Source: a bacterium (GTDB lineage Bacteria; UBP14; UBA6098; B30-G16). Taken from it: DNA of 59,674 nt. The stretch is taken from NCBI GenBank assembly GCA_021159335.1, contig JAGGRZ010000085.1, positions 1 to 59,674 of the forward strand, read 5' to 3'. The notes below the pieces were generated by a model. It saw only the letters and a program-made list of their open reading frames with translations, ran no database searches and was not told the DNA's origin. This document shows, in pieces, positions 1 through 59,674 of this stretch. Made by a program: the position numbers and the translations under genes. Each line of letters begins with the position of its first letter. The first letter of the stretch is position 1.

Positions 1-485
1 CAATTAATGCTGATACATTTGATATATCGGCACCTGAATTGATCTATTTCCCGCCGGCTTCACTGCTAATATTCTCTCCATCGATACCTTGGGATTCAGC
101 GAAAGGCTATTGGGTTTGCATTGATAGCATTTCTGACACTATAGGTACTTTACCCGATTCTTTACCCCTTTGCTTCAGCTTCAACGGCGCGACAACCGCA
201 GTATATGAGCCCCCCAAACCCCGCACTCTCTCCCTCACCTGCTACCCAAATCCTTTCAACGCTGAGGTGAGAATAAAACTTCGCATGCCCAATGCCGGCG
301 ATGCCAAAATCGATATATACGACATTTCGGGAAAGCTTATTGATCATATACACAAATCCAAGCTTACCGCTGGCTGGCATGAGCTGGTCTGGCGCCCCGA
401 AGTTAGCGTGCCGTCGGGGGTTTATTTGCTCAGGGTTAGTGTCGGTGGCGAGGCGGTGGTGAGAAGAGTGGTGCTGGTGAGGTGA
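1..485 (+). CDS. Secreted protein, C-terminal fragment (5' end outside window) ending in a T9SS-type (Por_Secre_tail / FlgD-Ig-like) C-terminal sorting domain
   Basis: The reading frame is open from nt 3, so the TTG at 39 in the ORF track is probably internal. The tail LTCYPNPFNAEVRIKLRMP..AKIDIYDISGKLI..HELVWRP..PSGVYLLRV..RVVLVR matches the C-terminal domain shared by six other proteins in this window. Confidence 0.75.
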   Translation, partial: INADTFDISAPELIYFPPASLLIFSPSIPWDSAKGYWVCIDSISDTIGTLPDSLPLCFSFNGATTAVYEPPKPRTLSLTCYPNPFNAEVRIKLRMPNAGDAKIDIYDISGKLIDHIHKSKLTAGWHELVWRPEVSVPSGVYLLRVSVGGEAVVRRVVLVR

Positions 486-557
486 AATGGTTGTGCCCTA
501 CCTATTTCCTGTTGCAAACCATCCCGATATAGCTTAATTTCCAGTTGGAGGTGTGCG

Positions 558-2117
558 ATGAGTTATCTCGTTCTGGCACGAAAGTGGCGACCTAAAACCT
601 TTGATGAGGTTATAGGACAGGACCACATAACGAACATGCTAAGGCGCGCCATCGAGCAGGGACGCATCGGCCACGCATACCTTTTTACCGGACCGCGAGG
701 CGTGGGGAAAACAACCACCGCGAGAATATTCGCTAAGGCACTCAATTGCGAAAGCTACGATAAACCAACACCAACACCCTGCAACAAATGCCCATCCTGC
801 ATAGAAATAAACGAGGGAAGGTCCCCGGATGTGCTGGAAATAGACGGAGCATCCAACAGAAGCGTCGAGGATGCCCGCGAACTGAGAAACCACATAGTTT
901 ACGCGCCGAATGGGCGGTATAAAGTCATAATAATCGATGAGGTACACATGCTCACCACTGAAGCGTTCAACACGCTGCTCAAAACTCTCGAGGAACCGCC
1001 CTCCAATGTGGTGTTCATATTCGCCACCACCGAACCTCACAAAGTTCTGCCCACCATAAAATCACGATGTCAACAACTCGATTTCAAGCGTGTCCCTGCA
1101 GCTCTCATAGCGGAACACATCAAAAAAATAGCCGATGCTGAGGGGTACTCACTGTCGAAAGAAGCCGCCGAACTTATAACTATGCGCGCTGATGGCTCCG
1201 TTCGCGATGCCTTATCGATGCTCGACCAGCTAATGGCTTTTGCCCCCGAAGGCAAAATAACTCAGGATGATGCAGCATATCTTCTCGGAATAATGCCCGC
1301 TAAATCGTTCAGCAAAATCGCCGGCGCGATAGGAAGCAAAAATCCGTCAGTAATGATTAACGAACTTTCAGCCCTTCTTGAGGCAGGCTTCGACACTCTA
1401 CAAATAGCTAAAGGCCTCGTGGAACACTTCAGAAATGCACTTCTCGCAAAATCTGGCGCACTGCCCAAAGACATTCCAAACCGCGAATTATATCAACAAA
1501 TAGCGAAAAAATTCTCATCATACGACCTTCTGAGATTCCTGAGAATAATTACCGACACATTCTCACGAATGAACAGAACTGACATTCCCCGGTTCATACT
1601 CGAGCAAACCCTCGTGTACCTCGCAATGATAGACGAGGTCGTTGAGATAAAAAAGCTGATCGAAAGCTACGAGGAAAAAGCCGCTGCCGCATCCCCAGAG
1701 AAAACAACCACCGAAGCAAAAGTGGAAAAAGCCACACCAAAACCTCATAAACCACCAGAAAAGCCGGCTGAAGTCACAAAGGAAAAACCCAACAATATTC
1801 CTGAAAGAATAGTTGAAACTGTAGCGCTCCACCGAAAAACACTCGCAGCACTGCTAAGAAAAACGAAAATATCCCTGCAGCAAAGAACACTTTTCTTCGA
1901 ATTCCCCAGCACACTTGAGACAATACGCGAGGAGATGGTAGTTAACGCTGACACGATGGACTTCCTGCGAAAAATAGCCAACGAGGTGCTTGGCTTCGAG
2001 GTCCAAATAGAACTCGTCAGGGAAGGTGCGGTAAAAAAAGTGGCAACCCCAAAAAATGACTTGCCTAAAAAGGTAGTGGACATATTAACTCTTTTTGACG
2101 CTGAAATTAAAGAATAA
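558..2117 (+). CDS. dnaX: DNA polymerase III subunit gamma/tau
   Basis: LARKWRPKTFDEVIGQDHI N-terminus, Walker A GPRGVGKTT, four-Cys zinc module (NCESYDKPTPTPCNKCPSC), DEVHML Walker B and SRCQ sensor motif. GGAGG Shine-Dalgarno lies just upstream of the ATG. A Lys/Pro/Glu-rich linker precedes the C-terminal domain. Confidence 0.95.
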   Translation: MSYLVLARKWRPKTFDEVIGQDHITNMLRRAIEQGRIGHAYLFTGPRGVGKTTTARIFAKALNCESYDKPTPTPCNKCPSCIEINEGRSPDVLEIDGASNRSVEDARELRNHIVYAPNGRYKVIIIDEVHMLTTEAFNTLLKTLEEPPSNVVFIFATTEPHKVLPTIKSRCQQLDFKRVPAALIAEHIKKIADAEGYSLSKEAAELITMRADGSVRDALSMLDQLMAFAPEGKITQDDAAYLLGIMPAKSFSKIAGAIGSKNPSVMINELSALLEAGFDTLQIAKGLVEHFRNALLAKSGALPKDIPNRELYQQIAKKFSSYDLLRFLRIITDTFSRMNRTDIPRFILEQTLVYLAMIDEVVEIKKLIESYEEKAAAASPEKTTTEAKVEKATPKPHKPPEKPAEVTKEKPNNIPERIVETVALHRKTLAALLRKTKISLQQRTLFFEFPSTLETIREEMVVNADTMDFLRKIANEVLGFEVQIELVREGAVKKVATPKNDLPKKVVDILTLFDAEIKE

Positions 2118-2127
2118 AAAAATCATC

Positions 2128-2427
2128 ATGGACGAGCAGGCTGGAAAAGATACATTCTTGGGCATGGTGCAGAAACTCAAAGAGCGACTCGAGGGTATAA
2201 CTGCTGAGGGTTCTGCTGGCGGTGGCATGGTGAAAGCAGTGGTAAATGGTAAGAAGGAACTGGTAAGAATTACTATAGACCCACAGGTAGTTGACCCTAA
2301 GGATGTGGAAATGCTCCAGGACCTAATAATAGCAGCCGTCGCAGCTGCAAATAGAAACCTCGAAGAGCAAATGAAGGAAACTATAGCTGAAAGTATAGGC
2401 GACCTGGGAATAAACCTCGAATTTTAG
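2128..2427 (+). CDS. ybaB: YbaB/EbfC family nucleoid-associated DNA-binding protein
   Basis: GGGMVKAVVNGKKELVRITIDPQVVDPKDVEMLQDLIIAAV is the family signature, and the gene sits in the classic position directly after dnaX. The ORF track starts at TTG 2095 inside dnaX. ATG 2128, 10 nt after the dnaX stop, is the more likely start. Confidence 0.9.
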   Translation: MDEQAGKDTFLGMVQKLKERLEGITAEGSAGGGMVKAVVNGKKELVRITIDPQVVDPKDVEMLQDLIIAAVAAANRNLEEQMKETIAESIGDLGINLEF

Positions 2428-2452
2428 TAAAAAAGCAGAAAGAGAGGCACCC

Positions 2453-3454
2453 ATGACACACGAAAAAAAAGTGCTCCTCTCCGGAATGCAACCAACGGGA
2501 ATGCTCCATCTCGGAAACTATGAGGTGCTTAAAAACTGGGTCGAACTTCAGAATTCAGGTGAATACGAAACATACTTCACGATAGTTGATTGGCATGCGC
2601 TTACGGCACAGTATGAGGACACAAGCCAGCTTACGGAACAGATATTTCAGGTAGCCGCCGACTACCTTGCATCAGGGCTCGACCCGAAAAAATCAATTAT
2701 ATTCGTCCAATCACAGGTCAAGCAACATGCTGAACTTCATCTCCTCTTGTCAATGTTCGTGCCCATACCATGGCTTGAGCGAGTGCCATCTTACAAGGAA
2801 AAATCCAAAACTCTTGGACTCGACACCTACGGATTTCTCGGCTACCCACTCCTTCAAACAGCGGACATAATAATCTACCGCGCCGAACTCGTGCCGGTCG
2901 GAAAGGACCAGCTCCCCCATCTCGAGCTCGCACGAGAAATAGTGCGCCGATTCAATTACCTTTACGAGCCAGTATTCCCCGAGCCGCAGCCGCTAATGTC
3001 GAAACTCCCCTATGTTCCCGGTACTGATAACAGAAAAATGAGCAAATCCTACAACAACTACATTTGCATGGGCGAATCCGACGATACAATCCGCAAAAAA
3101 GTAATGAGCTATTATACCGACCCTACAAAAATCTACCGGGGTGACCCCGGCCATCCTGACACATGCCCTGTATTCGCCCTGTTAAAAATCTACGCCCCTG
3201 AGGAAACCGAAAGGATAAAGTCACAATGTGAATCTGGAGATAGGGATTGGGGGTGCGTAAAGTGTAAGAAGCTTCTCGCTGAAAGAATAATTGAAACTAT
3301 AAAACCGCTGCGCGCCCGTCGCGAAGAACTCCTCGCTGACAGGGAACAAATAAGAAGGATACTCAACGAAGGCGCCGAAAAAGCCCGCCAAAAAGCCGAG
3401 GAAACCATGAGAATCGTAAGGAAAGCTATGAAAATGTGGGATGGAATCTTTTAA
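2453..3454 (+). CDS. trpS: Tryptophan--tRNA ligase (with a C-terminal four-Cys motif)
   Basis: LLSGMQPTGMLHLGNY (HIGH-type), GYPLLQTADI and KMSKS motifs in a 333-aa class I synthetase. The protein also carries C-x20-C-x8-C-x2-C (DTCPVF...SQCESGDRDWGCVKC). Confidence 0.95.
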   Translation: MTHEKKVLLSGMQPTGMLHLGNYEVLKNWVELQNSGEYETYFTIVDWHALTAQYEDTSQLTEQIFQVAADYLASGLDPKKSIIFVQSQVKQHAELHLLLSMFVPIPWLERVPSYKEKSKTLGLDTYGFLGYPLLQTADIIIYRAELVPVGKDQLPHLELAREIVRRFNYLYEPVFPEPQPLMSKLPYVPGTDNRKMSKSYNNYICMGESDDTIRKKVMSYYTDPTKIYRGDPGHPDTCPVFALLKIYAPEETERIKSQCESGDRDWGCVKCKKLLAERIIETIKPLRARREELLADREQIRRILNEGAEKARQKAEETMRIVRKAMKMWDGIF

Positions 3455-3528
3455 CCACACCTAAATCCAAGTCTGGTGGAAATATAAGAAAAGCCCCAAC
3501 ACCAATGCTTTGTTAAAATTTTTATAAA

Positions 3529-3603
3529 TGGGCGGAAGAGGATTCGAACCTCCGACCTCCTGCTTGTAAGGCAGGCGCTCTCACCAAGCTGAGCTATCCG
3601 CCC
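3529..3603 (-). tRNA. tRNA-Val (anticodon TAC)
   Basis: The reverse complement GGGCGGATAGCTCAGCTTGGTGAGAGCGCCTGCCTTACAAGCAGGAGGTCGGAGGTTCGAATCCTCTTCCGCCCA folds as a cloverleaf. It has a 7-bp acceptor stem, GCTC/GAGC D stem, CCTGC/GCAGG anticodon stem with loop CTTACAA, and a TTCGAAT T loop. CCA is not encoded. Confidence 0.9.
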
Positions 3604-3606
3604 ATA

Positions 3607-3683
3607 TGGCGACCCCAACGGGATTTGAACCCGTGTTACAGGCTTGAAAGGCCTGTGTCCTAACCTGGCTGGACGATGGGGTC
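3607..3683 (-). tRNA. tRNA-Glu (anticodon TTC)
   Basis: The reverse complement GACCCCATCGTCCAGCCAGGTTAGGACACAGGCCTTTCAAGCCTGTAACACGGGTTCAAATCCCGTTGGGGTCGCCA folds as a cloverleaf. It has acceptor GACCCCA/TGGGGTC, anticodon stem CAGGC/GCCTG with loop CTTTCAA, and a TTCAAAT T loop. The 3' CCA is encoded. It lies 3 nt upstream of tRNA-Val on the same strand. Confidence 0.9.
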
Positions 3684-3695
3684 GTTCGCTGAAAA

Positions 3696-3723
3696 ATCTT
3701 ATGAGTGAAGCTTATTTTGTCAA
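3696..3723 (-). promoter_or_regulatory. Sigma70-like promoter for the tRNA-Glu/tRNA-Val pair
   Basis: On the minus strand: TTGACA (3723-3718), 16 nt spacer, TAAGAT (3701-3696). The -10 element ends 12 nt upstream of the tRNA-Glu 5' end. The site lies in the gap after the lepB stop. Confidence 0.45.
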
Positions 3724-3743
3724 CAAAAATCATCGCAACAAAC

Positions 3744-4394
3744 TTATCGTATTATCATCCCTATCCGCTTAAATCTTATCCTGGGAGGTATGTGAAAAAC
3801 CGCTTTGAAAAACATTTTATAGGCATCGAGTGTCGTTCTGAAGTTGTGCCGTCCCGGACCAGGGTCAACGGAAAAGTAAAGGAATAAAGGTCTTGCCTTA
3901 AGGTTCTTTCTGGGAACGGGACCCCAGAACCGCGAATCGTATGAATTATCGCGATTATCACCCATAGCAAACACACAGTTAGGCGGGACTACATAAGGAC
4001 CAAAATTGTCCCGCCGCGGGATGAAAGTCGAATCGTGCTTGGCAAGTGGTGGATCTGGAACCGGTTTACCGTTCACATACAAGACCTTATTTATTATCTG
4101 AACTGTATCTCCAGCAACTGCGACGCAGCGCTTGATAAGGTCCTTGCCCCTGAAACGCGGCTCCGGATGCTTGAAAATTATAACTTCTCCTCGACGGGGC
4201 ATCCTGAACCTATATGTAATTTTCTCCCCGAGCAGAAAATCCCCGATAAGAAGCGTATCTTCCATTGAACCCGACGGAATGTTAAACGCCTCGATAACCG
4301 TAGCCCTCAATATTAACGCTATAAGAAGCGCCAATATAAGAGTTTCCCACGATTTGGGTTTATAATATTTTTTCGCCTGCTTTCTCCTGTCCAT
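3744..4394 (-). CDS. lepB: Signal peptidase I
   Basis: N-terminal membrane anchor, catalytic Ser box IPSGSMEDTL and GDNRDNSYDSRFWG box. The start lies 3 nt after the stop of the upstream small ORF, whose 3' end supplies a GAGGTGA SD. Confidence 0.92.
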   Translation of the reverse strand: MDRRKQAKKYYKPKSWETLILALLIALILRATVIEAFNIPSGSMEDTLLIGDFLLGEKITYRFRMPRRGEVIIFKHPEPRFRGKDLIKRCVAVAGDTVQIINKVLYVNGKPVPDPPLAKHDSTFIPRRDNFGPYVVPPNCVFAMGDNRDNSYDSRFWGPVPRKNLKARPLFLYFSVDPGPGRHNFRTTLDAYKMFFKAVFHIPPRIRFKRIGMIIR

Positions 4395-4397
4395 TTT

Positions 4398-4598
4398 TCA
4401 CCTCAACATCTCAATAGTTGGTAAAAATTTTATCGCTCCATCATCAGGGACGCGATAGTCAGGAGTTTTGGGTAAACCATCAGTGCAGTCAATCGGTAAA
4501 TACTCCTCTTCAAGAAGCCCGAGTATCTCCATAATCCTTTTAACCGTCGTGCCCTTACTCCTTTCCATAACGAGCTTGTCCCCGATGTAGACCTTCAT
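4398..4598 (-). CDS. Small hypothetical protein, possibly beta-grasp (ThiS/MoaD-like) fold without a C-terminal Gly-Gly
   Basis: 66-aa ORF between lon (44-nt gap) and lepB (3-nt gap). The pattern MKVYIGDKLV..GTTVKRIMEILGL...VPDDGAIKFLPTI resembles ThiS/MoaD, but it ends ..EMLR. No clear SD precedes its ATG. Confidence 0.35.
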   Translation of the reverse strand: MKVYIGDKLVMERSKGTTVKRIMEILGLLEEEYLPIDCTDGLPKTPDYRVPDDGAIKFLPTIEMLR

Positions 4599-4642
4599 TT
4601 TATTAATTAAGCAAAAATACGCAACAATTTTTAAAGCTGAAC

Positions 4643-6973
4643 CTACTTACGCAACGACACAAGTTCCAAAACCTCATCAACCGTAGAGACTGGTATAATC
4701 TCAAGCCCCGAAAGAATTTCTGGCTTAACCTCTTTAAGGTCGTTCTCGTTAAGCTTTGGTATAACGACTCTTTTAATTCCATATCTTCTTGCCGCAAGCA
4801 GCTTTTCAGGAAGACCACCTATTTTAAGAACTCTACCCGTAAGAGTTATCTCCCCAGTCATCGCTATATCGTTTGGCAGTGGCCTCCCCGCAAGAAGCGA
4901 TGCTACCGCTGAGAAGATAGCAACCCCTGCCGACGGACCATCCTTGGGAACTGCACCCTCAGGAAAGTGGATATGTATGTCACTCTTAAGCACCTTTTCA
5001 GGGTTGAACCCAAGCACATCAGCCCTCGAGCGAACCAACGACAACGCAGCCTCGACCGATTCCTTAAGCACATCACCGAGCATGCCCGTAAACTTAGCAG
5101 TTCCCTTGCCCGGTAAAAGCAAAGCCTCAACGCGGAGTAATTCGCCGCCAAAAGAAGTCCAGGCAAGCCCCAAAGCCTCACCAGGAACTAACCTCTCAGG
5201 AATAGGAGACTCAACATACGGCGGAACACCAAGATAGTCATCCACATCGCTTTCATCTATCGTGAACTTCTTTTTCCTTGTTTTGTTGCCAGCGATTTTC
5301 ACAGCTATTTTGCGCAGGATTTCGTCTATTTTGCGTTCGAGTTCCCTTACACCCGCTTCACGAGTGTAATTGCGGATTATTCGCTTTAATGCCGCTTCGG
5401 TAAATTCAATTTTATAATTCACAAGTCCATTTCTTTTTATCGCTTTCGGCAGCAGGAAGTCACGAGCTATTATCACTTTCTCCGTTTCGAGGTAACCGGG
5501 CAACCTTAGTATCTCCATCCTATCAAGAAGGGGCTCTGGTATGCCCTGAAGTGTATTCGCTGTGGTTATGAACATAACCTGCGACAGGTCGAATGGTATC
5601 TCAATGTAGTTGTCCATAAATGTCTTATTCTGCTCCGGGTCGAGGACCTCCATAAGCGCTGCTGCCGGGTCGCCACGGTAGTCATGTCCGATCTTATCAA
5701 TCTCGTCGAGGAGAAAAACAGGATTTTTAGTGCCAGCCCGCCTTATACCCTGAATTATTTTGCCAGGCATAGCACCAATGTATGTTCTTCTATGTCCTCT
5801 TATTTCAGCCTCGTCATGCAGTCCTCCAAGCGATGCGCGAACAAACTTTCTTCCCAGCGCACGAGCAACGGATTGCGCCACCGATGTCTTGCCAACACCA
5901 GGAGGACCAACGAAGCATAAAATAGGTCCACGGGGAGAATCCGAAAGCATCATTACCGCTATATGCTCTGTTATGCGCTGTTTTATTTTCTCAAGCCCAT
6001 AATGGTCCTCATTGAGAATCCGCTCCGATTCTTTAAGGTCCTTAGAATCTTGCGATGTCTTATTCCATGGCAGTTCGAAAAGCCAATCTATATAACTTCT
6101 TATCACTCCAGCTTCGGGGGATGTTGGCGGTATTCTGGAAAGCTTCTTTATCTCCTTTAGTAGAACTTCCCTGACTTTTTCGGGATAATCTCCAGAATTA
6201 GCTCGTTGCATTAGTTCGTCTATTTCGCCCTCACTGGCACCGTATTCCTCGCCAAGCTCTCGCTTTATGGCCTCAAGTTGCTGTCTTAGGTAGAATTCGC
6301 GCTGGCTACTATCTATCATGTCCCTTACTTTAAGGTTTATCTCCCGTTTAAGCCTAAGTACATCTATCTCCCTTACCAGCATCTCAAGAAGCTTCTCAAG
6401 AAGCGTTTTAAGTGTTTCAGCCTCGAGTATTTCTTGTTTCTTTCTGAAGTCAGTGCTTATCTGAGCTGCTATAACATCCGCCATCTCCATCGGCTTCTCA
6501 ATGTTGAGGGTCTTAACCATTTCCTCGGGCATATCGGTGAGTGAAAGGTACTCCTGATATAGCTCCCGAATCTGACGCATAAGCGCTTCAACCCTGGCGT
6601 CGTTGCGGTCATACTTATAGGTGAAAGGGTAAACTATAGCAGTCATAAAGTTTCTATGTGAATTGAATCGCATTACCTTCGCTCTGTATAATCCCTCCAC
6701 AAGAAGCTTCATGGTACCGTCAGGAAGCCCCATTATCTGAATTATCTTTACAACAGTTCCCACCCTAAAAAGGTCGGCTGCGGTAGGCTCCTCTATCGCT
6801 GGTTCCTTCTGGGCAACGAGGAAAAGCGTTCTTTTACCCATAGACACATACTCAACAGCCTCAACGGAGCGCCTTCTACCTACCAATATCGATGTCACCG
6901 TGTTAGGGAAAACAACCATTCCCCGAAGCGGGACAACAGGCAATGCTGAACCTATGTTTCTAACCCTACGCAT
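4643..6973 (-). CDS. lon: ATP-dependent Lon protease
   Basis: Lon N-domain (LPVVPLRGMVVFP), AAA+ Walker A GPPGVGKTS, Walker B FLLDEIDK and protease Ser motif PKDGPSAG; 776 aa. Confidence 0.97.
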   Translation of the reverse strand: MRRVRNIGSALPVVPLRGMVVFPNTVTSILVGRRRSVEAVEYVSMGKRTLFLVAQKEPAIEEPTAADLFRVGTVVKIIQIMGLPDGTMKLLVEGLYRAKVMRFNSHRNFMTAIVYPFTYKYDRNDARVEALMRQIRELYQEYLSLTDMPEEMVKTLNIEKPMEMADVIAAQISTDFRKKQEILEAETLKTLLEKLLEMLVREIDVLRLKREINLKVRDMIDSSQREFYLRQQLEAIKRELGEEYGASEGEIDELMQRANSGDYPEKVREVLLKEIKKLSRIPPTSPEAGVIRSYIDWLFELPWNKTSQDSKDLKESERILNEDHYGLEKIKQRITEHIAVMMLSDSPRGPILCFVGPPGVGKTSVAQSVARALGRKFVRASLGGLHDEAEIRGHRRTYIGAMPGKIIQGIRRAGTKNPVFLLDEIDKIGHDYRGDPAAALMEVLDPEQNKTFMDNYIEIPFDLSQVMFITTANTLQGIPEPLLDRMEILRLPGYLETEKVIIARDFLLPKAIKRNGLVNYKIEFTEAALKRIIRNYTREAGVRELERKIDEILRKIAVKIAGNKTRKKKFTIDESDVDDYLGVPPYVESPIPERLVPGEALGLAWTSFGGELLRVEALLLPGKGTAKFTGMLGDVLKESVEAALSLVRSRADVLGFNPEKVLKSDIHIHFPEGAVPKDGPSAGVAIFSAVASLLAGRPLPNDIAMTGEITLTGRVLKIGGLPEKLLAARRYGIKRVVIPKLNENDLKEVKPEILSGLEIIPVSTVDEVLELVSLRK

Positions 6974-7086
6974 AACTCGCTTTGCTCAAGCAATAATAGC
7001 AAAATGGTCATAAAAGTCAACACAATACATCGTTATTGTTAAATAAGCGATTTGCGCAGAAAAGCAAATTGTCTATAATAGAGAAT

Positions 7087-8742
7087 GTGCGAGTAAAATT
7101 GGCTAAAAGCACTGGTTTTTGCATTGGCGTTAAACGGGCAGTAGAGCTCGTGCTACGCATAGCGGACGAACACCGCGGTAAAAAGATTTTTACGCTCGGT
7201 CCGCTCATACACAACCCACAAACCATAGCGATGCTCGAGGAAAAAGGGATAGGAGTTTTGCGCTCGCCCGACGACGCAGAGCCAAATTCTATAGTGGTCA
7301 TAAGATCGCACGGAGCACGCCCACAGGACATAGAAAAGCTTATCTCCAGAGGAGCCGAAATATTCGATGCGACATGCCCAAAAGTAGCATTAGTTCACAA
7401 GATAGTGAAAAAATTCTCCTCGCAGGGATATGCCACTATAGTTATCGGTGACCCAGACCATGCAGAAGTAATAGGCATAATGGGCGAGGCAGTTGGCGAT
7501 GTTGTAGCCGTGAACTCACCCGATGAGATAGATAAATTACCAGACTGGAATAGGGTACTTGTCGTGGCTCAGACGACGATGGACTACAGAACATTCGACC
7601 GAATAGTCGCAAAAATAAAAGAAAAGTATAAGAATGTAATAGTTAGAAATACTCTTTGTTCGGAAACATCATTTCGTCAGGACGAGGTTGAAAAGCTGAG
7701 CGAGGACTGTGATGCGTTCGTAGTTGTTGGTGGAAAAAACAGTGCTAACACCAAGCGGTTGTATAAATTAGCAAGCGAGACAGGAAAACCCACATTCTGG
7801 GTCGAAACCGCAGCCGAATTAAAGCCAGAGGATTTCACTGGCATAGACTGTGTTGCTGTCGTCGCAGGTGCATCAACTCCACACTGGATTATAGACAATG
7901 TGGTCGACAGACTCGAAGCTATAAACAGAAAATTTGCTCCACCATGGAAATGGCACTGGGTCAAAAATATTGCCTACACGGTATTAAGAAGCAATCTTTA
8001 CATGGCATTCTCAAGCTTCCTTTTTAGTCTCGCCATAAGCAGCATATTTTCCGTCCCCGAAGGCGTTTTTCGGGCGCTGATAACCTCGGCAGCAGTCTTT
8101 ACCGCGCAGAACTTCTACGAATTCCGGGAATGGCAGGGATTAGCCCTTATGGACCCAAGTAAAGTCCAATTCGTTAGAAAAAACCGAACAATACTTCTCT
8201 ATGCCTCGCATGTAGCATTAATAGTTGGAGTGGTGCTAACACTCCTTTCGGCTGTAAGGCTAAAATATCTCGTGCTCTGCGTATTCGTCCTGATGGCTAT
8301 CTATAGATGGTCAGCAAATATCGAAAGATTACTGCCCACGGCTGTTAAGGACTCCCTTCTTATAAGTGTCTGGATTTTTTTCACCTGGGCCATCGGGGGC
8401 GATTACAATCCCAAAGCGCTTGTGCCAATACTGGGCATTGCTTTGCTCCGTGCAATAGCACTTGGCCTTAAAGACCTTGAATCAGACCGCATCCTTCAAC
8501 GAAAATCGATAACCGCAAAACTTGGGGAACATGCCACTCTAAGACTCAATTTCTCCATATTTCTTTTGGCGATGATTTCAACTCTGGCATTAGGTCCGCG
8601 TCAATTGTGGCTCGTTCTAGGATACATAATGCTCTCTGCTATTTCGGTTCTCATCTACAAAAAGGTGCTATGGAAAAGCACATACATAGAAACACTTCTC
8701 GATGGCATAATAATCGCAATATCCATTGGTATTCTCGCCTAA
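7087..8742 (+). CDS. ispH: 4-hydroxy-3-methylbut-2-enyl diphosphate reductase (IspH/LytB) fused to a C-terminal ~9-helix UbiA-like membrane domain
   Basis: IspH motifs GFCIGVKRAV, IRSHG, DATCPKV, AQTT, NTLCSET, VVGGKNSANTKRL and GASTPHW. After ~290 aa the ORF continues through about nine hydrophobic helices, with KDLESDRILQRKSITAKLG after helix 6. The ORF track starts at TTG 7036. A perfect TATAAT at 7074-7079 (with TTGCGC 16 nt upstream) lies inside that extension, which favours GTG 7087 (MRVKLAKSTGFC..) as the start. Confidence 0.85.
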   Translation: MRVKLAKSTGFCIGVKRAVELVLRIADEHRGKKIFTLGPLIHNPQTIAMLEEKGIGVLRSPDDAEPNSIVVIRSHGARPQDIEKLISRGAEIFDATCPKVALVHKIVKKFSSQGYATIVIGDPDHAEVIGIMGEAVGDVVAVNSPDEIDKLPDWNRVLVVAQTTMDYRTFDRIVAKIKEKYKNVIVRNTLCSETSFRQDEVEKLSEDCDAFVVVGGKNSANTKRLYKLASETGKPTFWVETAAELKPEDFTGIDCVAVVAGASTPHWIIDNVVDRLEAINRKFAPPWKWHWVKNIAYTVLRSNLYMAFSSFLFSLAISSIFSVPEGVFRALITSAAVFTAQNFYEFREWQGLALMDPSKVQFVRKNRTILLYASHVALIVGVVLTLLSAVRLKYLVLCVFVLMAIYRWSANIERLLPTAVKDSLLISVWIFFTWAIGGDYNPKALVPILGIALLRAIALGLKDLESDRILQRKSITAKLGEHATLRLNFSIFLLAMISTLALGPRQLWLVLGYIMLSAISVLIYKKVLWKSTYIETLLDGIIIAISIGILA

Positions 8743-8773
8743 CTTATGCGCGAATCTTAGCCCTGTTCATTGA

Positions 8774-10675
8774 TCAGTCATAAAAACGCCATCTTATCCC
8801 GCCGTAGAAAACCCTTCCCATTGACTTTCTTCCGTCAAATGTATCCCACCTTGTATCAGTAAGATTTTTCCATGCCACGAATATTTCGAACAGGCTGTAA
8901 GTGGCTGATACTACGACATCAGCCAAAAAACCAGGTCGAATAACCTTAGTTGTCCCGCAAACTGTCGTCTCGAAACTCCCTATATATTTCGGCGTCAGAA
9001 TAATGCTGAACCCTACATCCTTAGGCAATGAAAGATTAAGCTTAATCGGCAAAGTAACAAACATATCAGGTCGTTCAGGAAGTCTCTTGCCCGTGCTGTC
9101 TTTGGCCAACAAGTAAGCAGCGTTTAACCCAGCAGAAAGCCAGTCAAAAGCTTTCATGGAAGTCATTATCTTCAAACCCGCAATCGAAGCGGTGGCAATA
9201 TTTTCTGGCTGCCATATCGACGAATCAGGACCATCAGAGACGGGAATGTATGTAGAGGTCCACTGAATCAGGTCCTTATAAAAAGTTGCAAAGGCTGTAA
9301 CTGAACCCTTAACCCGACTCTTATTAAATCCAATGCCAACGGAGGCGTTGGTCGAGTTCTCCTTCTTGAGTTCCTCATTTCCTCGTGTGCCGTAAATCAT
9401 CACTGTCTGCCAACCGACAGTATCGCCGGAAGAATCAATTACTGGAACTGAATACGGAAAATAGGATTCCATCCACCACAAATCGTTCGGGGTGGGAAAT
9501 CTTAAGCCTCTGCCGAAATTAGCCACAGCGTATACGCCCTTCGATAAATCCTTTCTTAGTCCACCGCCAAAACTGAACCCGCCCTTGCCGTTTATGCCCT
9601 TATCGTAACGAACAGATAAAAGCACTTTTGCCCAGTTAGACCTTACAGTTGATTGAATTCCCGCTCCAAGTTCGCTTAGTCCATCGTGGTCTCCGCTGTC
9701 TGTGCTTCTTAATTTCAACAGTCGTGGCTGAACGAAAACTTTTGTGCTTATCGCTCCAAACTCTCTTGCTGCCCTCAGATCAAATGTCAACGCATTAGCC
9801 TTATGCTCGGATGAGCTGTAACTCGTGAAATATTTTTGTTTGTATTTTTCAAGTCGAACGGCTGCTGTGAGCAGATTTTCGCCAAATCTCGTGTTAATTC
9901 TTACATCTGCCAAAGCGACCTCATCCCTTTGGTGACCCAATGTCCCATAAGAGTAATAATCGAGCCATCCTCTATGCGAATGACCAAAAAGCTCTATCTT
10001 AAAGTTTTCCGATGCCCCAATTAAAAATTTTGATGACACATTCTCCACCCTATTCTTCTCCCCTTCGAGATAACCCGAATTCTCAACCCTATCACCTGCG
10101 ATAAGCATCGATAACCCGCGAAAAAGATTATGCTCCATGCGCAGCTTAATACACTCCAGAGCGTAATTTCCCTGCATATACTCGATGTCAGTTACTGTCG
10201 TATCAAATCGGTCCATTTCGATAACAAAATTCATAGCACCAGCCATTCCACCAGTGCCGTAAACAGCTGACCACGCGCCCGGAATGACCTCGGCACGGGA
10301 AATAGCGCTCATAGACAGCCATCCAGCATCAAACAGCCCAAGCTGAGGGAACTGAACAGGCAAACCGTCAACAAGTATGCGCTGATGGTTGGAGCTTCCA
10401 CCGTTTATCATTGGAGTCGCAGAAGCTCCAAAAATAGGTCTTTGGCGTCTGCAATAGACACCACCAACCGCGCTAAGTAAGTCCACAAATTCAACTGGAT
10501 GACGCGACGAAATCTCGTCACGATTTATCGCCACACCATCGGACGAAAACTCAAGCAATTCACTTTTGACAAATTTCTTCGCCCAAATCGTATCCGCAAC
10601 CGCACGATAAACTTTAAGTGAGTCATCCTGAGCAAAAACAACAGAAAGAATCGCTAACAGAACGAACGACTTCAT
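8774..10675 (-). CDS. TonB-dependent outer-membrane receptor (small, BtuB-size)
   Basis: Signal peptide MKSFVLLAILSVVFAQ; plug-domain motifs (ILVDGLPV, AEVIPGAWSAVYGTGGMAGAMNFV); long beta-strand-rich barrel region ending ..GGIRWRFYD. Confidence 0.8.
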   Translation of the reverse strand: MKSFVLLAILSVVFAQDDSLKVYRAVADTIWAKKFVKSELLEFSSDGVAINRDEISSRHPVEFVDLLSAVGGVYCRRQRPIFGASATPMINGGSSNHQRILVDGLPVQFPQLGLFDAGWLSMSAISRAEVIPGAWSAVYGTGGMAGAMNFVIEMDRFDTTVTDIEYMQGNYALECIKLRMEHNLFRGLSMLIAGDRVENSGYLEGEKNRVENVSSKFLIGASENFKIELFGHSHRGWLDYYSYGTLGHQRDEVALADVRINTRFGENLLTAAVRLEKYKQKYFTSYSSSEHKANALTFDLRAAREFGAISTKVFVQPRLLKLRSTDSGDHDGLSELGAGIQSTVRSNWAKVLLSVRYDKGINGKGGFSFGGGLRKDLSKGVYAVANFGRGLRFPTPNDLWWMESYFPYSVPVIDSSGDTVGWQTVMIYGTRGNEELKKENSTNASVGIGFNKSRVKGSVTAFATFYKDLIQWTSTYIPVSDGPDSSIWQPENIATASIAGLKIMTSMKAFDWLSAGLNAAYLLAKDSTGKRLPERPDMFVTLPIKLNLSLPKDVGFSIILTPKYIGSFETTVCGTTKVIRPGFLADVVVSATYSLFEIFVAWKNLTDTRWDTFDGRKSMGRVFYGGIRWRFYD

Positions 10676-10780
10676 TTTCTTACCTCCTCCTGTTTGGTCT
10701 TTTCGGACAATTGAAATATCGGTGGGGAATAGGGTCTTGTCAAGTGAAAAAACAATATGTAGTGGTTAAATAATTATAAA

Positions 10781-10798
10781 AACACAATATATTGTGTT
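10781..10798. repeat. Perfect 18-bp palindrome AACACAATATATTGTGTT between the sbcD-like stop and the TonB-receptor promoter region
   Basis: Read directly from the sequence. On the minus strand it is followed by TTTTAT, so it could be a weak sbcD terminator. A TTGACA-N17-GATATT promoter-like element for the receptor gene lies downstream of it, so it could instead be an operator. Confidence 0.5.
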
Positions 10799-10799
10799 A

Positions 10800-11987
10800 C
10801 TAATTTCGCGAGCCTCTCAATTCATCAATAATCTCTTTGGCACATTTCAAAATATCCTCTTTTTTAGCAAGGTGCTCCTTGCGCACAGATGAGATGTATT
10901 CAGATATAATATCCAATGTTCCCATTGCCTTTCTCGGTGCTTTACTTAGAGATTTCTCCGCAGTTAAACCAGAATACTTTGTGTTCACGCTTACCTTACA
11001 TTCCAAAGCTCCTCTTTTAAGCACTGTGCGCTTTATAAATGGAATATCTGGCTTCGGGTCGGAGGCAGCCCTCGTTATCGCTATCCTTACGATAGCGTCC
11101 TTAAGTCTCATTTGTCCAAGCCTCTCCAAAATGTATTCGGTCGGGTTGGCAGTATCAGCAATATTTACACTTACGGTGATAAAACTTGGCGATTCGAGCT
11201 CGACGAAATTCCATCTTGCACGCCAAAAAGAATTCTCTTCGGTCAACCTAACGAACACAAAACCTTTTGTTTCATTGGCTTCGCTGAAACTAACCCTGCT
11301 AAGGCTTCCAGCATAAACAGTCGGCGGGTTGGATATGAGCTTCTGATGCCTGTGGAGATGTCCCAAGGCGATGTAGGAAAAAGGCGTGTCTCGAAATACA
11401 TCGGGAAAAGCGTGAGGCTCGTCAGGAAGAAGGTTAAGGTCGCTGCCTGAAAGTCTGGCACCCAGAACAAAAATGTGCGCCATAAGTATTGAAGGATGTT
11501 TCGGCTCAACCGACGAGCAAGCTTCCTCAAGTAAGGAAGAAAAATCACTCTTGATAATAGCGCTATAGGGAATCGCAGCAATGTCAAGGGGCAAACCTTT
11601 TACCTCAAGCGAAAAAATGCCAAACTTATCCGCAACAATTATTCCCGGAACACCGAGCGTGTCGTATATTTTAACCGGATGGTCACCCCAGCCAGGTATT
11701 TCGTGATTACCGATCAAATAGACGACCTTAGCTCCGCTGTCTACCAACGATTTCAATACGCCCGCAAGCGCATTCTGAATGGTAGGTGATGGATTGCCGC
11801 GGTTAAGAATGTCCCCGCTTAAAAGCACGACATCGACCTCATTTTTGCGGACAAAGTCAACGAGCGATTCGGCTGCTTTCAATACGAAAAGGGTTCTTAC
11901 AGGTACTCCGCTCTTATCCCTTGCGCCTGGATAGAATCCGAGGTGCCAGTCTGAGGAATGAACTATTTTTATTTCTCTCGTGCTCAA
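10800..11987 (-). CDS. sbcD: SbcD/Mre11-family metallophosphoesterase nuclease
   Basis: Calcineurin-like phosphoesterase motifs HSSDWHLG, LLSGDILNRG, GNHE and ALGHLHRHQ, with a C-terminal capping-type domain. TTG start. No sbcC/rad50 neighbour. Confidence 0.8.
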   Translation of the reverse strand: MSTREIKIVHSSDWHLGFYPGARDKSGVPVRTLFVLKAAESLVDFVRKNEVDVVLLSGDILNRGNPSPTIQNALAGVLKSLVDSGAKVVYLIGNHEIPGWGDHPVKIYDTLGVPGIIVADKFGIFSLEVKGLPLDIAAIPYSAIIKSDFSSLLEEACSSVEPKHPSILMAHIFVLGARLSGSDLNLLPDEPHAFPDVFRDTPFSYIALGHLHRHQKLISNPPTVYAGSLSRVSFSEANETKGFVFVRLTEENSFWRARWNFVELESPSFITVSVNIADTANPTEYILERLGQMRLKDAIVRIAITRAASDPKPDIPFIKRTVLKRGALECKVSVNTKYSGLTAEKSLSKAPRKAMGTLDIISEYISSVRKEHLAKKEDILKCAKEIIDELRGSRN

Positions 11988-12012
11988 AATATCGTTTGAC
12001 GCTCGATTCAGA

Positions 12013-12039
12013 ATAAAAAGGGGCTCACTTACGAGCCCC
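12013..12039 (-). terminator. Rho-independent terminator closing the 28533->12083 gene block
   Basis: The minus strand reads GGGGCTC-GTAAGT-GAGCCCC followed by TTTTTAT. It starts about 43 nt after the stop of the TPR-PEGA-NHL gene. Confidence 0.65.
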
Positions 12040-12082
12040 TACACTCTACACAATAAAGATTTTTATTGCTTCGTGCTGTTCA

Positions 12083-15000
12083 TCACGGCTTGTAATTGTT
12101 GTCCCAGCTTCCTTTAAGAACCGTCAAACCTTTCAGGTTAGCAAGATAAACCACCGATGCTGGGCCCTCGCCGATCTGAGAAACAGCTTTTGGCGCTGGC
12201 GCTCCTGTTGCGGCTATAGAAAGCGGCTCAAGTTTCGGGGTGTATTTAATAAGAGTATTGGTCGCGTAGTCAGCCACGAACACAAAGCCATCGGGCGCGA
12301 CATAAACATACGCAGGCTGTTTCTGGTCGGGAAGCTCGACATCACCAAGATATTCGCCACCAATGGAGAAACGAACTATTTTACCTTTCCCTATGTCAGC
12401 CACGAGAATTTCGTCGCCGTTCACAGCGACCGAAAGCGGATGAACAAGCTCATCCCGACCGAACTCTTTTTTGAACGACTTGCCCTCGAAAACCACTATC
12501 CTGTGATTCCCAGCATCCGCAATGTAATAAACGCCCTCAGAAACAGCCACACCAGCAGGCATCCAAAGCGGGCTGCTACCGTATCTTTCCCCGCTATATG
12601 CTATAACATCGAACTTAAGTTTTGCAGCCTTAACTGGTTTAACCTCTTCAGCTGCTTCCTCACCTTCAGCGGTGGTGGATTCCTCCGGTTCCTCTTTTAT
12701 AACCTCAGATTTCCCGGGTATAAGCCTTATAATCTGGTTCCTTTTGGGGTCAGTTATTATAAGTTTCCTTCCATCGAGTGCCAGTCCACCAACACCACCA
12801 ATGGTAAGGTCGCTGTACCTGAACTCGCCTTTTTTGCTCCCATCCTTGGATAACCATATTATCTTGTGGTCTTTCGCGTTCGCAACGAATGTTTCAGAAC
12901 CATTCGAGGAAACCGCTATGGCGTATCTCGTTCCCGAAACCTCGCCCGTAGGTGTATACTTAACCGCTTTCTTAAGCGTTATAGTTATCCTCTCGGAGCG
13001 AGTTATCTTTATCTTGCCGTCCCATTTGTAGAAACCTTTCTTCTTAACCACGACCTCATGCGTTCCTCTATTGGTGGTTATCTTGTAAAGTGATGGCTTA
13101 CCGCTTACTGGCTTCGCTGCGTCTGGCTTGCCGTCGAATATGATAGTTTCCTCGCCACCCTTAGGCTCGATAGCGAGCTCAATCGTAACATGAGTTTCCG
13201 GCGGACGGTCCGGGATAAGCTTGTCAATGTCAGGTATTTCCTTATATCTTGAATCCTTGTGCCAGATGTACAAGCATTCATGCTTTTTTCTTGCTCGCTC
13301 CGCCTCCTCGTCCACAAGCCTTTCGTATGTCATAGGAGCTTCCTTATACCTTGGAAGTGCCGAAGCCGCCGATGCCTGCGCACGACACGGTAGCTTGGAA
13401 AGTTCAAGGTCAGCTTTCTGATACCAATAGTCAGTTTTGTTGCGTATGGTCTTAAGAATTGAACCTAATGCTCTTGCTGCATCAGCACAACGATTCTGCT
13501 CCTCTTTTATTATCGCATATGTGAACGCAGCTCTATAGTGTCCTCTGGCTTTAAGCGGCGAAAGAAGCGACAAAGCAAGGTCATACTTGTTTATATTGAA
13601 GTAGCCTATACCTATAACATACTTCGCCTCGTCCCTGAAAGGCGATGTGCAACCCTCAAGAACGCCTCTCGCCTCTTCTATAGTTGCGGGGGCTTTATCC
13701 TTCTCCTGAACTGTGGCAAGTTTAACGAGAGCAACACCTTTAAGAAATCTTGCCCTATTTTTCAGCGCAGACGAGACTCCAGCACTGAGCACCTTGTCAA
13801 ACGCGTGAATAGCAAATCGTAGAGCAGTCTCACGCTCAAGAGCGGCAGTCTCTATGCCCTTCTGCAGAAAGTATTTTCCGGCATCGATGTACTTTTCCGC
13901 ATCCTTGGGCAACTGAAGCCCAGCAAGAGCCATGGCTGCATCGAAAACGCTTACATTCCTTTCCTTACCAAGGCTCGATTCGATGTTTATCAAGAATCGC
14001 CTTATCGCAACAATATCCCTTGCATCTTCGGTAAGATACCTGTAGTACTCACCCTTTGGGTTCTCAAGCGCTTTGTATATGTTGTCCGCCTGCCCAAGAA
14101 GGTTTATATCGCTTCTTTTCACACCCATCCAGAACAAACACTCAGCCTGCCTGAACTTGGCGTCAGCGCGAAGCTCCCTCATTTTCGTCGTTCTTATGGC
14201 ACCGCTCTTGCTCAAGAATGTGGAGAATTTTGCATTAGCTTTATCGTATTCGCTGTTGATAAAGTGAAGCCATCCAGCCCAGTAATAAGCCTCAAAGTTT
14301 TTGCTTGCTACCCTTGAGAGGTTGCTTGCGGCACTGCGTAGTGGACCATTGTAAATAAGGTAGTTAAGCAATGCACCATCAGCTATTCTGTTCAAAACTT
14401 CATCACCCCAACCCGGCGCCGAACGAAGGTCAGTAAGCTTTTCCAGTGCATCGTCGAGTTGCTTTTTGTCTCCCACCGAACCAAGTGTTATCATGTCAAT
14501 AAGCTTACCCACTTTCCCCATAAGCTGAAGGTCCTTGTATGTTCCCGCAGATGCCACCATCTTCTCGAGAATCTTCATAGAAAGCCCGAGTTCTTCCTCA
14601 GCGGCAGAAAATCGCGTCCCCTTTGCGAGTTTATACTTTTCCCACTTGTCCTCAGGAACTCTAAGATAAAGCCTTGCTATAACATAATGGCAGGTAGCTT
14701 CCATATAAGCTGCCGAAAGCGCAAGCTGCTCGTTCGAGGACATCTTAGCCTTCTTGAAGGTCTCCACTGCATCCTTCAGGAATTTCTTTGCGGTGCCGTA
14801 TTTTCCGGGATAAAATGAATTAATGTAACCAAGCTGATACTGGCAGTATCCAAGCAAATATGTCGCATTGTCGATAAGGTCCTGGAAGTCGGCTTTGTTC
14901 TTCTGAACATTCTCGTCATCGAGAAATGCCATGAGATTTCCGATAGCATTGTCCAGCTCCCTTGACTGTGCTCTTTCAGTAGCTGCAAGCTGGAATAACC

Positions 15001-15391
15001 TAAACGAACAGAGCGAACGCATGTAAACCGAGCGAACATACTCTTCACCTATTATGCCAAGGTTCTTGAATGCAAGCGCAGCATCACGGAATGTCTCCGC
15101 TGCTTTTTCTATAAGGTCTCTATCTTTACCTATTTTAGCAGCATAATATCGCGCTGTAGCAAGAAAGTATTTGGAGTAAGCCTCATCAGAGGGTGATAGA
15201 ACGCCGCCCAGCAATTGCTCGAAATCCTTTATAGCTTCCTCGAAAAGTGGCTTGGCTTTGTCCATATCGCCCGCAAGATAGCTTTTAACGCCTTTATCCA
15301 GCGCATGCGTGGCAGTAGCAAGGTCTATAGTCTGCGCCGAGGCAAGGCATAACGCCAAAAGTGGCATTGTTATTAGTAAGAATTTACGCAT
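12083..15391 (-). CDS. Large exported TPR-rich protein with PEGA-like domain and C-terminal NHL-repeat beta-propeller
   Basis: Signal peptide MRKFLLITMPLLALCLASAQ, then ~700 aa of helical TPR-like repeats. A PEGA-like segment follows (IIFDGKP..GTHEVVVKKKGFYKWDGKIKITRSERITITLKK). The C-terminus carries NHL-type blades (VYYIADAGNHRIVVFEG, ILVADIGKGKIVRFS, FVFVADYATNTLIKY). Confidence 0.75.
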   Translation of the reverse strand: MRKFLLITMPLLALCLASAQTIDLATATHALDKGVKSYLAGDMDKAKPLFEEAIKDFEQLLGGVLSPSDEAYSKYFLATARYYAAKIGKDRDLIEKAAETFRDAALAFKNLGIIGEEYVRSVYMRSLCSFRLFQLAATERAQSRELDNAIGNLMAFLDDENVQKNKADFQDLIDNATYLLGYCQYQLGYINSFYPGKYGTAKKFLKDAVETFKKAKMSSNEQLALSAAYMEATCHYVIARLYLRVPEDKWEKYKLAKGTRFSAAEEELGLSMKILEKMVASAGTYKDLQLMGKVGKLIDMITLGSVGDKKQLDDALEKLTDLRSAPGWGDEVLNRIADGALLNYLIYNGPLRSAASNLSRVASKNFEAYYWAGWLHFINSEYDKANAKFSTFLSKSGAIRTTKMRELRADAKFRQAECLFWMGVKRSDINLLGQADNIYKALENPKGEYYRYLTEDARDIVAIRRFLINIESSLGKERNVSVFDAAMALAGLQLPKDAEKYIDAGKYFLQKGIETAALERETALRFAIHAFDKVLSAGVSSALKNRARFLKGVALVKLATVQEKDKAPATIEEARGVLEGCTSPFRDEAKYVIGIGYFNINKYDLALSLLSPLKARGHYRAAFTYAIIKEEQNRCADAARALGSILKTIRNKTDYWYQKADLELSKLPCRAQASAASALPRYKEAPMTYERLVDEEAERARKKHECLYIWHKDSRYKEIPDIDKLIPDRPPETHVTIELAIEPKGGEETIIFDGKPDAAKPVSGKPSLYKITTNRGTHEVVVKKKGFYKWDGKIKITRSERITITLKKAVKYTPTGEVSGTRYAIAVSSNGSETFVANAKDHKIIWLSKDGSKKGEFRYSDLTIGGVGGLALDGRKLIITDPKRNQIIRLIPGKSEVIKEEPEESTTAEGEEAAEEVKPVKAAKLKFDVIAYSGERYGSSPLWMPAGVAVSEGVYYIADAGNHRIVVFEGKSFKKEFGRDELVHPLSVAVNGDEILVADIGKGKIVRFSIGGEYLGDVELPDQKQPAYVYVAPDGFVFVADYATNTLIKYTPKLEPLSIAATGAPAPKAVSQIGEGPASVVYLANLKGLTVLKGSWDNNYKP

Positions 15392-15472
15392 ATACTTACC
15401 TCCCGATTTTATTCTAAATAGTGTCGCTTCCCAAGTTAAAACGCTTCATACCTGGTTTTTCTTAGTCCACAA

Positions 15473-16021
15473 TCAGAAAAGCGTTCCCTTAACCACGGTG
15501 AATCCGACCTGACGAACCATTTCACGCACATTCCCAAGCCTCGGAACCTCTTTCCCCGCCTCAGCCTCAACAAGAACTATCCTTCCCGGGTCCACCTCTA
15601 TCCTCTTTTTCGCCACATCAACCTTGATCCTCATCGCACCTTTGCCGAATCGCGTATAAGTCCACCCTTGTATCACCCTTACGATGTAATCGTTAAACTG
15701 AGGTAAACTCGTCCTCTGGATTATGGTCGGCGAAATAACTGAAACCTCAACGGTGTATTCCACTATTATGGGCTTATCAGGAATACCGTAGTTTTCCTTT
15801 ATGTAGTTGAATTCTATGTAATCTGTTGCGTTAGCTATTCTGAATATTGGTGGTGGAGGTGGTGTATATCTTATGGTTATCTTTCCCAGACCACCGCGAA
15901 ATATTATTTTGGGACCCTCGGGGATGTTTATGTAAGATTCTCCGCCACCGCCGCCGCATCCGAGAACAAGCAGGCTAAGCAATGCCAGCAAAAGCGCTAT
16001 TTTAAGTGTTTTTGTTTTCAT
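15473..16021 (-). CDS. Lipoprotein with poly-proline tract in the TonB gene position (divergent TonB-like or novel periplasmic component)
   Basis: Lipobox LLVLGC followed by a Gly run, and YTPPPPPIF. The start overlaps the upstream exbD stop (ATGA). No canonical TonB C-terminal signature is recognisable by eye. Confidence 0.5.
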   Translation of the reverse strand: MKTKTLKIALLLALLSLLVLGCGGGGGESYINIPEGPKIIFRGGLGKITIRYTPPPPPIFRIANATDYIEFNYIKENYGIPDKPIIVEYTVEVSVISPTIIQRTSLPQFNDYIVRVIQGWTYTRFGKGAMRIKVDVAKKRIEVDPGRIVLVEAEAGKEVPRLGNVREMVRQVGFTVVKGTLF

Positions 16022-16581
16022 ACCCGTCCCCTCCGTGACTTTTTGATCTCCACCTTAAGGTCCGAAAGCGTGCCTCTGACCCAGGCTATCTTCGCTATGC
16101 CTATCGAGTGCATGAACCCAGTTATCCTTACAACATCACTGTATGGTATATTTCCTGGAGCTCTTATTATGACTGCAGGGTCGTTATCCCTTATATCGAG
16201 CAGAAAAGCTTTCAACCCTCGCTCATCGTAGATAACTCTATATCGCTGTGCAGCATTTCTGAATGCCACATATGCAGACGGAATTTTAACTATTTGTCTC
16301 TTGTCCTTGAACCAATTGTAAAACTCAGCGGACTCGTCGTTGCCCTGAAGGACATAATAATCGAGTCCACCTGTGGGAGTTTTGTGTATCTGAATAAGGA
16401 CGGATGCCTCTGCATCGCCTCTTTTAGGCGTAGGAAGGTTCATAAGCCCTTCAACCTGCGGCGCCGACTTTATAGCCGGAAGAATCGATATCGAAACAAG
16501 GAAAAATATCATTAGTTGGAATATAATGTCCACAAGTGATGTAAGTTCCGTTGCAGGGAGCGGTTCTACTCGTCTTTTCAT
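16018..16581 (-). CDS. exbD: Biopolymer transport protein ExbD/TolR (long form, paralogue 2)
   Basis: N-terminus MKRRVEPLPATELTSLVDIIFQLMIFFLVS is the ExbD/TolR signature with its TM segment. It is 187 aa, longer than typical. Confidence 0.85.
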   Translation of the reverse strand: MKRRVEPLPATELTSLVDIIFQLMIFFLVSISILPAIKSAPQVEGLMNLPTPKRGDAEASVLIQIHKTPTGGLDYYVLQGNDESAEFYNWFKDKRQIVKIPSAYVAFRNAAQRYRVIYDERGLKAFLLDIRDNDPAVIIRAPGNIPYSDVVRITGFMHSIGIAKIAWVRGTLSDLKVEIKKSRRGRV

Positions 16582-16595
16582 TTGCTATCACCTCC

Positions 16596-17138
16596 CTAAA
16601 ATAGTCTTTTCTTGATGTGAGAAAATCTGAACCCTACTACTTCGATGGAGTCTCGGTCGCAGAATTCCATTATATCGAGAATGTATCCGAAAGGCGTATC
16701 CTTATGAGCGCGTATCTCAAGCCGTGGAGGTGGATTCCCCATAAATATCTCATCTTCAATCCTCCGCTGAAGTATCCTTTTCGCTTTTTCCAACGGGAAT
16801 GGACCATGCGCATGAGAAGACTCGGCTTCTGCTTCTTTAACTGTTGGCACCGCAGGGTCGAGTATATATGCTGCAAGGTCACCATTGAAAGGTGGCTTCT
16901 GTAATCTATCTATATGAAGTAAGTATCCCTCAGTAACCTCCCAATCCACTGATGAGAGCTTTTCAACCGCAGGGAGTTGAGGTAAGTCCTTTTTCTCCTG
17001 ACCCGCTACCTGTGCCGCAGACTGCTTAAGCATCGTTCCCAGCGCCATGGTAACCATGAAGAATATTAGCAACTGAAAGATAATATCCACAAGTGATGTC
17101 CACTCGGCTTTTGGAAGTGGTTCTTCGCGCCTCTTCAT
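16596..17138 (-). CDS. exbD: Biopolymer transport protein ExbD/TolR (long form, paralogue 1)
   Basis: MKRREEPLPKAEWTSLVDIIFQLLIFFMVT signature; 180 aa; lies 14 nt after the exbB stop. Confidence 0.85.
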   Translation of the reverse strand: MKRREEPLPKAEWTSLVDIIFQLLIFFMVTMALGTMLKQSAAQVAGQEKKDLPQLPAVEKLSSVDWEVTEGYLLHIDRLQKPPFNGDLAAYILDPAVPTVKEAEAESSHAHGPFPLEKAKRILQRRIEDEIFMGNPPPRLEIRAHKDTPFGYILDIMEFCDRDSIEVVGFRFSHIKKRLF

Positions 17139-17152
17139 AGTCTACCACCTCC

Positions 17153-18490
17153 TCAAGCCTGGTTAAGGATGTTTGTCATAATCTCTTCCCACTTACCGAA
17201 GATCCAATCGACTTTACCACGATAATAGTAGTGCAGAAGCATCATAGGTATTCCGAACATAAGACCTACAATGGTGGTTATCAAAGCGACATAAATACCA
17301 CCTGCAAGCTGCGGCACGATAACATTAAGCTGGACATTAGGATTGGTTCTCACGGTTTCCTCGATTTTACCGAATGCCTGTCTTATACCTACAACCGTTC
17401 CAAAAAGTCCGAGCATGGGCTCAATAGACCCAACAGCCCAGAGTGCTGTTACCTCCCAGCCTTTCAGTTGGTCGACTTCCTTAATCATGGTATTATCAGC
17501 AGCACGGTCCATCTCTTGGGAAGCATAGAAATTGTTCCTGTTAGCCCTGTGGTTTTCCAACGCAGCAAGGAATACCCTAACAGTCGGATAATCGAGCGGC
17601 TTTTTGGGGAGCTTTATGCCCGGCACACCATTTTTGCAAATCTCTATGGCTTTCTCAACATTGGGCAAACCAATCTCAAGCCATTTCCTCTTAGCAATCT
17701 CTTCCTCGACTTTCTCATCTGCCTTAAGGAAGTCCTCCTTAGTAGGGAAGTCCTCAGGTCCTACAGACATGGATTCCATAGCTTTCGACCAGTATTTTGC
17801 CACCTCGCGAAGGAATATATTACCTCTTTCGCTCTCCACCTCAGTTTTACCTACTCTATCAACAGGAAGGATTCTATAAAGAAGGCTCGGTTTATTCGGT
17901 GGGAATATGTTAGCCAGCCATAATCTTCGCCAGATAAGTATCCATGTTACTATCCCGAACAAAAGGAGCGCGTGCTGAGCAATCATGAATGCTTTACCAC
18001 CTCTTTTGATGAAATTCCAGTAGGCGGCAAATATTCCTCTTTTTTTAGTAACGACAGCGGCATGCTTGAAAACAACACCCTCTGCGAAGTCCCATTTCGA
18101 CGGATACGGCGGCGATGCCAAGACCACTCGCCACCAATAGTGCTGACCGAAATTGAGACCTGTGAATATCACGGAAAGCTCATTTGTTTCCTTTTTATCA
18201 GCTATTGTGGTGAAGGTAGAATCGGTGGAGACTTCAGCACGAAATGTAAGCCCGAGGTCAGATGGGGACATTACTTTTTCCCAATCGGAATAGGTTTTCC
18301 TTCTGGGATTATATCGTTTAATATAGACTTCCCATCCAAGTGTTACCTGAAGGTTTCCAGCTTCGTCCTTTGACTCATCTGCTGACGAAATATGAACCCA
18401 AATAGAGTCCATGTACTCTTGTGCATGCACTGGCATCAGTGCCATAGCGCTTAAAACCACAAGAGCCAGCAGTGTTAGTTTCCCGTGCAT
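17153..18490 (-). CDS. exbB: MotA/TolQ/ExbB proton-channel protein with N-terminal signal peptide and an extra periplasmic domain
   Basis: C-terminal channel motifs (EPMLGLFGTVVGIRQAF, LAGGIYVALITTIVGLMFGIPMMLL). The N-terminus is MHGKLTLLALVVLSAMALMPVHAQ plus a ~140-aa beta-rich domain. GGAGGAGG SD. Confidence 0.85.
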   Translation of the reverse strand: MHGKLTLLALVVLSAMALMPVHAQEYMDSIWVHISSADESKDEAGNLQVTLGWEVYIKRYNPRRKTYSDWEKVMSPSDLGLTFRAEVSTDSTFTTIADKKETNELSVIFTGLNFGQHYWWRVVLASPPYPSKWDFAEGVVFKHAAVVTKKRGIFAAYWNFIKRGGKAFMIAQHALLLFGIVTWILIWRRLWLANIFPPNKPSLLYRILPVDRVGKTEVESERGNIFLREVAKYWSKAMESMSVGPEDFPTKEDFLKADEKVEEEIAKRKWLEIGLPNVEKAIEICKNGVPGIKLPKKPLDYPTVRVFLAALENHRANRNNFYASQEMDRAADNTMIKEVDQLKGWEVTALWAVGSIEPMLGLFGTVVGIRQAFGKIEETVRTNPNVQLNVIVPQLAGGIYVALITTIVGLMFGIPMMLLHYYYRGKVDWIFGKWEEIMTNILNQA

Positions 18491-18556
18491 TACTACCTCC
18501 TCCTTTTACTTTTGTTTTCTATTTTGCTGTCCTTAATAGTCAATATAATTTAACGA

Positions 18557-18585
18557 TATTTAAATGCCACTATTTCTCGTGTCAA
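18557..18585 (-). promoter_or_regulatory. Sigma70-like promoter upstream of exbB
   Basis: Minus strand: TTGACA (18585-18580), 17 nt spacer, TAAATA (18562-18557). It lies in the 116-nt gap between the PorV-like gene and exbB. Confidence 0.45.
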
Positions 18586-18606
18586 CACAATATTTTCCGA
18601 AAAAAT

Positions 18607-20409
18607 TTACAGAGAACCAGCGAGTTTCCGCATATTCTCAGCTTCTTTAGTCATTCCAAGCTTATCGTAGATGTTCGCAGCCCTTTGAGCAGCAGCGGTA
18701 ACCACCTCTCTGTCCGCATCTGGGTAAAACAGTATTATGTCAAGATAAGCTATTAAAGCGTTCTTCGCATTATCCTCTCCACCCTGAGCAGCATAAATAT
18801 CGCCCATAAGCAATAAGGCATCATCGGCTATGGAATTGTCCTTGTATTTTTTCGGGAACATGGGGTAAGATAGCCTGCCCCAATTTTCGTCGTAAAATCC
18901 AAAGCCAAACTTTTGAACGAGCTTCTTAAGAAGCCCTATAGCACCAGTTGGGTCACTTTCACGCGTCAGATAAGCAAGTCTGTACATGGCGAGTGGTCGC
19001 ACGGGATCCTCAAGCTCTGTCATGTTAGCTATCTCGGTATAGAGCGCCTTAGCGCTATCGAGATATCCCAGAACCTCATATGTGTACGCAAGATCGTATT
19101 GAAGTCTTACATCATATTGGGCGCTATCGCCACCAAGGGAAATAAGATCCTGTATAAGATTCTTCGTCTCCTCGTTTATCTGTTTATGCATCGAAACCTC
19201 AGCGAACATATAATGAGTTCGCTGTGAGAACACAAGGTTCGAACCTTCAGTAGCGAGTATGTTCTGCACCCAGTTCGCGCCAAATTTTCCAATGTAAGCT
19301 TCCTTGAAGAATGGATAAATATCTTTGAAATTAGGCGCTGCGGAGAGTGGTGCTTTCTTGCTTTCATAAGTAAAGTAGCAGTCACCAAAAATAAGGTTCG
19401 CTTTAGCACCTATAAGACCGTCCTTATCCAGCAATCCCTCAAATTCCGTTAGTCTCGCACATGGATCCGTTTGAGCCATAAGGTCCGAAAGCTTATAACG
19501 CTCGGCACCGTGAAAAGTAAGCGTGAACCTCATGTAATCATTGCCCACAGGATTCATAACAGCGCCAGCATAGTCGAGTGAAGGTCGCCCAAGACCACGC
19601 ATCGAACTTATCATCCTGTCGAGAGCGAGTCCCAGCCCGAATGTGACCTCGTTCATGTTATAGCCACCGCGAAGCAGCAGGAACTTGGTTATCTTCGCCT
19701 CTACTCCAAAATGAGGTCTTATCACATCCTCGACTTTCTCCACATCAGCAAGCAGGAAAATACGCCTTATCGGCTTTATTCCCACGCCAAACCTTATAAC
19801 CATTGGGAGTTTATCTCCAGCTATTTCAGATGCTCCAAGATTGTATACAGCCAGTCCGACGCGGAACTTTCGCATTATGTCCTTGGTAACCACGCCGAAA
19901 TCAACGCCTCCAAATCCGCTTGCGGAATAATCGCCCATGGAAGAACTCAGATACTTTCCCGAAATACCCATTCTGAACCTTCTTCCCCAAAACCATCTTC
20001 CGAAACCGGCGCTTATAGCAATATCGTTGAGCGAGAACTCGCCTGTCGGTCTGCTGAACTGGTCTCTGCCTTCAAATTTCGATATACCAAAGCTTGTCAG
20101 AGATAGCCCTATATTGCCTATTTTCCCGATAGGATAGCCGAAAGAAACATTTTCATACCTCGAGTCGAGGAACAGCTGTGCATGGGTTACTGCAAGCTCC
20201 CATCTTTCGAGAGCACCCAGTCCTGCGGGGTTGTAAAGCAGCGCATCAGCATTGTTTACAATAGTAGAGTATGCGCCACCAAGAGCAAGTCCTCGCGCGC
20301 ATGTGCCGAACCTCAGGTATTCACCGGGTTTGCCGTAAACCCCGTCCTGGGCTAACGCAAGGCTTATTATAAGCCCTAATGCGATAATTAGGTATCCAGC
20401 GGATCTCAT
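18607..20409 (-). CDS. PorV/PorQ-like outer-membrane beta-barrel fused to a C-terminal TPR (BamD/YbgF-like) domain
   Basis: Signal peptide, then the motif ARGLALGGAYSTIVNNADALLYNPAGL and an alternating beta-strand pattern for ~300 aa. About 300 aa of helical repeats follow (LAYTYEVLGYLDSAKALY, DALLLMGDIYAAQG, YLDIILFYPDADREVVTAAAQRAANIYDKLG). Confidence 0.65.
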   Translation of the reverse strand: MRSAGYLIIALGLIISLALAQDGVYGKPGEYLRFGTCARGLALGGAYSTIVNNADALLYNPAGLGALERWELAVTHAQLFLDSRYENVSFGYPIGKIGNIGLSLTSFGISKFEGRDQFSRPTGEFSLNDIAISAGFGRWFWGRRFRMGISGKYLSSSMGDYSASGFGGVDFGVVTKDIMRKFRVGLAVYNLGASEIAGDKLPMVIRFGVGIKPIRRIFLLADVEKVEDVIRPHFGVEAKITKFLLLRGGYNMNEVTFGLGLALDRMISSMRGLGRPSLDYAGAVMNPVGNDYMRFTLTFHGAERYKLSDLMAQTDPCARLTEFEGLLDKDGLIGAKANLIFGDCYFTYESKKAPLSAAPNFKDIYPFFKEAYIGKFGANWVQNILATEGSNLVFSQRTHYMFAEVSMHKQINEETKNLIQDLISLGGDSAQYDVRLQYDLAYTYEVLGYLDSAKALYTEIANMTELEDPVRPLAMYRLAYLTRESDPTGAIGLLKKLVQKFGFGFYDENWGRLSYPMFPKKYKDNSIADDALLLMGDIYAAQGGEDNAKNALIAYLDIILFYPDADREVVTAAAQRAANIYDKLGMTKEAENMRKLAGSL

Positions 20410-20442
20410 ATTTATTGCCCCCTTTTATGCTCAAAGGTTTTA

Positions 20443-23400
20443 TTATCGCTCTATCCCTTTCCAGACCGCGATTTTACGCTTAATTTGCTTACCACCTATG
20501 TCAACAATGCATATGTAGCCACCATTGGCAACTATGTCTCCGTTGTCGTTCCTTCCATCCCACTGAATTTCACCCTCGCGGGAATCGGACTTAAGCGTTT
20601 TCGTTCCGCTCCAGACAAGATTACCGAACATATCATAAATCTTTATGTCAACGGTAACACCTGGTGTCGGTGCTTTTATCCTTATGTATGTTTTCTCCTT
20701 CGTTGGGTCGAAGGGATTGGGGAAGTTTATAACCTCTTGAGGCGACCAATCTATAACTATCTGATATGTCTTGCTTTGTGACGGGTTTTCCGCCTTGTCA
20801 AGCACCTGAGCGTAGATAAGCCTTGCGCCCGCCAGAAGAGCATCGATATGCTCAGGCGGAAGCGGAACATCCTCGGGATAGTAAGGCTCATCCGCAGCAG
20901 TATAAATAACCTCAGGATTAGCTGGGTCAAACTCTATAACCTGAACATTGTAATCGAAATTAGGGGACTCAGAAAGTCTTACCGCATAAACCTCACCAGG
21001 TGGTGTATCCTGTGGATTGAATATGATAATCCTTAATTCTTTGCTATCAGACCAATTGGGGTCATCGCTATCGATGTCGTGCGCTTCGATTCTGTCCATT
21101 GTGGGCGGTATCGTATCAAGGATTATTGCGTCCACATTAACCGGGCTGACATACTTGCCCTTCTTAACCTGGCAGTAGACATGTTTTACCTCATTGGTAG
21201 CGTTAGAGAATGTGAACTCGTGAACCCTTTCGAATGGTATCCAGGCACTGGCAAGCAATGCTGGTTCAGTCTCAGCGAATCGCATGGAATCGGGAGTAAC
21301 GAAGGAATTTATGACAGTAAGCACTGTCTGGCTGTTGGTGAATTCGCTGTCAAGCGTATCGTTTGGTGCTACTACTTTGAAGTCAATCTTACTCCACGGA
21401 TAGAAATTCTTCACCTCGCTCGCGTTTCCTGCGGAGTCCACGACCACCACCTCAACAGTATATAGATTGTGGGGGTCAAGCATATCAGCCAGCGGGAAAT
21501 CAACATTGAAGTCAGGATATGTTCCCCATTCGTCCCTAACTACTGCGCAAGCTATGGTATCGAGTTCAACCACTCTAAAGCATACCTTCCAAAGATGACC
21601 ACCATCTGGCTCATCTGTTATGGACATCGGGATAGTATGGGGCAATGTCGTGGTATCAGTATGGGTTAATGGTCTGAATTCAAACTGGGGCGGTATAGTA
21701 TCGTATCCGCCGTGAACCACAATGTCGTGCCAGTTACCAGCACCATCCATAGCACCGCCAACAATATCGAAACTTCCTTCCACACCGTCTCTTATTATAA
21801 GTTGCACGCTGTCATTAGGATAGGGCACCATTATGCCACCGCCACCTGCTACAACAACGAATGGCCTTGGTGCCCATAAACTATCCTCAAACGGACCGAT
21901 GAAATGAAGAGAGTCGACACCCGAAAGATTATCGTTAGCTTCGGGTATTGATGCGTATATGTACCGTTCGTTAGCCCACCCCATATGGGCGCGGAACACA
22001 TTAGGCCACCTATCAGCCTTCGTGGTATCCCAAACGGTGAATCCCTGGGGAATGTCGGGATAAGTTTGATCGAGGATTATAGAGGCTTCCACACGGGGCG
22101 AAACCGTATAAGCCACCGACCTCACCCAACCGTAAACAACCTTCTCACCCTCTCCGGGAGGAACCTGGAAAAGAGTGTCATTATCACCAGGATAAGGTAT
22201 CCAGCCGGGTGCATCTGGTTCAGGTGGGACTGTATCGATTGAAAGGTAATATGCATCAGGTGGTGTAACATATGTGGTAAACAGAACGCCAACCGTCGGA
22301 GAATTGGTATATGTGGTGAAGGCATGTCCTCTATCAGCATCAAAAAGCGTCATCTCAACTCTTATTTCTGTTCTGTAAACTATCTCGTCTGAAGCCATGA
22401 CACTTATGTTCCCCGCATGGTCTTTAACGGCTACATAAAGCTTCTTAACGCCCTGCTCGGGGTTAGTGAATGTATAGCTGAGAAGATGGTCGTACGGTTG
22501 CCACAATCCACCAAGATTATCCGGCCACAAAGCTGAATCCTCGAAAAATGCAATGTAAGCGGGTTCCGCTGAACCATCAACAGCATTTGTTTCAACGAGT
22601 ATCGTTAAATCGTCGGTATATTCATCGCTGTGCGAGGTAGCATCCCTTAGCGTCACCGAATTTATAACTGGACGCTGCCTGTCGAGCGTTACCCGGAAAT
22701 CTGCGGGCGCAGACCAGTTACCAGCCGAATCCTGAACGAAACCATGAACAAGCCAAACTCCATCGTGGTCAGGCAAATGAAAGTCCATAGTTGAAGAAAT
22801 ATATGGCTCCTCGACTACTATCGTGTCGCAGACTGCCTTCCGATGATAAATCCCTGTTCTCGTGTCTCTTGGGTCAACGAAAACCACTCTAACATGGATG
22901 TCGTTGGTATAGCCGCTATCGGCTATTTCCGAGGTATCGGTTGGGTCGTAGCCTACCGAGAGGTCCTCTACATTTATCCTCGCAAGATACGGGTCATGAG
23001 TGTCCAATATAATGCTCATCGAATCAGTAGCGGTGGGGAAAGCATCGTAAATGTTCCATCCGCGCGCATGAATCCATCTGACACCGTCAACACGGCTGAA
23101 CTCATGCTCAATGGTGATTGTAGTATCGGGTCTCGAAGGCGTTGGAACACCATACATAGAACGACTTCCGGCATCGTCCCATATTTCTATCGAGTCGACA
23201 TCAACACCATACCTTATGGTCACATAAACCAGATTGCTGTCGGTGTATGTTCCTGTCAAATCTGGACCGTTAATATCACGCATCGAGACTATATCAACGA
23301 AACCATTATTAATGTCATAGTATATCGAATCGTGACCTACATTAGAAATGTTTCCAGCGGAATCCTTGAGAACCACCCAGATGTGCATCCAATCACCCTC

Positions 23401-25038
23401 TGAAAATCCCGTGAATGTGAATGTCATAGTGTCGCGGAAATCCTGCCAACCAGAAGCGGGAATGTGTGCAAGCATAGATTCGTCCTGGGTAAGGAAAACC
23501 TTGTAAAACGGCGAGGACGAAGGCATGGGGTCTATATGAATTTTAACCGTAAGCTCGTCAGTAGTGTCGCTCGGAAGGTCGGTGGTCCTGTCGAGTATAT
23601 AGACAGCTCGCAGAGTTGGGGCGTCGGTGTCAAGGATAATCGTTCCCGTTTGGGGAGCAGAATAATTGCCAGCCCTATCCTTAAGCTTTACATAAATGGT
23701 CCTAACACCATCACCGGGAGTCATATTGTAAAGATATCTTCCACCAGCGGAATATGGGAAGACAGCTTTATTTTCTTCAAAATCGCTGCTTTGTGCCACA
23801 TAAACGCTTTCAATCCCCGACGCGTAGCTATCGCCGAGAGGTGGATTATCGGCGGCACCTTCTGGCGTAACCCAAACTGCGGTGGAATTGGTATAGCCCG
23901 TCTCCGCGGGAACATCCGTAGCGTGAGGAGCAGTAGTAGTGTCCTCAATTATCACCCGTGAAAATTCCGGTGAACGAGTATCTATGTTGAAAAAGATTTC
24001 CTCTGATGTTATAGGCTCAACATTGCCAGCAGAATCTATAGCCTGAAAGTAAAGACCATAGCGTCCGTCATGAGCTGTCACGAAATCTATAGAATCGGTG
24101 ACAGTAGCAGCACCACCGTAGAATATCGAGTCGTATCTTACAGGCGAGGACATGTCGAGAGAGTAGTAGATTATAACATCTCTAACTCCGCTATAGCTAT
24201 CGCTTGCCGTGAATGATACTCTGACAGAGCGCACAGTATAATACTCGGAAATCCCTGTTGGTATAACCCTTGCTTCTGGCATTCCTGTGTCAAATCTCGT
24301 CCATGTTTGAGCTGGAAGCGGACCAAAGGCGGTATTAGGGTAAATCTCGTTTCCGAGTCTGTCCTTGCCGGCGAGATAGAACTCATAATATCCATCACCG
24401 CCCACAGCAGCGGAGTTGAAGGTTATATCAGCATCAACTGGCGAGCCAGAGAATGACTCCGCTCCAAAATAAGACCATGTATCACCTGGCGCAGTTCTAT
24501 AGTAAATCTTTATTTGAGCCACATCACCTACGACGGCGTCCTCGGCGTGGAAATTTATCTCCAAACTCGGTGTGTGCGTCCAGATCCAGAGTGTTTCAGG
24601 TTCTACAGTCGGGGCGGAATTGTCCTGCCTCGAGCAAACATAGTTCGACCATGCCGAAAAAGCGTAAAGAGTACCCGAAACTGCGTAGCGATATTGAACT
24701 CTGTAACAATATCTGACATTGTCGGAAAGCGGGTCGTCGGCGGGAGTTCCGGGAAGAGAATCCAGACCTATAGTATAACTATTGTGCGGCGCATGCCTTA
24801 CTGGTATGGGGAATATCGAGTGAGTCGGATCTATCCCCGATGGGAATGTTGGGGTGCCCTCAGCTGAAACTACCTGAATATGATAAGCTATGGGATGTGC
24901 ACCCGGAGGTAGCGTCCATTGGATTCTACATGTGGTGCCCTGAGTATATGGCGGCAAAGAAAGTAGTGTCGGCGCACCCTGAGCGTAAAGCCCGACCGCC
25001 AATATTGCTATAACCCCTATTAAGCCAATCCGTTTCAT
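20443..25038 (-). CDS. Giant (1531 aa) secreted multi-Ig-like-domain surface protein with FlgD-Ig/T9SS-type C-terminal domain
   Basis: Signal peptide MKRIGLIGVIAILAVGLYAQG. Nine recurrences of a D-x-(A/L)-(G/E)-N strand motif are present (KDRLGN, IDSAGN, KDRAGN, KDSAGN, QDSAGN, KDHAGN, MDGAGN, VDSAGN, LDKAEN). The tail reads NFPNPFDPTKEKTYIRIKAP..VDIKIYDMFGNLVW..IQWDGRNDNGDIVANGGYICIV. Confidence 0.8.
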   Translation of the reverse strand: MKRIGLIGVIAILAVGLYAQGAPTLLSLPPYTQGTTCRIQWTLPPGAHPIAYHIQVVSAEGTPTFPSGIDPTHSIFPIPVRHAPHNSYTIGLDSLPGTPADDPLSDNVRYCYRVQYRYAVSGTLYAFSAWSNYVCSRQDNSAPTVEPETLWIWTHTPSLEINFHAEDAVVGDVAQIKIYYRTAPGDTWSYFGAESFSGSPVDADITFNSAAVGGDGYYEFYLAGKDRLGNEIYPNTAFGPLPAQTWTRFDTGMPEARVIPTGISEYYTVRSVRVSFTASDSYSGVRDVIIYYSLDMSSPVRYDSIFYGGAATVTDSIDFVTAHDGRYGLYFQAIDSAGNVEPITSEEIFFNIDTRSPEFSRVIIEDTTTAPHATDVPAETGYTNSTAVWVTPEGAADNPPLGDSYASGIESVYVAQSSDFEENKAVFPYSAGGRYLYNMTPGDGVRTIYVKLKDRAGNYSAPQTGTIILDTDAPTLRAVYILDRTTDLPSDTTDELTVKIHIDPMPSSSPFYKVFLTQDESMLAHIPASGWQDFRDTMTFTFTGFSEGDWMHIWVVLKDSAGNISNVGHDSIYYDINNGFVDIVSMRDINGPDLTGTYTDSNLVYVTIRYGVDVDSIEIWDDAGSRSMYGVPTPSRPDTTITIEHEFSRVDGVRWIHARGWNIYDAFPTATDSMSIILDTHDPYLARINVEDLSVGYDPTDTSEIADSGYTNDIHVRVVFVDPRDTRTGIYHRKAVCDTIVVEEPYISSTMDFHLPDHDGVWLVHGFVQDSAGNWSAPADFRVTLDRQRPVINSVTLRDATSHSDEYTDDLTILVETNAVDGSAEPAYIAFFEDSALWPDNLGGLWQPYDHLLSYTFTNPEQGVKKLYVAVKDHAGNISVMASDEIVYRTEIRVEMTLFDADRGHAFTTYTNSPTVGVLFTTYVTPPDAYYLSIDTVPPEPDAPGWIPYPGDNDTLFQVPPGEGEKVVYGWVRSVAYTVSPRVEASIILDQTYPDIPQGFTVWDTTKADRWPNVFRAHMGWANERYIYASIPEANDNLSGVDSLHFIGPFEDSLWAPRPFVVVAGGGGIMVPYPNDSVQLIIRDGVEGSFDIVGGAMDGAGNWHDIVVHGGYDTIPPQFEFRPLTHTDTTTLPHTIPMSITDEPDGGHLWKVCFRVVELDTIACAVVRDEWGTYPDFNVDFPLADMLDPHNLYTVEVVVVDSAGNASEVKNFYPWSKIDFKVVAPNDTLDSEFTNSQTVLTVINSFVTPDSMRFAETEPALLASAWIPFERVHEFTFSNATNEVKHVYCQVKKGKYVSPVNVDAIILDTIPPTMDRIEAHDIDSDDPNWSDSKELRIIIFNPQDTPPGEVYAVRLSESPNFDYNVQVIEFDPANPEVIYTAADEPYYPEDVPLPPEHIDALLAGARLIYAQVLDKAENPSQSKTYQIVIDWSPQEVINFPNPFDPTKEKTYIRIKAPTPGVTVDIKIYDMFGNLVWSGTKTLKSDSREGEIQWDGRNDNGDIVANGGYICIVDIGGKQIKRKIAVWKGIER

Positions 25039-25077
25039 AATTTTATCTCCTTCTTTTATTTCTAAACTTTGCGATTG

Positions 25078-28000
25078 TTATCGAACCATGACAATCCTCG
25101 ATATCGAACCGAACTTAGTCCCCAATGTTCTCACGAAGTAAACACCGCTGGGAAGTTCATTTCCTGCTTCGTCCTTGCCATCCCACACGAATTTAGCAAC
25201 GCCCTGAGATACTTCTCCGCTGTAAATATTTCGAATAACTCGCCCATTAATGTCAAGTATGCACACATTAATGTTATCCCTTCGCGGAATCTCGAGCTCA
25301 ATAATCGCAGTAGCATTAAACGGATTGGGGTATGCCCGCGCTACAAACTTATCGGGCACATACTCGTAATAAACTTCATACTTCCCCGCCTTAAGGCTAA
25401 GGCTCATGCCTTCCGCAAGCTCTTGCTCTCCGAAGGGACCGCTAAGCTGCCAATGCCCCTTTGGAAGCTTTTCAATGGTCAAATTATACGATTCAGGAAC
25501 CTCGATAGTCCAGTGACCATCGTTCGAACTTCCCCACATGAGCATCTCGCCATTCTCACCAACGATATGCGGCAATGACACCTCAAAGACGGGCGGCGGC
25601 ATTGGTAGGTCAATCCCATCAGTGTTAAGTTTTAGCTTTTGCCCCTCAAAGTTAAGCACGGCGACCTCGCTCTCAGGTATTATGCTCTTTCTGGCACCAC
25701 CAGCGGGAACATGAATCGTAGCCGTCGAATCGAGCAGTATGAAGTATCCGCGTCCGGGAACCAGAATGTCGGAATCCTCATACCCACCATTACGACCTAT
25801 TGTGGGGTTCCACCAGCTAAGAAGCCTTCTTGCAAGGGCACCGTTGGGGGTAACCTCGAAATCAGCTGTGTCAGATATACCACCTATCATGTGATAGCCA
25901 GCGCCCTCAAGCGTTCTTATGTACTCCGGAATATGATAACCCCTAAGCATAACATAATGGTCGCTCCGGCTCAAAACCCAGTAGCCGACACCGACTCGAA
26001 GATTGGTCACGCTCTCATAAGTTCTTGTTACCGGATTGAATGTGTAGCAATTGCCAGGAATTAACGATGGGAAAATATCGCGAACATTTGTATTACGCGG
26101 CAGAAGCGGCAAGCTGATCATGTTCCAGCCACGATAAAGGTGCATAACCACGGAATCAGTGTACCAAGATGAGTCGAAGAAAGCTATCGGCTCTGAGTAT
26201 CCACTCTCGTTGCCCCACGGGTCTATAGTCGCTATGTGGAAGTACCTGACTGGTGAACCTATAATTATGCTTCTCGGCAGTCTCATATAATGCTCGAATG
26301 TTAATGGTTCAGTTTTAACCAGCAACGGGTCACCGGTGCAAAGCCACGAGCTGTCCGCCGAATGCTGAAGTCTATACATATTGCCCAAGCCACCTGTGCC
26401 GTATGACGAAGGAGTTGTGTCGGACCAGTAAACTATAAGCCACATCTCGCCGCTCTCATACTCCGTGCGGACGGAATCGATTCTTACAGGATAGGGTGGC
26501 GTTTCACTTGAGAATCCTCGCTGAACTCCAGAGGTAGTAGTATTACCGAAATTGTCAGAAACCAATATCGTGTAGTAATTGTCCCTGAAATTGTGCCCGG
26601 GATTGGGAGACTCGTCAACGAATGTATAAACACTTATAAATGGATTATGATTTATAGTCCCTATTTCGGTTCCTAATGCACCGGGACTATTCGAACGATA
26701 AATATGATATTGTCCCACACCAACACCGGCGTCAGTGGAAGGTGAGAACCATAGCTTTATTACGAGCTCATTGGTGCACTTCGCATAACTGTGGAGCGAA
26801 TCAACAGCGGTAGGCGCAGGGGGGGTGTTATCAAAGCGTGTATTGACAACATTAGAATAAACGGATGTGTTGCCTATGGCATCCCTTGCCCAAACCCTGA
26901 AATAATACTGAGCTTCATCCAGACCACCAATGTAGTATTTAAGCGTATCCCAGTCCTCGCAAATGTGGTCGTCAGGATTGTGTAGCGACGGGTCGTGAAT
27001 GTCAAGTGGTCCTATGGTCGTGAAGTCCACAGTAAAATCGGGCGATGAGGCAACATCAATGTAAATGTCAACTATATCGCAATGGCTTGTGTCAACTATG
27101 CTAAGCGTAACACCTGTGCCGGGAGACCATGTCGGAAGAGGTATAAGCATGGGAGCAGCCGTTATTTTGTCAACTATGACGCTATCCATTCCCCTGCCGC
27201 AATAGGAATACTGGTTAAGGCTGTCTATAACCACGACAAGATAGTAGTAGGTTTCATCATCTGCCAGCCCGCTCGCAAAGTCGAAATAACGATAATCGGC
27301 ATTCAACTTGTAGCTATCAGGGCAGAAAGTATACAAAAGATGCCTGGTGTCGCCAGTATCCACTGGGAAGAACGACGATAACTCGTCATCAGTGAAACGG
27401 AAAAGCTTGTAACATTTAACGCCAGAGCCACAATCAAGCGCGCGTTCATCGGAGACATAGAAGTGAACATCTATTCCCGCCTCGCTGAGCGTTGCAACAA
27501 GGCTGTCAACACAGCCAGGTGCACCTATATCGCAGACAGCCGGAACCTGATACGACCAATCGGAAACAGTGGTATCAAGCTTTGCCCGCACGCCGAAAGT
27601 ATAAGTATGGCAATCTCTCGTGAGCCAGTTATATGAGGGTGCCACAGTCCAGACAGAAGTTAGGGTATCGCCTGTCGTCTCATCTATCTGACGATATTGA
27701 TACATTATTCCGGGGCGAGGATGGCACATGGTATGGTCAGTATAAACCGTGAACGAAGGTCTTGTAATCCAATGAGGCGGCGGCATGAGGATCGCGCATA
27801 TCGGTGTCTCGCAGAAACCCGGCCCTATAAGTCGTGCCATCTTTATCGGATTGCCGGTAAGTGGATGATGTCCTCTAACGAAAACGGGAACCCCTGCGCT
27901 GTCGTAGGGAACCACGGTATAGTAATATGTTCTACCATAAATGACATCATTATCGATATAGTAGTATATTTCCGAGCCATCGTTTGGAATAAAAGCAAGG

Positions 28001-28533
28001 AACGGGTCAGCAGCATCGATTCGCCACAAGTCGAAATATCTCATCGAGCGGTAGATGCCGTAGCCCATGATTGAGGAGGCCGAGTCAATGGTTCGTTGCC
28101 AGGTTATCTGAACATAAGTGTCAACGCCCGTAACGCAATGTGCGACATCGAGAAACGGAACGGGTGCCGGCGGGTTAATGTCGTGAACTATCGTCAGCGG
28201 GTCTGACCAGTCAGAGGTATCGGAACCGTAAAGAGCACGAACATAATATTCAAACACCTCTCCATCCTGTGCGCCCGTGAAAACGAAACTGTCCTGCGAC
28301 ATAAATATAGTCATCATCTCCATTGTCGGGCGCGCACTCACCACATGGCGCCAGAACTGATACCTCGTCCCCGCTGGATTAGACGCACACGCCGGGCTTA
28401 CTTTTATTACTATCGAGCTGTAAGGAGCTATGTGATAGCCCGGGTCGGATATAGCTGCGCAAAGTGGCGGCGGTGTTTGCGCCAGCAAAACACCCCACAA
28501 CGCAACCACCGTTATTAACACGATTCTTCTCAT
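25078..28533 (-). CDS. Giant (1151 aa) secreted Fn3-like multi-domain surface protein with T9SS-type C-terminal sorting domain
   Basis: Signal peptide MRRIVLITVVALWGVLLAQ. Repeated Fn3-type motifs are present (YGIYRS, YHIYRSNSPG; YYYTVVPYDSAG, YYYLVVVIDSLN, YYFRVWARDAIGNTS, YYTILVSDNFGNTT, YFHIATIDPWGNES). The tail reads AYPNPFNATAIIELEIP..VCILDINGRVI..FVWDGKDEAGNELPSGVYFVR. Confidence 0.8.
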   Translation of the reverse strand: MRRIVLITVVALWGVLLAQTPPPLCAAISDPGYHIAPYSSIVIKVSPACASNPAGTRYQFWRHVVSARPTMEMMTIFMSQDSFVFTGAQDGEVFEYYVRALYGSDTSDWSDPLTIVHDINPPAPVPFLDVAHCVTGVDTYVQITWQRTIDSASSIMGYGIYRSMRYFDLWRIDAADPFLAFIPNDGSEIYYYIDNDVIYGRTYYYTVVPYDSAGVPVFVRGHHPLTGNPIKMARLIGPGFCETPICAILMPPPHWITRPSFTVYTDHTMCHPRPGIMYQYRQIDETTGDTLTSVWTVAPSYNWLTRDCHTYTFGVRAKLDTTVSDWSYQVPAVCDIGAPGCVDSLVATLSEAGIDVHFYVSDERALDCGSGVKCYKLFRFTDDELSSFFPVDTGDTRHLLYTFCPDSYKLNADYRYFDFASGLADDETYYYLVVVIDSLNQYSYCGRGMDSVIVDKITAAPMLIPLPTWSPGTGVTLSIVDTSHCDIVDIYIDVASSPDFTVDFTTIGPLDIHDPSLHNPDDHICEDWDTLKYYIGGLDEAQYYFRVWARDAIGNTSVYSNVVNTRFDNTPPAPTAVDSLHSYAKCTNELVIKLWFSPSTDAGVGVGQYHIYRSNSPGALGTEIGTINHNPFISVYTFVDESPNPGHNFRDNYYTILVSDNFGNTTTSGVQRGFSSETPPYPVRIDSVRTEYESGEMWLIVYWSDTTPSSYGTGGLGNMYRLQHSADSSWLCTGDPLLVKTEPLTFEHYMRLPRSIIIGSPVRYFHIATIDPWGNESGYSEPIAFFDSSWYTDSVVMHLYRGWNMISLPLLPRNTNVRDIFPSLIPGNCYTFNPVTRTYESVTNLRVGVGYWVLSRSDHYVMLRGYHIPEYIRTLEGAGYHMIGGISDTADFEVTPNGALARRLLSWWNPTIGRNGGYEDSDILVPGRGYFILLDSTATIHVPAGGARKSIIPESEVAVLNFEGQKLKLNTDGIDLPMPPPVFEVSLPHIVGENGEMLMWGSSNDGHWTIEVPESYNLTIEKLPKGHWQLSGPFGEQELAEGMSLSLKAGKYEVYYEYVPDKFVARAYPNPFNATAIIELEIPRRDNINVCILDINGRVIRNIYSGEVSQGVAKFVWDGKDEAGNELPSGVYFVRTLGTKFGSISRIVMVR

Positions 28534-28620
28534 AAGATTATCCCCCTTTATTCTTCCAAAATTCCATTCTATACAAGTTTCTATAAACTAACTCACAACT
28601 TCTGTTATTCAAGAGAAAAA

Positions 28621-29805
28621 TCATGATTTCTCCGATTTATGTTCGCCTACTTTTGAGAAAATATCGGTAGCAGTAAGTACCGAATTTGCATATTTTTTAT
28701 AATTCGCCATATACTTTCTCTTAACAGGTGGTTCAGCAGGAAACGCATATTTTTCCGGATTAACATATTTTCCTTTTACCTTAACCCTATAGTCAAGATG
28801 AGGACCTGTAGCAAGTCCAGTTGCTCCAACATAGCCTATAACCTGACCTCGACGAACCCTTACTCCTTTCCTTATGCCGCGTGCAAAACGAGATAAATGC
28901 CCGTATGATGTCTCTATTCCATTGTCATGTTTTATTTTTATGAAATTCCCGAAACCACGAGCCCATCCCGCAAACACAACAACACCATTGCCCGAGGACA
29001 CCACAGGGGTGCCCTTGGGAGCTACATAGTCAACACCCAAATGGGGAAGATAACGCTTAAGTATGGGATGAAATCTATGCGTCGAAAAGTGAGAACTTAT
29101 GCGACGATAATTAAGCGGCGCCTTAAGCAAGGATTTTTTCATCGACTTGCCAGCCAGGTCAAAATACCCCGCTCTGCCGTCGGGGTCCTCATAGTAAATT
29201 GCCACAAACTTTTTCTTTCTGGTCTCATACATTGCAGCAAGAACACGCCCCACCCCGACTACCTCATCACCAAAGTATTGTTTTTCATACAATATCTTGA
29301 ATTTATGACCATCCCTGGTATCAGTAACAAAATCGAAATCGTATGCCAAAACATCGGTGAACCTTAATATTGCTTCCGGTTCGACACCAGCCTTGATCAT
29401 GGATTCCCAAAGTGTATGCTTCACAACACCGCTCGCAGCGCAAACAACCTTAACCAGCGGTATCGTGTCTTTGAGAACGAGTATGCTATCTCTCCCACGC
29501 TTTATTATGTATCGTTCCCATCGAGAGCGTCTTAGCTCAAAATACTCGAACGATGTATCGCTGCCGTAACGAACTTCGTAGCCATCGCCCGGTCGAAGTT
29601 TCCTCAGGTCAAAGACCTTATTAAGATTTACAGATATTAGATTGACTATTTTCATCGGAACACCATGTTCAACCAGCGCCAGTGATAATGGCTGATTGTC
29701 AGCAATTCTTCCCGCAGCCAAGCAACTCATTGCAATGCTTGATTCTGCTGTAACAACCAGCATTAAAACCACCATCCAGAAAACATTTTTAATTCCCCGT
29801 CCCAT
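28621..29805 (-). CDS. M23 family metallopeptidase (murein DD-endopeptidase-like) with N-terminal membrane anchor
   Basis: PHLGVDYVAPKGTPV, ETSYGHLSRFARGIRKGVRVRRGQVIGYVGATGLATGPHLDYRV (HxxxD and HLH-type motifs). The start lies 3 nt after the upstream gene's stop. Confidence 0.9.
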   Translation of the reverse strand: MGRGIKNVFWMVVLMLVVTAESSIAMSCLAAGRIADNQPLSLALVEHGVPMKIVNLISVNLNKVFDLRKLRPGDGYEVRYGSDTSFEYFELRRSRWERYIIKRGRDSILVLKDTIPLVKVVCAASGVVKHTLWESMIKAGVEPEAILRFTDVLAYDFDFVTDTRDGHKFKILYEKQYFGDEVVGVGRVLAAMYETRKKKFVAIYYEDPDGRAGYFDLAGKSMKKSLLKAPLNYRRISSHFSTHRFHPILKRYLPHLGVDYVAPKGTPVVSSGNGVVVFAGWARGFGNFIKIKHDNGIETSYGHLSRFARGIRKGVRVRRGQVIGYVGATGLATGPHLDYRVKVKGKYVNPEKYAFPAEPPVKRKYMANYKKYANSVLTATDIFSKVGEHKSEKS

Positions 29806-29807
29806 TT

Positions 29808-31226
29808 TTATCTTGATGCCTTACTCAGTCGAATTTCGTTCTCGAATGTTTTCAACTCAAAAAAATACACCTCAGCATCGGGTGATTCCCAGCTTTTAGC
29901 GGGCAATCCAGCCTGGATACATGCTCTTTCAAGCCTTGCCTTTGCGGGAAGGTCGTTTTCTTCCCATGGCATTATTATACCATCTCTGCCGCCAAGGCGA
30001 ACATATATCCCGAGATTCCTGGACGACTCCACTTTACAGTCAACCATTCGCGCAAGCCCCAGCCTAAGCGTTATCTCGCCGCCTTCCCTCATAAAATTCG
30101 ATACCAGCTTATTCTGGGACTTTATTGAATTCACAATGTTTCTAAGCATTACTTCCGCCGGCATTGCAGGGAACAGACTCCCCACTCTCGCTACCATCCT
30201 GTTATTCTTTTCTATCGTCACAAAAATCCCACACCTTACATTAGCAACCTCATCGGGCAATCTTGGGGGCGCCTCCTCCAAAAGAAGAGCTTTTGTGTAT
30301 TCCCAAAGCACATCACCCAAACTATAGATATCAACTTGCTTGTGGCGAACTTTTCTTCCGGGAAGGGCTCGACTTTTTACCCATACCATAGCTGCCATGG
30401 ACACAGCTCTTCGAGCCGGAAAGCCATAATTGGCAAATTTCTTTAAAAGGATTGCGCTATCAGCTCCAAGCTGTCTTAGAAGTTTAAGCCCAAAAAGAAC
30501 TGCCCAATACGATGAAAGGCCCACATCACCCGACTCATGGGCTTTCTTAAGCCCACTCACATTCAGCCTTAGAAGCATTTTTAAAGATTTGTTGGCGAGC
30601 CCATCAACGCATTTATCAGCGGAGGACTCAGCGAGATTGGACGCTATGATAACCAATGGCTTTCTGCCCGAGATAGCTTTAGCACAAGAGCGAGCAATAA
30701 AATCCATATTGTGAATGTTGTTTCGCCCGACGACAAACACGAGAATAGGTTTTGAGTGAAACACATACTGAACGAATGGAAGCGAATACCAAAAACCCTT
30801 TGTTGGACACTCCTTTGTTGGGTAAAGAGTTAAAGTTTTCCTTAAAATTTCATGCGCAAGAACAGAATCTGTGAGCACAGTTCCGAGTGGGGTAGCAAAC
30901 CGCTTTCCCATAACGATATTGACCCCCTCGTGACCTTCAGGAGCGCTTACGACAAACACTATGAGGTCTTTATCAGCATGCATTATCGAACTGAAAGCGG
31001 CACCAAGAACAATACCAGAAAAAACATAACTTTCCTCTGGAACCAGAATTCCCAGTGGTTCGTCAAAACTAAATTGTGTATGGGAATTTTTTACAAAAGA
31101 GGATACTTCATCCCACAAAACTTTGGGATCAGAGGGGAAAAGCCCTTCAGAAACACAATATTCGCTTTCTTTTCCGGCCCCGAAAGATAAACTTAAAATA
31201 ACGAGGACTGAAAATAAGTATTTCAA
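29808..31226 (-). CDS. Exported Memo-like / AMMECR1-like fusion protein with degenerate catalytic motifs
   Basis: TTG start with a GGAGGT SD; signal peptide MKYLFSVLVILSLSFGAG. The N-terminal half follows the Memo pattern (GLFPSDPKVL, GILVPEESYVFSG, FATPLGTV). The C-terminal half follows AMMECR1 (CGIFVTIEKN, GIYVRLGGRDGIIMPWEE, CIQAGLPAKSW). The conserved His and Cys positions are substituted. Confidence 0.6.
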   Translation of the reverse strand: MKYLFSVLVILSLSFGAGKESEYCVSEGLFPSDPKVLWDEVSSFVKNSHTQFSFDEPLGILVPEESYVFSGIVLGAAFSSIMHADKDLIVFVVSAPEGHEGVNIVMGKRFATPLGTVLTDSVLAHEILRKTLTLYPTKECPTKGFWYSLPFVQYVFHSKPILVFVVGRNNIHNMDFIARSCAKAISGRKPLVIIASNLAESSADKCVDGLANKSLKMLLRLNVSGLKKAHESGDVGLSSYWAVLFGLKLLRQLGADSAILLKKFANYGFPARRAVSMAAMVWVKSRALPGRKVRHKQVDIYSLGDVLWEYTKALLLEEAPPRLPDEVANVRCGIFVTIEKNNRMVARVGSLFPAMPAEVMLRNIVNSIKSQNKLVSNFMREGGEITLRLGLARMVDCKVESSRNLGIYVRLGGRDGIIMPWEENDLPAKARLERACIQAGLPAKSWESPDAEVYFFELKTFENEIRLSKASR

Positions 31227-31366
31227 GGCTACCTCCGTTTATGCCGACCCTATAGCATATTTTTGGTAGCCCTCCTTTTTAAAGTTTCAGTCTAAAATCA
31301 AATCCTTAATAAATCTATTTTTGACATGATGTCAAGAAGATTTTGAAATTATTTTAAACAAACTAA

Positions 31367-31996
31367 TTATTTTATTTCTTTTTCGGCTTTTTGCCTCATT
31401 CTATCTTTTATTTCAAGCCAAGCTCTCATAGCTTGAACCCTTAATTCCATAAAATCGCCGTTGTTTTTGACCACAATGGTTTGTTTTGGGAAAAACTCCT
31501 TAAAAAGCTCCTCATGAACCTCTATTCGTCGCTCAGCTTCATCCTGTGGCAGACCTCTTTGCCTCACAAGCCTATTCATCCTCTGCCATCGTGGCGCATC
31601 CACAACGAGAACAAGGTCCATAAGTTTTACTATGTCCCACTTGGGAAGCAGAGCTGCATCTATAACCACAATCCCGGGAAAACCGCTCTCCTGAAGTTCG
31701 AGAATTTGCTCCTTAATTATGTCGACCAATGGCTTTTGAATAATGTCATTTAGCGCCTCAAGCCTTGATATGTCCGAAAAAACTATCGCACCAAGTTTTT
31801 CGCGGTCAATCTTGCCCTTATCGGTTAAAATCTCGTCTCCGAATTCCTCAATGATCCGTTTCTTTATGTCAGGCCTCTCAAGAAGTTGATGCCCTATCTT
31901 GTCAGCATCTATGAGATAAGCCCCCATTTCTTTGTACATTTTTGCGACAGATGTCTTGCCAGAGGCTATTGGGCCTGTTATTCCCACAAGATACAT
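31367..31996 (-). CDS. coaE: Dephospho-CoA kinase
   Basis: MYLVGITGPIASGKTSV P-loop and LIDADKIGH motif. The ORF track begins 16 codons upstream, but ATG 31996 is preceded by a GGGGGT SD and matches the family N-terminus. Confidence 0.9.
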   Translation of the reverse strand: MYLVGITGPIASGKTSVAKMYKEMGAYLIDADKIGHQLLERPDIKKRIIEEFGDEILTDKGKIDREKLGAIVFSDISRLEALNDIIQKPLVDIIKEQILELQESGFPGIVVIDAALLPKWDIVKLMDLVLVVDAPRWQRMNRLVRQRGLPQDEAERRIEVHEELFKEFFPKQTIVVKNNGDFMELRVQAMRAWLEIKDRMRQKAEKEIK

Positions 31997-32090
31997 TCCT
32001 ACCCCCTTAAGCTTAAATTTAAACAAATATATGCAATAGAACAAAGCTAATCAAGGCACGATTGATGCAAAACAAAAATTAACCAAAAAC

Positions 32091-33038
32091 CTAATTGTTG
32101 CTTTGCTTTTCAGAAGACTTTTTTGGTGTCTTTTTCGCCTCAGCCTGCTTTTTCTTGATCTCATCAAGAAGCGCTTTGGTCTCATCAGGGTTAGTGGGCA
32201 CGGCGGCGGGCAAACCCTTATTAGCCTTCATAACATCGGGGAATTTATTAAGAATAACTTTAGTTGGACACACCATTATACATATCCCACATGCATCACA
32301 TTTATCATAGTCAATTTCGGCAAGGTTGTTTACAACTTTGATAGCCTGATTTGGACAATTTTTCTGGCACAGGAAACAGCTTATACACCCTGTTTCGCAT
32401 GCCTTCCTCACGAAAACGCCGGGGTCTTTTGAGTTGCAGGCAACAAAAACTGGCTGGCTTTTAGGAACAAGCTTCATAACACCAGTGGGACACACATCGA
32501 CACATATTCCGCACCCTGTGCACTTATCAAAATCTGTTACAGGCACCCCCAAAGGTCCCATCGAGAGCGCATCAAATGGACACGCCTCAACACATGTTCC
32601 AAGTCCAATACAGCCATATGAGCAAAGTTTTGGACCACCCCCCATAACCATGGCAGCGCGGCAATCCTCTATCCCATCATATTCGTATTTGTCCTTAGCC
32701 CTTACACCGCCGCTACAAGCGGCAACGGCAACCATGGGCTCAACCTCGCCAACCTCAACGCCGAGAATGGCGGCTATCTTTTCCGCAACACTCTGCCCTC
32801 CAACTGGACATCCTGTAACGGGCACCTCACCAGCAACAACAGCTTTGGCAAATCCTGAACAGCCAGGGTAACCACATGCACCACAATTCGCATTAGGAAG
32901 AATTTCCAGAACTTTCTCAACCCGTGGGTCAACCTCGACAGCAAACTTTTTTGCTGCCAGAGCAAGACCTATTCCAAAAATAAGCCCAAAAAATGCTAAC
33001 TCTATTATTGAACCCCAGAATACATATTCCATCTCCAT
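32091..33038 (-). CDS. rnfB: Rnf electron-transport complex subunit B (polyferredoxin)
   Basis: N-terminal TM helix, CGACGYPGCSGFA motif and several CxxCxxCxxxCP 4Fe-4S motifs. The second ATG (33032) is an alternative start. Lys-rich C-terminal tail. Confidence 0.9.
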   Translation of the reverse strand: MEMEYVFWGSIIELAFFGLIFGIGLALAAKKFAVEVDPRVEKVLEILPNANCGACGYPGCSGFAKAVVAGEVPVTGCPVGGQSVAEKIAAILGVEVGEVEPMVAVAACSGGVRAKDKYEYDGIEDCRAAMVMGGGPKLCSYGCIGLGTCVEACPFDALSMGPLGVPVTDFDKCTGCGICVDVCPTGVMKLVPKSQPVFVACNSKDPGVFVRKACETGCISCFLCQKNCPNQAIKVVNNLAEIDYDKCDACGICIMVCPTKVILNKFPDVMKANKGLPAAVPTNPDETKALLDEIKKKQAEAKKTPKKSSEKQSNN

Positions 33039-33091
33039 CTCCTCCGCACATTATTTAGAAAGCCAGTTCCAGCTGGCTCTTTACATTTGGC

Positions 33092-33742
33092 TCAAATTTT
33101 GAACCCAGAAAATCCCAAAAATGCCATGGACATAAGCATAGCGACAAAGAACGCTATAGGCAATCCTTGAAGTGGCTTCGGAATGTCAGATAGTTCAAGC
33201 CGCTCACGAATACCACTCATAAGAAGCAGTGCTATCGTAAATCCAATTCCAGCTGAGAAACCATGAACAACGCTCTCAATGAAATTAAGATGCATCGTCA
33301 TCGTGTTAAGCTCAGCTACACCCAGAACTGCGCAATTAGTGGTTATAAGCGGAAGATATATCCCTAATGCTTCGTAAAGTGTTGGCGATGTCTTCTGAAT
33401 TATCATCTCGATGAGCTGGACGAATGTCGCGATAACTATTATGAAAGCTATTGTCTCAAGGTATGAGAGGTCAAAATTCTGTGGCGTAACCTTGGCGCCC
33501 AAAGCTTTGAAAACAAGATATAAAACATTCGACTTTGTGGGCAGGAGGAAGTAAGTCCAGACTATCCATGTTATCGCGGAAGACATAGTCATGACGAAAA
33601 TGACCGCAAATCCCATTCCGAGCGCTGTCTCAGTTTTTTTAGAAACCCCCATATAAGGGCACAGTCCGAGAAATCGAGATAAAACGAAATTGTTAATGAA
33701 AATAGCACTTATAGCGAGCATTATGAGCTTCGAGACTTCCAT
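33092..33742 (-). CDS. rnfA: Rnf electron-transport complex subunit A
   Basis: INNFVLSRFLGLCPYMGVS signature in a six-helix membrane protein of 216 aa. Confidence 0.9.
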   Translation of the reverse strand: MEVSKLIMLAISAIFINNFVLSRFLGLCPYMGVSKKTETALGMGFAVIFVMTMSSAITWIVWTYFLLPTKSNVLYLVFKALGAKVTPQNFDLSYLETIAFIIVIATFVQLIEMIIQKTSPTLYEALGIYLPLITTNCAVLGVAELNTMTMHLNFIESVVHGFSAGIGFTIALLLMSGIRERLELSDIPKPLQGLPIAFFVAMLMSMAFLGFSGFKI

Positions 33743-34128
33743 TATTCTCCTCCGGCCAGATCATTTATCTTCGACTCCACAAAATCAACAATCTTTCTCC
33801 CATATTCAACCGCTATCAAAGCCTGCCCGAACGAAACGCTTGGCTCCTCAGTGCCGGCATCAAAACCCACGGGGTAGATGGTAGGGTCAAAAATATCTTC
33901 AATAACTTTAGCATAGTTAATTATCTCGATGTTATCGGTGAATTTGGCCAGCCTGCGCTGTAGCGATTCGCCAAAATTTTCCTGACCCGCTGCTCTCTCA
34001 AGTTCAGCTATGGCTTTATTTACCGCCATCTCAACCATATTCACCGCCTCGTATTTCTCGCCTTTTTCAACCATTAAAGCCGCAGTCTCCAAAAGTTCCT
34101 TAGCCTCCTCAAGCATGACCACCATCAA
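33742..34128 (-). CDS. Small soluble helical protein, HEPN-like fold (no catalytic Rx4-6H), embedded in the rnf operon
   Basis: 128-aa acidic helical ORF. Its start overlaps the rnfE stop (TTGATG) and its stop overlaps the rnfA start (TAATG). Its last codons (GGAGGAGAA) form the SD for rnfA. The pattern EEAKELLETAALMVEKGEKYEAVNMVEMAVNKAIAEL ... DPTIYP ... FGQALIAVEYGRKIVDFV resembles HEPN domains. Confidence 0.4.
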   Translation of the reverse strand: MMVVMLEEAKELLETAALMVEKGEKYEAVNMVEMAVNKAIAELERAAGQENFGESLQRRLAKFTDNIEIINYAKVIEDIFDPTIYPVGFDAGTEEPSVSFGQALIAVEYGRKIVDFVESKINDLAGGE

Positions 34129-34736
34129 CTTTTGCTAAGAAGTTGCTTCAGCCACAAAAACACCCCCAGCGTCATGAAACCACCGGGCGGCAAAATAAGC
34201 ATCAACGCCGGTGGATACCCAGCGCCCATAACATTTATAGTTACCGGCCCAAAAAGCATGGGGAAACCAATCGTGAGAGTTCCGCTGCCTATAATTTCAC
34301 GCACAGTGCCCATAAGGAACAAGACTATAGTAAATCCTATTCCCATTCCCAGACCATCGAGAATAGAAGGCAAAACACCTCTTTTGCTTGCGAATGCCTC
34401 AGCTCTGCCAAGAATTATGCAGTTTACCACAATCAAAGGCACAAAAATGCCAAGCTGCTTGGACAATCCTGGTGTGTAACCCGCCATGACAAGCTTAACA
34501 ATCGTGACAAACGACGCGATAACAGTTATGAAAATCGGTATTCGAATTCTTTTGGGAACTGTCTTCCTTATGAGCGAGACTATAAGGTTCGACATGGTCA
34601 AAACGAATATAACAGCTATTCCCATACCTATCCCGTTGTAGGCCGTAGTGCTAACGGCAAGAGTAGGACAAAGTCCGAGCGCTAAAACAAGAACAGGATT
34701 TTCCTTAATTATGCCTTTTGTGAATTCCTTAAGCAT
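34125..34736 (-). CDS. rnfE: Rnf electron-transport complex subunit E
   Basis: ENPVLVLALGLCPTLAVS signature in a polytopic membrane protein of 203 aa. Confidence 0.9.
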   Translation of the reverse strand: MLKEFTKGIIKENPVLVLALGLCPTLAVSTTAYNGIGMGIAVIFVLTMSNLIVSLIRKTVPKRIRIPIFITVIASFVTIVKLVMAGYTPGLSKQLGIFVPLIVVNCIILGRAEAFASKRGVLPSILDGLGMGIGFTIVLFLMGTVREIIGSGTLTIGFPMLFGPVTINVMGAGYPPALMLILPPGGFMTLGVFLWLKQLLSKS

Positions 34737-34759
34737 TGCTTACTCCTTGGTTCTTTAGC

Positions 34760-35371
34760 TCAAGTCTGCTTGCTCGAAGTATCTGTTGTGTCTTCACCCT
34801 CATGTTCAACTTCAGAAGGCAACGGGAGCGCATCTTTATTATCCATAAGTTTCTTTACCACCGCTTCCACAGCTCCTGTAACAGTCCTTGAAGATATGGT
34901 CGCGCCAGTTATCGATTTTATATCGCCGCCATCCTTATCCACCTTAAGTTGTTCGATAGATTTGCCCGCGAACTGCTTCTGGAACCAATCGTCAACCACA
35001 TGTGTTCCCAATCCGGGAGTTTCATTCTGCGAAAGAACCCTAATTCCCGTAAGGGTAAAGTCGGGCAGTATGCCAACCATAACCTTAACATTGCTCGAAA
35101 AACCGTATTTCATCCCTATCGAAGCAAAACCTACTGCTTCACTTTTCGACGAATCTTTATAACCGACGAAAACTATTGTGCTGTCGGGCAGCGTTATTTC
35201 ATCAAAAAACTTAGCTTCTTCTGGCATAACGCTTATAAGCGCTTCCTTCTGGGCAAGTCTTTCCTGCTCCTCTATTCGAGGCTTAGTTTTAGTATAGATG
35301 AACCCGAGAAGTAGCCCTGCTATAGCAGTGTAAATCATCAATGTTAATCCCAATTTGGCAATCTGCTTCAC
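34760..35371 (-). CDS. rnfG: Rnf electron-transport complex subunit G (FMN-binding)
   Basis: N-terminal anchor, FMN attachment motif ITGATISSRTVTGAV. The start overlaps the rnfD stop. Confidence 0.88.
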   Translation of the reverse strand: MKQIAKLGLTLMIYTAIAGLLLGFIYTKTKPRIEEQERLAQKEALISVMPEEAKFFDEITLPDSTIVFVGYKDSSKSEAVGFASIGMKYGFSSNVKVMVGILPDFTLTGIRVLSQNETPGLGTHVVDDWFQKQFAGKSIEQLKVDKDGGDIKSITGATISSRTVTGAVEAVVKKLMDNKDALPLPSEVEHEGEDTTDTSSKQT

Positions 35372-36423
35372 TTTTTCCTCCCGGCTCTCGCCTTTTCAGT
35401 GCCGAAAACTCTCGGTCTGGTATGCCTGTCTATTATCGGAACCGTGAGGTTCATAAGCAAAATTGAGTAGCATACACCCTCAGGATAACCGCCCCATTTT
35501 CTTATTACTACCGTAAGAATGCCGGCACCGATGCCGAAGATCCAGCGCCCGCGAGGTGTTACCGGCGATGTAACCATGTCAGTCGCCATGAAGAAAGCTC
35601 CAAGCATAAGCCCACCGCTGAAAATATAGAACAAAACATTCATCTTAAAAAGCCCCTCAGGGCTCCCTATAATCCATCCCAAAAGGGCTGCCGTGCCTAT
35701 GTATGCGACCGGTATCCTCCAATCGGCGAATTTACGGAGTATAAGATATATCCCGCCAAGAATGATAAGCAATGCCGATGTTTCTCCAAGGACACCGCCG
35801 ACATTGCCGAAGAAAAGGTTTGGGACTACACCATAGAGCTTTCCAAGAACCGCTTTTGCCTGTTCGACTTCAGCGGGGTTAGTTGAATGAATCTTCTGAC
35901 CGACGAAAACTTTCAGGACATTAAGCGGAGTCGCACCGGTAATAGCGTCTATATTTGTTGGGAATCCCGGAATCGCGCCACCTTTAGGAGCCACCCAAGC
36001 AGTAGTCATCTGAACAGGCCAGCTCGCCATAAGAAATGTTCTGCCAACTAATGCAGGGTTCACGGGGTTATTTCCCAGTCCGCCGAAAATCATTTTCCCG
36101 AAAACTATCCCGAATGCTGCACCCACAAAAGGCATCCAGATGGGCACACCAGGGGGGAGATTGAACGCAAGAAGCATTCCAGTTATTACAGCGCTTCCAT
36201 CATCTATGGAAACCCTTTTCCCGCTTAGTTTCTGGATCAGGGCTTCAAACAAAACTGCTCCAAGAATACCGCTTAAGGTAAGCCAAACGGCTCTGGGACC
36301 GAAAAAATACACTGAAGCGGCAAATATAGGAAGCATAGCGAGAACAACATTCCACATTATAACCTTAACCGAAACATCGGATCTTATGTGCGGCGACGAA
36401 GAGACTATCAGCTTCTCGCTCAA
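35368..36423 (-). CDS. rnfD: Rnf electron-transport complex subunit D
   Basis: SSSPHIRS N-terminus and FFMATDMVTSPVT FMN-attachment motif; polytopic, 351 aa. It is the first gene of the cluster, with no rnfC upstream. Confidence 0.9.
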   Translation of the reverse strand: MSEKLIVSSSPHIRSDVSVKVIMWNVVLAMLPIFAASVYFFGPRAVWLTLSGILGAVLFEALIQKLSGKRVSIDDGSAVITGMLLAFNLPPGVPIWMPFVGAAFGIVFGKMIFGGLGNNPVNPALVGRTFLMASWPVQMTTAWVAPKGGAIPGFPTNIDAITGATPLNVLKVFVGQKIHSTNPAEVEQAKAVLGKLYGVVPNLFFGNVGGVLGETSALLIILGGIYLILRKFADWRIPVAYIGTAALLGWIIGSPEGLFKMNVLFYIFSGGLMLGAFFMATDMVTSPVTPRGRWIFGIGAGILTVVIRKWGGYPEGVCYSILLMNLTVPIIDRHTRPRVFGTEKARAGRKK

Positions 36424-36525
36424 TTTCCCTCCTCAGCCTTAATAAAAATTGGAAAAAATATAAATTAACACTTTTTTGATGCAAGAATTTTTTTGTGGAT
36501 TTAAAATAATTTATTTTAAAAAAGT

Positions 36526-37251
36526 ATGGCATCGTATCAGGAATACACACTCAGGTCAAGCATTGCGCCCAAAAGGTGGGTTCACAAAAAGCGTTTCAAA
36601 CAGGCGATAAAGCTTCTCGAGCTGAAGCCGGACGACACACTGCTTGATTATGGGTGTGGTGGGGGATACCTTCTCGAGCTCGCCGGAAAAATTGTCCCAC
36701 CAGACCGGCTCTACGGATTCGACCCATCGGAATCGATGCGGAAACTTGCCACAGAAAATCTGGCTGGCAAAACCAAAATATTTGCCAATGTTGACGAGTT
36801 AAGAGGAATGAAATTCACCAAAATAGCATGTCTCGAAACTCTGGAACATCTTCCTGATGAACTACTCCACGAAGCACTAAACACGATAAGTAACCTTCTT
36901 GCCGAGAACGGAAAAGTTCTCATAAGCGTTCCGGTTGAGATAGGACTTTCTGCGGTCGTTAAAAACACATTTCGCGCCGTCTTCGGAAACCTCAGGCATC
37001 TTACACTAAAAACATTCACAAGAACCGCGCTTGGTCTGCCCTGTGAACGGGAAACGCCTCAGGATTTCGATGGACTTCCTTTCATATATTCGCACATATG
37101 TTTTGATTACAGGCGATTTGAGAAAATACTTTCGGAGGTTTTCAAAATCAAAAAGAAAGTTTTCTCGCCTGTGCCAGCGTTAGGTCCGGTTTTAAATAAT
37201 ATCGTGTTTTTTGTTTGTGAGAAACCAAACATGCATTCAAATTCGCAATAA
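36526..37251 (+). CDS. Class I SAM-dependent methyltransferase
   Basis: Motif I LLDYGCGGGYLLE and post-I/II spacing typical of the Methyltransf_11/23 type; 241 aa. Confidence 0.8.
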   Translation: MASYQEYTLRSSIAPKRWVHKKRFKQAIKLLELKPDDTLLDYGCGGGYLLELAGKIVPPDRLYGFDPSESMRKLATENLAGKTKIFANVDELRGMKFTKIACLETLEHLPDELLHEALNTISNLLAENGKVLISVPVEIGLSAVVKNTFRAVFGNLRHLTLKTFTRTALGLPCERETPQDFDGLPFIYSHICFDYRRFEKILSEVFKIKKKVFSPVPALGPVLNNIVFFVCEKPNMHSNSQ

Positions 37252-37329
37252 TACACCCTATTTTCCTTTTGCAAAAAAAGCTTTATTGCTTATCTATTGA
37301 TTAACTGCGGCAAAAACGGAGGTCTGCTG

Positions 37330-39240
37330 ATGGCGAAATTCTATGTTACCACACCTATTTACTATGTTAACGACCGCCCCCACATAGGCCACACATACAC
37401 CACAGTCCTTGCGGATGTTATCGCACGATACAGAAAGCTTATGGGTGATGATGTCTTCTTCCTAACGGGGACTGATGAGCACGGACAAAAGGTTGCGCAG
37501 GCTGCCAAGAAATCGGGAATATCCCCCAAAGAACACTGCGACATGTATTCAAAAAGGTTCAAAGACCTATGGAAACGACTCGACATAGAATTCGATTACT
37601 TTGTAAGAACTACTGACCCCCAGCACGAGGAAGTCGTCAAGAAAGCGTTGCAATACATTTACGATAAAGGCGACATATACAAAGACAAGTATGTTGGCTG
37701 GTATTGCGTGCACGACGAGCGCTTCTGGACTGAGAAAGACTTGGTAGGTGGGAAATGTCCCGAATGCGGTCGAGATGTGGTCAAAATTGAGGAGGAAAAT
37801 TACTTCTTCAGAATGTCCAAGTACCAAAATTGGCTTATCGAATACATTGAGTCCCACAAAGAATTTGTCCAGCCGGATTTCAGGCGAAACGAGGTTCTTG
37901 GATTCCTGCGAAAACCCCTAAACGACCTTTGCATATCACGCCCCAAAAAGAGATTATCGTGGGGTGTTGAGTTACCATTCGATACCGATTATGTTACATA
38001 TGTCTGGGTCGATGCGCTCCTCAACTATGTTTCCGCTGTAGGTCTGTACTTTGACCCAGCAAAATTTGAGAAATGGTGGCCCGCCGACATCCATCTTATA
38101 GGAAAAGACATTCTAACCACTCACGCAGTATATTGGCCCATAATACTTCATGCTCTCGACCTTGAACTCCCGAAAACTATTTTCGCACACGGCTGGTGGC
38201 TCGTATCAGAGCAAAAAATGGGCAAATCACTTGGCAACGCCGTCGACCCGTATGCATTAATTGAACACATAGGTGTTGATCAACTCCGATACTACCTGAT
38301 GCGCGATATGGTTCTTGGGCAGGATGCCTCGTATACACTTGATGGGCTCGTTTCGCGACTTAACAATGACCTATCAAATGACTTGGGGAATATTCTGTCC
38401 CGGGTTACCAATATGATCGTTTCCTACTGTGATGGGAAATTGCCCCACTCTGGAAGCATAACTCTACCGCAGACAAACGAGTTCCTCGAAAAAATCTCGA
38501 ATCTTTCAGATGATGTGAGCCAGAAAATAACCAAGCTTAAAATTCACGCAGCCCTCGAATCAGTTAACGCAGCGATGAGAGCAACCAACCGATACATCGA
38601 GGACACTCAGCCGTGGAAATTAGCTAAAAGCGGTGAGCAGGAAAAACTTAACGAAGTGCTATTCCAATCAACGCAAGTACTCGCGAAGGCCGGGATACTT
38701 CTTTATCCAGTAATGCCCCGAAAATGCCGTACACTTCTTGATGCGCTCGGATTCGACGGTGAAATAAGCATAAACGAAGCTAAAAAAGATGTTCTAATAA
38801 AGCCCGGCACAACCATTACAAAGCCCAAAGCCCTCTTCCCAAAGATTGACCTTACCAAACTTTCCGAGGCACTCGGGGTAACGGAGGTACCGGAGAAAAA
38901 AGAAGCGAAAAAAGAGGAACAAATAACGATAAACGACTTCGCTAAAATCGAGCTCAAAGTCGGGAAAATAGTCTCAGCAAGAAAAGCTCCCAATGCTGAG
39001 AAGCTCCTTTTGCTTGATGTTGACCTTGGAGACGAAAAACGCCAACTCGTAGCCGGAATCGCGAAATGGTACACGCCGGAAGAATTGGTCGGCAAAAACA
39101 TAGTGGTTCTAACAAACCTCAAGCCCGCAGTCATACGAGGCTTTGAAAGCCAGGGAATGCTTCTTGCCGCCGACGACGGTGAAAATGTTGTCCTTATAAC
39201 AACTGACAAACCAATAGCCCCTGGCAGCAAAATAAGATAG
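37330..39240 (+). CDS. metG: Methionine--tRNA ligase with C-terminal tRNA-binding (Trbp111/EMAP-like) domain
   Basis: PIYYVNDRPHIGH (HIGH), KMGKSLGN (KMSKS), a Zn knuckle (CVHDE..CPECG) and C-terminal FAKIELKVGKIVSA..AEKLLLLDVDLG. ATG 37330 is preceded by a GGAGGT SD, whereas the ORF-track start at 37297 lies upstream of that SD. Confidence 0.95.
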   Translation: MAKFYVTTPIYYVNDRPHIGHTYTTVLADVIARYRKLMGDDVFFLTGTDEHGQKVAQAAKKSGISPKEHCDMYSKRFKDLWKRLDIEFDYFVRTTDPQHEEVVKKALQYIYDKGDIYKDKYVGWYCVHDERFWTEKDLVGGKCPECGRDVVKIEEENYFFRMSKYQNWLIEYIESHKEFVQPDFRRNEVLGFLRKPLNDLCISRPKKRLSWGVELPFDTDYVTYVWVDALLNYVSAVGLYFDPAKFEKWWPADIHLIGKDILTTHAVYWPIILHALDLELPKTIFAHGWWLVSEQKMGKSLGNAVDPYALIEHIGVDQLRYYLMRDMVLGQDASYTLDGLVSRLNNDLSNDLGNILSRVTNMIVSYCDGKLPHSGSITLPQTNEFLEKISNLSDDVSQKITKLKIHAALESVNAAMRATNRYIEDTQPWKLAKSGEQEKLNEVLFQSTQVLAKAGILLYPVMPRKCRTLLDALGFDGEISINEAKKDVLIKPGTTITKPKALFPKIDLTKLSEALGVTEVPEKKEAKKEEQITINDFAKIELKVGKIVSARKAPNAEKLLLLDVDLGDEKRQLVAGIAKWYTPEELVGKNIVVLTNLKPAVIRGFESQGMLLAADDGENVVLITTDKPIAPGSKIR

Positions 39241-39243
39241 ACC

Positions 39244-40353
39244 ATGGCTTATGTTGCTTTCGGCAAAGTAGAAGACTACGACGAAGAAAAAATCCTTAGT
39301 GTCATAGAAAAACTCTTCAGCCTTACCGGTATCGACAGGAATTTCAAACCAGGTGAAAGGATTCTCCTCAAGCCCAATGTCCTTGCCCCACGAAAAGCGG
39401 AAATGGGTATAACAACTAATCCGAAATTTGTGTCAGCTACAGTAAAATTCCTGCGAACACTCGGTTTGGAGGTTATAGTTTCCGATTCGCCGGGTGGTGC
39501 CGGAACCAAGTCAATGTTCGCAATGAAGGAAACAGGTATTTACGACGCAGCAGTTAATGCTGGAGCAAAAGTAGTGCCGATAGAGAAATTCGGCATAAAA
39601 ACATTCAAAAGCGACGGCGGCGCAAAAATCCATATATCGAAAATTATTGATGAGGTTGATGGCATTGTAAATTTGCCCAAACTTAAAACCCACTCATTAA
39701 CACTGCTTACCCTTGCCGTAAAAAACTGTTACGGCCTTGTGCCCGGTTTTATGAAAACCCGCTACCATTTTTACTACCCGACCCCACGAAAATTCTCGTG
39801 GCTCCTTGCAGAGATTTACGAACGAGTTCGAGACAAAATCCGAGCAGTAATACTGGACGGTATTGTCGCTATGGAAGGTAATGGTCCGTCAGCGGGCGAT
39901 TTGCGCAAACTTGGCATAGTCGGGTTCTCGGACGACTGCGCAGCCATCGACGACGCGCTCGAAAAGCTGCTGGGGCAGGACAAACCATCGCCAGTAATAA
40001 AAGAACTGAAAAAACGAAAATTAGTTCCCGCTTACAAAGTGTCATGGCTCAACGGCCAGGAAACAAAAATCCACGATTTCGCCATACCAAGCAACTGGAA
40101 AATGCGCCTCATACCATCATTCCTGGGAACACTGGCTAATCGTCTCATACAAATTTATCCTGTAGTTGACGAAAGCCTTTGCACCGGTTGCGGGGAATGC
40201 GCAAGCTCTTGCCCCGCTAATGCGATAAACATCTCCTCAAACGGGCTGCCAAAGTTCGACTATAAAAGATGCATAAGATGCCTTTGCTGTCATGAAATTT
40301 GCCCAAGCAAGGCTATAAAACTTAAAAGAACATTTCTAACCCGATTCGTATGA
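39244..40353 (+). CDS. DUF362 domain protein with C-terminal 2x[4Fe-4S] ferredoxin module
   Basis: GERILLKPNVL..ITTNP..VIVSDSPGG pattern of DUF362, with C-terminal CTGCGECASSCP and CIRCLCCHEICP motifs. It starts 3 nt after metG. Confidence 0.75.
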   Translation: MAYVAFGKVEDYDEEKILSVIEKLFSLTGIDRNFKPGERILLKPNVLAPRKAEMGITTNPKFVSATVKFLRTLGLEVIVSDSPGGAGTKSMFAMKETGIYDAAVNAGAKVVPIEKFGIKTFKSDGGAKIHISKIIDEVDGIVNLPKLKTHSLTLLTLAVKNCYGLVPGFMKTRYHFYYPTPRKFSWLLAEIYERVRDKIRAVILDGIVAMEGNGPSAGDLRKLGIVGFSDDCAAIDDALEKLLGQDKPSPVIKELKKRKLVPAYKVSWLNGQETKIHDFAIPSNWKMRLIPSFLGTLANRLIQIYPVVDESLCTGCGECASSCPANAINISSNGLPKFDYKRCIRCLCCHEICPSKAIKLKRTFLTRFV

Positions 40354-41681
40354 AAGTTCTCGATCGATACATAATAAAAAACCTTTTTCCACCGTTTTTA
40401 GGAGCGCTGGGAGTGGTGCTCTTCGTGCTGGTAATGGACTTCCTCCTGGATATCCTCAATCTCATTATAGCCAAAGGTGTTCCAGTCTGGGCAGTCGGCA
40501 AACTTTTTCTCTACAATCTCGCATGGATGCTATCGCTTGCTATACCCATGGCGTCCCTCGTGGCATCACTTATGGCATACGGCAGAATGAGCGAGGATAG
40601 GGAGATAGTCGCGGCACGAAGCAGTGGAATATCGTTCCCCCGAATGATGATGCCGGGATTGCTTATCATGGTTCTGCTATCAGCCATAATGGTCATCTTC
40701 AACGATAAGGTTGTCCCTGAATACAACTATAAAGCCAAACAGATGATGGTTCAGATCCACAGAAAGAAGCCGCTTGCCGCTATCCGACCAAGAGTTTTTA
40801 TAGATGAGTTCCCCGGAATAGTGCTCTATGTCGGCGACATGGATGATAAGAAAAAAATTCTTTATGATGTTTTGATATTCGAGAAGAAACGCGGCGCAAA
40901 ATCGAGAACAATAGTTGCACCAAAGGGCAAGGTAAGATACAATCCTGAAGCGGATGAGATTAGTTTCACACTTTACGGCGGACAAATTCATGAACTTGAC
41001 CCACAAGACCCGAGCCGATACATAAGAATCGATTTCGACGAGGAGACCATAGTAATAAGCGAGTTAGGCACAAAACTTGGTGAGGAAGCAAGAACATTCA
41101 GGGGCGACAGGGAACTAAACATAGCAATGATAAAGGAAAAGATACGCTCGTATCGTGCGAGAATAGACTCCGCCTTATTCTCATTAAGACAAATCGCCGC
41201 ATCGGCAATAGACTCCCTCTGGGTGCCACGGACCTATAGAGGCAAACCAGGCGCCTCACCAACGCGGAGAGCACTGCTCCGCGAAAGAAGACGAGCAGGA
41301 TTAATAAGGCGACAAATATATGTAATAAAACAGTCGGAACGGAGAATAAACAAACTTACGGTAGAGGTGCACAAGAAGTATGCGCTCGCTCTGGCGTGCA
41401 TATTTTTCTTTCTCGTTAGTGCACCACTCGGCGCACTAATTCGACGCGGTGGTCTTGGCGTCGCAGTAGGACTTGCATTCGGCTTCTTCCTAACATACTG
41501 GGCGTTTCTTATAGGTGGCGAGGAACTCGCGGACAGAGGAATAGTAAACCCCATAATAGCAATGTGGAGCGGAAACATCGTTATGGGTATCATAGCAGTA
41601 ATATCAATGCTTAAAATAATCTACGGAACCCTGCCTAATCCGATACGAACATTGAAAACTCTCCTAAGACATCGCGAATAA
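40350..41681 (+). CDS. LptF/LptG (YjgP/YjgQ) family LPS export permease
   Basis: MKVLDRYIIKNLFPPFLGAL N-terminus, three TM helices, a large periplasmic insert and three further TM helices. It overlaps the DUF362 stop (ATGA). Confidence 0.8.
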   Translation: MKVLDRYIIKNLFPPFLGALGVVLFVLVMDFLLDILNLIIAKGVPVWAVGKLFLYNLAWMLSLAIPMASLVASLMAYGRMSEDREIVAARSSGISFPRMMMPGLLIMVLLSAIMVIFNDKVVPEYNYKAKQMMVQIHRKKPLAAIRPRVFIDEFPGIVLYVGDMDDKKKILYDVLIFEKKRGAKSRTIVAPKGKVRYNPEADEISFTLYGGQIHELDPQDPSRYIRIDFDEETIVISELGTKLGEEARTFRGDRELNIAMIKEKIRSYRARIDSALFSLRQIAASAIDSLWVPRTYRGKPGASPTRRALLRERRRAGLIRRQIYVIKQSERRINKLTVEVHKKYALALACIFFFLVSAPLGALIRRGGLGVAVGLAFGFFLTYWAFLIGGEELADRGIVNPIIAMWSGNIVMGIIAVISMLKIIYGTLPNPIRTLKTLLRHRE

Positions 41682-41711
41682 CAAGTTGTCCCATCTCAGT
41701 GTTCCACCGCA

Positions 41712-44700
41712 TTATTCTTCCTCGTCCTCAACGCCGAGCATCTTTTTCATACCCGCACGCGCTTTTACGGACACTCGCTCAAATATAGCGTATGTAGCAG
41801 GCAAAACGAGCAATGTCAAAGCAGTAGCAGTTATAAGCCCGCCTATAGTCGCTATAGCCATGGGGGCTCGCATCTCGTGCCCCTCGGTCCGCATCAAAGC
41901 CATAGGTAGCATCCCGAAAATCGTAGTTAGTGCAGTAATAAGTATCGGTCGCAGGCGTAGCGTCCCAGCCTCAATAATAGCGGAGTACATGTCCATCCCT
42001 TTACGCCTCAACTGATTTATGAAATCAACGAGAACTATACCGTTATTAACTACTATCCCCACAAGTATCATTATTCCGAGAAGCGAGGGCATGGAGAACT
42101 TCTGTCCAGTAATGAAAAATGCCCACAAAACACCGATAAAAGCCATGGGCTGAGTGAACATTATAACAAATGGATGAAGGAACGACTCGAACTGCGAAGC
42201 CATAACCATGTAAACTAAAAGAAGTGCGACTATTAACGCTATTCCAATGTCCTTAAACATTTTTCTCATTTGGTCCGCAGCTCCGCCTATAGAATATGAA
42301 TACTCAGACGGCCAAATCGCTGATTTCTTAAGCTGGCGCATTAGCTTTTCGACCCTTGATGTGGCGGTATTAAGGTCAACGCCACGCACAGAAGCACTTA
42401 CACTTACTTTGCGCTGCCTTTCTTCACGTTCTATTTTAGTCGGTCCTACAGTTTCCTCTATGTGAGCGACTTGAGATAAAGGAACGATAACACCCTGCCT
42501 GTTCATAACAGGGAGCGTAAGAATACCGCCAAGGTCAACTCTCTGAGTAGAATCGAGGCTGACGGTTATGTCTATAAGGTCACCTTTGTAGTTAAACCTT
42601 CCAGCAAGACTACCTACAGTATATATTTTTACCGCATTAGCGACATCTGACACTGTAAACCCGTAATGTGCTGCTTTCTCACGATCAACTACTATGCGAT
42701 ACTCAGGGCGTCCTTTCTTTATCGAGATGTCAACATCAGTTATACCGTCGATTTTCTTCATTTCAGATGCAACTTTATCGGCGAGTTCTAAAAGTTTATC
42801 CATATCTGGACCGTGAATTTTAACCTCGATATCACCGAGTTGTCCACCTAATGCCTGAGCGCTCATCTCAGACTCCACAAACCGCGCACCCTTGAGCACA
42901 GGGAAGCTTTTTCTGATTTTATCCATTATTACTTCAGGGTCCTTCTGCCTTTGCTTGAGCCTTTTGAATCTCAGATAAAGCCTCCCTGCATTCGGACCCA
43001 TTTCTTCTCCGATCGCACTAATGTCAGAGCCCGCAGAAGCAGAACCAACAAGATAACCGTATAAGAGCACATCTGGGTCTGTTTTAACGGGCTCAAGAAT
43101 TTGTTCAGCAATGTTTTTAGTTTCCTCTAATGGGGTTCCAGGCGGCATGTAAAATTGCGCTTGCCCAAATTCACCCGAGAATTTAGGCACGAATTCGCCT
43201 CCGATAAACGGAATCAAAGAAAGAGACAGCACAAAAATCGCCAAAGTCCCAAGGAATGTGGCCCATTTGTGTTTTACGGTCCAGCTTACCCACTTTCTAT
43301 ACCTATCCCTCACTTTGGTCATCCATTTTCCCGCAGCCATTATGTCACGCCGCTCACGCTTGAATATTTGTGCAGCTATAACAGGAACAAGAGTTAGCGC
43401 CACGAAAAGCGAAGCAAGAAGCGAGAAAATAATGGTTACCGCAAGCCCTTTCGCAAGTTTCCCCACTATGCTTCTTATGAAAAGAACGGGAAAGAAAACA
43501 GCAATCGTGGTAAGCGTTGAGGCAGTTATAGCCATACTAACCTGCGTTGCACCCTGAGATGCTGCCTTAAATCTACCTTTGCCTTCCTCGATAAGACGAT
43601 AAATATTTTCGATAACCACGACAGCGTTATCCACAAGCATCCCTACTCCAAGAGCGAGCCCTCCGAGAGTCATCAAATTAAGCGTATAGCCCGAAAAGTA
43701 GAGCGCGATGAATGTGGCGAGTATGGAAATTGGTATAGCGAGCGATATAGCAAGAGTCGGACGCCAAGAGCGAAGGAATATAAATATTAAAATTATCGCC
43801 AGTATTCCCCCAACAATAGCATTTGATGTAGTCCTCGATGTTACTCTTTTTATTACACGAGACATGTCGAACATCATCGCAATGTCCACATCCTCGGGAA
43901 GAATATTTTTGAGATTTTTTATCTCACGGTTGACCCGGTCCATCATCTTGACGGTGTTCGCTCCCGACTCCTTGGTTATCATTATCCATATCGCGTCCTT
44001 ATCGTTGACCTTATTTTCTACACGCTCGCTCTTGTAGTCTATCTCAATTTTCGCGACATCGCACAGCCTTATGGGTTTGTAATTTTTGCTAATGCCCACG
44101 ACCACATTTTTTATCTGGTCGAGCGATGTGTATTCACCGTAGGTTCTTAGAAGGTATTCCTTATTTTGCTTCACCAAATACCCTGCAGGAAGATTCATAT
44201 TATTGAATGCTACTGCCATTATAACCTGCTGAGGATTGATTCCGAGCGCTGTTATCTTGGCTTTATCAAGAATTATCTTGACCTCTTTCTCTTTTCCGCC
44301 CAAAATACTCACACCAGCAACACCCTCAAGCCTTTGCAATCGCTGTTTTACCACATCTTCGGCTATTTTGCGCAATCTTTCTGGCTCCCCCGTGCCCGTA
44401 AGGACAAATGCTGCGGCTGGTATCATGGAAACATCGAACTTGAAAACCAGCGGGTCCTTGGCATCTGAAGGTAAATATTGCTTGTAAAGGCTAATCTGGT
44501 CCCTCATGTCCTGAGCTGCAAAGTCAAGATTCGTGCCCCATTCGAATTCAACCATAATTATTGAGTAGCCTTCCCGCGAAATCGACTTCACTGACTTTAC
44601 ATTTCTTATAGTCCCCATTATCTGTTCAAGGGGGTCGGTTATCATTTGCTCAACATCCTCGGGGGCTGCCCCTTCCCAGCGTGTGATAACTGATATGGTC

Positions 44701-44828
44701 GGAAAGTTTATATCGGGCAGGAGTTCAAGACCCATATTATAAAGCGAAAACCCACCCAAAACCACTATAATGCCGATAAGCATTATAACCGTTACCGGTC
44801 TTTTTACCGAAAATTCAGGTAGCGACAT
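41712..44828 (-). CDS. RND (AcrB/HAE1-type) efflux transporter permease
   Basis: MSLPEFSVKRPVTVIMLIGIIVVLGG.. N-terminus; 12-TM/two-porter-domain organisation of ~1040 aa. ATG 44828 is directly preceded by a GAGGAGG SD. No adaptor or outer-membrane factor gene is adjacent. Confidence 0.92.
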   Translation of the reverse strand: MSLPEFSVKRPVTVIMLIGIIVVLGGFSLYNMGLELLPDINFPTISVITRWEGAAPEDVEQMITDPLEQIMGTIRNVKSVKSISREGYSIIMVEFEWGTNLDFAAQDMRDQISLYKQYLPSDAKDPLVFKFDVSMIPAAAFVLTGTGEPERLRKIAEDVVKQRLQRLEGVAGVSILGGKEKEVKIILDKAKITALGINPQQVIMAVAFNNMNLPAGYLVKQNKEYLLRTYGEYTSLDQIKNVVVGISKNYKPIRLCDVAKIEIDYKSERVENKVNDKDAIWIMITKESGANTVKMMDRVNREIKNLKNILPEDVDIAMMFDMSRVIKRVTSRTTSNAIVGGILAIILIFIFLRSWRPTLAISLAIPISILATFIALYFSGYTLNLMTLGGLALGVGMLVDNAVVVIENIYRLIEEGKGRFKAASQGATQVSMAITASTLTTIAVFFPVLFIRSIVGKLAKGLAVTIIFSLLASLFVALTLVPVIAAQIFKRERRDIMAAGKWMTKVRDRYRKWVSWTVKHKWATFLGTLAIFVLSLSLIPFIGGEFVPKFSGEFGQAQFYMPPGTPLEETKNIAEQILEPVKTDPDVLLYGYLVGSASAGSDISAIGEEMGPNAGRLYLRFKRLKQRQKDPEVIMDKIRKSFPVLKGARFVESEMSAQALGGQLGDIEVKIHGPDMDKLLELADKVASEMKKIDGITDVDISIKKGRPEYRIVVDREKAAHYGFTVSDVANAVKIYTVGSLAGRFNYKGDLIDITVSLDSTQRVDLGGILTLPVMNRQGVIVPLSQVAHIEETVGPTKIEREERQRKVSVSASVRGVDLNTATSRVEKLMRQLKKSAIWPSEYSYSIGGAADQMRKMFKDIGIALIVALLLVYMVMASQFESFLHPFVIMFTQPMAFIGVLWAFFITGQKFSMPSLLGIMILVGIVVNNGIVLVDFINQLRRKGMDMYSAIIEAGTLRLRPILITALTTIFGMLPMALMRTEGHEMRAPMAIATIGGLITATALTLLVLPATYAIFERVSVKARAGMKKMLGVEDEEE

Positions 44829-44850
44829 TTTTCCTCCTCTCAAATCAATC

Positions 44851-44883
44851 TGACCGTTTATTTAGTTAGTGACCGTATGGTCA
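44851..44883. promoter_or_regulatory. Possible operator upstream of the RND pump: TGACCGT half-site plus inverted repeat TGACCGTATGGTCA
   Basis: TGACCGT at 44851-44857 and the palindrome TGACC-GTAT-GGTCA at 44870-44883, lying 23-55 nt upstream of the RND start in the divergent intergenic region. No regulator gene is nearby. Confidence 0.3.
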
Positions 44884-45050
44884 GTTGTAAAGGTTAACGA
44901 GGATTTGAAGGTTGTCAAGAGATTTTTATTAAAAACACAAATTTTGTTGAACGATTGACAATAACAACATTCTTATTAAGTATTTTTCCCTTGCTGAAGC
45001 CAATATCAGGGTTATTTATAATTAGAAACTAACATGATTTGGGAGGAAAA

Positions 45051-46343
45051 ATGGATAAAATGGCCAAAATAGCACTTGGAGCAGCTTTCTTGGGGATTGT
45101 ATTAGTAATTATTTCCTGCGCACCACAGGAAACAGCAATCCAGCAGCCCGAACAAAAAAAGATGACGGCTGAGGACAGCGCAAGAATCGCCCTCGAAATC
45201 AAAAAATACCTATCTTTTGGATTGGAATACTACAAAAACAAGCAATACAACGATGCAATAAGGAACTTTAAAAAGGTCCTTTCCATGGACCCGAGCAACG
45301 AACTTGCACACAAATACCTTGCGGACTCGTATCTTAGGCATCCCGATTCCACTATGATCGACTCCGCTTTCGTTCTCTACTCAAGCGCTATAAAGAAGTT
45401 TCCCAATACTGCGTACTTTTATTCAGGCTATGGATATGTTCTCCACAAAGTCGCAAGGCGATACGCCGACCTCGCCGAGCAGGAGTCCGACTCCGCGAAA
45501 AAGGAAACCCTTCAAAATAAATCGGAAGCCCTTATAGATAGCGCACTCGTCAACTTCCACAAAGCTGTTGAGCTGGACACTGGTGACTATGCGAGTATGA
45601 ATGCGCTCGGAACCATTTATCTCAGCCGTGGTAGACTTGATTCTGCGATGAAGTGGCTCGGAAAATCCGTAGAAATAGATTCCAATCAGGTGGAAATATG
45701 GGACATTCTTGCCAAAATTTATGTCGCCCGTGGGCTTAACAAAGAAGCAGCGCGTGCATACAAGCACCTCCATCGGTTGATGCCTGAAGAATCGGAATAT
45801 TTGCTCAAATACGGTCAATATCTTGCAAAAAGCGGTGACCTCAAGAATTCTTTGGACATACTGAACGAATACATAAACAAAAATCCAAACGACTACCGCG
45901 GCTACCAATATCTTGGGCTTGTTATGGCATTCCAGAAAAACTACAAGGATGCGCTTAGGCAACTCAAAAAAGCCGAAAAACTAAACCCAAAAAGCGTTAA
46001 ACTTATGTGCGACATTGCGTCGGTTTACAAAGACATGAAGAACTATGCTCTCGCGCGCAGATACCTTGCGAAAGCCAAAAAAATAGACCCAAAATTCGGA
46101 TATATATACATAGTTGAGGGCGACATCGTTTACCAACAGGCTATGGACCTCGTTCCCGAATCTGGTGAACTTAATATGGCCGCAAAATGCAAACTGCTAA
46201 CCGCATACAAGATTTACAAAAAAGCGCTTGCTGACCCGAATTGGGCTGGCTTCGCTAAAAGCAAAATGGATTATTTGAAAAAATATCTCCCGACTCGCGA
46301 GGAGATTAAAGCATATGAATTCATGGGAAATAAATGTGAATAA
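45051..46343 (+). CDS. TPR-repeat lipoprotein
   Basis: GGGAGG SD before ATG 45051; lipobox VIISC; multiple TPR units (YYKNKQYNDAIRNFKKVLSMDPSN.., KNYALARRYLAKAKKIDP). Confidence 0.75.
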   Translation: MDKMAKIALGAAFLGIVLVIISCAPQETAIQQPEQKKMTAEDSARIALEIKKYLSFGLEYYKNKQYNDAIRNFKKVLSMDPSNELAHKYLADSYLRHPDSTMIDSAFVLYSSAIKKFPNTAYFYSGYGYVLHKVARRYADLAEQESDSAKKETLQNKSEALIDSALVNFHKAVELDTGDYASMNALGTIYLSRGRLDSAMKWLGKSVEIDSNQVEIWDILAKIYVARGLNKEAARAYKHLHRLMPEESEYLLKYGQYLAKSGDLKNSLDILNEYINKNPNDYRGYQYLGLVMAFQKNYKDALRQLKKAEKLNPKSVKLMCDIASVYKDMKNYALARRYLAKAKKIDPKFGYIYIVEGDIVYQQAMDLVPESGELNMAAKCKLLTAYKIYKKALADPNWAGFAKSKMDYLKKYLPTREEIKAYEFMGNKCE

Positions 46344-46344
46344 C

Positions 46345-47109
46345 ATGAAAAAAACTCGCACATCTATGCTCCTTGCTGTCTTCATGTTCGCAATCTCAGT
46401 ACTTGTGGCAGGTTGTTTTGCCTCAAGCGAGGAAAAGATGCGGCGGAAGGCTATTCCATTTTACAGGGAAGCGCTCGATTACTTCTACGATGGGCAATTT
46501 CCCATAGCAAAGGACAAAGTTCTTCTTGCGATGAAACAATACCCACAATTTGTGGAGGCGCACATTCTTTATCAACGAATTCTTGCTCACGATAAAATGA
46601 CCAAGGAGCTTCTTAAAGAATACCACAAGCTAATGAAAGACCATCCCGGCAATCCTATATACATATACCTTTATGCGCGACTTCTCGACGACCTCGACGA
46701 ACAGGAAAGACTTTATAAACGCATCCTCGACATAGATAAGGACTGCCCGTGGGGTTATTTTGGACTCGGATGGGTCAGCTACAAACGAATGGACTACGCC
46801 ACAGCAGCGGAAAACTTCCAGAAAGCGGTTCAACTTGACCCGAAAAACCCACTGTTCCACCTTAATCTGGGGGCAGTTTACTACCTTATGGGACACAGCC
46901 ACGATGCCACGGACGAAATTCTTAAAGCAACAGAACTTGACCCAAAATTCGCTAATGCATGGTATTCTCTTGCGGCAACATATTATCAGCGCGCTGAATT
47001 CGACAAAGCCGCTGAAGCGCTGCGCAAATACATAAACATTTATCCTGCCGCGCCTGACAGAAGAAAAGTCGAAAAAACCATAATGCAACTAAGCGGTGGG
47101 AAATTGTAA
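46345..47109 (+). CDS. TPR-repeat lipoprotein
   Basis: ATG 46345 lies 1 nt after the upstream stop. MKKTRTSMLLAVFMFAISVLVAGC lipobox; TPR units (YATAAENFQKAVQLDPKNP, HDATDEILKATELDPKF, FDKAAEALRKYINIYP). Confidence 0.75.
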   Translation: MKKTRTSMLLAVFMFAISVLVAGCFASSEEKMRRKAIPFYREALDYFYDGQFPIAKDKVLLAMKQYPQFVEAHILYQRILAHDKMTKELLKEYHKLMKDHPGNPIYIYLYARLLDDLDEQERLYKRILDIDKDCPWGYFGLGWVSYKRMDYATAAENFQKAVQLDPKNPLFHLNLGAVYYLMGHSHDATDEILKATELDPKFANAWYSLAATYYQRAEFDKAAEALRKYINIYPAAPDRRKVEKTIMQLSGGKL

Positions 47110-47145
47110 AACAAAATCGTTCACTTTCAAAAAACAGGAGGGAGA

Positions 47146-48924
47146 ATGAAATTTTGGGTTCTTGCTTCGTTGATTTTGATAAGCATAACACTTGCCGATG
47201 ATGACCCAAGGAAAGTACTTATAGTCTACAACACAGCTTTCCCGGACAGAAATGGAGATGGCATAGGCGACTCCCAAGAAGCAGCAGAATATTATGCCGC
47301 CAAAAGAGGTGTACCAGCAACAAATATTATCGGTCTTCCTTTGCCCAATTCCACATACTTTTCAAACTGGCGACAATTTTATGAGCAACTTGTCGTGCCT
47401 GTCAGAGCAAAGATTGATTCCTTAGGAGAGAGGAACATTTTCTACATTCTGCTTTCGTATGGCATTCCCGAACGAGTGAACACGCCAGCAAGTCCGCGTT
47501 CAATGCGAGGGGTTGACAATGTGCTATGTTTGCCGAGCATGCTCGATTCCGCCGGCACAGTTTTTCCAACATATTGGTATTATAATGTTGCCTACTTCGA
47601 GAGTTCCCCGACTCGTGGCAGCGACAGAGGACACTTTACCGGCAATGAGCGTTTGCTGGGGAACAGACTTTTTCTTGTTACCCGCCTCGATGGGATTGAT
47701 GTCGAATATGCCAAAGGTCTCGTTGACATGGCGCTTTACGGAGAAAAATACATCTACCCCGACTCCGGCTATTACAACGGTATAGGCTATGTAGACACGC
47801 GATATGCGCACTACTCCGATAGCGTGCTTATAAGAGGATATCCATTCGGCTACGGAAGTTACGCGAGGGCTGATTCGTCCATGGCGTTCGGTAAGTTTTT
47901 TGTAGTAGACGCTGGATTCAAATTAATGTGGGAATATCACGAGACCGAGATAGGGGAATCGGGAGCAGTATTCGAGGACGGCACTTCGGCAGAATATGCA
48001 CCCAATGCGCTATGGTATGAGGGTTGGTATAATTACAATAAATATCAGGACGCTTGGGAATGGATACCGGGTTCAGCGGCTTGCGACCTTAATTCCAACT
48101 CAGGCGCTCACATGCGCGATTCACTCGCTCGCTCATTTCTTACCAATGCGTTCAAGCGTGGACTAACATGCGGAGTAGGCTGTGTCGGGGAACCCTATCT
48201 ATCTGGACACGCAAGACCCGAGGTCTTCTTGTATTACATGCTTAATGGATTCAATTTCGCGGAGGCATCCTATCTTTCGCAGCCAGCTTTACTTTGGCGG
48301 GCTATCCACATAGGAGACCCACTTTACAACCCTATGAAACCAAAAACACCGATTATAGATACGATACCACCGCCCATGCCCGCAATAACGCTTACATCCC
48401 GAGGCGACACTGCCAAAATAAAACTCGAGATTCCCACAAGTGCGGACAGACCCGAATTAATGAAAGCAAAAATAATTTATGGTCGCTCTCTTGCAGCATT
48501 AACCGATTCGACAGACTGGACACCATTGTGGCGAACAAGGCAGGAGATTGTGATAACCGGACTTATCCCTGATTCCATGTACTACTTTATCGTGACTATG
48601 AAAGACCCAGTGGGCAACATCAGCACAACAGCGGGCGATTCCTTCATATGTGGACGGGATGGGCTTGTTGGCATAGCTTCGAATGAAAAACTTCCAAAAA
48701 ACATGAGGCTCATTGCTTATCCCAATCCATTTAACACCGCAGTTCGCATAAAAGCCCCTATTGGCGCGACCATATCGATTTATTCAATAGATGGAAGAGT
48801 TGTTGCCACATTCAGCAGGAACGAAATTATATGGCATCCAGAAACCAATTCGAGCGGCGTTTATATAGTAGCCGCCAAAAAGGGAAAGACAGTAAAAAGA
48901 ATTAAAATAATGCACATAAAATAA
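47146..48924 (+). CDS. Secreted protein (N-terminal domain possibly TIGR03790-like), Fn3-like module and T9SS-type C-terminal sorting domain
   Basis: Signal peptide; KVLIVYNTAFPDRNGDGIGDSQEAAEYYAAKRGVPATNIIGL recalls the TIGR03790 family N-terminus (from memory, unverified); Fn3-like YYFIVTMKDPVGNIS; tail IAYPNPFNTAVRIKAP..ISIYSIDGRVV..IIWHP..SSGVYIVAA. Confidence 0.65.
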   Translation: MKFWVLASLILISITLADDDPRKVLIVYNTAFPDRNGDGIGDSQEAAEYYAAKRGVPATNIIGLPLPNSTYFSNWRQFYEQLVVPVRAKIDSLGERNIFYILLSYGIPERVNTPASPRSMRGVDNVLCLPSMLDSAGTVFPTYWYYNVAYFESSPTRGSDRGHFTGNERLLGNRLFLVTRLDGIDVEYAKGLVDMALYGEKYIYPDSGYYNGIGYVDTRYAHYSDSVLIRGYPFGYGSYARADSSMAFGKFFVVDAGFKLMWEYHETEIGESGAVFEDGTSAEYAPNALWYEGWYNYNKYQDAWEWIPGSAACDLNSNSGAHMRDSLARSFLTNAFKRGLTCGVGCVGEPYLSGHARPEVFLYYMLNGFNFAEASYLSQPALLWRAIHIGDPLYNPMKPKTPIIDTIPPPMPAITLTSRGDTAKIKLEIPTSADRPELMKAKIIYGRSLAALTDSTDWTPLWRTRQEIVITGLIPDSMYYFIVTMKDPVGNISTTAGDSFICGRDGLVGIASNEKLPKNMRLIAYPNPFNTAVRIKAPIGATISIYSIDGRVVATFSRNEIIWHPETNSSGVYIVAAKKGKTVKRIKIMHIK

Positions 48925-48940
48925 CGCATAAGTAAAAGCA

Positions 48941-50581
48941 ATGATGAGAAAAGTAGCTATTATTCTCATGTTAGCACTCGGAGCAGTTTTTGGGCAGGTC
49001 TCAGACATCTCCCTAAGACTTCCGAAGGAATTCTTAAACGAGCATCACTCAGCGACCAACGCTAATGTCAGGATGCACTTTCACTTTGATTATCAAGACA
49101 CGCTGAACGACTCCGCCTCACTTTCTGTCGACGGCGCTATAGTTTATGTTTCCGTGGATACAGGTTCCACATGGATTGCATGCACAGCAGCAGTAATCGG
49201 AACGCTTGGATACGACTCCACATATCATGCTACCTACGATTCCAATCCACCATCTGGACAGGTTCTCTACTATTACAAAATGTGGGACGATAGCAGCGTT
49301 ACTTTCTGGACACCGTGCAATACTGAGGACAGTTTTCCACCACCGCCAAACCTTCTCGTGCACATAATGCTTGACCCAGCGAACGACGCTGATTCGGTTA
49401 AGCTCCCTTACAGCAGCGGAAAGAATTATTACATATGCACAAACCTCAGAAACTACTGGGTCGGATACTCAACGGAGAAGTGCTACGAAAAAATAACAGT
49501 ACAGGGTGGCGGATTCCCTCATAGCCACTCAGTAACGGTTACCAACCCCAACAGCTGCCCCTCGTGGGCGCCATACAGAAATATATCCATAACAATCTAT
49601 CACATGTACATTTTCCCCATATACAACCCCAACGCACTTTACCCTGACTCCATATTTTACGCAGCGGTTAAAGGCAATGTTAATATAACATTTCTTGGAG
49701 TGGGCGTTCATGTCTACACCGGGCTTTACAAAATAACCAAACCCGGTCCGGGAGCCTCTACAAGCGACTATCTTTCAGCATACACACGAATAGGAGATAT
49801 CGATACATTCGTTTCAGGGGATACGCTGGTCATAAGCTTTAACTGGGACTCACTAACCTCAGACAGTGCCTTCGGTGACCTCGACTCCTCCGACTTCGTC
49901 GTTCTGGGATGCGGTATAGCATCATTTTACATATTCAACAGCGACCCAAGTTGCTGGTTGCCATCAATACCCGATACATACTATTATGTTCTTAACGACG
50001 CCTCAAAATCGGCGGGTATGTATCTTCGCTCAGGATGTTATACCGTAGCACCATCTGATTCACCCTCATTAAATAACTACTACGCTTCACTTACCGATTC
50101 TGGCACTACATTTTTCTGCACCTATTACGACCCTAACGATGACATTCCGGTAATAAGGCAGGTCATAGTTGGAACCGATACATTCGACATGGGCTCAACA
50201 GATCATTCATATCAGGATAGCGCACAATTCGTCGTGGCAACGGATAGCTTTACTTCTGGCAGCACATTTTATTTCCGCTTTTCCGATGGCGCCAATGTCG
50301 TGACCACAGACACATTAACACTTAGGGTAAGCGAAAATAGCGAAAGACCAGATAATTTTAGCATAGAAGTAATCCCAAACCCATTCAACAGAAGCTGCAA
50401 AATAATCAATCCAACAGGATGTTCACTAAGAATTCTCGACATCAGCGGACACATTGTAGCAAAACTTTCAGGGGAGGAAATTACATGGCAACCCCAGCCA
50501 GACCTTCCAAGCGGGATTTACTTTATCGAAGCAAAACACAGTGGTAAAACATTGATTAAACGGCTTGTGTTGCTGAAATGA
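48941..50581 (+). CDS. Secreted protein of unknown function with T9SS-type C-terminal sorting domain
   Basis: Signal peptide MMRKVAIILMLALGAVFGQ. The tail reads VIPNPFNRSCKIINP..LRILDISGHIV..ITWQPQPDLPSGIYFIEA. The body has no motif I recognise. Confidence 0.7.
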   Translation: MMRKVAIILMLALGAVFGQVSDISLRLPKEFLNEHHSATNANVRMHFHFDYQDTLNDSASLSVDGAIVYVSVDTGSTWIACTAAVIGTLGYDSTYHATYDSNPPSGQVLYYYKMWDDSSVTFWTPCNTEDSFPPPPNLLVHIMLDPANDADSVKLPYSSGKNYYICTNLRNYWVGYSTEKCYEKITVQGGGFPHSHSVTVTNPNSCPSWAPYRNISITIYHMYIFPIYNPNALYPDSIFYAAVKGNVNITFLGVGVHVYTGLYKITKPGPGASTSDYLSAYTRIGDIDTFVSGDTLVISFNWDSLTSDSAFGDLDSSDFVVLGCGIASFYIFNSDPSCWLPSIPDTYYYVLNDASKSAGMYLRSGCYTVAPSDSPSLNNYYASLTDSGTTFFCTYYDPNDDIPVIRQVIVGTDTFDMGSTDHSYQDSAQFVVATDSFTSGSTFYFRFSDGANVVTTDTLTLRVSENSERPDNFSIEVIPNPFNRSCKIINPTGCSLRILDISGHIVAKLSGEEITWQPQPDLPSGIYFIEAKHSGKTLIKRLVLLK

Positions 50582-50988
50582 TGGAATTTGAGGAAATTTG
50601 TTATAAACCTATAGGAGTAATTCATTCGTCATTCAAATCCACCGATGAAACACCCTATCAGCCTTACGCAGGCTCTGAATTTACTGCCTGGGTGGAAATT
50701 TACAAGCCTTACATCGAAGCTATCGAAGGGCTCGAGAGACATAAAATGATAATTTTGGTCTGCCATCTCCATGAAGTTAAAGAAAAACCTTTGAAGGTTA
50801 TCCCACGCAATAAATCTTCTGTGCAGGGCGTTTTTTCCACACGCTCACCTCGACGACCCAACCCAATCGCTATTTCGAAAGTAGAGCTTGTAGAAGTAAA
50901 GGACAACAAAGTCATCTTTCGCGGTGTCGACCTTATCGACGGAACGCCGGTTCTGGACATAAAGCCTGCTTTGGATGAAAAGTTTTAA
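50578..50988 (+). CDS. trmO: TrmO/TsaA (YaeB) family tRNA methyltransferase
   Basis: IGVIHSSFKS..TPYQP, GVFSTRSPRRPNPIAIS and GVDLIDGTPVLDIKP motifs. It overlaps the upstream stop (ATGA). Confidence 0.8.
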   Translation: MMEFEEICYKPIGVIHSSFKSTDETPYQPYAGSEFTAWVEIYKPYIEAIEGLERHKMIILVCHLHEVKEKPLKVIPRNKSSVQGVFSTRSPRRPNPIAISKVELVEVKDNKVIFRGVDLIDGTPVLDIKPALDEKF

Positions 50989-51051
50989 AATTAGTGGTTG
51001 CGCTTGCTGGTTTGCGAAATATTTTCCAACATAGACAGAAGGAGGATAAAC

Positions 51052-51759
51052 ATGTGCGAGCATTGCGGAAATCATAATAATAGCCACGAAAAAGAGAGCG
51101 TTGCGAGTTTCACGATAAACAAGGATATACTAAGCAAAAATGCCGAGATAGCTGCCCACAACAGGGAAATGCTTGACCGATTTGGAATAACGATGATAAA
51201 CATAGTTGGGTCACCAGGTTCCGGCAAAACAACGCTGCTTGAGAAAACCATTCCCGCGATAAAGAACGAAATAAAAGTTGCAGTCATCGAGGGCGATGTT
51301 GAGACCAGCAACGATAAGGAAAGAATAGAGAAACTTGGGATACCTTGCTATCAAATAAACACTCACGGCGCCTGTCACCTTGAAGCGGAAATGGTTCATA
51401 AGGCTTTGCACGAACTTTGTCTTGACGAAAGCTACAATCTTGTCTTTGTCGAAAATGTTGGCAACTTAATTTGTCCCGCCGACTTCCCTCTTGGGGAGGA
51501 TTTCCGAGTCGTGGTTCTATCCACCGCCGAGGGAGATGATAAGCCCGAAAAGTATCCGGAAATTTTCTTTGGCTCGGACGCTGTCATTCTTTCCAAAACA
51601 GACCTTATCGAGCACCTCGATTTCGACCTTGATAAATGCAGGGAAAGACTTCTGCGTGTGAACCCTAAAGCTAAGCTGATAACTCTATCAGCTAAAAACG
51701 GAAAGGGAATAGATGAGTGGTTATCGTGGCTTTCATGGGCGATAACGAAACCCCGCTGA
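51052..51759 (+). CDS. hypB: Hydrogenase/nickel-enzyme maturation GTPase HypB
   Basis: GGAGG SD before ATG 51052; N-terminal metal site MCEHCGNH; P-loop GSPGSGKTTLL; ENVGNLICPADF; SKTDL. Confidence 0.88.
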   Translation: MCEHCGNHNNSHEKESVASFTINKDILSKNAEIAAHNREMLDRFGITMINIVGSPGSGKTTLLEKTIPAIKNEIKVAVIEGDVETSNDKERIEKLGIPCYQINTHGACHLEAEMVHKALHELCLDESYNLVFVENVGNLICPADFPLGEDFRVVVLSTAEGDDKPEKYPEIFFGSDAVILSKTDLIEHLDFDLDKCRERLLRVNPKAKLITLSAKNGKGIDEWLSWLSWAITKPR

Positions 51760-52003
51760 TTGTGGATAATACTTAGTTTTGGCGCTACTTAGAATTTTAG
51801 GAAATATGAATAAAGTTTGAAATAATCTATTATTCGAAGAAGAATCGGGTAAATGTAGCAGGGAGAACACGAAATGATGCTAATTCAATAATTTTTCCAG
51901 AACAAATAAGTGTTAATAAAAACGATTATTTTTTATTGACATCTAAAAAATTTAAACTTTTATGAATGGTTAGTCATTATGTGAACAAGCAGTTATATAT
52001 GCG

Positions 52004-52465
52004 ATGAAATTTTGGCACATAATAACATTGGTTGGGATTCATCTGATATTAGGCAAAAAGGCTTCATTCCCCTACGGCGCCGCGGTCGGAATAAACACAT
52101 TGGATATCTCGCTGATTGTGATTATCACTGACTTTCTGGAGATCCCCTTTTACAATATGGTTTTTACAGGTGCAACCGACAAGATAAAATTGCTCAAATG
52201 GCTCCACAACAAACTGGACTACAGAAAATCAAAGCTTTCCGAGAAAAAAATATATTGGTGGTTTCGCAGAGCAGGTGAGTTTGGCGTATTTCTGATAACG
52301 GTAATCCCCGGGGCAGGTGGAGTTCAAACCGGAACGCTTTTAGCTCATTCGCTTCATATGAAAAAGTCAAAATCATATCCGATACTCGCGGTGGGCTCTG
52401 TGGTGGGATGTATAATATTTGCTCTCGGGTTTAAGGGACTACTTAAACTAATAGGGTTGAAATGA
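52004..52465 (+). CDS. Small polytopic membrane protein (possibly COG2426 / small multidrug-export-like family)
   Basis: Four hydrophobic segments and a VIPGAGGVQTGTLLA motif reminiscent of that family. First gene of a three-gene overlapping cluster. Confidence 0.45.
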   Translation: MKFWHIITLVGIHLILGKKASFPYGAAVGINTLDISLIVIITDFLEIPFYNMVFTGATDKIKLLKWLHNKLDYRKSKLSEKKIYWWFRRAGEFGVFLITVIPGAGGVQTGTLLAHSLHMKKSKSYPILAVGSVVGCIIFALGFKGLLKLIGLK

Positions 52466-53064
52466 ATTTTATCTCTACATACGCAAAAATATGCGAATCA
52501 GCGGTAAAACCTTTGTCAAAAATTGGAATCACGCCCTCAACAATAACAATGCTGTCACTTTTTTTCGGGTTGATATCAGGTTTTCTCATCTACCGGGGAA
52601 ACTTTATCGCTGCATTGGTATTTCTGCTATTTTCAGGAATCTTTGATAGTTTTGACGGTGCACTGGCAAGGGTCTCTGGGCGCACAACAAAATTCGGTGC
52701 CGTTCTTGACTCTACTGTTGACAGGATCGTGGAGTTCAGTCTTGTTATGGGAATTTTCCTGTTTATTTCGCACACATCACCTCAAAATACCCTAAAAGCA
52801 GCGGTATTATCAATGATTGCATATTCCGCATCGGTATGGGTCAGCTATGTCAAAGCCCGAGCGGAAGGCGTCGGAGTATCGCCTGCAGTGGGAATTCTCC
52901 AGCGAAGACACAGAATAGCTTTGTTTTCTCTAACTCTTCTTCTGTCAGCGATTCTAAAAAATTGGGCAGTAACAACATTTTTTTATCTTCTTTACATCCT
53001 TACTGCAGGATGTATGATAACATTATTTCAACGGCTTTTGAGAACAAAAAAACTTCTCCAATAG
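52462..53064 (+). CDS. CDP-alcohol phosphatidyltransferase, likely phosphatidylinositol-phosphate synthase type
   Basis: Signature D-G-x2-A-R-x8-G-x3-D-x3-D (FDSFDGALARVSGRTTKFGAVLDSTVDRIVE). A 200-aa membrane protein that overlaps the upstream stop and lies 10 nt upstream of ino1. Confidence 0.8.
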   Translation: MNFISTYAKICESAVKPLSKIGITPSTITMLSLFFGLISGFLIYRGNFIAALVFLLFSGIFDSFDGALARVSGRTTKFGAVLDSTVDRIVEFSLVMGIFLFISHTSPQNTLKAAVLSMIAYSASVWVSYVKARAEGVGVSPAVGILQRRHRIALFSLTLLLSAILKNWAVTTFFYLLYILTAGCMITLFQRLLRTKKLLQ

Positions 53065-53074
53065 GAGGTGACAA

Positions 53075-54184
53075 ATGGATTCAGAGGTCCGTGTGGCAAT
53101 CGTGGGCGTTGGGAACTGCGCAAGTTCACTCGTGCAGGGAGTGTTTTACTACCAGAACGCCGGAGATGAGGAGTTCATCCCGGGGTTAATGCATCCCAAT
53201 TTAGGCGGGATAAGAATCAAGGACATCAAATTTGTGGCAGCCTTTGATGTGAACTCCACAAAGGTCGGCAAGGACCTCTCCGAGGCGATTTTCGCTCCAC
53301 CAAACAACACCACAATCTTCCACCGTGATGTGCCGAACCTCGGCGTCCCGGTTATGAAGGGTTATGTGGGCGACGGAATCGGAGAATACCTCAAGGATGT
53401 GGTCAAAATCGCTCCCGGCGACCCGGTGGATGTGAGGCGTGTTCTTGAGGAAACCCGGGCAGATGTGCTGATAAACTACCTTCCCGTAGGCTCGGAGGAG
53501 GCGACAAAGTGGTATATCCAGCAGGCGCTTGATGCCGGCGTGGCGGTGGTCAACGCCATCCCGGTGTTCATCGCCAGAGACCCGCAGTGGCGGCAGAAAT
53601 TTGAGGAGAAAAACGTCCCTATAATAGGCGATGACATAAAATCGCAGGTGGGAGCGACAATTCTTCACAGAACGCTGGTGAATCTATTCATCGCCCGGGG
53701 GATGATTGTTGACAGGACCTATCAGTTAAATGTGGGCGGGAATACCGACTTTCTGAATATGCTTGAGCGCAAGCGGCTCTCAACAAAGAGAGTCTCCAAA
53801 ACTTACGCCGTCACCTCGCAATTTGAGCGCGCAGGGATACAAATCCCCGAGGAGAATGTGTATATAGGTCCATCGGACTATGTGTCGTGGCTGAAGGACA
53901 ATAAGGTGGCATACATAAGGATAGAGGGACGGCATTTCGGTGATGTGCCGATGACCCTTGAGTGCCGGCTGTCGGTTGAGGATTCGCCGAACTCCGCCGG
54001 CGTGGTCATTGACGCAATAAGACTTCTGAAACTGGCGAAATTAGCAGGCATCGGCGGCGCCCTTGAGGGACCATCAGCATACCTGATGAAATCGCCACCC
54101 GTCCAACATGACGACGAAACAGCCCGCAAAATGGTGGAGGATTTCATAAAAAAACACAGAATTGTAAAGAATACAAAGCAATGA
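53075..54184 (+). CDS. ino1: myo-Inositol-1-phosphate (inositol-3-phosphate) synthase
   Basis: [18 protein letters not shown] Rossmann N-terminus, [13 protein letters not shown] and [11 protein letters not shown] motifs; short prokaryotic type of 369 aa. Confidence 0.9.
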
Positions 54185-54268
54185 ACACCGTTTTTAAGGA
54201 AAATCCCAATTGTATCTTTTCGCAGGGTAGTATCGTAGTAAATATGTCATAAGGAATTAATTTTTTTC

Positions 54269-54296
54269 TTGACAAGTTTTTTGGCATTAATATTTT
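54269..54296 (+). promoter_or_regulatory. Promoter-like element (TTGACA-N16-TATTTT) in the ino1/PPIase convergent gap
   Basis: TTGACA at 54269-54274 and TATTTT at 54291-54296, about 35 nt upstream of a strong terminator hairpin. Confidence 0.3.
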
Positions 54297-54302
54297 CTAC
54301 AT

Positions 54303-54357
54303 TCCCCTCCTGTCCCACCCCCCTGATATGGAGCGCGGGTTTATCCCGCGCTTTTTT
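54303..54357 (+). ncRNA. Candidate ~55-nt small RNA: C-rich 5' segment plus intrinsic terminator
   Basis: The predicted transcript is UCCCCUCCUGUCCCACCCCCCUGAUAUGG followed by the hairpin AGCGCGGG-UUUAU-CCCGCGCU and a U tract. It has no coding potential. Confidence 0.25.
54332..54357 (+). terminator. Rho-independent terminator (plus-strand orientation)
   Basis: AGCGCGGG (54332-54339), loop TTTAT, CCCGCGCT (54345-54352), then TTTTT. The T tract is present only on the plus strand. Confidence 0.65.
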
Positions 54358-54386
54358 ATTATTAAATGTTTTTTATTGGAAACGCA

Positions 54387-55256
54387 TTACCTTTGACTTT
54401 CAAGAGGAACGCTTTGAAGAACTCTATTATCTATGGAGATTTTCGCCTGCATCCAGAGTTTGTTCTGATAGGCATCCATAGCCATCCTGCCAGCGCGCTG
54501 GGAAAGGTATGACTTTATGCGGTCTTTAACCTCATCAAAACTAAGATGTCTCGGTGGTTCCTTTTCAATAAGCTTTAAGATGTAATATGTACCGCCTATT
54601 TCTATCGGCTCCGATACCTCACCAGGCTTCAGCTTTTTTAACGCCTCAACGACCTTTGGTTTTAACCTGTTCTCGTAAATCCAGCCCGCATCACCGGACC
54701 TATTGTCCCCAACGCCTGGATATTTCTTGACGGCATCGTCCCAGCTTATGCTTCCATCTTTAAGTTTCTTTGAAACCTGATAAGCCAAGTCTTTGTCCGC
54801 AAAAACTAACTTCGCAAAGTGATAATTAGTCGTCACATCGAAGATTGAATCGTTAGCCTCGTAGAACTTTTTTGCCTGTTCATCGGTAACTTTCTGTCCA
54901 GCCTGCCGCGCCACCTGATTAAGAAGCACGCGAGCGTATATATCTTCCGCATATCTTTGCACCTCGCGCTTAACCGAACTAAGCGTATCTATACCGAGCT
55001 TTTTAGCCTCAGCTATGAGAAGCTTTTTCCTTATAATCGAATTCAACACCTCAGTTCGCCCAGCAGGTCCCTGAAGAACTCTTTGTTTGGCATCAGCAGA
55101 GAGCCGTCTGAATTCCGCCAGAAAGTCTCCGACCGTTATTTTTTCACCGTTAACCTCGGCTATAACCTCATCGAGATTCGGCGTGGTCGTCCCCTGCGCG
55201 AACAAAACCCCGAATGCGCTGAGAATAACCGCTGCTAAAATAAAATACCTCATCAA
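54387..55256 (-). CDS. Periplasmic parvulin-type peptidyl-prolyl isomerase (SurA/PrsA/PpiD-like)
   Basis: Signal peptide; SurA-N-like VIAEVNGEKITVGDF; parvulin domain ..GDAGWIYE..LKPGEVSEPIEIGGTYYILKL. Confidence 0.85.
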   Translation of the reverse strand: MMRYFILAAVILSAFGVLFAQGTTTPNLDEVIAEVNGEKITVGDFLAEFRRLSADAKQRVLQGPAGRTEVLNSIIRKKLLIAEAKKLGIDTLSSVKREVQRYAEDIYARVLLNQVARQAGQKVTDEQAKKFYEANDSIFDVTTNYHFAKLVFADKDLAYQVSKKLKDGSISWDDAVKKYPGVGDNRSGDAGWIYENRLKPKVVEALKKLKPGEVSEPIEIGGTYYILKLIEKEPPRHLSFDEVKDRIKSYLSQRAGRMAMDAYQNKLWMQAKISIDNRVLQSVPLESQR

Positions 55257-55373
55257 AACCTCCTTTTTTAGCTATAATTCTTACAAAAATAGGAATGGCT
55301 GGCTAATATGCAAACCAAATTAGAAGATTAGAGCCAAATTTCTTAATTTCACTTTAATCTTCATTCCCAAAAA

Positions 55374-56309
55374 TCATTTCAGATATACCGCTTTCTTCGT
55401 GATAATAAGACCATTTTGGAAAACAAATCGGAAGAAATATACCCCGCTTTCATTTTTGCCGTCAGGATTCCAGACAGCCTGCCCATTCTTTAATCTAATC
55501 ATGTCAATGCACCTTCCCCGTACATCGTAAATTCCAACGATACTTTCTGCCGGGGCTCTTATCCTGCATGAGGAATTAAACGGGTTCGGAGAAATTCCAA
55601 CAACTTGGTTCGAACGGGGCAAATCAACTCGATTTTCCTCTACACTGCTTACCGAATACGATATTAAATATGAATATTCGTAATCCCCCGTGGATGGGTC
55701 ATAGTCAGTCGATTTTACCAAACCCACATTCCTCGCAAGCCAAAAATTCATTATCGCATCAGTATACATTGTGTCATAAACCACAACTCCGCCAGCCCTA
55801 GCTGTAAAATGAACATACTGACTATCAAGCACTCTTACGCAATTTCTGAATATTCCGGCGGGCACGCTAACATCCTCTAGCCCTTTTATTCTGCCAATTA
55901 CTTTTAAAACATGTGTGAAATTCATTGAAGCTGAATCCCATGATGTGTCCATGGTGAAAACAAACCAGCTATCCCCTACTGAAAATGTGGTTGGAAGTAA
56001 TTTTAGAACTAATGATTCTTCAGGTTTTATAGCATAAATACCGTCTGGACGAATCTGAAAAAGTAATGAATCCGTCATACCTTCGGAAAATTTGATTCCC
56101 ACATATGTCGTGTATCCTGAGACTACCGTCTCGAAAATTATGCTGGTATGAGTAGTATCAATCACTACTGCTGATGAATCTATATAGTTCCAATAAAAGC
56201 CTACACCAAGCGGGAAATAACTCCTTGCATCGAAGATTATTTGGCTTTCTATGGCAAGCATAAAAGAAGTAAAAAATAAAAGAATAACGATAACCCTAAA
56301 TTTTAACAT
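55374..56309 (-). CDS. Secreted protein, unknown N-terminal domain, T9SS-type C-terminal sorting domain (tandem paralogue B)
   Basis: Signal peptide; YFPLGVGFYWNY, SVPAGIFRNCVRV; tail ISPNPFNSSCRIRAP..VGIYDVRGRCI..AVWNPDGKNESGVYFFRF. Confidence 0.7.
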   Translation of the reverse strand: MLKFRVIVILLFFTSFMLAIESQIIFDARSYFPLGVGFYWNYIDSSAVVIDTTHTSIIFETVVSGYTTYVGIKFSEGMTDSLLFQIRPDGIYAIKPEESLVLKLLPTTFSVGDSWFVFTMDTSWDSASMNFTHVLKVIGRIKGLEDVSVPAGIFRNCVRVLDSQYVHFTARAGGVVVYDTMYTDAIMNFWLARNVGLVKSTDYDPSTGDYEYSYLISYSVSSVEENRVDLPRSNQVVGISPNPFNSSCRIRAPAESIVGIYDVRGRCIDMIRLKNGQAVWNPDGKNESGVYFFRFVFQNGLIITKKAVYLK

Positions 56310-56392
56310 AAAATCACCCCCTTAATTTAAATACGGTTATTCTACCAAGAATTTTTAAACTAAAATCTCGATCGCTTCCCAAAAATACAATA

Positions 56393-57319
56393 TTACTTGA
56401 TGAATATCACTCTGGCGGACGCTCTTACTTTTCCATCTATATCTGTACTTATGATGTAAACCCCGCTGCCAATACCATCTTTTGGACGCCAAACAGCCGA
56501 ACCGTTTTCGGACTTTAGCGATTCAATAAGCTTACCAGTAACATCGAATATCTCGATCTTGGCTCCCTCAGGAACCCTTATGAAACACGCTGAATTAAAA
56601 GGATTGGGCGACACAATAAGGTCATTGTTAATCGGTTTTGCCGGGCTTTCGCTCACTTCTGCGAAGGAATGCGAGAGAAGTACTCTAAATTGGTCCGGGG
56701 ACATACCAGTTATGTCGTGGCCTATAGAGCGAACAACACCAATGTGCCGGGCATACCATACCTCTACAAGGTTTCCTCTGAATGTAGTATCAAGGAACGG
56801 CACACCACCAGAAAGAACCTGAAGATGAATTTCACCATCGGAAATAACCTTTATGCAATCGCTGAAAGAACCGGCAGGAACTGTAACATCCTCAAGTGTT
56901 TCAGCATGGCTCTCAACATCCATTTGGATATGATATGTGAATCCCGCTGAGTCCCAGCTTGAATCGAGAGAAAACATCGCCCATGAATCACCAATGCGAA
57001 ATGTAGCGGGTAAAATTTTCGTAGCACCCACTAATGTAATGTTATAAATGCCATCGGAACGAATCTGGATTAAGGATGTTTCAGCGGTATCCGCATAGGT
57101 ATAGACAATCACATATGCTGGCCCACCCGGAATCGTGGTGTCATCGACGATAGTATGAATTACTGTGTCGATACCAATTGCCGAAGAATCGAGGTAGTGC
57201 CATGTGTAGCCTACCCCAAGCGGTAAGTAATCTGTTGCTCTGAACTCAAGCTGTGATGCGAAAGCAAACGAAAGCCATAAAAAAGTGAAAGCTATAACCA
57301 AGCAAGCTTTGTTTCTCAT
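56393..57319 (-). CDS. Secreted protein, unknown N-terminal domain, T9SS-type C-terminal sorting domain (tandem paralogue A)
   Basis: Signal peptide; YLPLGVGYTWHY, TVPAGSFSDCIKV; tail VSPNPFNSACFIRVP..IEIFDVTGKLI..AVWRPKDGIGSGVYIIST. It is collinear with the downstream paralogue. Confidence 0.7.
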   Translation of the reverse strand: MRNKACLVIAFTFLWLSFAFASQLEFRATDYLPLGVGYTWHYLDSSAIGIDTVIHTIVDDTTIPGGPAYVIVYTYADTAETSLIQIRSDGIYNITLVGATKILPATFRIGDSWAMFSLDSSWDSAGFTYHIQMDVESHAETLEDVTVPAGSFSDCIKVISDGEIHLQVLSGGVPFLDTTFRGNLVEVWYARHIGVVRSIGHDITGMSPDQFRVLLSHSFAEVSESPAKPINNDLIVSPNPFNSACFIRVPEGAKIEIFDVTGKLIESLKSENGSAVWRPKDGIGSGVYIISTDIDGKVRASARVIFIK

Positions 57320-57507
57320 TTTCCACCTCCAGAATTTATAACTCTAAATTCAAATTATCGAGGTCTAAGTCAAAGTCAACATCAAATCCGCAGTAAAAAT
57401 AAGCTTTATTGCTCAATTGATTTTTCTTGTTAAGTTCGTCCATTTCGATTTTATTTGAAATAAAGCGTTAAAACATTTACTTTATCCGATGATAAAAGGA
57501 GGAAAAA

Positions 57508-58623
57508 ATGAAGGTATTAATATCGCGCAATGAACTATTGGACGCGGTATCAGCAGTCAGTTCAATAATCCCTGCACGGTCAACCCAGCCGGTCCTCGCG
57601 AACATACTTATTTCCACTGGCGAGGACAAGCTAACGCTTACCGGAACGGACAGAGAGCAAAGCCTTTTCATAAATATGCCTGCAGAAGTTGAGGAACCGG
57701 GTTCGATAGCTGTGGGAGCGAAAATGCTTTCGGATGTTATTCGCGCCATGGATGATGCCGACATAAGACTGGAAACAGACGACCTTCACCTAAACCTTCT
57801 CCAGGGACGGCACAGAATAAAGCTTCCCGGCGTTAGCCCACAGGACTTTCCAGAAGCTGAAATAGTAAGCGCACCAACAGTGGTTTTCACGCTGCCCACA
57901 TCATCACTCGTCGAATACCTCGACCTGACCACCTATGCTATGTCAACATACGCTGCCAGACCCTCACTCGCCGGGCTTTTATGCCAGTTTTTCCCGGAGG
58001 AGCTAAGAATGGTAGCTACCGATGGTCATAAACTTGCTCTCCTTAAGAAGCCTCATACTTTCGAACTCGAGGAAAAGCTTGAGCTCTTCATTCCCGAAAG
58101 AGCAGCTACGAGAATAAGCTCGCTTATATCAAAGACTGTGGCAGACGAGGTTGAAATAGCTGCGGGCAACGGCGCAGCACAATTCAGCGCCGATAACTTT
58201 AGATTCCAGACCAAACTTATCTCGGAAAAATTCCCCGACTACGAAAGAGTAATACCTACCGATAACGATAAAATAATGATAGCTGATAAAGAGGAACTCA
58301 TAAAGTGTGTCAAGTTGATGACAATTATAGCTAACAAGTTAACCTCACAGATAAAATTCACGCTTTCCAAGGGCAGCCTCGAGCTTTTCGCTCAGGACCT
58401 CGACACAGGTTCCGAGGGCACAGATGTTATAAGTGTTGACTATGATGGCGAACCTTTAGAGATTGGTTTCAACGGTAAAATGCTTCTCAACTTGCTCGAA
58501 CACATCCCTGCGGAGAATGTCAGATTCGCCATGCTCAATCCTACCACAGCATGCATAGTCGAGCCATTGCCCCAGCCTGAAGAGTACAAATATCTTTCGT
58601 TAATAATGCCAATCCGAATTTAA
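57508..58623 (+). CDS. dnaN: DNA polymerase III beta sliding clamp
   Basis: MKVLISRNELLDAVSAVSSIIPARSTQPVLANILI.. N-terminus, three-domain length of 371 aa, ending ..LIMPIRI. GGAGG SD. Confidence 0.95.
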   Translation: MKVLISRNELLDAVSAVSSIIPARSTQPVLANILISTGEDKLTLTGTDREQSLFINMPAEVEEPGSIAVGAKMLSDVIRAMDDADIRLETDDLHLNLLQGRHRIKLPGVSPQDFPEAEIVSAPTVVFTLPTSSLVEYLDLTTYAMSTYAARPSLAGLLCQFFPEELRMVATDGHKLALLKKPHTFELEEKLELFIPERAATRISSLISKTVADEVEIAAGNGAAQFSADNFRFQTKLISEKFPDYERVIPTDNDKIMIADKEELIKCVKLMTIIANKLTSQIKFTLSKGSLELFAQDLDTGSEGTDVISVDYDGEPLEIGFNGKMLLNLLEHIPAENVRFAMLNPTTACIVEPLPQPEEYKYLSLIMPIRI

Positions 58624-59674
58624 TGGGCATAGATGGTGCAAAAATAATTCTTGGAACGACAGGCTCGATAGCGGTTTACAAAGCGGTCTGCCTTGGAAGG
58701 GAGCTTATAAAAAACGGTGCCGAAGTTAGGGTTATAATGACCGAAAACAGTGCCCGCTTCGTGAGCCCCATGACTTTTCGCTCGGCGTTGTCAACAAAGG
58801 TTCTTGTTACTTCGTTTGAGGACGATGAGGAGTATCACCTTGCCCATATAAAATGGGCCGAGTGGGCAGACTTGATACTAATAGCTCCTGCAACCGCCAA
58901 TTTTATTGCTAAAGCAGCCAACGGTATTGCTGACGACCTTCTATCAACGACACTGCTTGCCGCACGCTGTCAGGTGGTATTCGTGCCAGCTATGAATACA
59001 TTTATGTACCTAAACCCTGTTACTGTCCAAAATATAAGGAAACTTGAGGAACTGGGCTACTATGTGATGCCTACCGAAAGTGGTGAGCTCGCTTGCGGTG
59101 AACTCGGCGCAGGAAGATTCCCCAAAACGAAGAAAATAGTGGAATACATCGAGGATATACTTATCAGGCGTAAAAAACTTAAAGACAAAAAAATCCTTAT
59201 AACCGCAGGCCCAACAAGGGAGTACATCGACCCTGTTCGCTTTATATCAAATGCTTCAAGCGGGTTTATGGGAGTTGCGCTTTCGGATTCAGCTATGCGC
59301 ATGGGAGCGTCAGTAACGCTTATTCATGGTCCCATATCCGTGCCCCCACCCCCAGTGAAAGCAATCGAGGTAACAAGCGCCGACGAAATGTATGAAGCTG
59401 TGCTTTCCGAATTTGGGAAGTGCGATGTCGTGTTAATGGCAGCTGCCGTTGCCGATTTTTCCCCACAGACCCAATACGAACAAAAAATGAAAAAAGAAAA
59501 CAATAATACCGTAACAATAACGCTCAGCAAAACCCCTGACATACTCGCTGAACTCGGCAAACGAAAAAAGAATCACACCCTTGTGGGTTTCTCGCTCGAA
59601 ACAGAAAACATTATTGAGAACGCGCGAAAAAAACTTTTCGAAAAAAACCTTGACCTCATAATCGCCAATAAACC
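58623..59674 (+). CDS. coaBC: Bifunctional phosphopantothenoylcysteine decarboxylase / phosphopantothenate--cysteine ligase (3' end outside window)
   Basis: Absent from the supplied ORF track because it runs off the window. ATG 58623 overlaps the dnaN stop (TAATG). My translation reads MGIDGAKIILGTTGSIAVYKAV.., PATANFIAKAANGIADDLL, PAMN (CoaC half), then ILITAGPTREYIDPVRFISNASSGFMG and AAAVADF (CoaB half). No stop occurs before nt 59674. Confidence 0.93.
   Translation, partial: MGIDGAKIILGTTGSIAVYKAVCLGRELIKNGAEVRVIMTENSARFVSPMTFRSALSTKVLVTSFEDDEEYHLAHIKWAEWADLILIAPATANFIAKAANGIADDLLSTTLLAARCQVVFVPAMNTFMYLNPVTVQNIRKLEELGYYVMPTESGELACGELGAGRFPKTKKIVEYIEDILIRRKKLKDKKILITAGPTREYIDPVRFISNASSGFMGVALSDSAMRMGASVTLIHGPISVPPPPVKAIEVTSADEMYEAVLSEFGKCDVVLMAAAVADFSPQTQYEQKMKKENNNTVTITLSKTPDILAELGKRKKNHTLVGFSLETENIIENARKKLFEKNLDLIIANK

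Follow-up and report, generated by a model that had tools for sequence, protein, structure and literature searches.

Eight co-directional open reading frames occupy positions 12083-28533 on the minus strand of the window (the whole 59,674-nucleotide stretch of DNA analysed), each of them where an earlier note on this DNA had placed it. They are separated by intergenic spacings of 39, 33, 116, 14, 14, -4 (i.e. an overlap) and 81 nt, and the profile-HMM annotation which that note had asked for recovered the domain families of the module. The genes, their candidate signals and the upstream neighbour are as follows:

28621-29805, minus strand: M23 peptidase, upstream neighbour (Peptidase_M23, 108 bits)
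25078-28533, minus strand: CTD1, 1151-aa surface protein with signal peptide, Ig/Fn3-like modules and a type-A T9SS C-terminal domain
20443-25038, minus strand: CTD2, 1531-aa surface protein with signal peptide, Big_13 and OmpL47-type Ig-like modules and a FlgD_ig-type C-terminal domain
18607-20409, minus strand: PorV/PorQ-family 14-strand outer-membrane barrel with fused TPR domain, 600 aa (NF033709, AlphaFold2 model)
18557-18585, minus strand: possible internal promoter 5' of exbB, a candidate only (-35 TTGACA, degenerate -10)
17153-18490, minus strand: long ExbB/TolQ-type stator subunit, 445 aa (MotA_ExbB; signal peptide and periplasmic N-domain)
16596-17138, minus strand: ExbD paralogue 1, 180 aa (PF02472, 40.2 bits)
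16018-16581, minus strand: ExbD paralogue 2, 187 aa (PF02472, 40.2 bits)
15473-16021, minus strand: lipoprotein, 182 aa (lipobox Cys, short Pro-rich linker PPPPP, TonB_C-like C-terminal fold)
12083-15391, minus strand: TPR-PEGA-NHL protein, 1102 aa (signal peptide; TPR, PEGA and NHL profiles)
12012-12040, minus strand: intrinsic terminator closing the operon (9-bp stem, 6 G-C pairs, T-run)

The terminator, already proposed to follow the last gene, was the strongest between positions 11800 and 30000, and no terminator-like site was found in the internal gaps of the module. The candidate promoter has a perfect -35 hexamer (TTGACA, 18585-18580) and a poor -10 element; since promoter-like matches in this region occurred at chance level (30 found vs 28.9 expected), the sigma70-like promoter previously suggested ahead of exbB is no better supported than chance. 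The M23 peptidase gene lies 5' of CTD1 in every locus of the UBP14/Zixibacteria lineage that reaches that far. Its membership of the module is uncertain, as the more distant loci end before that position.

Both giant surface proteins carry the T9SS-type C-terminal domains (CTDs) attributed to them earlier. CTD1, whose domain spans residues about 1066-1141, scored 27.7 bits with TIGR04183 Por_Secre_tail (cutoff 23) and 41 bits with FlgD_ig in profile searches. CTD2 was recognised through FlgD_ig (28.8 bits, cutoff 27), its TIGR04183 score of 21 being slightly under the cutoff of 23, together with Big_13 (39) and an OmpL47-type domain (58). By profile score, the closest matches of both domains are the CTDs of PorU and PorZ, two domains that stay on the protein instead of being cleaved off. 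Domain searches revealed no catalytic domain in the giant proteins, only Ig-like binding-type modules. CTD1 aligned end to end with a single-copy orthologue at 29-47% identity (18 distinct loci with a complete copy), conservation being evenly spread along its length. Because CTD1 and CTD2 are both single-copy orthologues conserved over their full length, they look, from sequence, like fixed components rather than ordinary cargo, and the earlier description of them as cargo was not sustained.

The 600-aa protein scored 117 bits with the PorV/PorQ family model NF033709 (residues 31-299; curated family cutoff 90 bits) and stayed under the equivalog cutoffs for PorV (21 vs 250 bits) and PorQ (92 vs 220 bits); TPR matches were weak. 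Its AlphaFold2 model (pLDDT 79) has 14 strands and a helical C-terminal half, i.e. a barrel (residues about 30-305) continued by a ~300-aa, all-alpha TPR domain that is probably periplasmic. The best Foldseek matches of the barrel were chain F of 8gl6 and of 6h3i (F. johnsoniae T9SS translocon), both of which we read as PorV from chain length, followed by FadL and TodX. The proposal of a PorV-like barrel is thus supported by family score and nearest structures alike. Around 30 full-length orthologues of this PorV-TPR protein were found, and more distant PorV-TPR fusions lay, in 4/4 cases, directly 3' of a gene for a surface protein of 1437-4608 aa. Elusimicrobia-type loci contain such PorV-TPR/giant-protein pairs with no adjacent motor, and the TPR domain of the barrel alone therefore does not imply one.

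T9SS core genes were absent among the scanned window ORFs of at least 150 aa, in agreement with the earlier note, and the window, module included, has no gene for a GldK/N ring or an SprA translocon. A translocon-sized barrel is likewise missing from the module, and the self-contained character suggested for it earlier is not supported. Up to four more CTD proteins are encoded in the window outside the module. The organism therefore has a general CTD pathway, the core of which could lie elsewhere. As a 14-strand barrel is too small for folded giant proteins, a translocon must exist somewhere, and the model proposed below may need a separate one of SprA type.

The stator subunit ExbB matched MotA_ExbB at 68.9 bits over residues 305-435. 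Its topology, as read from the sequence, comprises a signal peptide and a ~140-aa periplasmic domain, then a three-TM core, the first helix of which (TM1) lies ahead of the matched segment. The family alignment showed a family-specific cytoplasmic motif, SQE[MIV]DR, and the TM2/TM3 motifs GLFGT and TT were present in 46/46 sequences. The transmembrane Asp of ExbD was likewise present throughout (85/85 sequences; D18 in both paralogues). TolQ was the best-scoring model for the ExbB core (62 bits), and TolR matched the ExbD proteins weakly, the module ExbB remaining far from the ExbB and TolQ equivalog cutoffs.

In the 182-aa lipoprotein family, the lipobox Cys22 and a PPPxP motif are invariant. 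Sequence searches gave no TonB_C match for this protein, but 13 of the 22 top Foldseek PDB matches of its AlphaFold2 model (pLDDT 81) were C-terminal domains of TonB, FusB or HasB (E 0.07-1.4, probability up to 0.98). Given these weak E-values (at least 0.07), the C-terminal domain is predicted to be TonB_C-like, and the position of this protein in what had been called the TonB slot is borne out as a fold by structure match only. Its linker in the UBP14/Zixibacteria lineage is only ~35 aa long and there is no TonB-type TM helix, which counts against motor coupling. The 1102-aa protein, presumed to be a periplasmic scaffold, combines a TPR region at the N-terminus with a PEGA domain and, at the C-terminus, an NHL beta-propeller of six blades, for which PDB profile matches reached E=2e-59. 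NHL scored 52.5 bits, and TPR_6 and PEGA were weaker; NHL was detected in 15/15 family members and PEGA in 7/15. The family is represented by only about 12 full-length clusters among 1.84 billion representatives. Homologues of ~1025-1100 aa terminate the module in four other loci (L034, L035, L060 and L062).

Across 23 species-level genomes of the window's own lineage, labelled UBP14 or Zixibacteria, the order M23, CTD1, CTD2, PorV/TPR, ExbB, ExbD, ExbD, TonB_C-like lipoprotein, TPR/NHL was found with no exception in 23 loci. Five distant loci were reached through ExbB alone, i.e. L035, L059, L060, L062 (Calditrichota) and L063, and all five have a PorV-family gene immediately 5' of ExbB. A CTD2-like giant gene lies 5' of the PorV-like gene in each of them (in L060, linked through L062), adjoining it in 4/5 and separated from it by two unannotated genes in L035; CTD1-like proteins are encoded 5' of the CTD2-like ones in L035 and L063. 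Three of the loci (L035, L060 and L062) have readable flanks, and their flanking genes differ. In a further locus, L034, a barrel-like fragment 5' of ExbB had no detectable PorV likeness. The recurrence of gene order in relatives, a check suggested earlier, is thus evident in the 23 lineage loci and, for the CTD2-PorV-ExbB core, in all five distant ones. Because the linkage of motor, PorV and CTD genes recurs in divergent lineages, with differing flanks wherever these could be read, the caveat that motor and cargo genes might be neighbours by coincidence no longer stands.

We consider that the eight genes have a slightly better than even chance of encoding one envelope-spanning machine, with a Ton/Tol-type motor coupled to a carrier/anchor of T9SS type. 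What is observed is what each part is, how two of them fold, that the motor residues are conserved and that the genes stay linked across lineages; the physical contacts and the direction of work we infer. The inner membrane would hold a proton-driven ExbB/ExbD stator of the long ExbB and the two ExbD paralogues, the periplasm the small TonB_C-like lipoprotein and the 1102-aa scaffold, and the outer membrane the PorV/PorQ-family barrel with its TPR domain projecting into the periplasm. The CTDs of the two giants would be held at the surface by the barrel, as PorZ is by PorQ and PorU by PorV in the T9SS attachment complex (PMC5562754). Proton flow through ExbB/ExbD would be converted into mechanical work, which the TonB_C-like protein and the scaffold may relay to the TPR handle of the barrel, leading to release or delivery of the barrel-bound giants to the surface, to their actuation there, or both. 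The logic would be that of the T9SS energy chain (GldLM motor, hub, carrier and substrate extraction), in which energy is spent extracting the carrier-substrate complex from the translocon (PMC10994853), but built of Ton/Tol parts. The exbB-exbD-exbD-tonB-TPR order is itself common among FCB bacteria, where it is usually interpreted as an uptake system (PMC6851124); this counts against a coupled machine.

Several known systems resemble the module in part. As in the T9SS attachment and carrier pairs (PorV-PorU, PorQ-PorZ and the PorP/SprF anchors), a PorV/PorQ-family barrel gene lies beside large surface-protein genes and its product presumably binds the C-terminal Ig-like sorting domain (PMC5562754, PMC9143113). 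The module barrel differs in its fused ~300-aa TPR domain, in scoring under both the PorV and the PorQ equivalog cutoffs, in having partners that are neither a sortase nor an LPS-delivery protein, and in its genetic tie to an ExbB/ExbD motor. The T9SS energy chain (GldLM/PorLM, hub, PorV and substrate extraction from SprA) shares the sequence of a 5:2-type proton motor, TPR and beta-propeller proteins and a PorV-type CTD carrier (PMC10994853, PMC8986121), whereas the module motor belongs to the ExbB/ExbD family rather than GldL/GldM, lacks the GldK/N ring and the SprA translocon, and includes a TonB_C-like-domain protein. FCB Ton systems (e.g. Fibrobacter FSU_2400-2403) likewise combine one ExbB, two ExbD, a small TonB_C-type protein and a TPR protein, with conserved proton-pathway residues (PMC6851124). 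Unlike theirs, the ExbB of the module has an additional periplasmic domain and a signal peptide, its TonB-like lipoprotein has a very short linker and its TPR protein is a 1102-aa TPR-PEGA-NHL giant; genes for giant CTD proteins and a PorV-like barrel always lie 5' of the set. Tol-Pal also encodes, within a single operon, a TolQ/TolR-like motor together with a lipoprotein, a beta-propeller protein, TPR elements and a TolA/TonB-type domain, but no module component reaches a Tol/Pal equivalog score, no OmpA-like peptidoglycan-binding domain is present in the module, and its surface proteins and barrel have no Tol-Pal counterpart. The Agl-Glt machinery of Myxococcus, with one TolQ-like and two TolR-like subunits, TonB-like and TPR proteins, outer-membrane barrels and a surface adhesin, resembles the module as well; the module nonetheless shows no sequence relationship to Glt/Agl families, and its barrel and sorting domains are of T9SS type.

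The least improbable of the alternatives, though unlikely, is that ExbB-ExbD-ExbD-TonB-like-TPR is a housekeeping Ton system energising TonB-dependent receptors in general, and that the surface-protein/PorV pair is separate and merely shares the operon. The TonB_C-like fold of the 182-aa protein would fit, as would the exbB-exbD-exbD-tonB sets with TPR neighbours known in FCB bacteria (PMC6851124), the TonB-dependent receptor genes nearby in the window (8774-10675) and in locus L003, and the possible promoter ahead of exbB. However, a PorV-like gene lies directly 5' of the same ExbB type in each of the five distant loci, which were found independently, and the flanks differ in the three where they are readable; the TonB-like protein has neither a TonB TM anchor nor a long spacer; the periplasmic domain of ExbB is unusual, its motif is family-specific and its scores are far from the ExbB/TolQ equivalog cutoffs; and the 1102-aa family associated with the motor is rare, with a narrow distribution. 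Even less probable is motor-gated uptake, in which the TonB_C-like protein would open the N-terminal hatch of a FadL/PorV-type channel and the giants would capture substrate, as in SusC/SusD utilisomes. Ton-type motors classically drive import, the FadL and TodX transporters follow the PorV chains among the matches of the barrel model, and the giants have Ig-like binding-type modules without a catalytic domain, but FadL-type channels are not known to depend on TonB. The best family and fold assignment is moreover PorV/PorQ, with a characterised role in CTD binding and anchoring (PMC5562754), and the module has no conserved gene for substrate processing or for an inner-membrane transporter, either in the lineage or in the distant loci.

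Less probable again is gliding-type propulsion, whereby the motor would move barrel-anchored giant adhesins along the surface in the manner of GldLM-SprB (with SprF) or AglRQS-Glt. One ExbB-type and two ExbD-type subunits mirror AglR with AglQ and AglS, and the module supplies TPR-rich periplasmic partners. The pairing of conserved giant adhesin-like proteins with a cognate barrel also recalls SprB-SprF, a case of PorP-like anchorage of type-B CTD proteins (PMC9143113). Against this, no Glt, Agl or Gld family of NCBIfam was matched and the module includes no track or cytoskeletal partner; propulsion would in any case be a sub-case of the coupled machine, making the same coupling claim with another output. 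We give least credence to a Tol-Pal analogue serving outer-membrane maintenance or constriction at division through the motor, a TolA/TonB-like domain, the lipoprotein and a propeller and TPR protein in place of TolB and CpoB. Such a role would agree with the TolQ score of the ExbB core (62 bits) and the weak TolR scores of ExbD, with a weak YbgF/CpoB match of the barrel's TPR half (32.6 bits in L063), with the propeller protein and lipoprotein of the module, and, for division, with the M23 neighbour in every lineage locus reaching it. Yet all Tol scores were far under cutoff, with no TolA, TolB or Pal equivalog match, the lipoprotein fold is TonB_C-like rather than OmpA-like peptidoglycan-binding, and the PorV-like barrel and the two giant CTD proteins, whose linkage is the most consistent, would be left without a role.

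We found no published description of this operon arrangement in the literature. Read as a motor of Ton/Tol type coupled to a T9SS-type carrier/anchor, this operon, common to several uncultured bacterial lineages, suggests a second way of powering type-IX-style surface-protein handling.

An ORF check returned the eight minus-strand genes of the module at exactly the coordinates assigned to them in the earlier note, and nearly all of the domain calls made there were upheld by profile searches. From upstream to downstream the module consists of:

25078-28533, minus strand: CTD1, a 1151-aa surface protein with a T9SS C-terminal domain (CTD)
20443-25038, minus strand: CTD2, a 1531-aa surface protein
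18607-20409, minus strand: PorV/TPR, a 600-aa barrel protein
17153-18490, minus strand: long ExbB, 445 aa
16596-17138, minus strand: ExbD
16018-16581, minus strand: ExbD
15473-16021, minus strand: 182-aa lipoprotein
12083-15391, minus strand: 1102-aa TPR-PEGA-NHL scaffold protein
12012-12040, minus strand: intrinsic terminator, the strongest of the region

Gene by gene, the intergenic spacings are 39, 33, 116, 14, 14, -4 and 81 nt. The terminator proposed after the last gene is confirmed by its top rank in the region, and no terminator-like site was found in the internal gaps of the module. The candidate promoter before exbB has a perfect -35 and a poor -10 element; since promoter-like matches in the region are no commoner than chance (30 found vs 28.9 expected in a sigma-70 scan), the scan speaks neither for nor against a separate promoter of exbB. 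Around the module lie ordinary chromosomal genes (Rnf, Lon, aminoacyl-tRNA synthetases, LptFG, AcrB and dnaN). Upstream of the module lie a gene for a 472-aa fusion of Memo-like and AMMECR1 domains (29808-31226, minus strand) and then an M23 peptidase gene; the latter was found in every lineage locus that reaches that far, and Memo upstream of it was seen by tblastn in closer relatives only. Elsewhere in the window, a 568-aa ORF (7036-8742, plus strand) carries a full LytB/IspH domain (303 bits) and a C-terminal membrane region with a weak match to UbiA prenyltransferases, and may be an unusual fusion. A CDP-alcohol phosphatidyltransferase gene, with archaetidylinositol/phosphatidylinositol phosphate synthases as its best match, adjoins an inositol-3-phosphate synthase gene (52462-54184, plus strand), a pair which suggests that this bacterium makes inositol phospholipids.

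The gene order recurs in related genomes without exception. Scanning of GTDB species representatives yielded 23 loci (one named UBP14_UBA6098 and two named Zixibacteria), and all of them keep the order M23, CTD1, CTD2, PorV/TPR, ExbB, ExbD, ExbD, 182-aa protein, TPR/NHL protein as far as the contig permits, down to 29-45% protein identity within the lineage. A 97%-identical variant of the ExbB of the window is labelled 'candidate division Zixibacteria'. MAGs with the module include JAUWMV01, DIWU01 (UBP14_UBA6098), JBBIIG01 (GCA_037446635.1) and JBPNVZ01 (Calditrichota, GCA_054028295.1). Taken alone, the order within the lineage could reflect synteny by descent, since M23 and Memo upstream are conserved as well. 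Distant loci were sought via ExbB alone, through its gene context and through scanning metagenomes with just the WW.SQE[MIV]DR segment, and five of those found have upstream sequence (L035, L059, L060, L062 from Calditrichota, and L063). Directly upstream of ExbB, all five carry a gene of the PorV/PorQ family whose product is extended at the C-terminus by some 300 aa or more, and in all five a CTD2-like giant gene lies upstream of the PorV-like gene, adjoining it in four. The fifth, L035, has genes for 511- and 535-aa proteins between the two (L035 4703-7842); neither product has a family match, and the 535-aa one combines a signal peptide with a barrel-like C-terminus. Downstream of ExbB, L035, L060 and L062 encode two ExbDs, a 220-227-aa protein and a 1025-1090-aa TPR/NHL homologue, and L063 encodes two ExbDs and a 200-aa protein before the contig ends. 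Flanking genes differ among L035, L060 and L062, the three loci with readable flanks. With five out of five distant loci linked, and flanks differing in the three where they are readable, the caveat in the earlier note that the association of motor and cargo genes might be coincidental was not borne out, and the linkage of motor, PorV-like barrel and giant protein is real.

Two upstream fragments were also inspected. A sixth locus, L034, ends just upstream of the motor genes, and the fragment there, barrel-like in appearance, was counted as ambiguous when tried as a PorV-like protein (hhalign probability 0.1); L063, a relative of L034, has the full PorV/TPR gene. The upstream fragment of L061 had no phmmer match and, via L062, corresponds to the C-terminal tail of the PorV-like protein.

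Remoter PorV-TPR fusions occur at four loci (one labelled Zixibacteria, one Elusimicrobia and two without assignment), in each case directly after the gene of a 1437-4608-aa surface protein, which they often overlap by 4 nt, and there is no motor close by:

L030 4149-11380: giant surface-protein/PorV-TPR pair
L031 3-6661: giant surface-protein/PorV-TPR pair
L032 5687-11833: giant surface-protein/PorV-TPR pair
L033 1-11587: giant surface-protein/PorV-TPR pair

As these pairs stand without a motor, the wider conserved unit is a giant surface protein with its cognate PorV-TPR barrel; such a pair is found directly upstream of the long-ExbB motor set in all five informative loci. The gene that follows the pair in L033 is FliG-like.

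The 600-aa protein, represented by about 30 full-length orthologues, all from MAGs, belongs to the PorV/PorQ family (NF033709, 117.2 bits vs a cutoff of 90, residues 31-299), as do its counterparts in L059 (96.9 bits) and L063 (123.7 bits). It did not reach the PorV/PorQ equivalogs NF033710 and NF033711 (PorV, 21.3 vs 250 bits; PorQ, 92.2 vs 220 bits) or the PorV2 model (51.4 bits vs a cutoff of 325). An AlphaFold2 model built with 25 orthologues (pLDDT 79) comprises 14 beta strands (residues 69-303) and then an all-helical half. The top Foldseek matches of the barrel were 8gl6_F and 6h3i_F (E=1e-11, target TM-score 0.59), followed by FadL and TodX, and the C-terminal half matched TPR proteins in structure comparison. 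Both top entries are Flavobacterium johnsoniae T9SS translocon structures, and chain F, judging by chain length, we take to be PorV. Family score and model thus agree with the PorV-like barrel first proposed. Since both termini of a 14-strand barrel are periplasmic, we infer that the TPR domain is periplasmic too.

Type-A sorting domains were identified with TIGR04183 and PF18962, the required place being the extreme C-terminus. CTD1 combines a signal peptide with such a domain (TIGR04183, 27.7 bits vs a cutoff of 23); it also matches FlgD_ig (41 bits), and its tail shows the typical motifs YPNPFN and LPSGVYFVR with a basic residue last. CTD2 is built of Ig-like modules (Big_13 and OmpL47-type) and ends in a tail of FlgD_ig type (28.8 vs a cutoff of 27); its TIGR04183 score of 21 bits is just under the cutoff of 23, and its tail matches that of PorU (E=2e-11). 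For both proteins the best matches of the C-terminal domain are those of PorU and PorZ, T9SS components that are surface-anchored via PorV and PorQ (PMC5562754). Throughout the lineage both occur as single copies that can be aligned over their entire length, and they are evenly conserved along it (mean identity 0.36 for CTD1 and 0.44 for CTD2; 0.43 for the scaffold protein), and CTD2 homologues are present in all distant variants. No catalytic domain was detected in either by profile and PDB sequence searches. Even conservation, single copy, the absence of a detected catalytic domain and the PorU/PorZ-like CTDs argue for fixed parts instead of swappable cargo, so that the label 'cargo' used in the earlier note seems not to fit; CTD1 and CTD2 look like structural or adhesive parts held by the barrel.

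Further CTD proteins are encoded outside the module:

47146-48924 and 48941-50581, plus strand: two proteins with above-cutoff type-A CTDs (TIGR04183, 36 and 32 bits), one also of the TIGR03790 family
55374-56309 and 56393-57319, minus strand: two small DUF3108-like proteins with CTDs under the Pfam cutoff (22 and 19 bits)

Their presence indicates that this organism uses CTD sorting generally, so that there must be a translocon somewhere. The window was said to hold no canonical T9SS core gene (sprA/sov, porU, porZ, gldK/L/M/N), and none was found among its scanned ORFs of at least 150 aa, nor in the module flanks of the related loci. For whole genomes, an indirect hint comes from Caldithrix abyssi, whose genome paper reports no Bacteroidetes-type gliding machinery (PMC5317091).

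The 445-aa ExbB starts with a cleavable signal peptide; a periplasmic domain (about 140 aa) and the first TM helix follow, and then the MotA_ExbB core at residues 305-435. The ExbB family domain scored 68.9 bits (cutoff 22.9), and the equivalog cutoffs of ExbB (37.7 vs 206 bits) and TolQ (62 vs 221 bits) were not reached. The protein is a member of a 'long ExbB' family with the specific cytoplasmic motif WW.SQE[MIV]DR. The Thr motifs of TM2 and TM3 (GLFGT and TT) are present in 46 of 46 sequences, both ExbD paralogues belong to the ExbD/TolR family (PF02472, 40.2 bits each vs a cutoff of 25.4), and the essential transmembrane Asp of ExbD is found in 85 of 85 sequences; judged by these conserved residues, the motor looks functional. 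In one subclade (L001, L009, L010, L012, L013, L024, L040 and L041) PorV/TPR and exbB are separated by an additional gene of about 186 aa (L001 11794-12354). Its product is a free-standing paralogue of the periplasmic N-domain of ExbB and has a signal peptide and a single TM helix of its own. In parallel, L035, L059 and Calditrichota-type variants have a second full ExbB paralogue, and from the two duplications this periplasmic domain seems to take part in the working of the machine. In some long-ExbB relatives, P0131 (764 aa) and P0134 (761 aa), some 300 cytoplasmic residues, probably a coiled-coil, are inserted between TM1 and the conserved SQE.DR (columns ~400-760 of the long-ExbB family alignment A2). 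The periplasmic N-domain of their clade is unlike that of the ExbB of the window; on visual inspection it resembled TonB_C, and it had no Pfam match. The alternative N-domain of the L035 and Calditrichota clades was considered as TonB_C-like from the motif 'W.YTPG', had no Pfam match and was dropped.

The 182-aa protein has a lipobox (LVLG↓C) and a PPPPP stretch, and no family match. Searches of its family for TonB_C by sequence gave no Pfam or NCBIfam match, a PDB profile search returned nothing relevant, and the best match to TonB_2 was E=0.17, in one of 17 members. In its AlphaFold2 model (pLDDT 81, and >90 over most of residues 60-150), 13 of the 22 top Foldseek PDB matches are C-terminal domains of TonB, FusB or HasB (probability ≤0.98, target TM-score 0.5-0.58); at these weak E-values, all ≥0.07, the model points to a TonB_C-like fold that has no sequence-level support. 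An invariant lipobox Cys replaces the TM anchor of TonB, and in place of the long Pro-rich spacer there is a linker of some 35 aa that has PPPxP only; the counterparts in L034, L060 and L062 are apparently TM-anchored. The earlier note, which put a poly-Pro lipoprotein at the position of TonB, accordingly describes the protein fairly: the modelled fold is TonB_C-like, and the TM anchor and long spacer of TonB are lacking. The TPR-PEGA-NHL architecture of the 1102-aa protein was sustained by family-wide scans and a PDB profile search: NHL scored 52.5 bits (cutoff 20) with weaker TPR and PEGA matches, all 15 family members have NHL matches, and NHL propellers of the PDB match the family profile with E-values as low as 2e-59, indicating a six-bladed propeller.

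Every part comes from a known family and the combination is new; a literature search found no description of a PorV-ExbB/ExbD module, nothing tying Zixibacteria to type IX secretion or Caldithrix to T9SS, and nothing pertinent on PorV2. The eight genes probably form one functional system. We would see in them a single envelope-spanning machine, in which a Ton/Tol-type proton-driven stator is linked outward through the TonB_C-like domain of the lipoprotein and the TPR-PEGA-NHL scaffold; these would reach the putative periplasmic TPR handle of the PorV/PorQ-type barrel, which would hold the two giant surface proteins through their CTDs. This complete scheme, with a stator coupled through lipoprotein and scaffold to the barrel, we favour only slightly. 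What the parts are, two of the folds, the conserved motor residues and the linkage across lineages have been shown, whereas the contacts, the path over the outer membrane and the type of work (either release with delivery, or actuation) are presumptive. In canonical T9SS, the energy of the motor serves to pull carrier and bound substrate out of the translocon, and certain substrates have alternative carriers, by which they are then anchored (PMC10994853). The logic of the module resembles that energy chain, whereas the motor parts are different.

A Ton energiser of housekeeping type, in one operon with an anchor pair unrelated to it, would fit the order exbB-exbD-exbD-tonB-TPR, a common arrangement in FCB bacteria (PMC6851124), and the TonB-dependent receptors nearby; it is nevertheless unlikely, since PorV is linked to the motor across lineages, the TonB-like protein is atypical and the family of the 1102-aa protein is rare. 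Quite unlikely, too, is a system for TonB-gated uptake through a FadL/PorV-type barrel. An analogue of Tol-Pal would leave the surface proteins without a role, and with weak Tol-like scores and no module protein matching the TolA, TolB or Pal families we hold it to be highly improbable. The T9SS energy chain also propels gliding adhesins, and propulsion of adhesins by the module, really a sub-case of the single-machine reading, seems very unlikely. No module protein matched the Glt or Agl families (Agl-Glt/Nfs) in NCBIfam at E up to 0.01.

A bolder reading, conceivable though doubtful, is that in these lineages the module takes the place of T9SS, or at least of its energy chain, as a Ton-derived replacement of GldLM. 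An ExbB/ExbD/TonB_C-type motor would then stand in place of GldLM and, acting through the TPR-NHL scaffold and the TPR-tailed PorV-family carrier, would drive CTD proteins to the cell surface. Its hosts would be Zixibacteria/UBP14-type bacteria, Calditrichota and related uncultured groups, with many CTD proteins and possibly no GldKLMN. Were this true, it would represent an independently evolved, Ton-derived drive for type-IX-style secretion.

How the energy of the T9SS motor is transferred to an outer-membrane carrier is an open mechanistic question, for which the module offers a natural experiment: a PorV-family carrier has gained a presumably periplasmic TPR handle and has, in five divergent lineages at least, been fixed beside an ExbB/ExbD motor. 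This is a different motor family (ExbB/ExbD with a TonB_C-type domain), much better understood than the T9SS motor. The unit of giant surface protein and cognate PorV-TPR barrel extends further, to Elusimicrobia-type genomes. If the proposed coupling is true, carrier-type barrels could be driven by Ton-type machinery, and the eight genes would be a compact system for transmitting force to an outer-membrane protein other than a TonB-dependent receptor. Two major surface proteins and a conserved envelope machine would also be recognised for phyla so far seen in metagenomes alone, and for Calditrichota, which has a cultured member.
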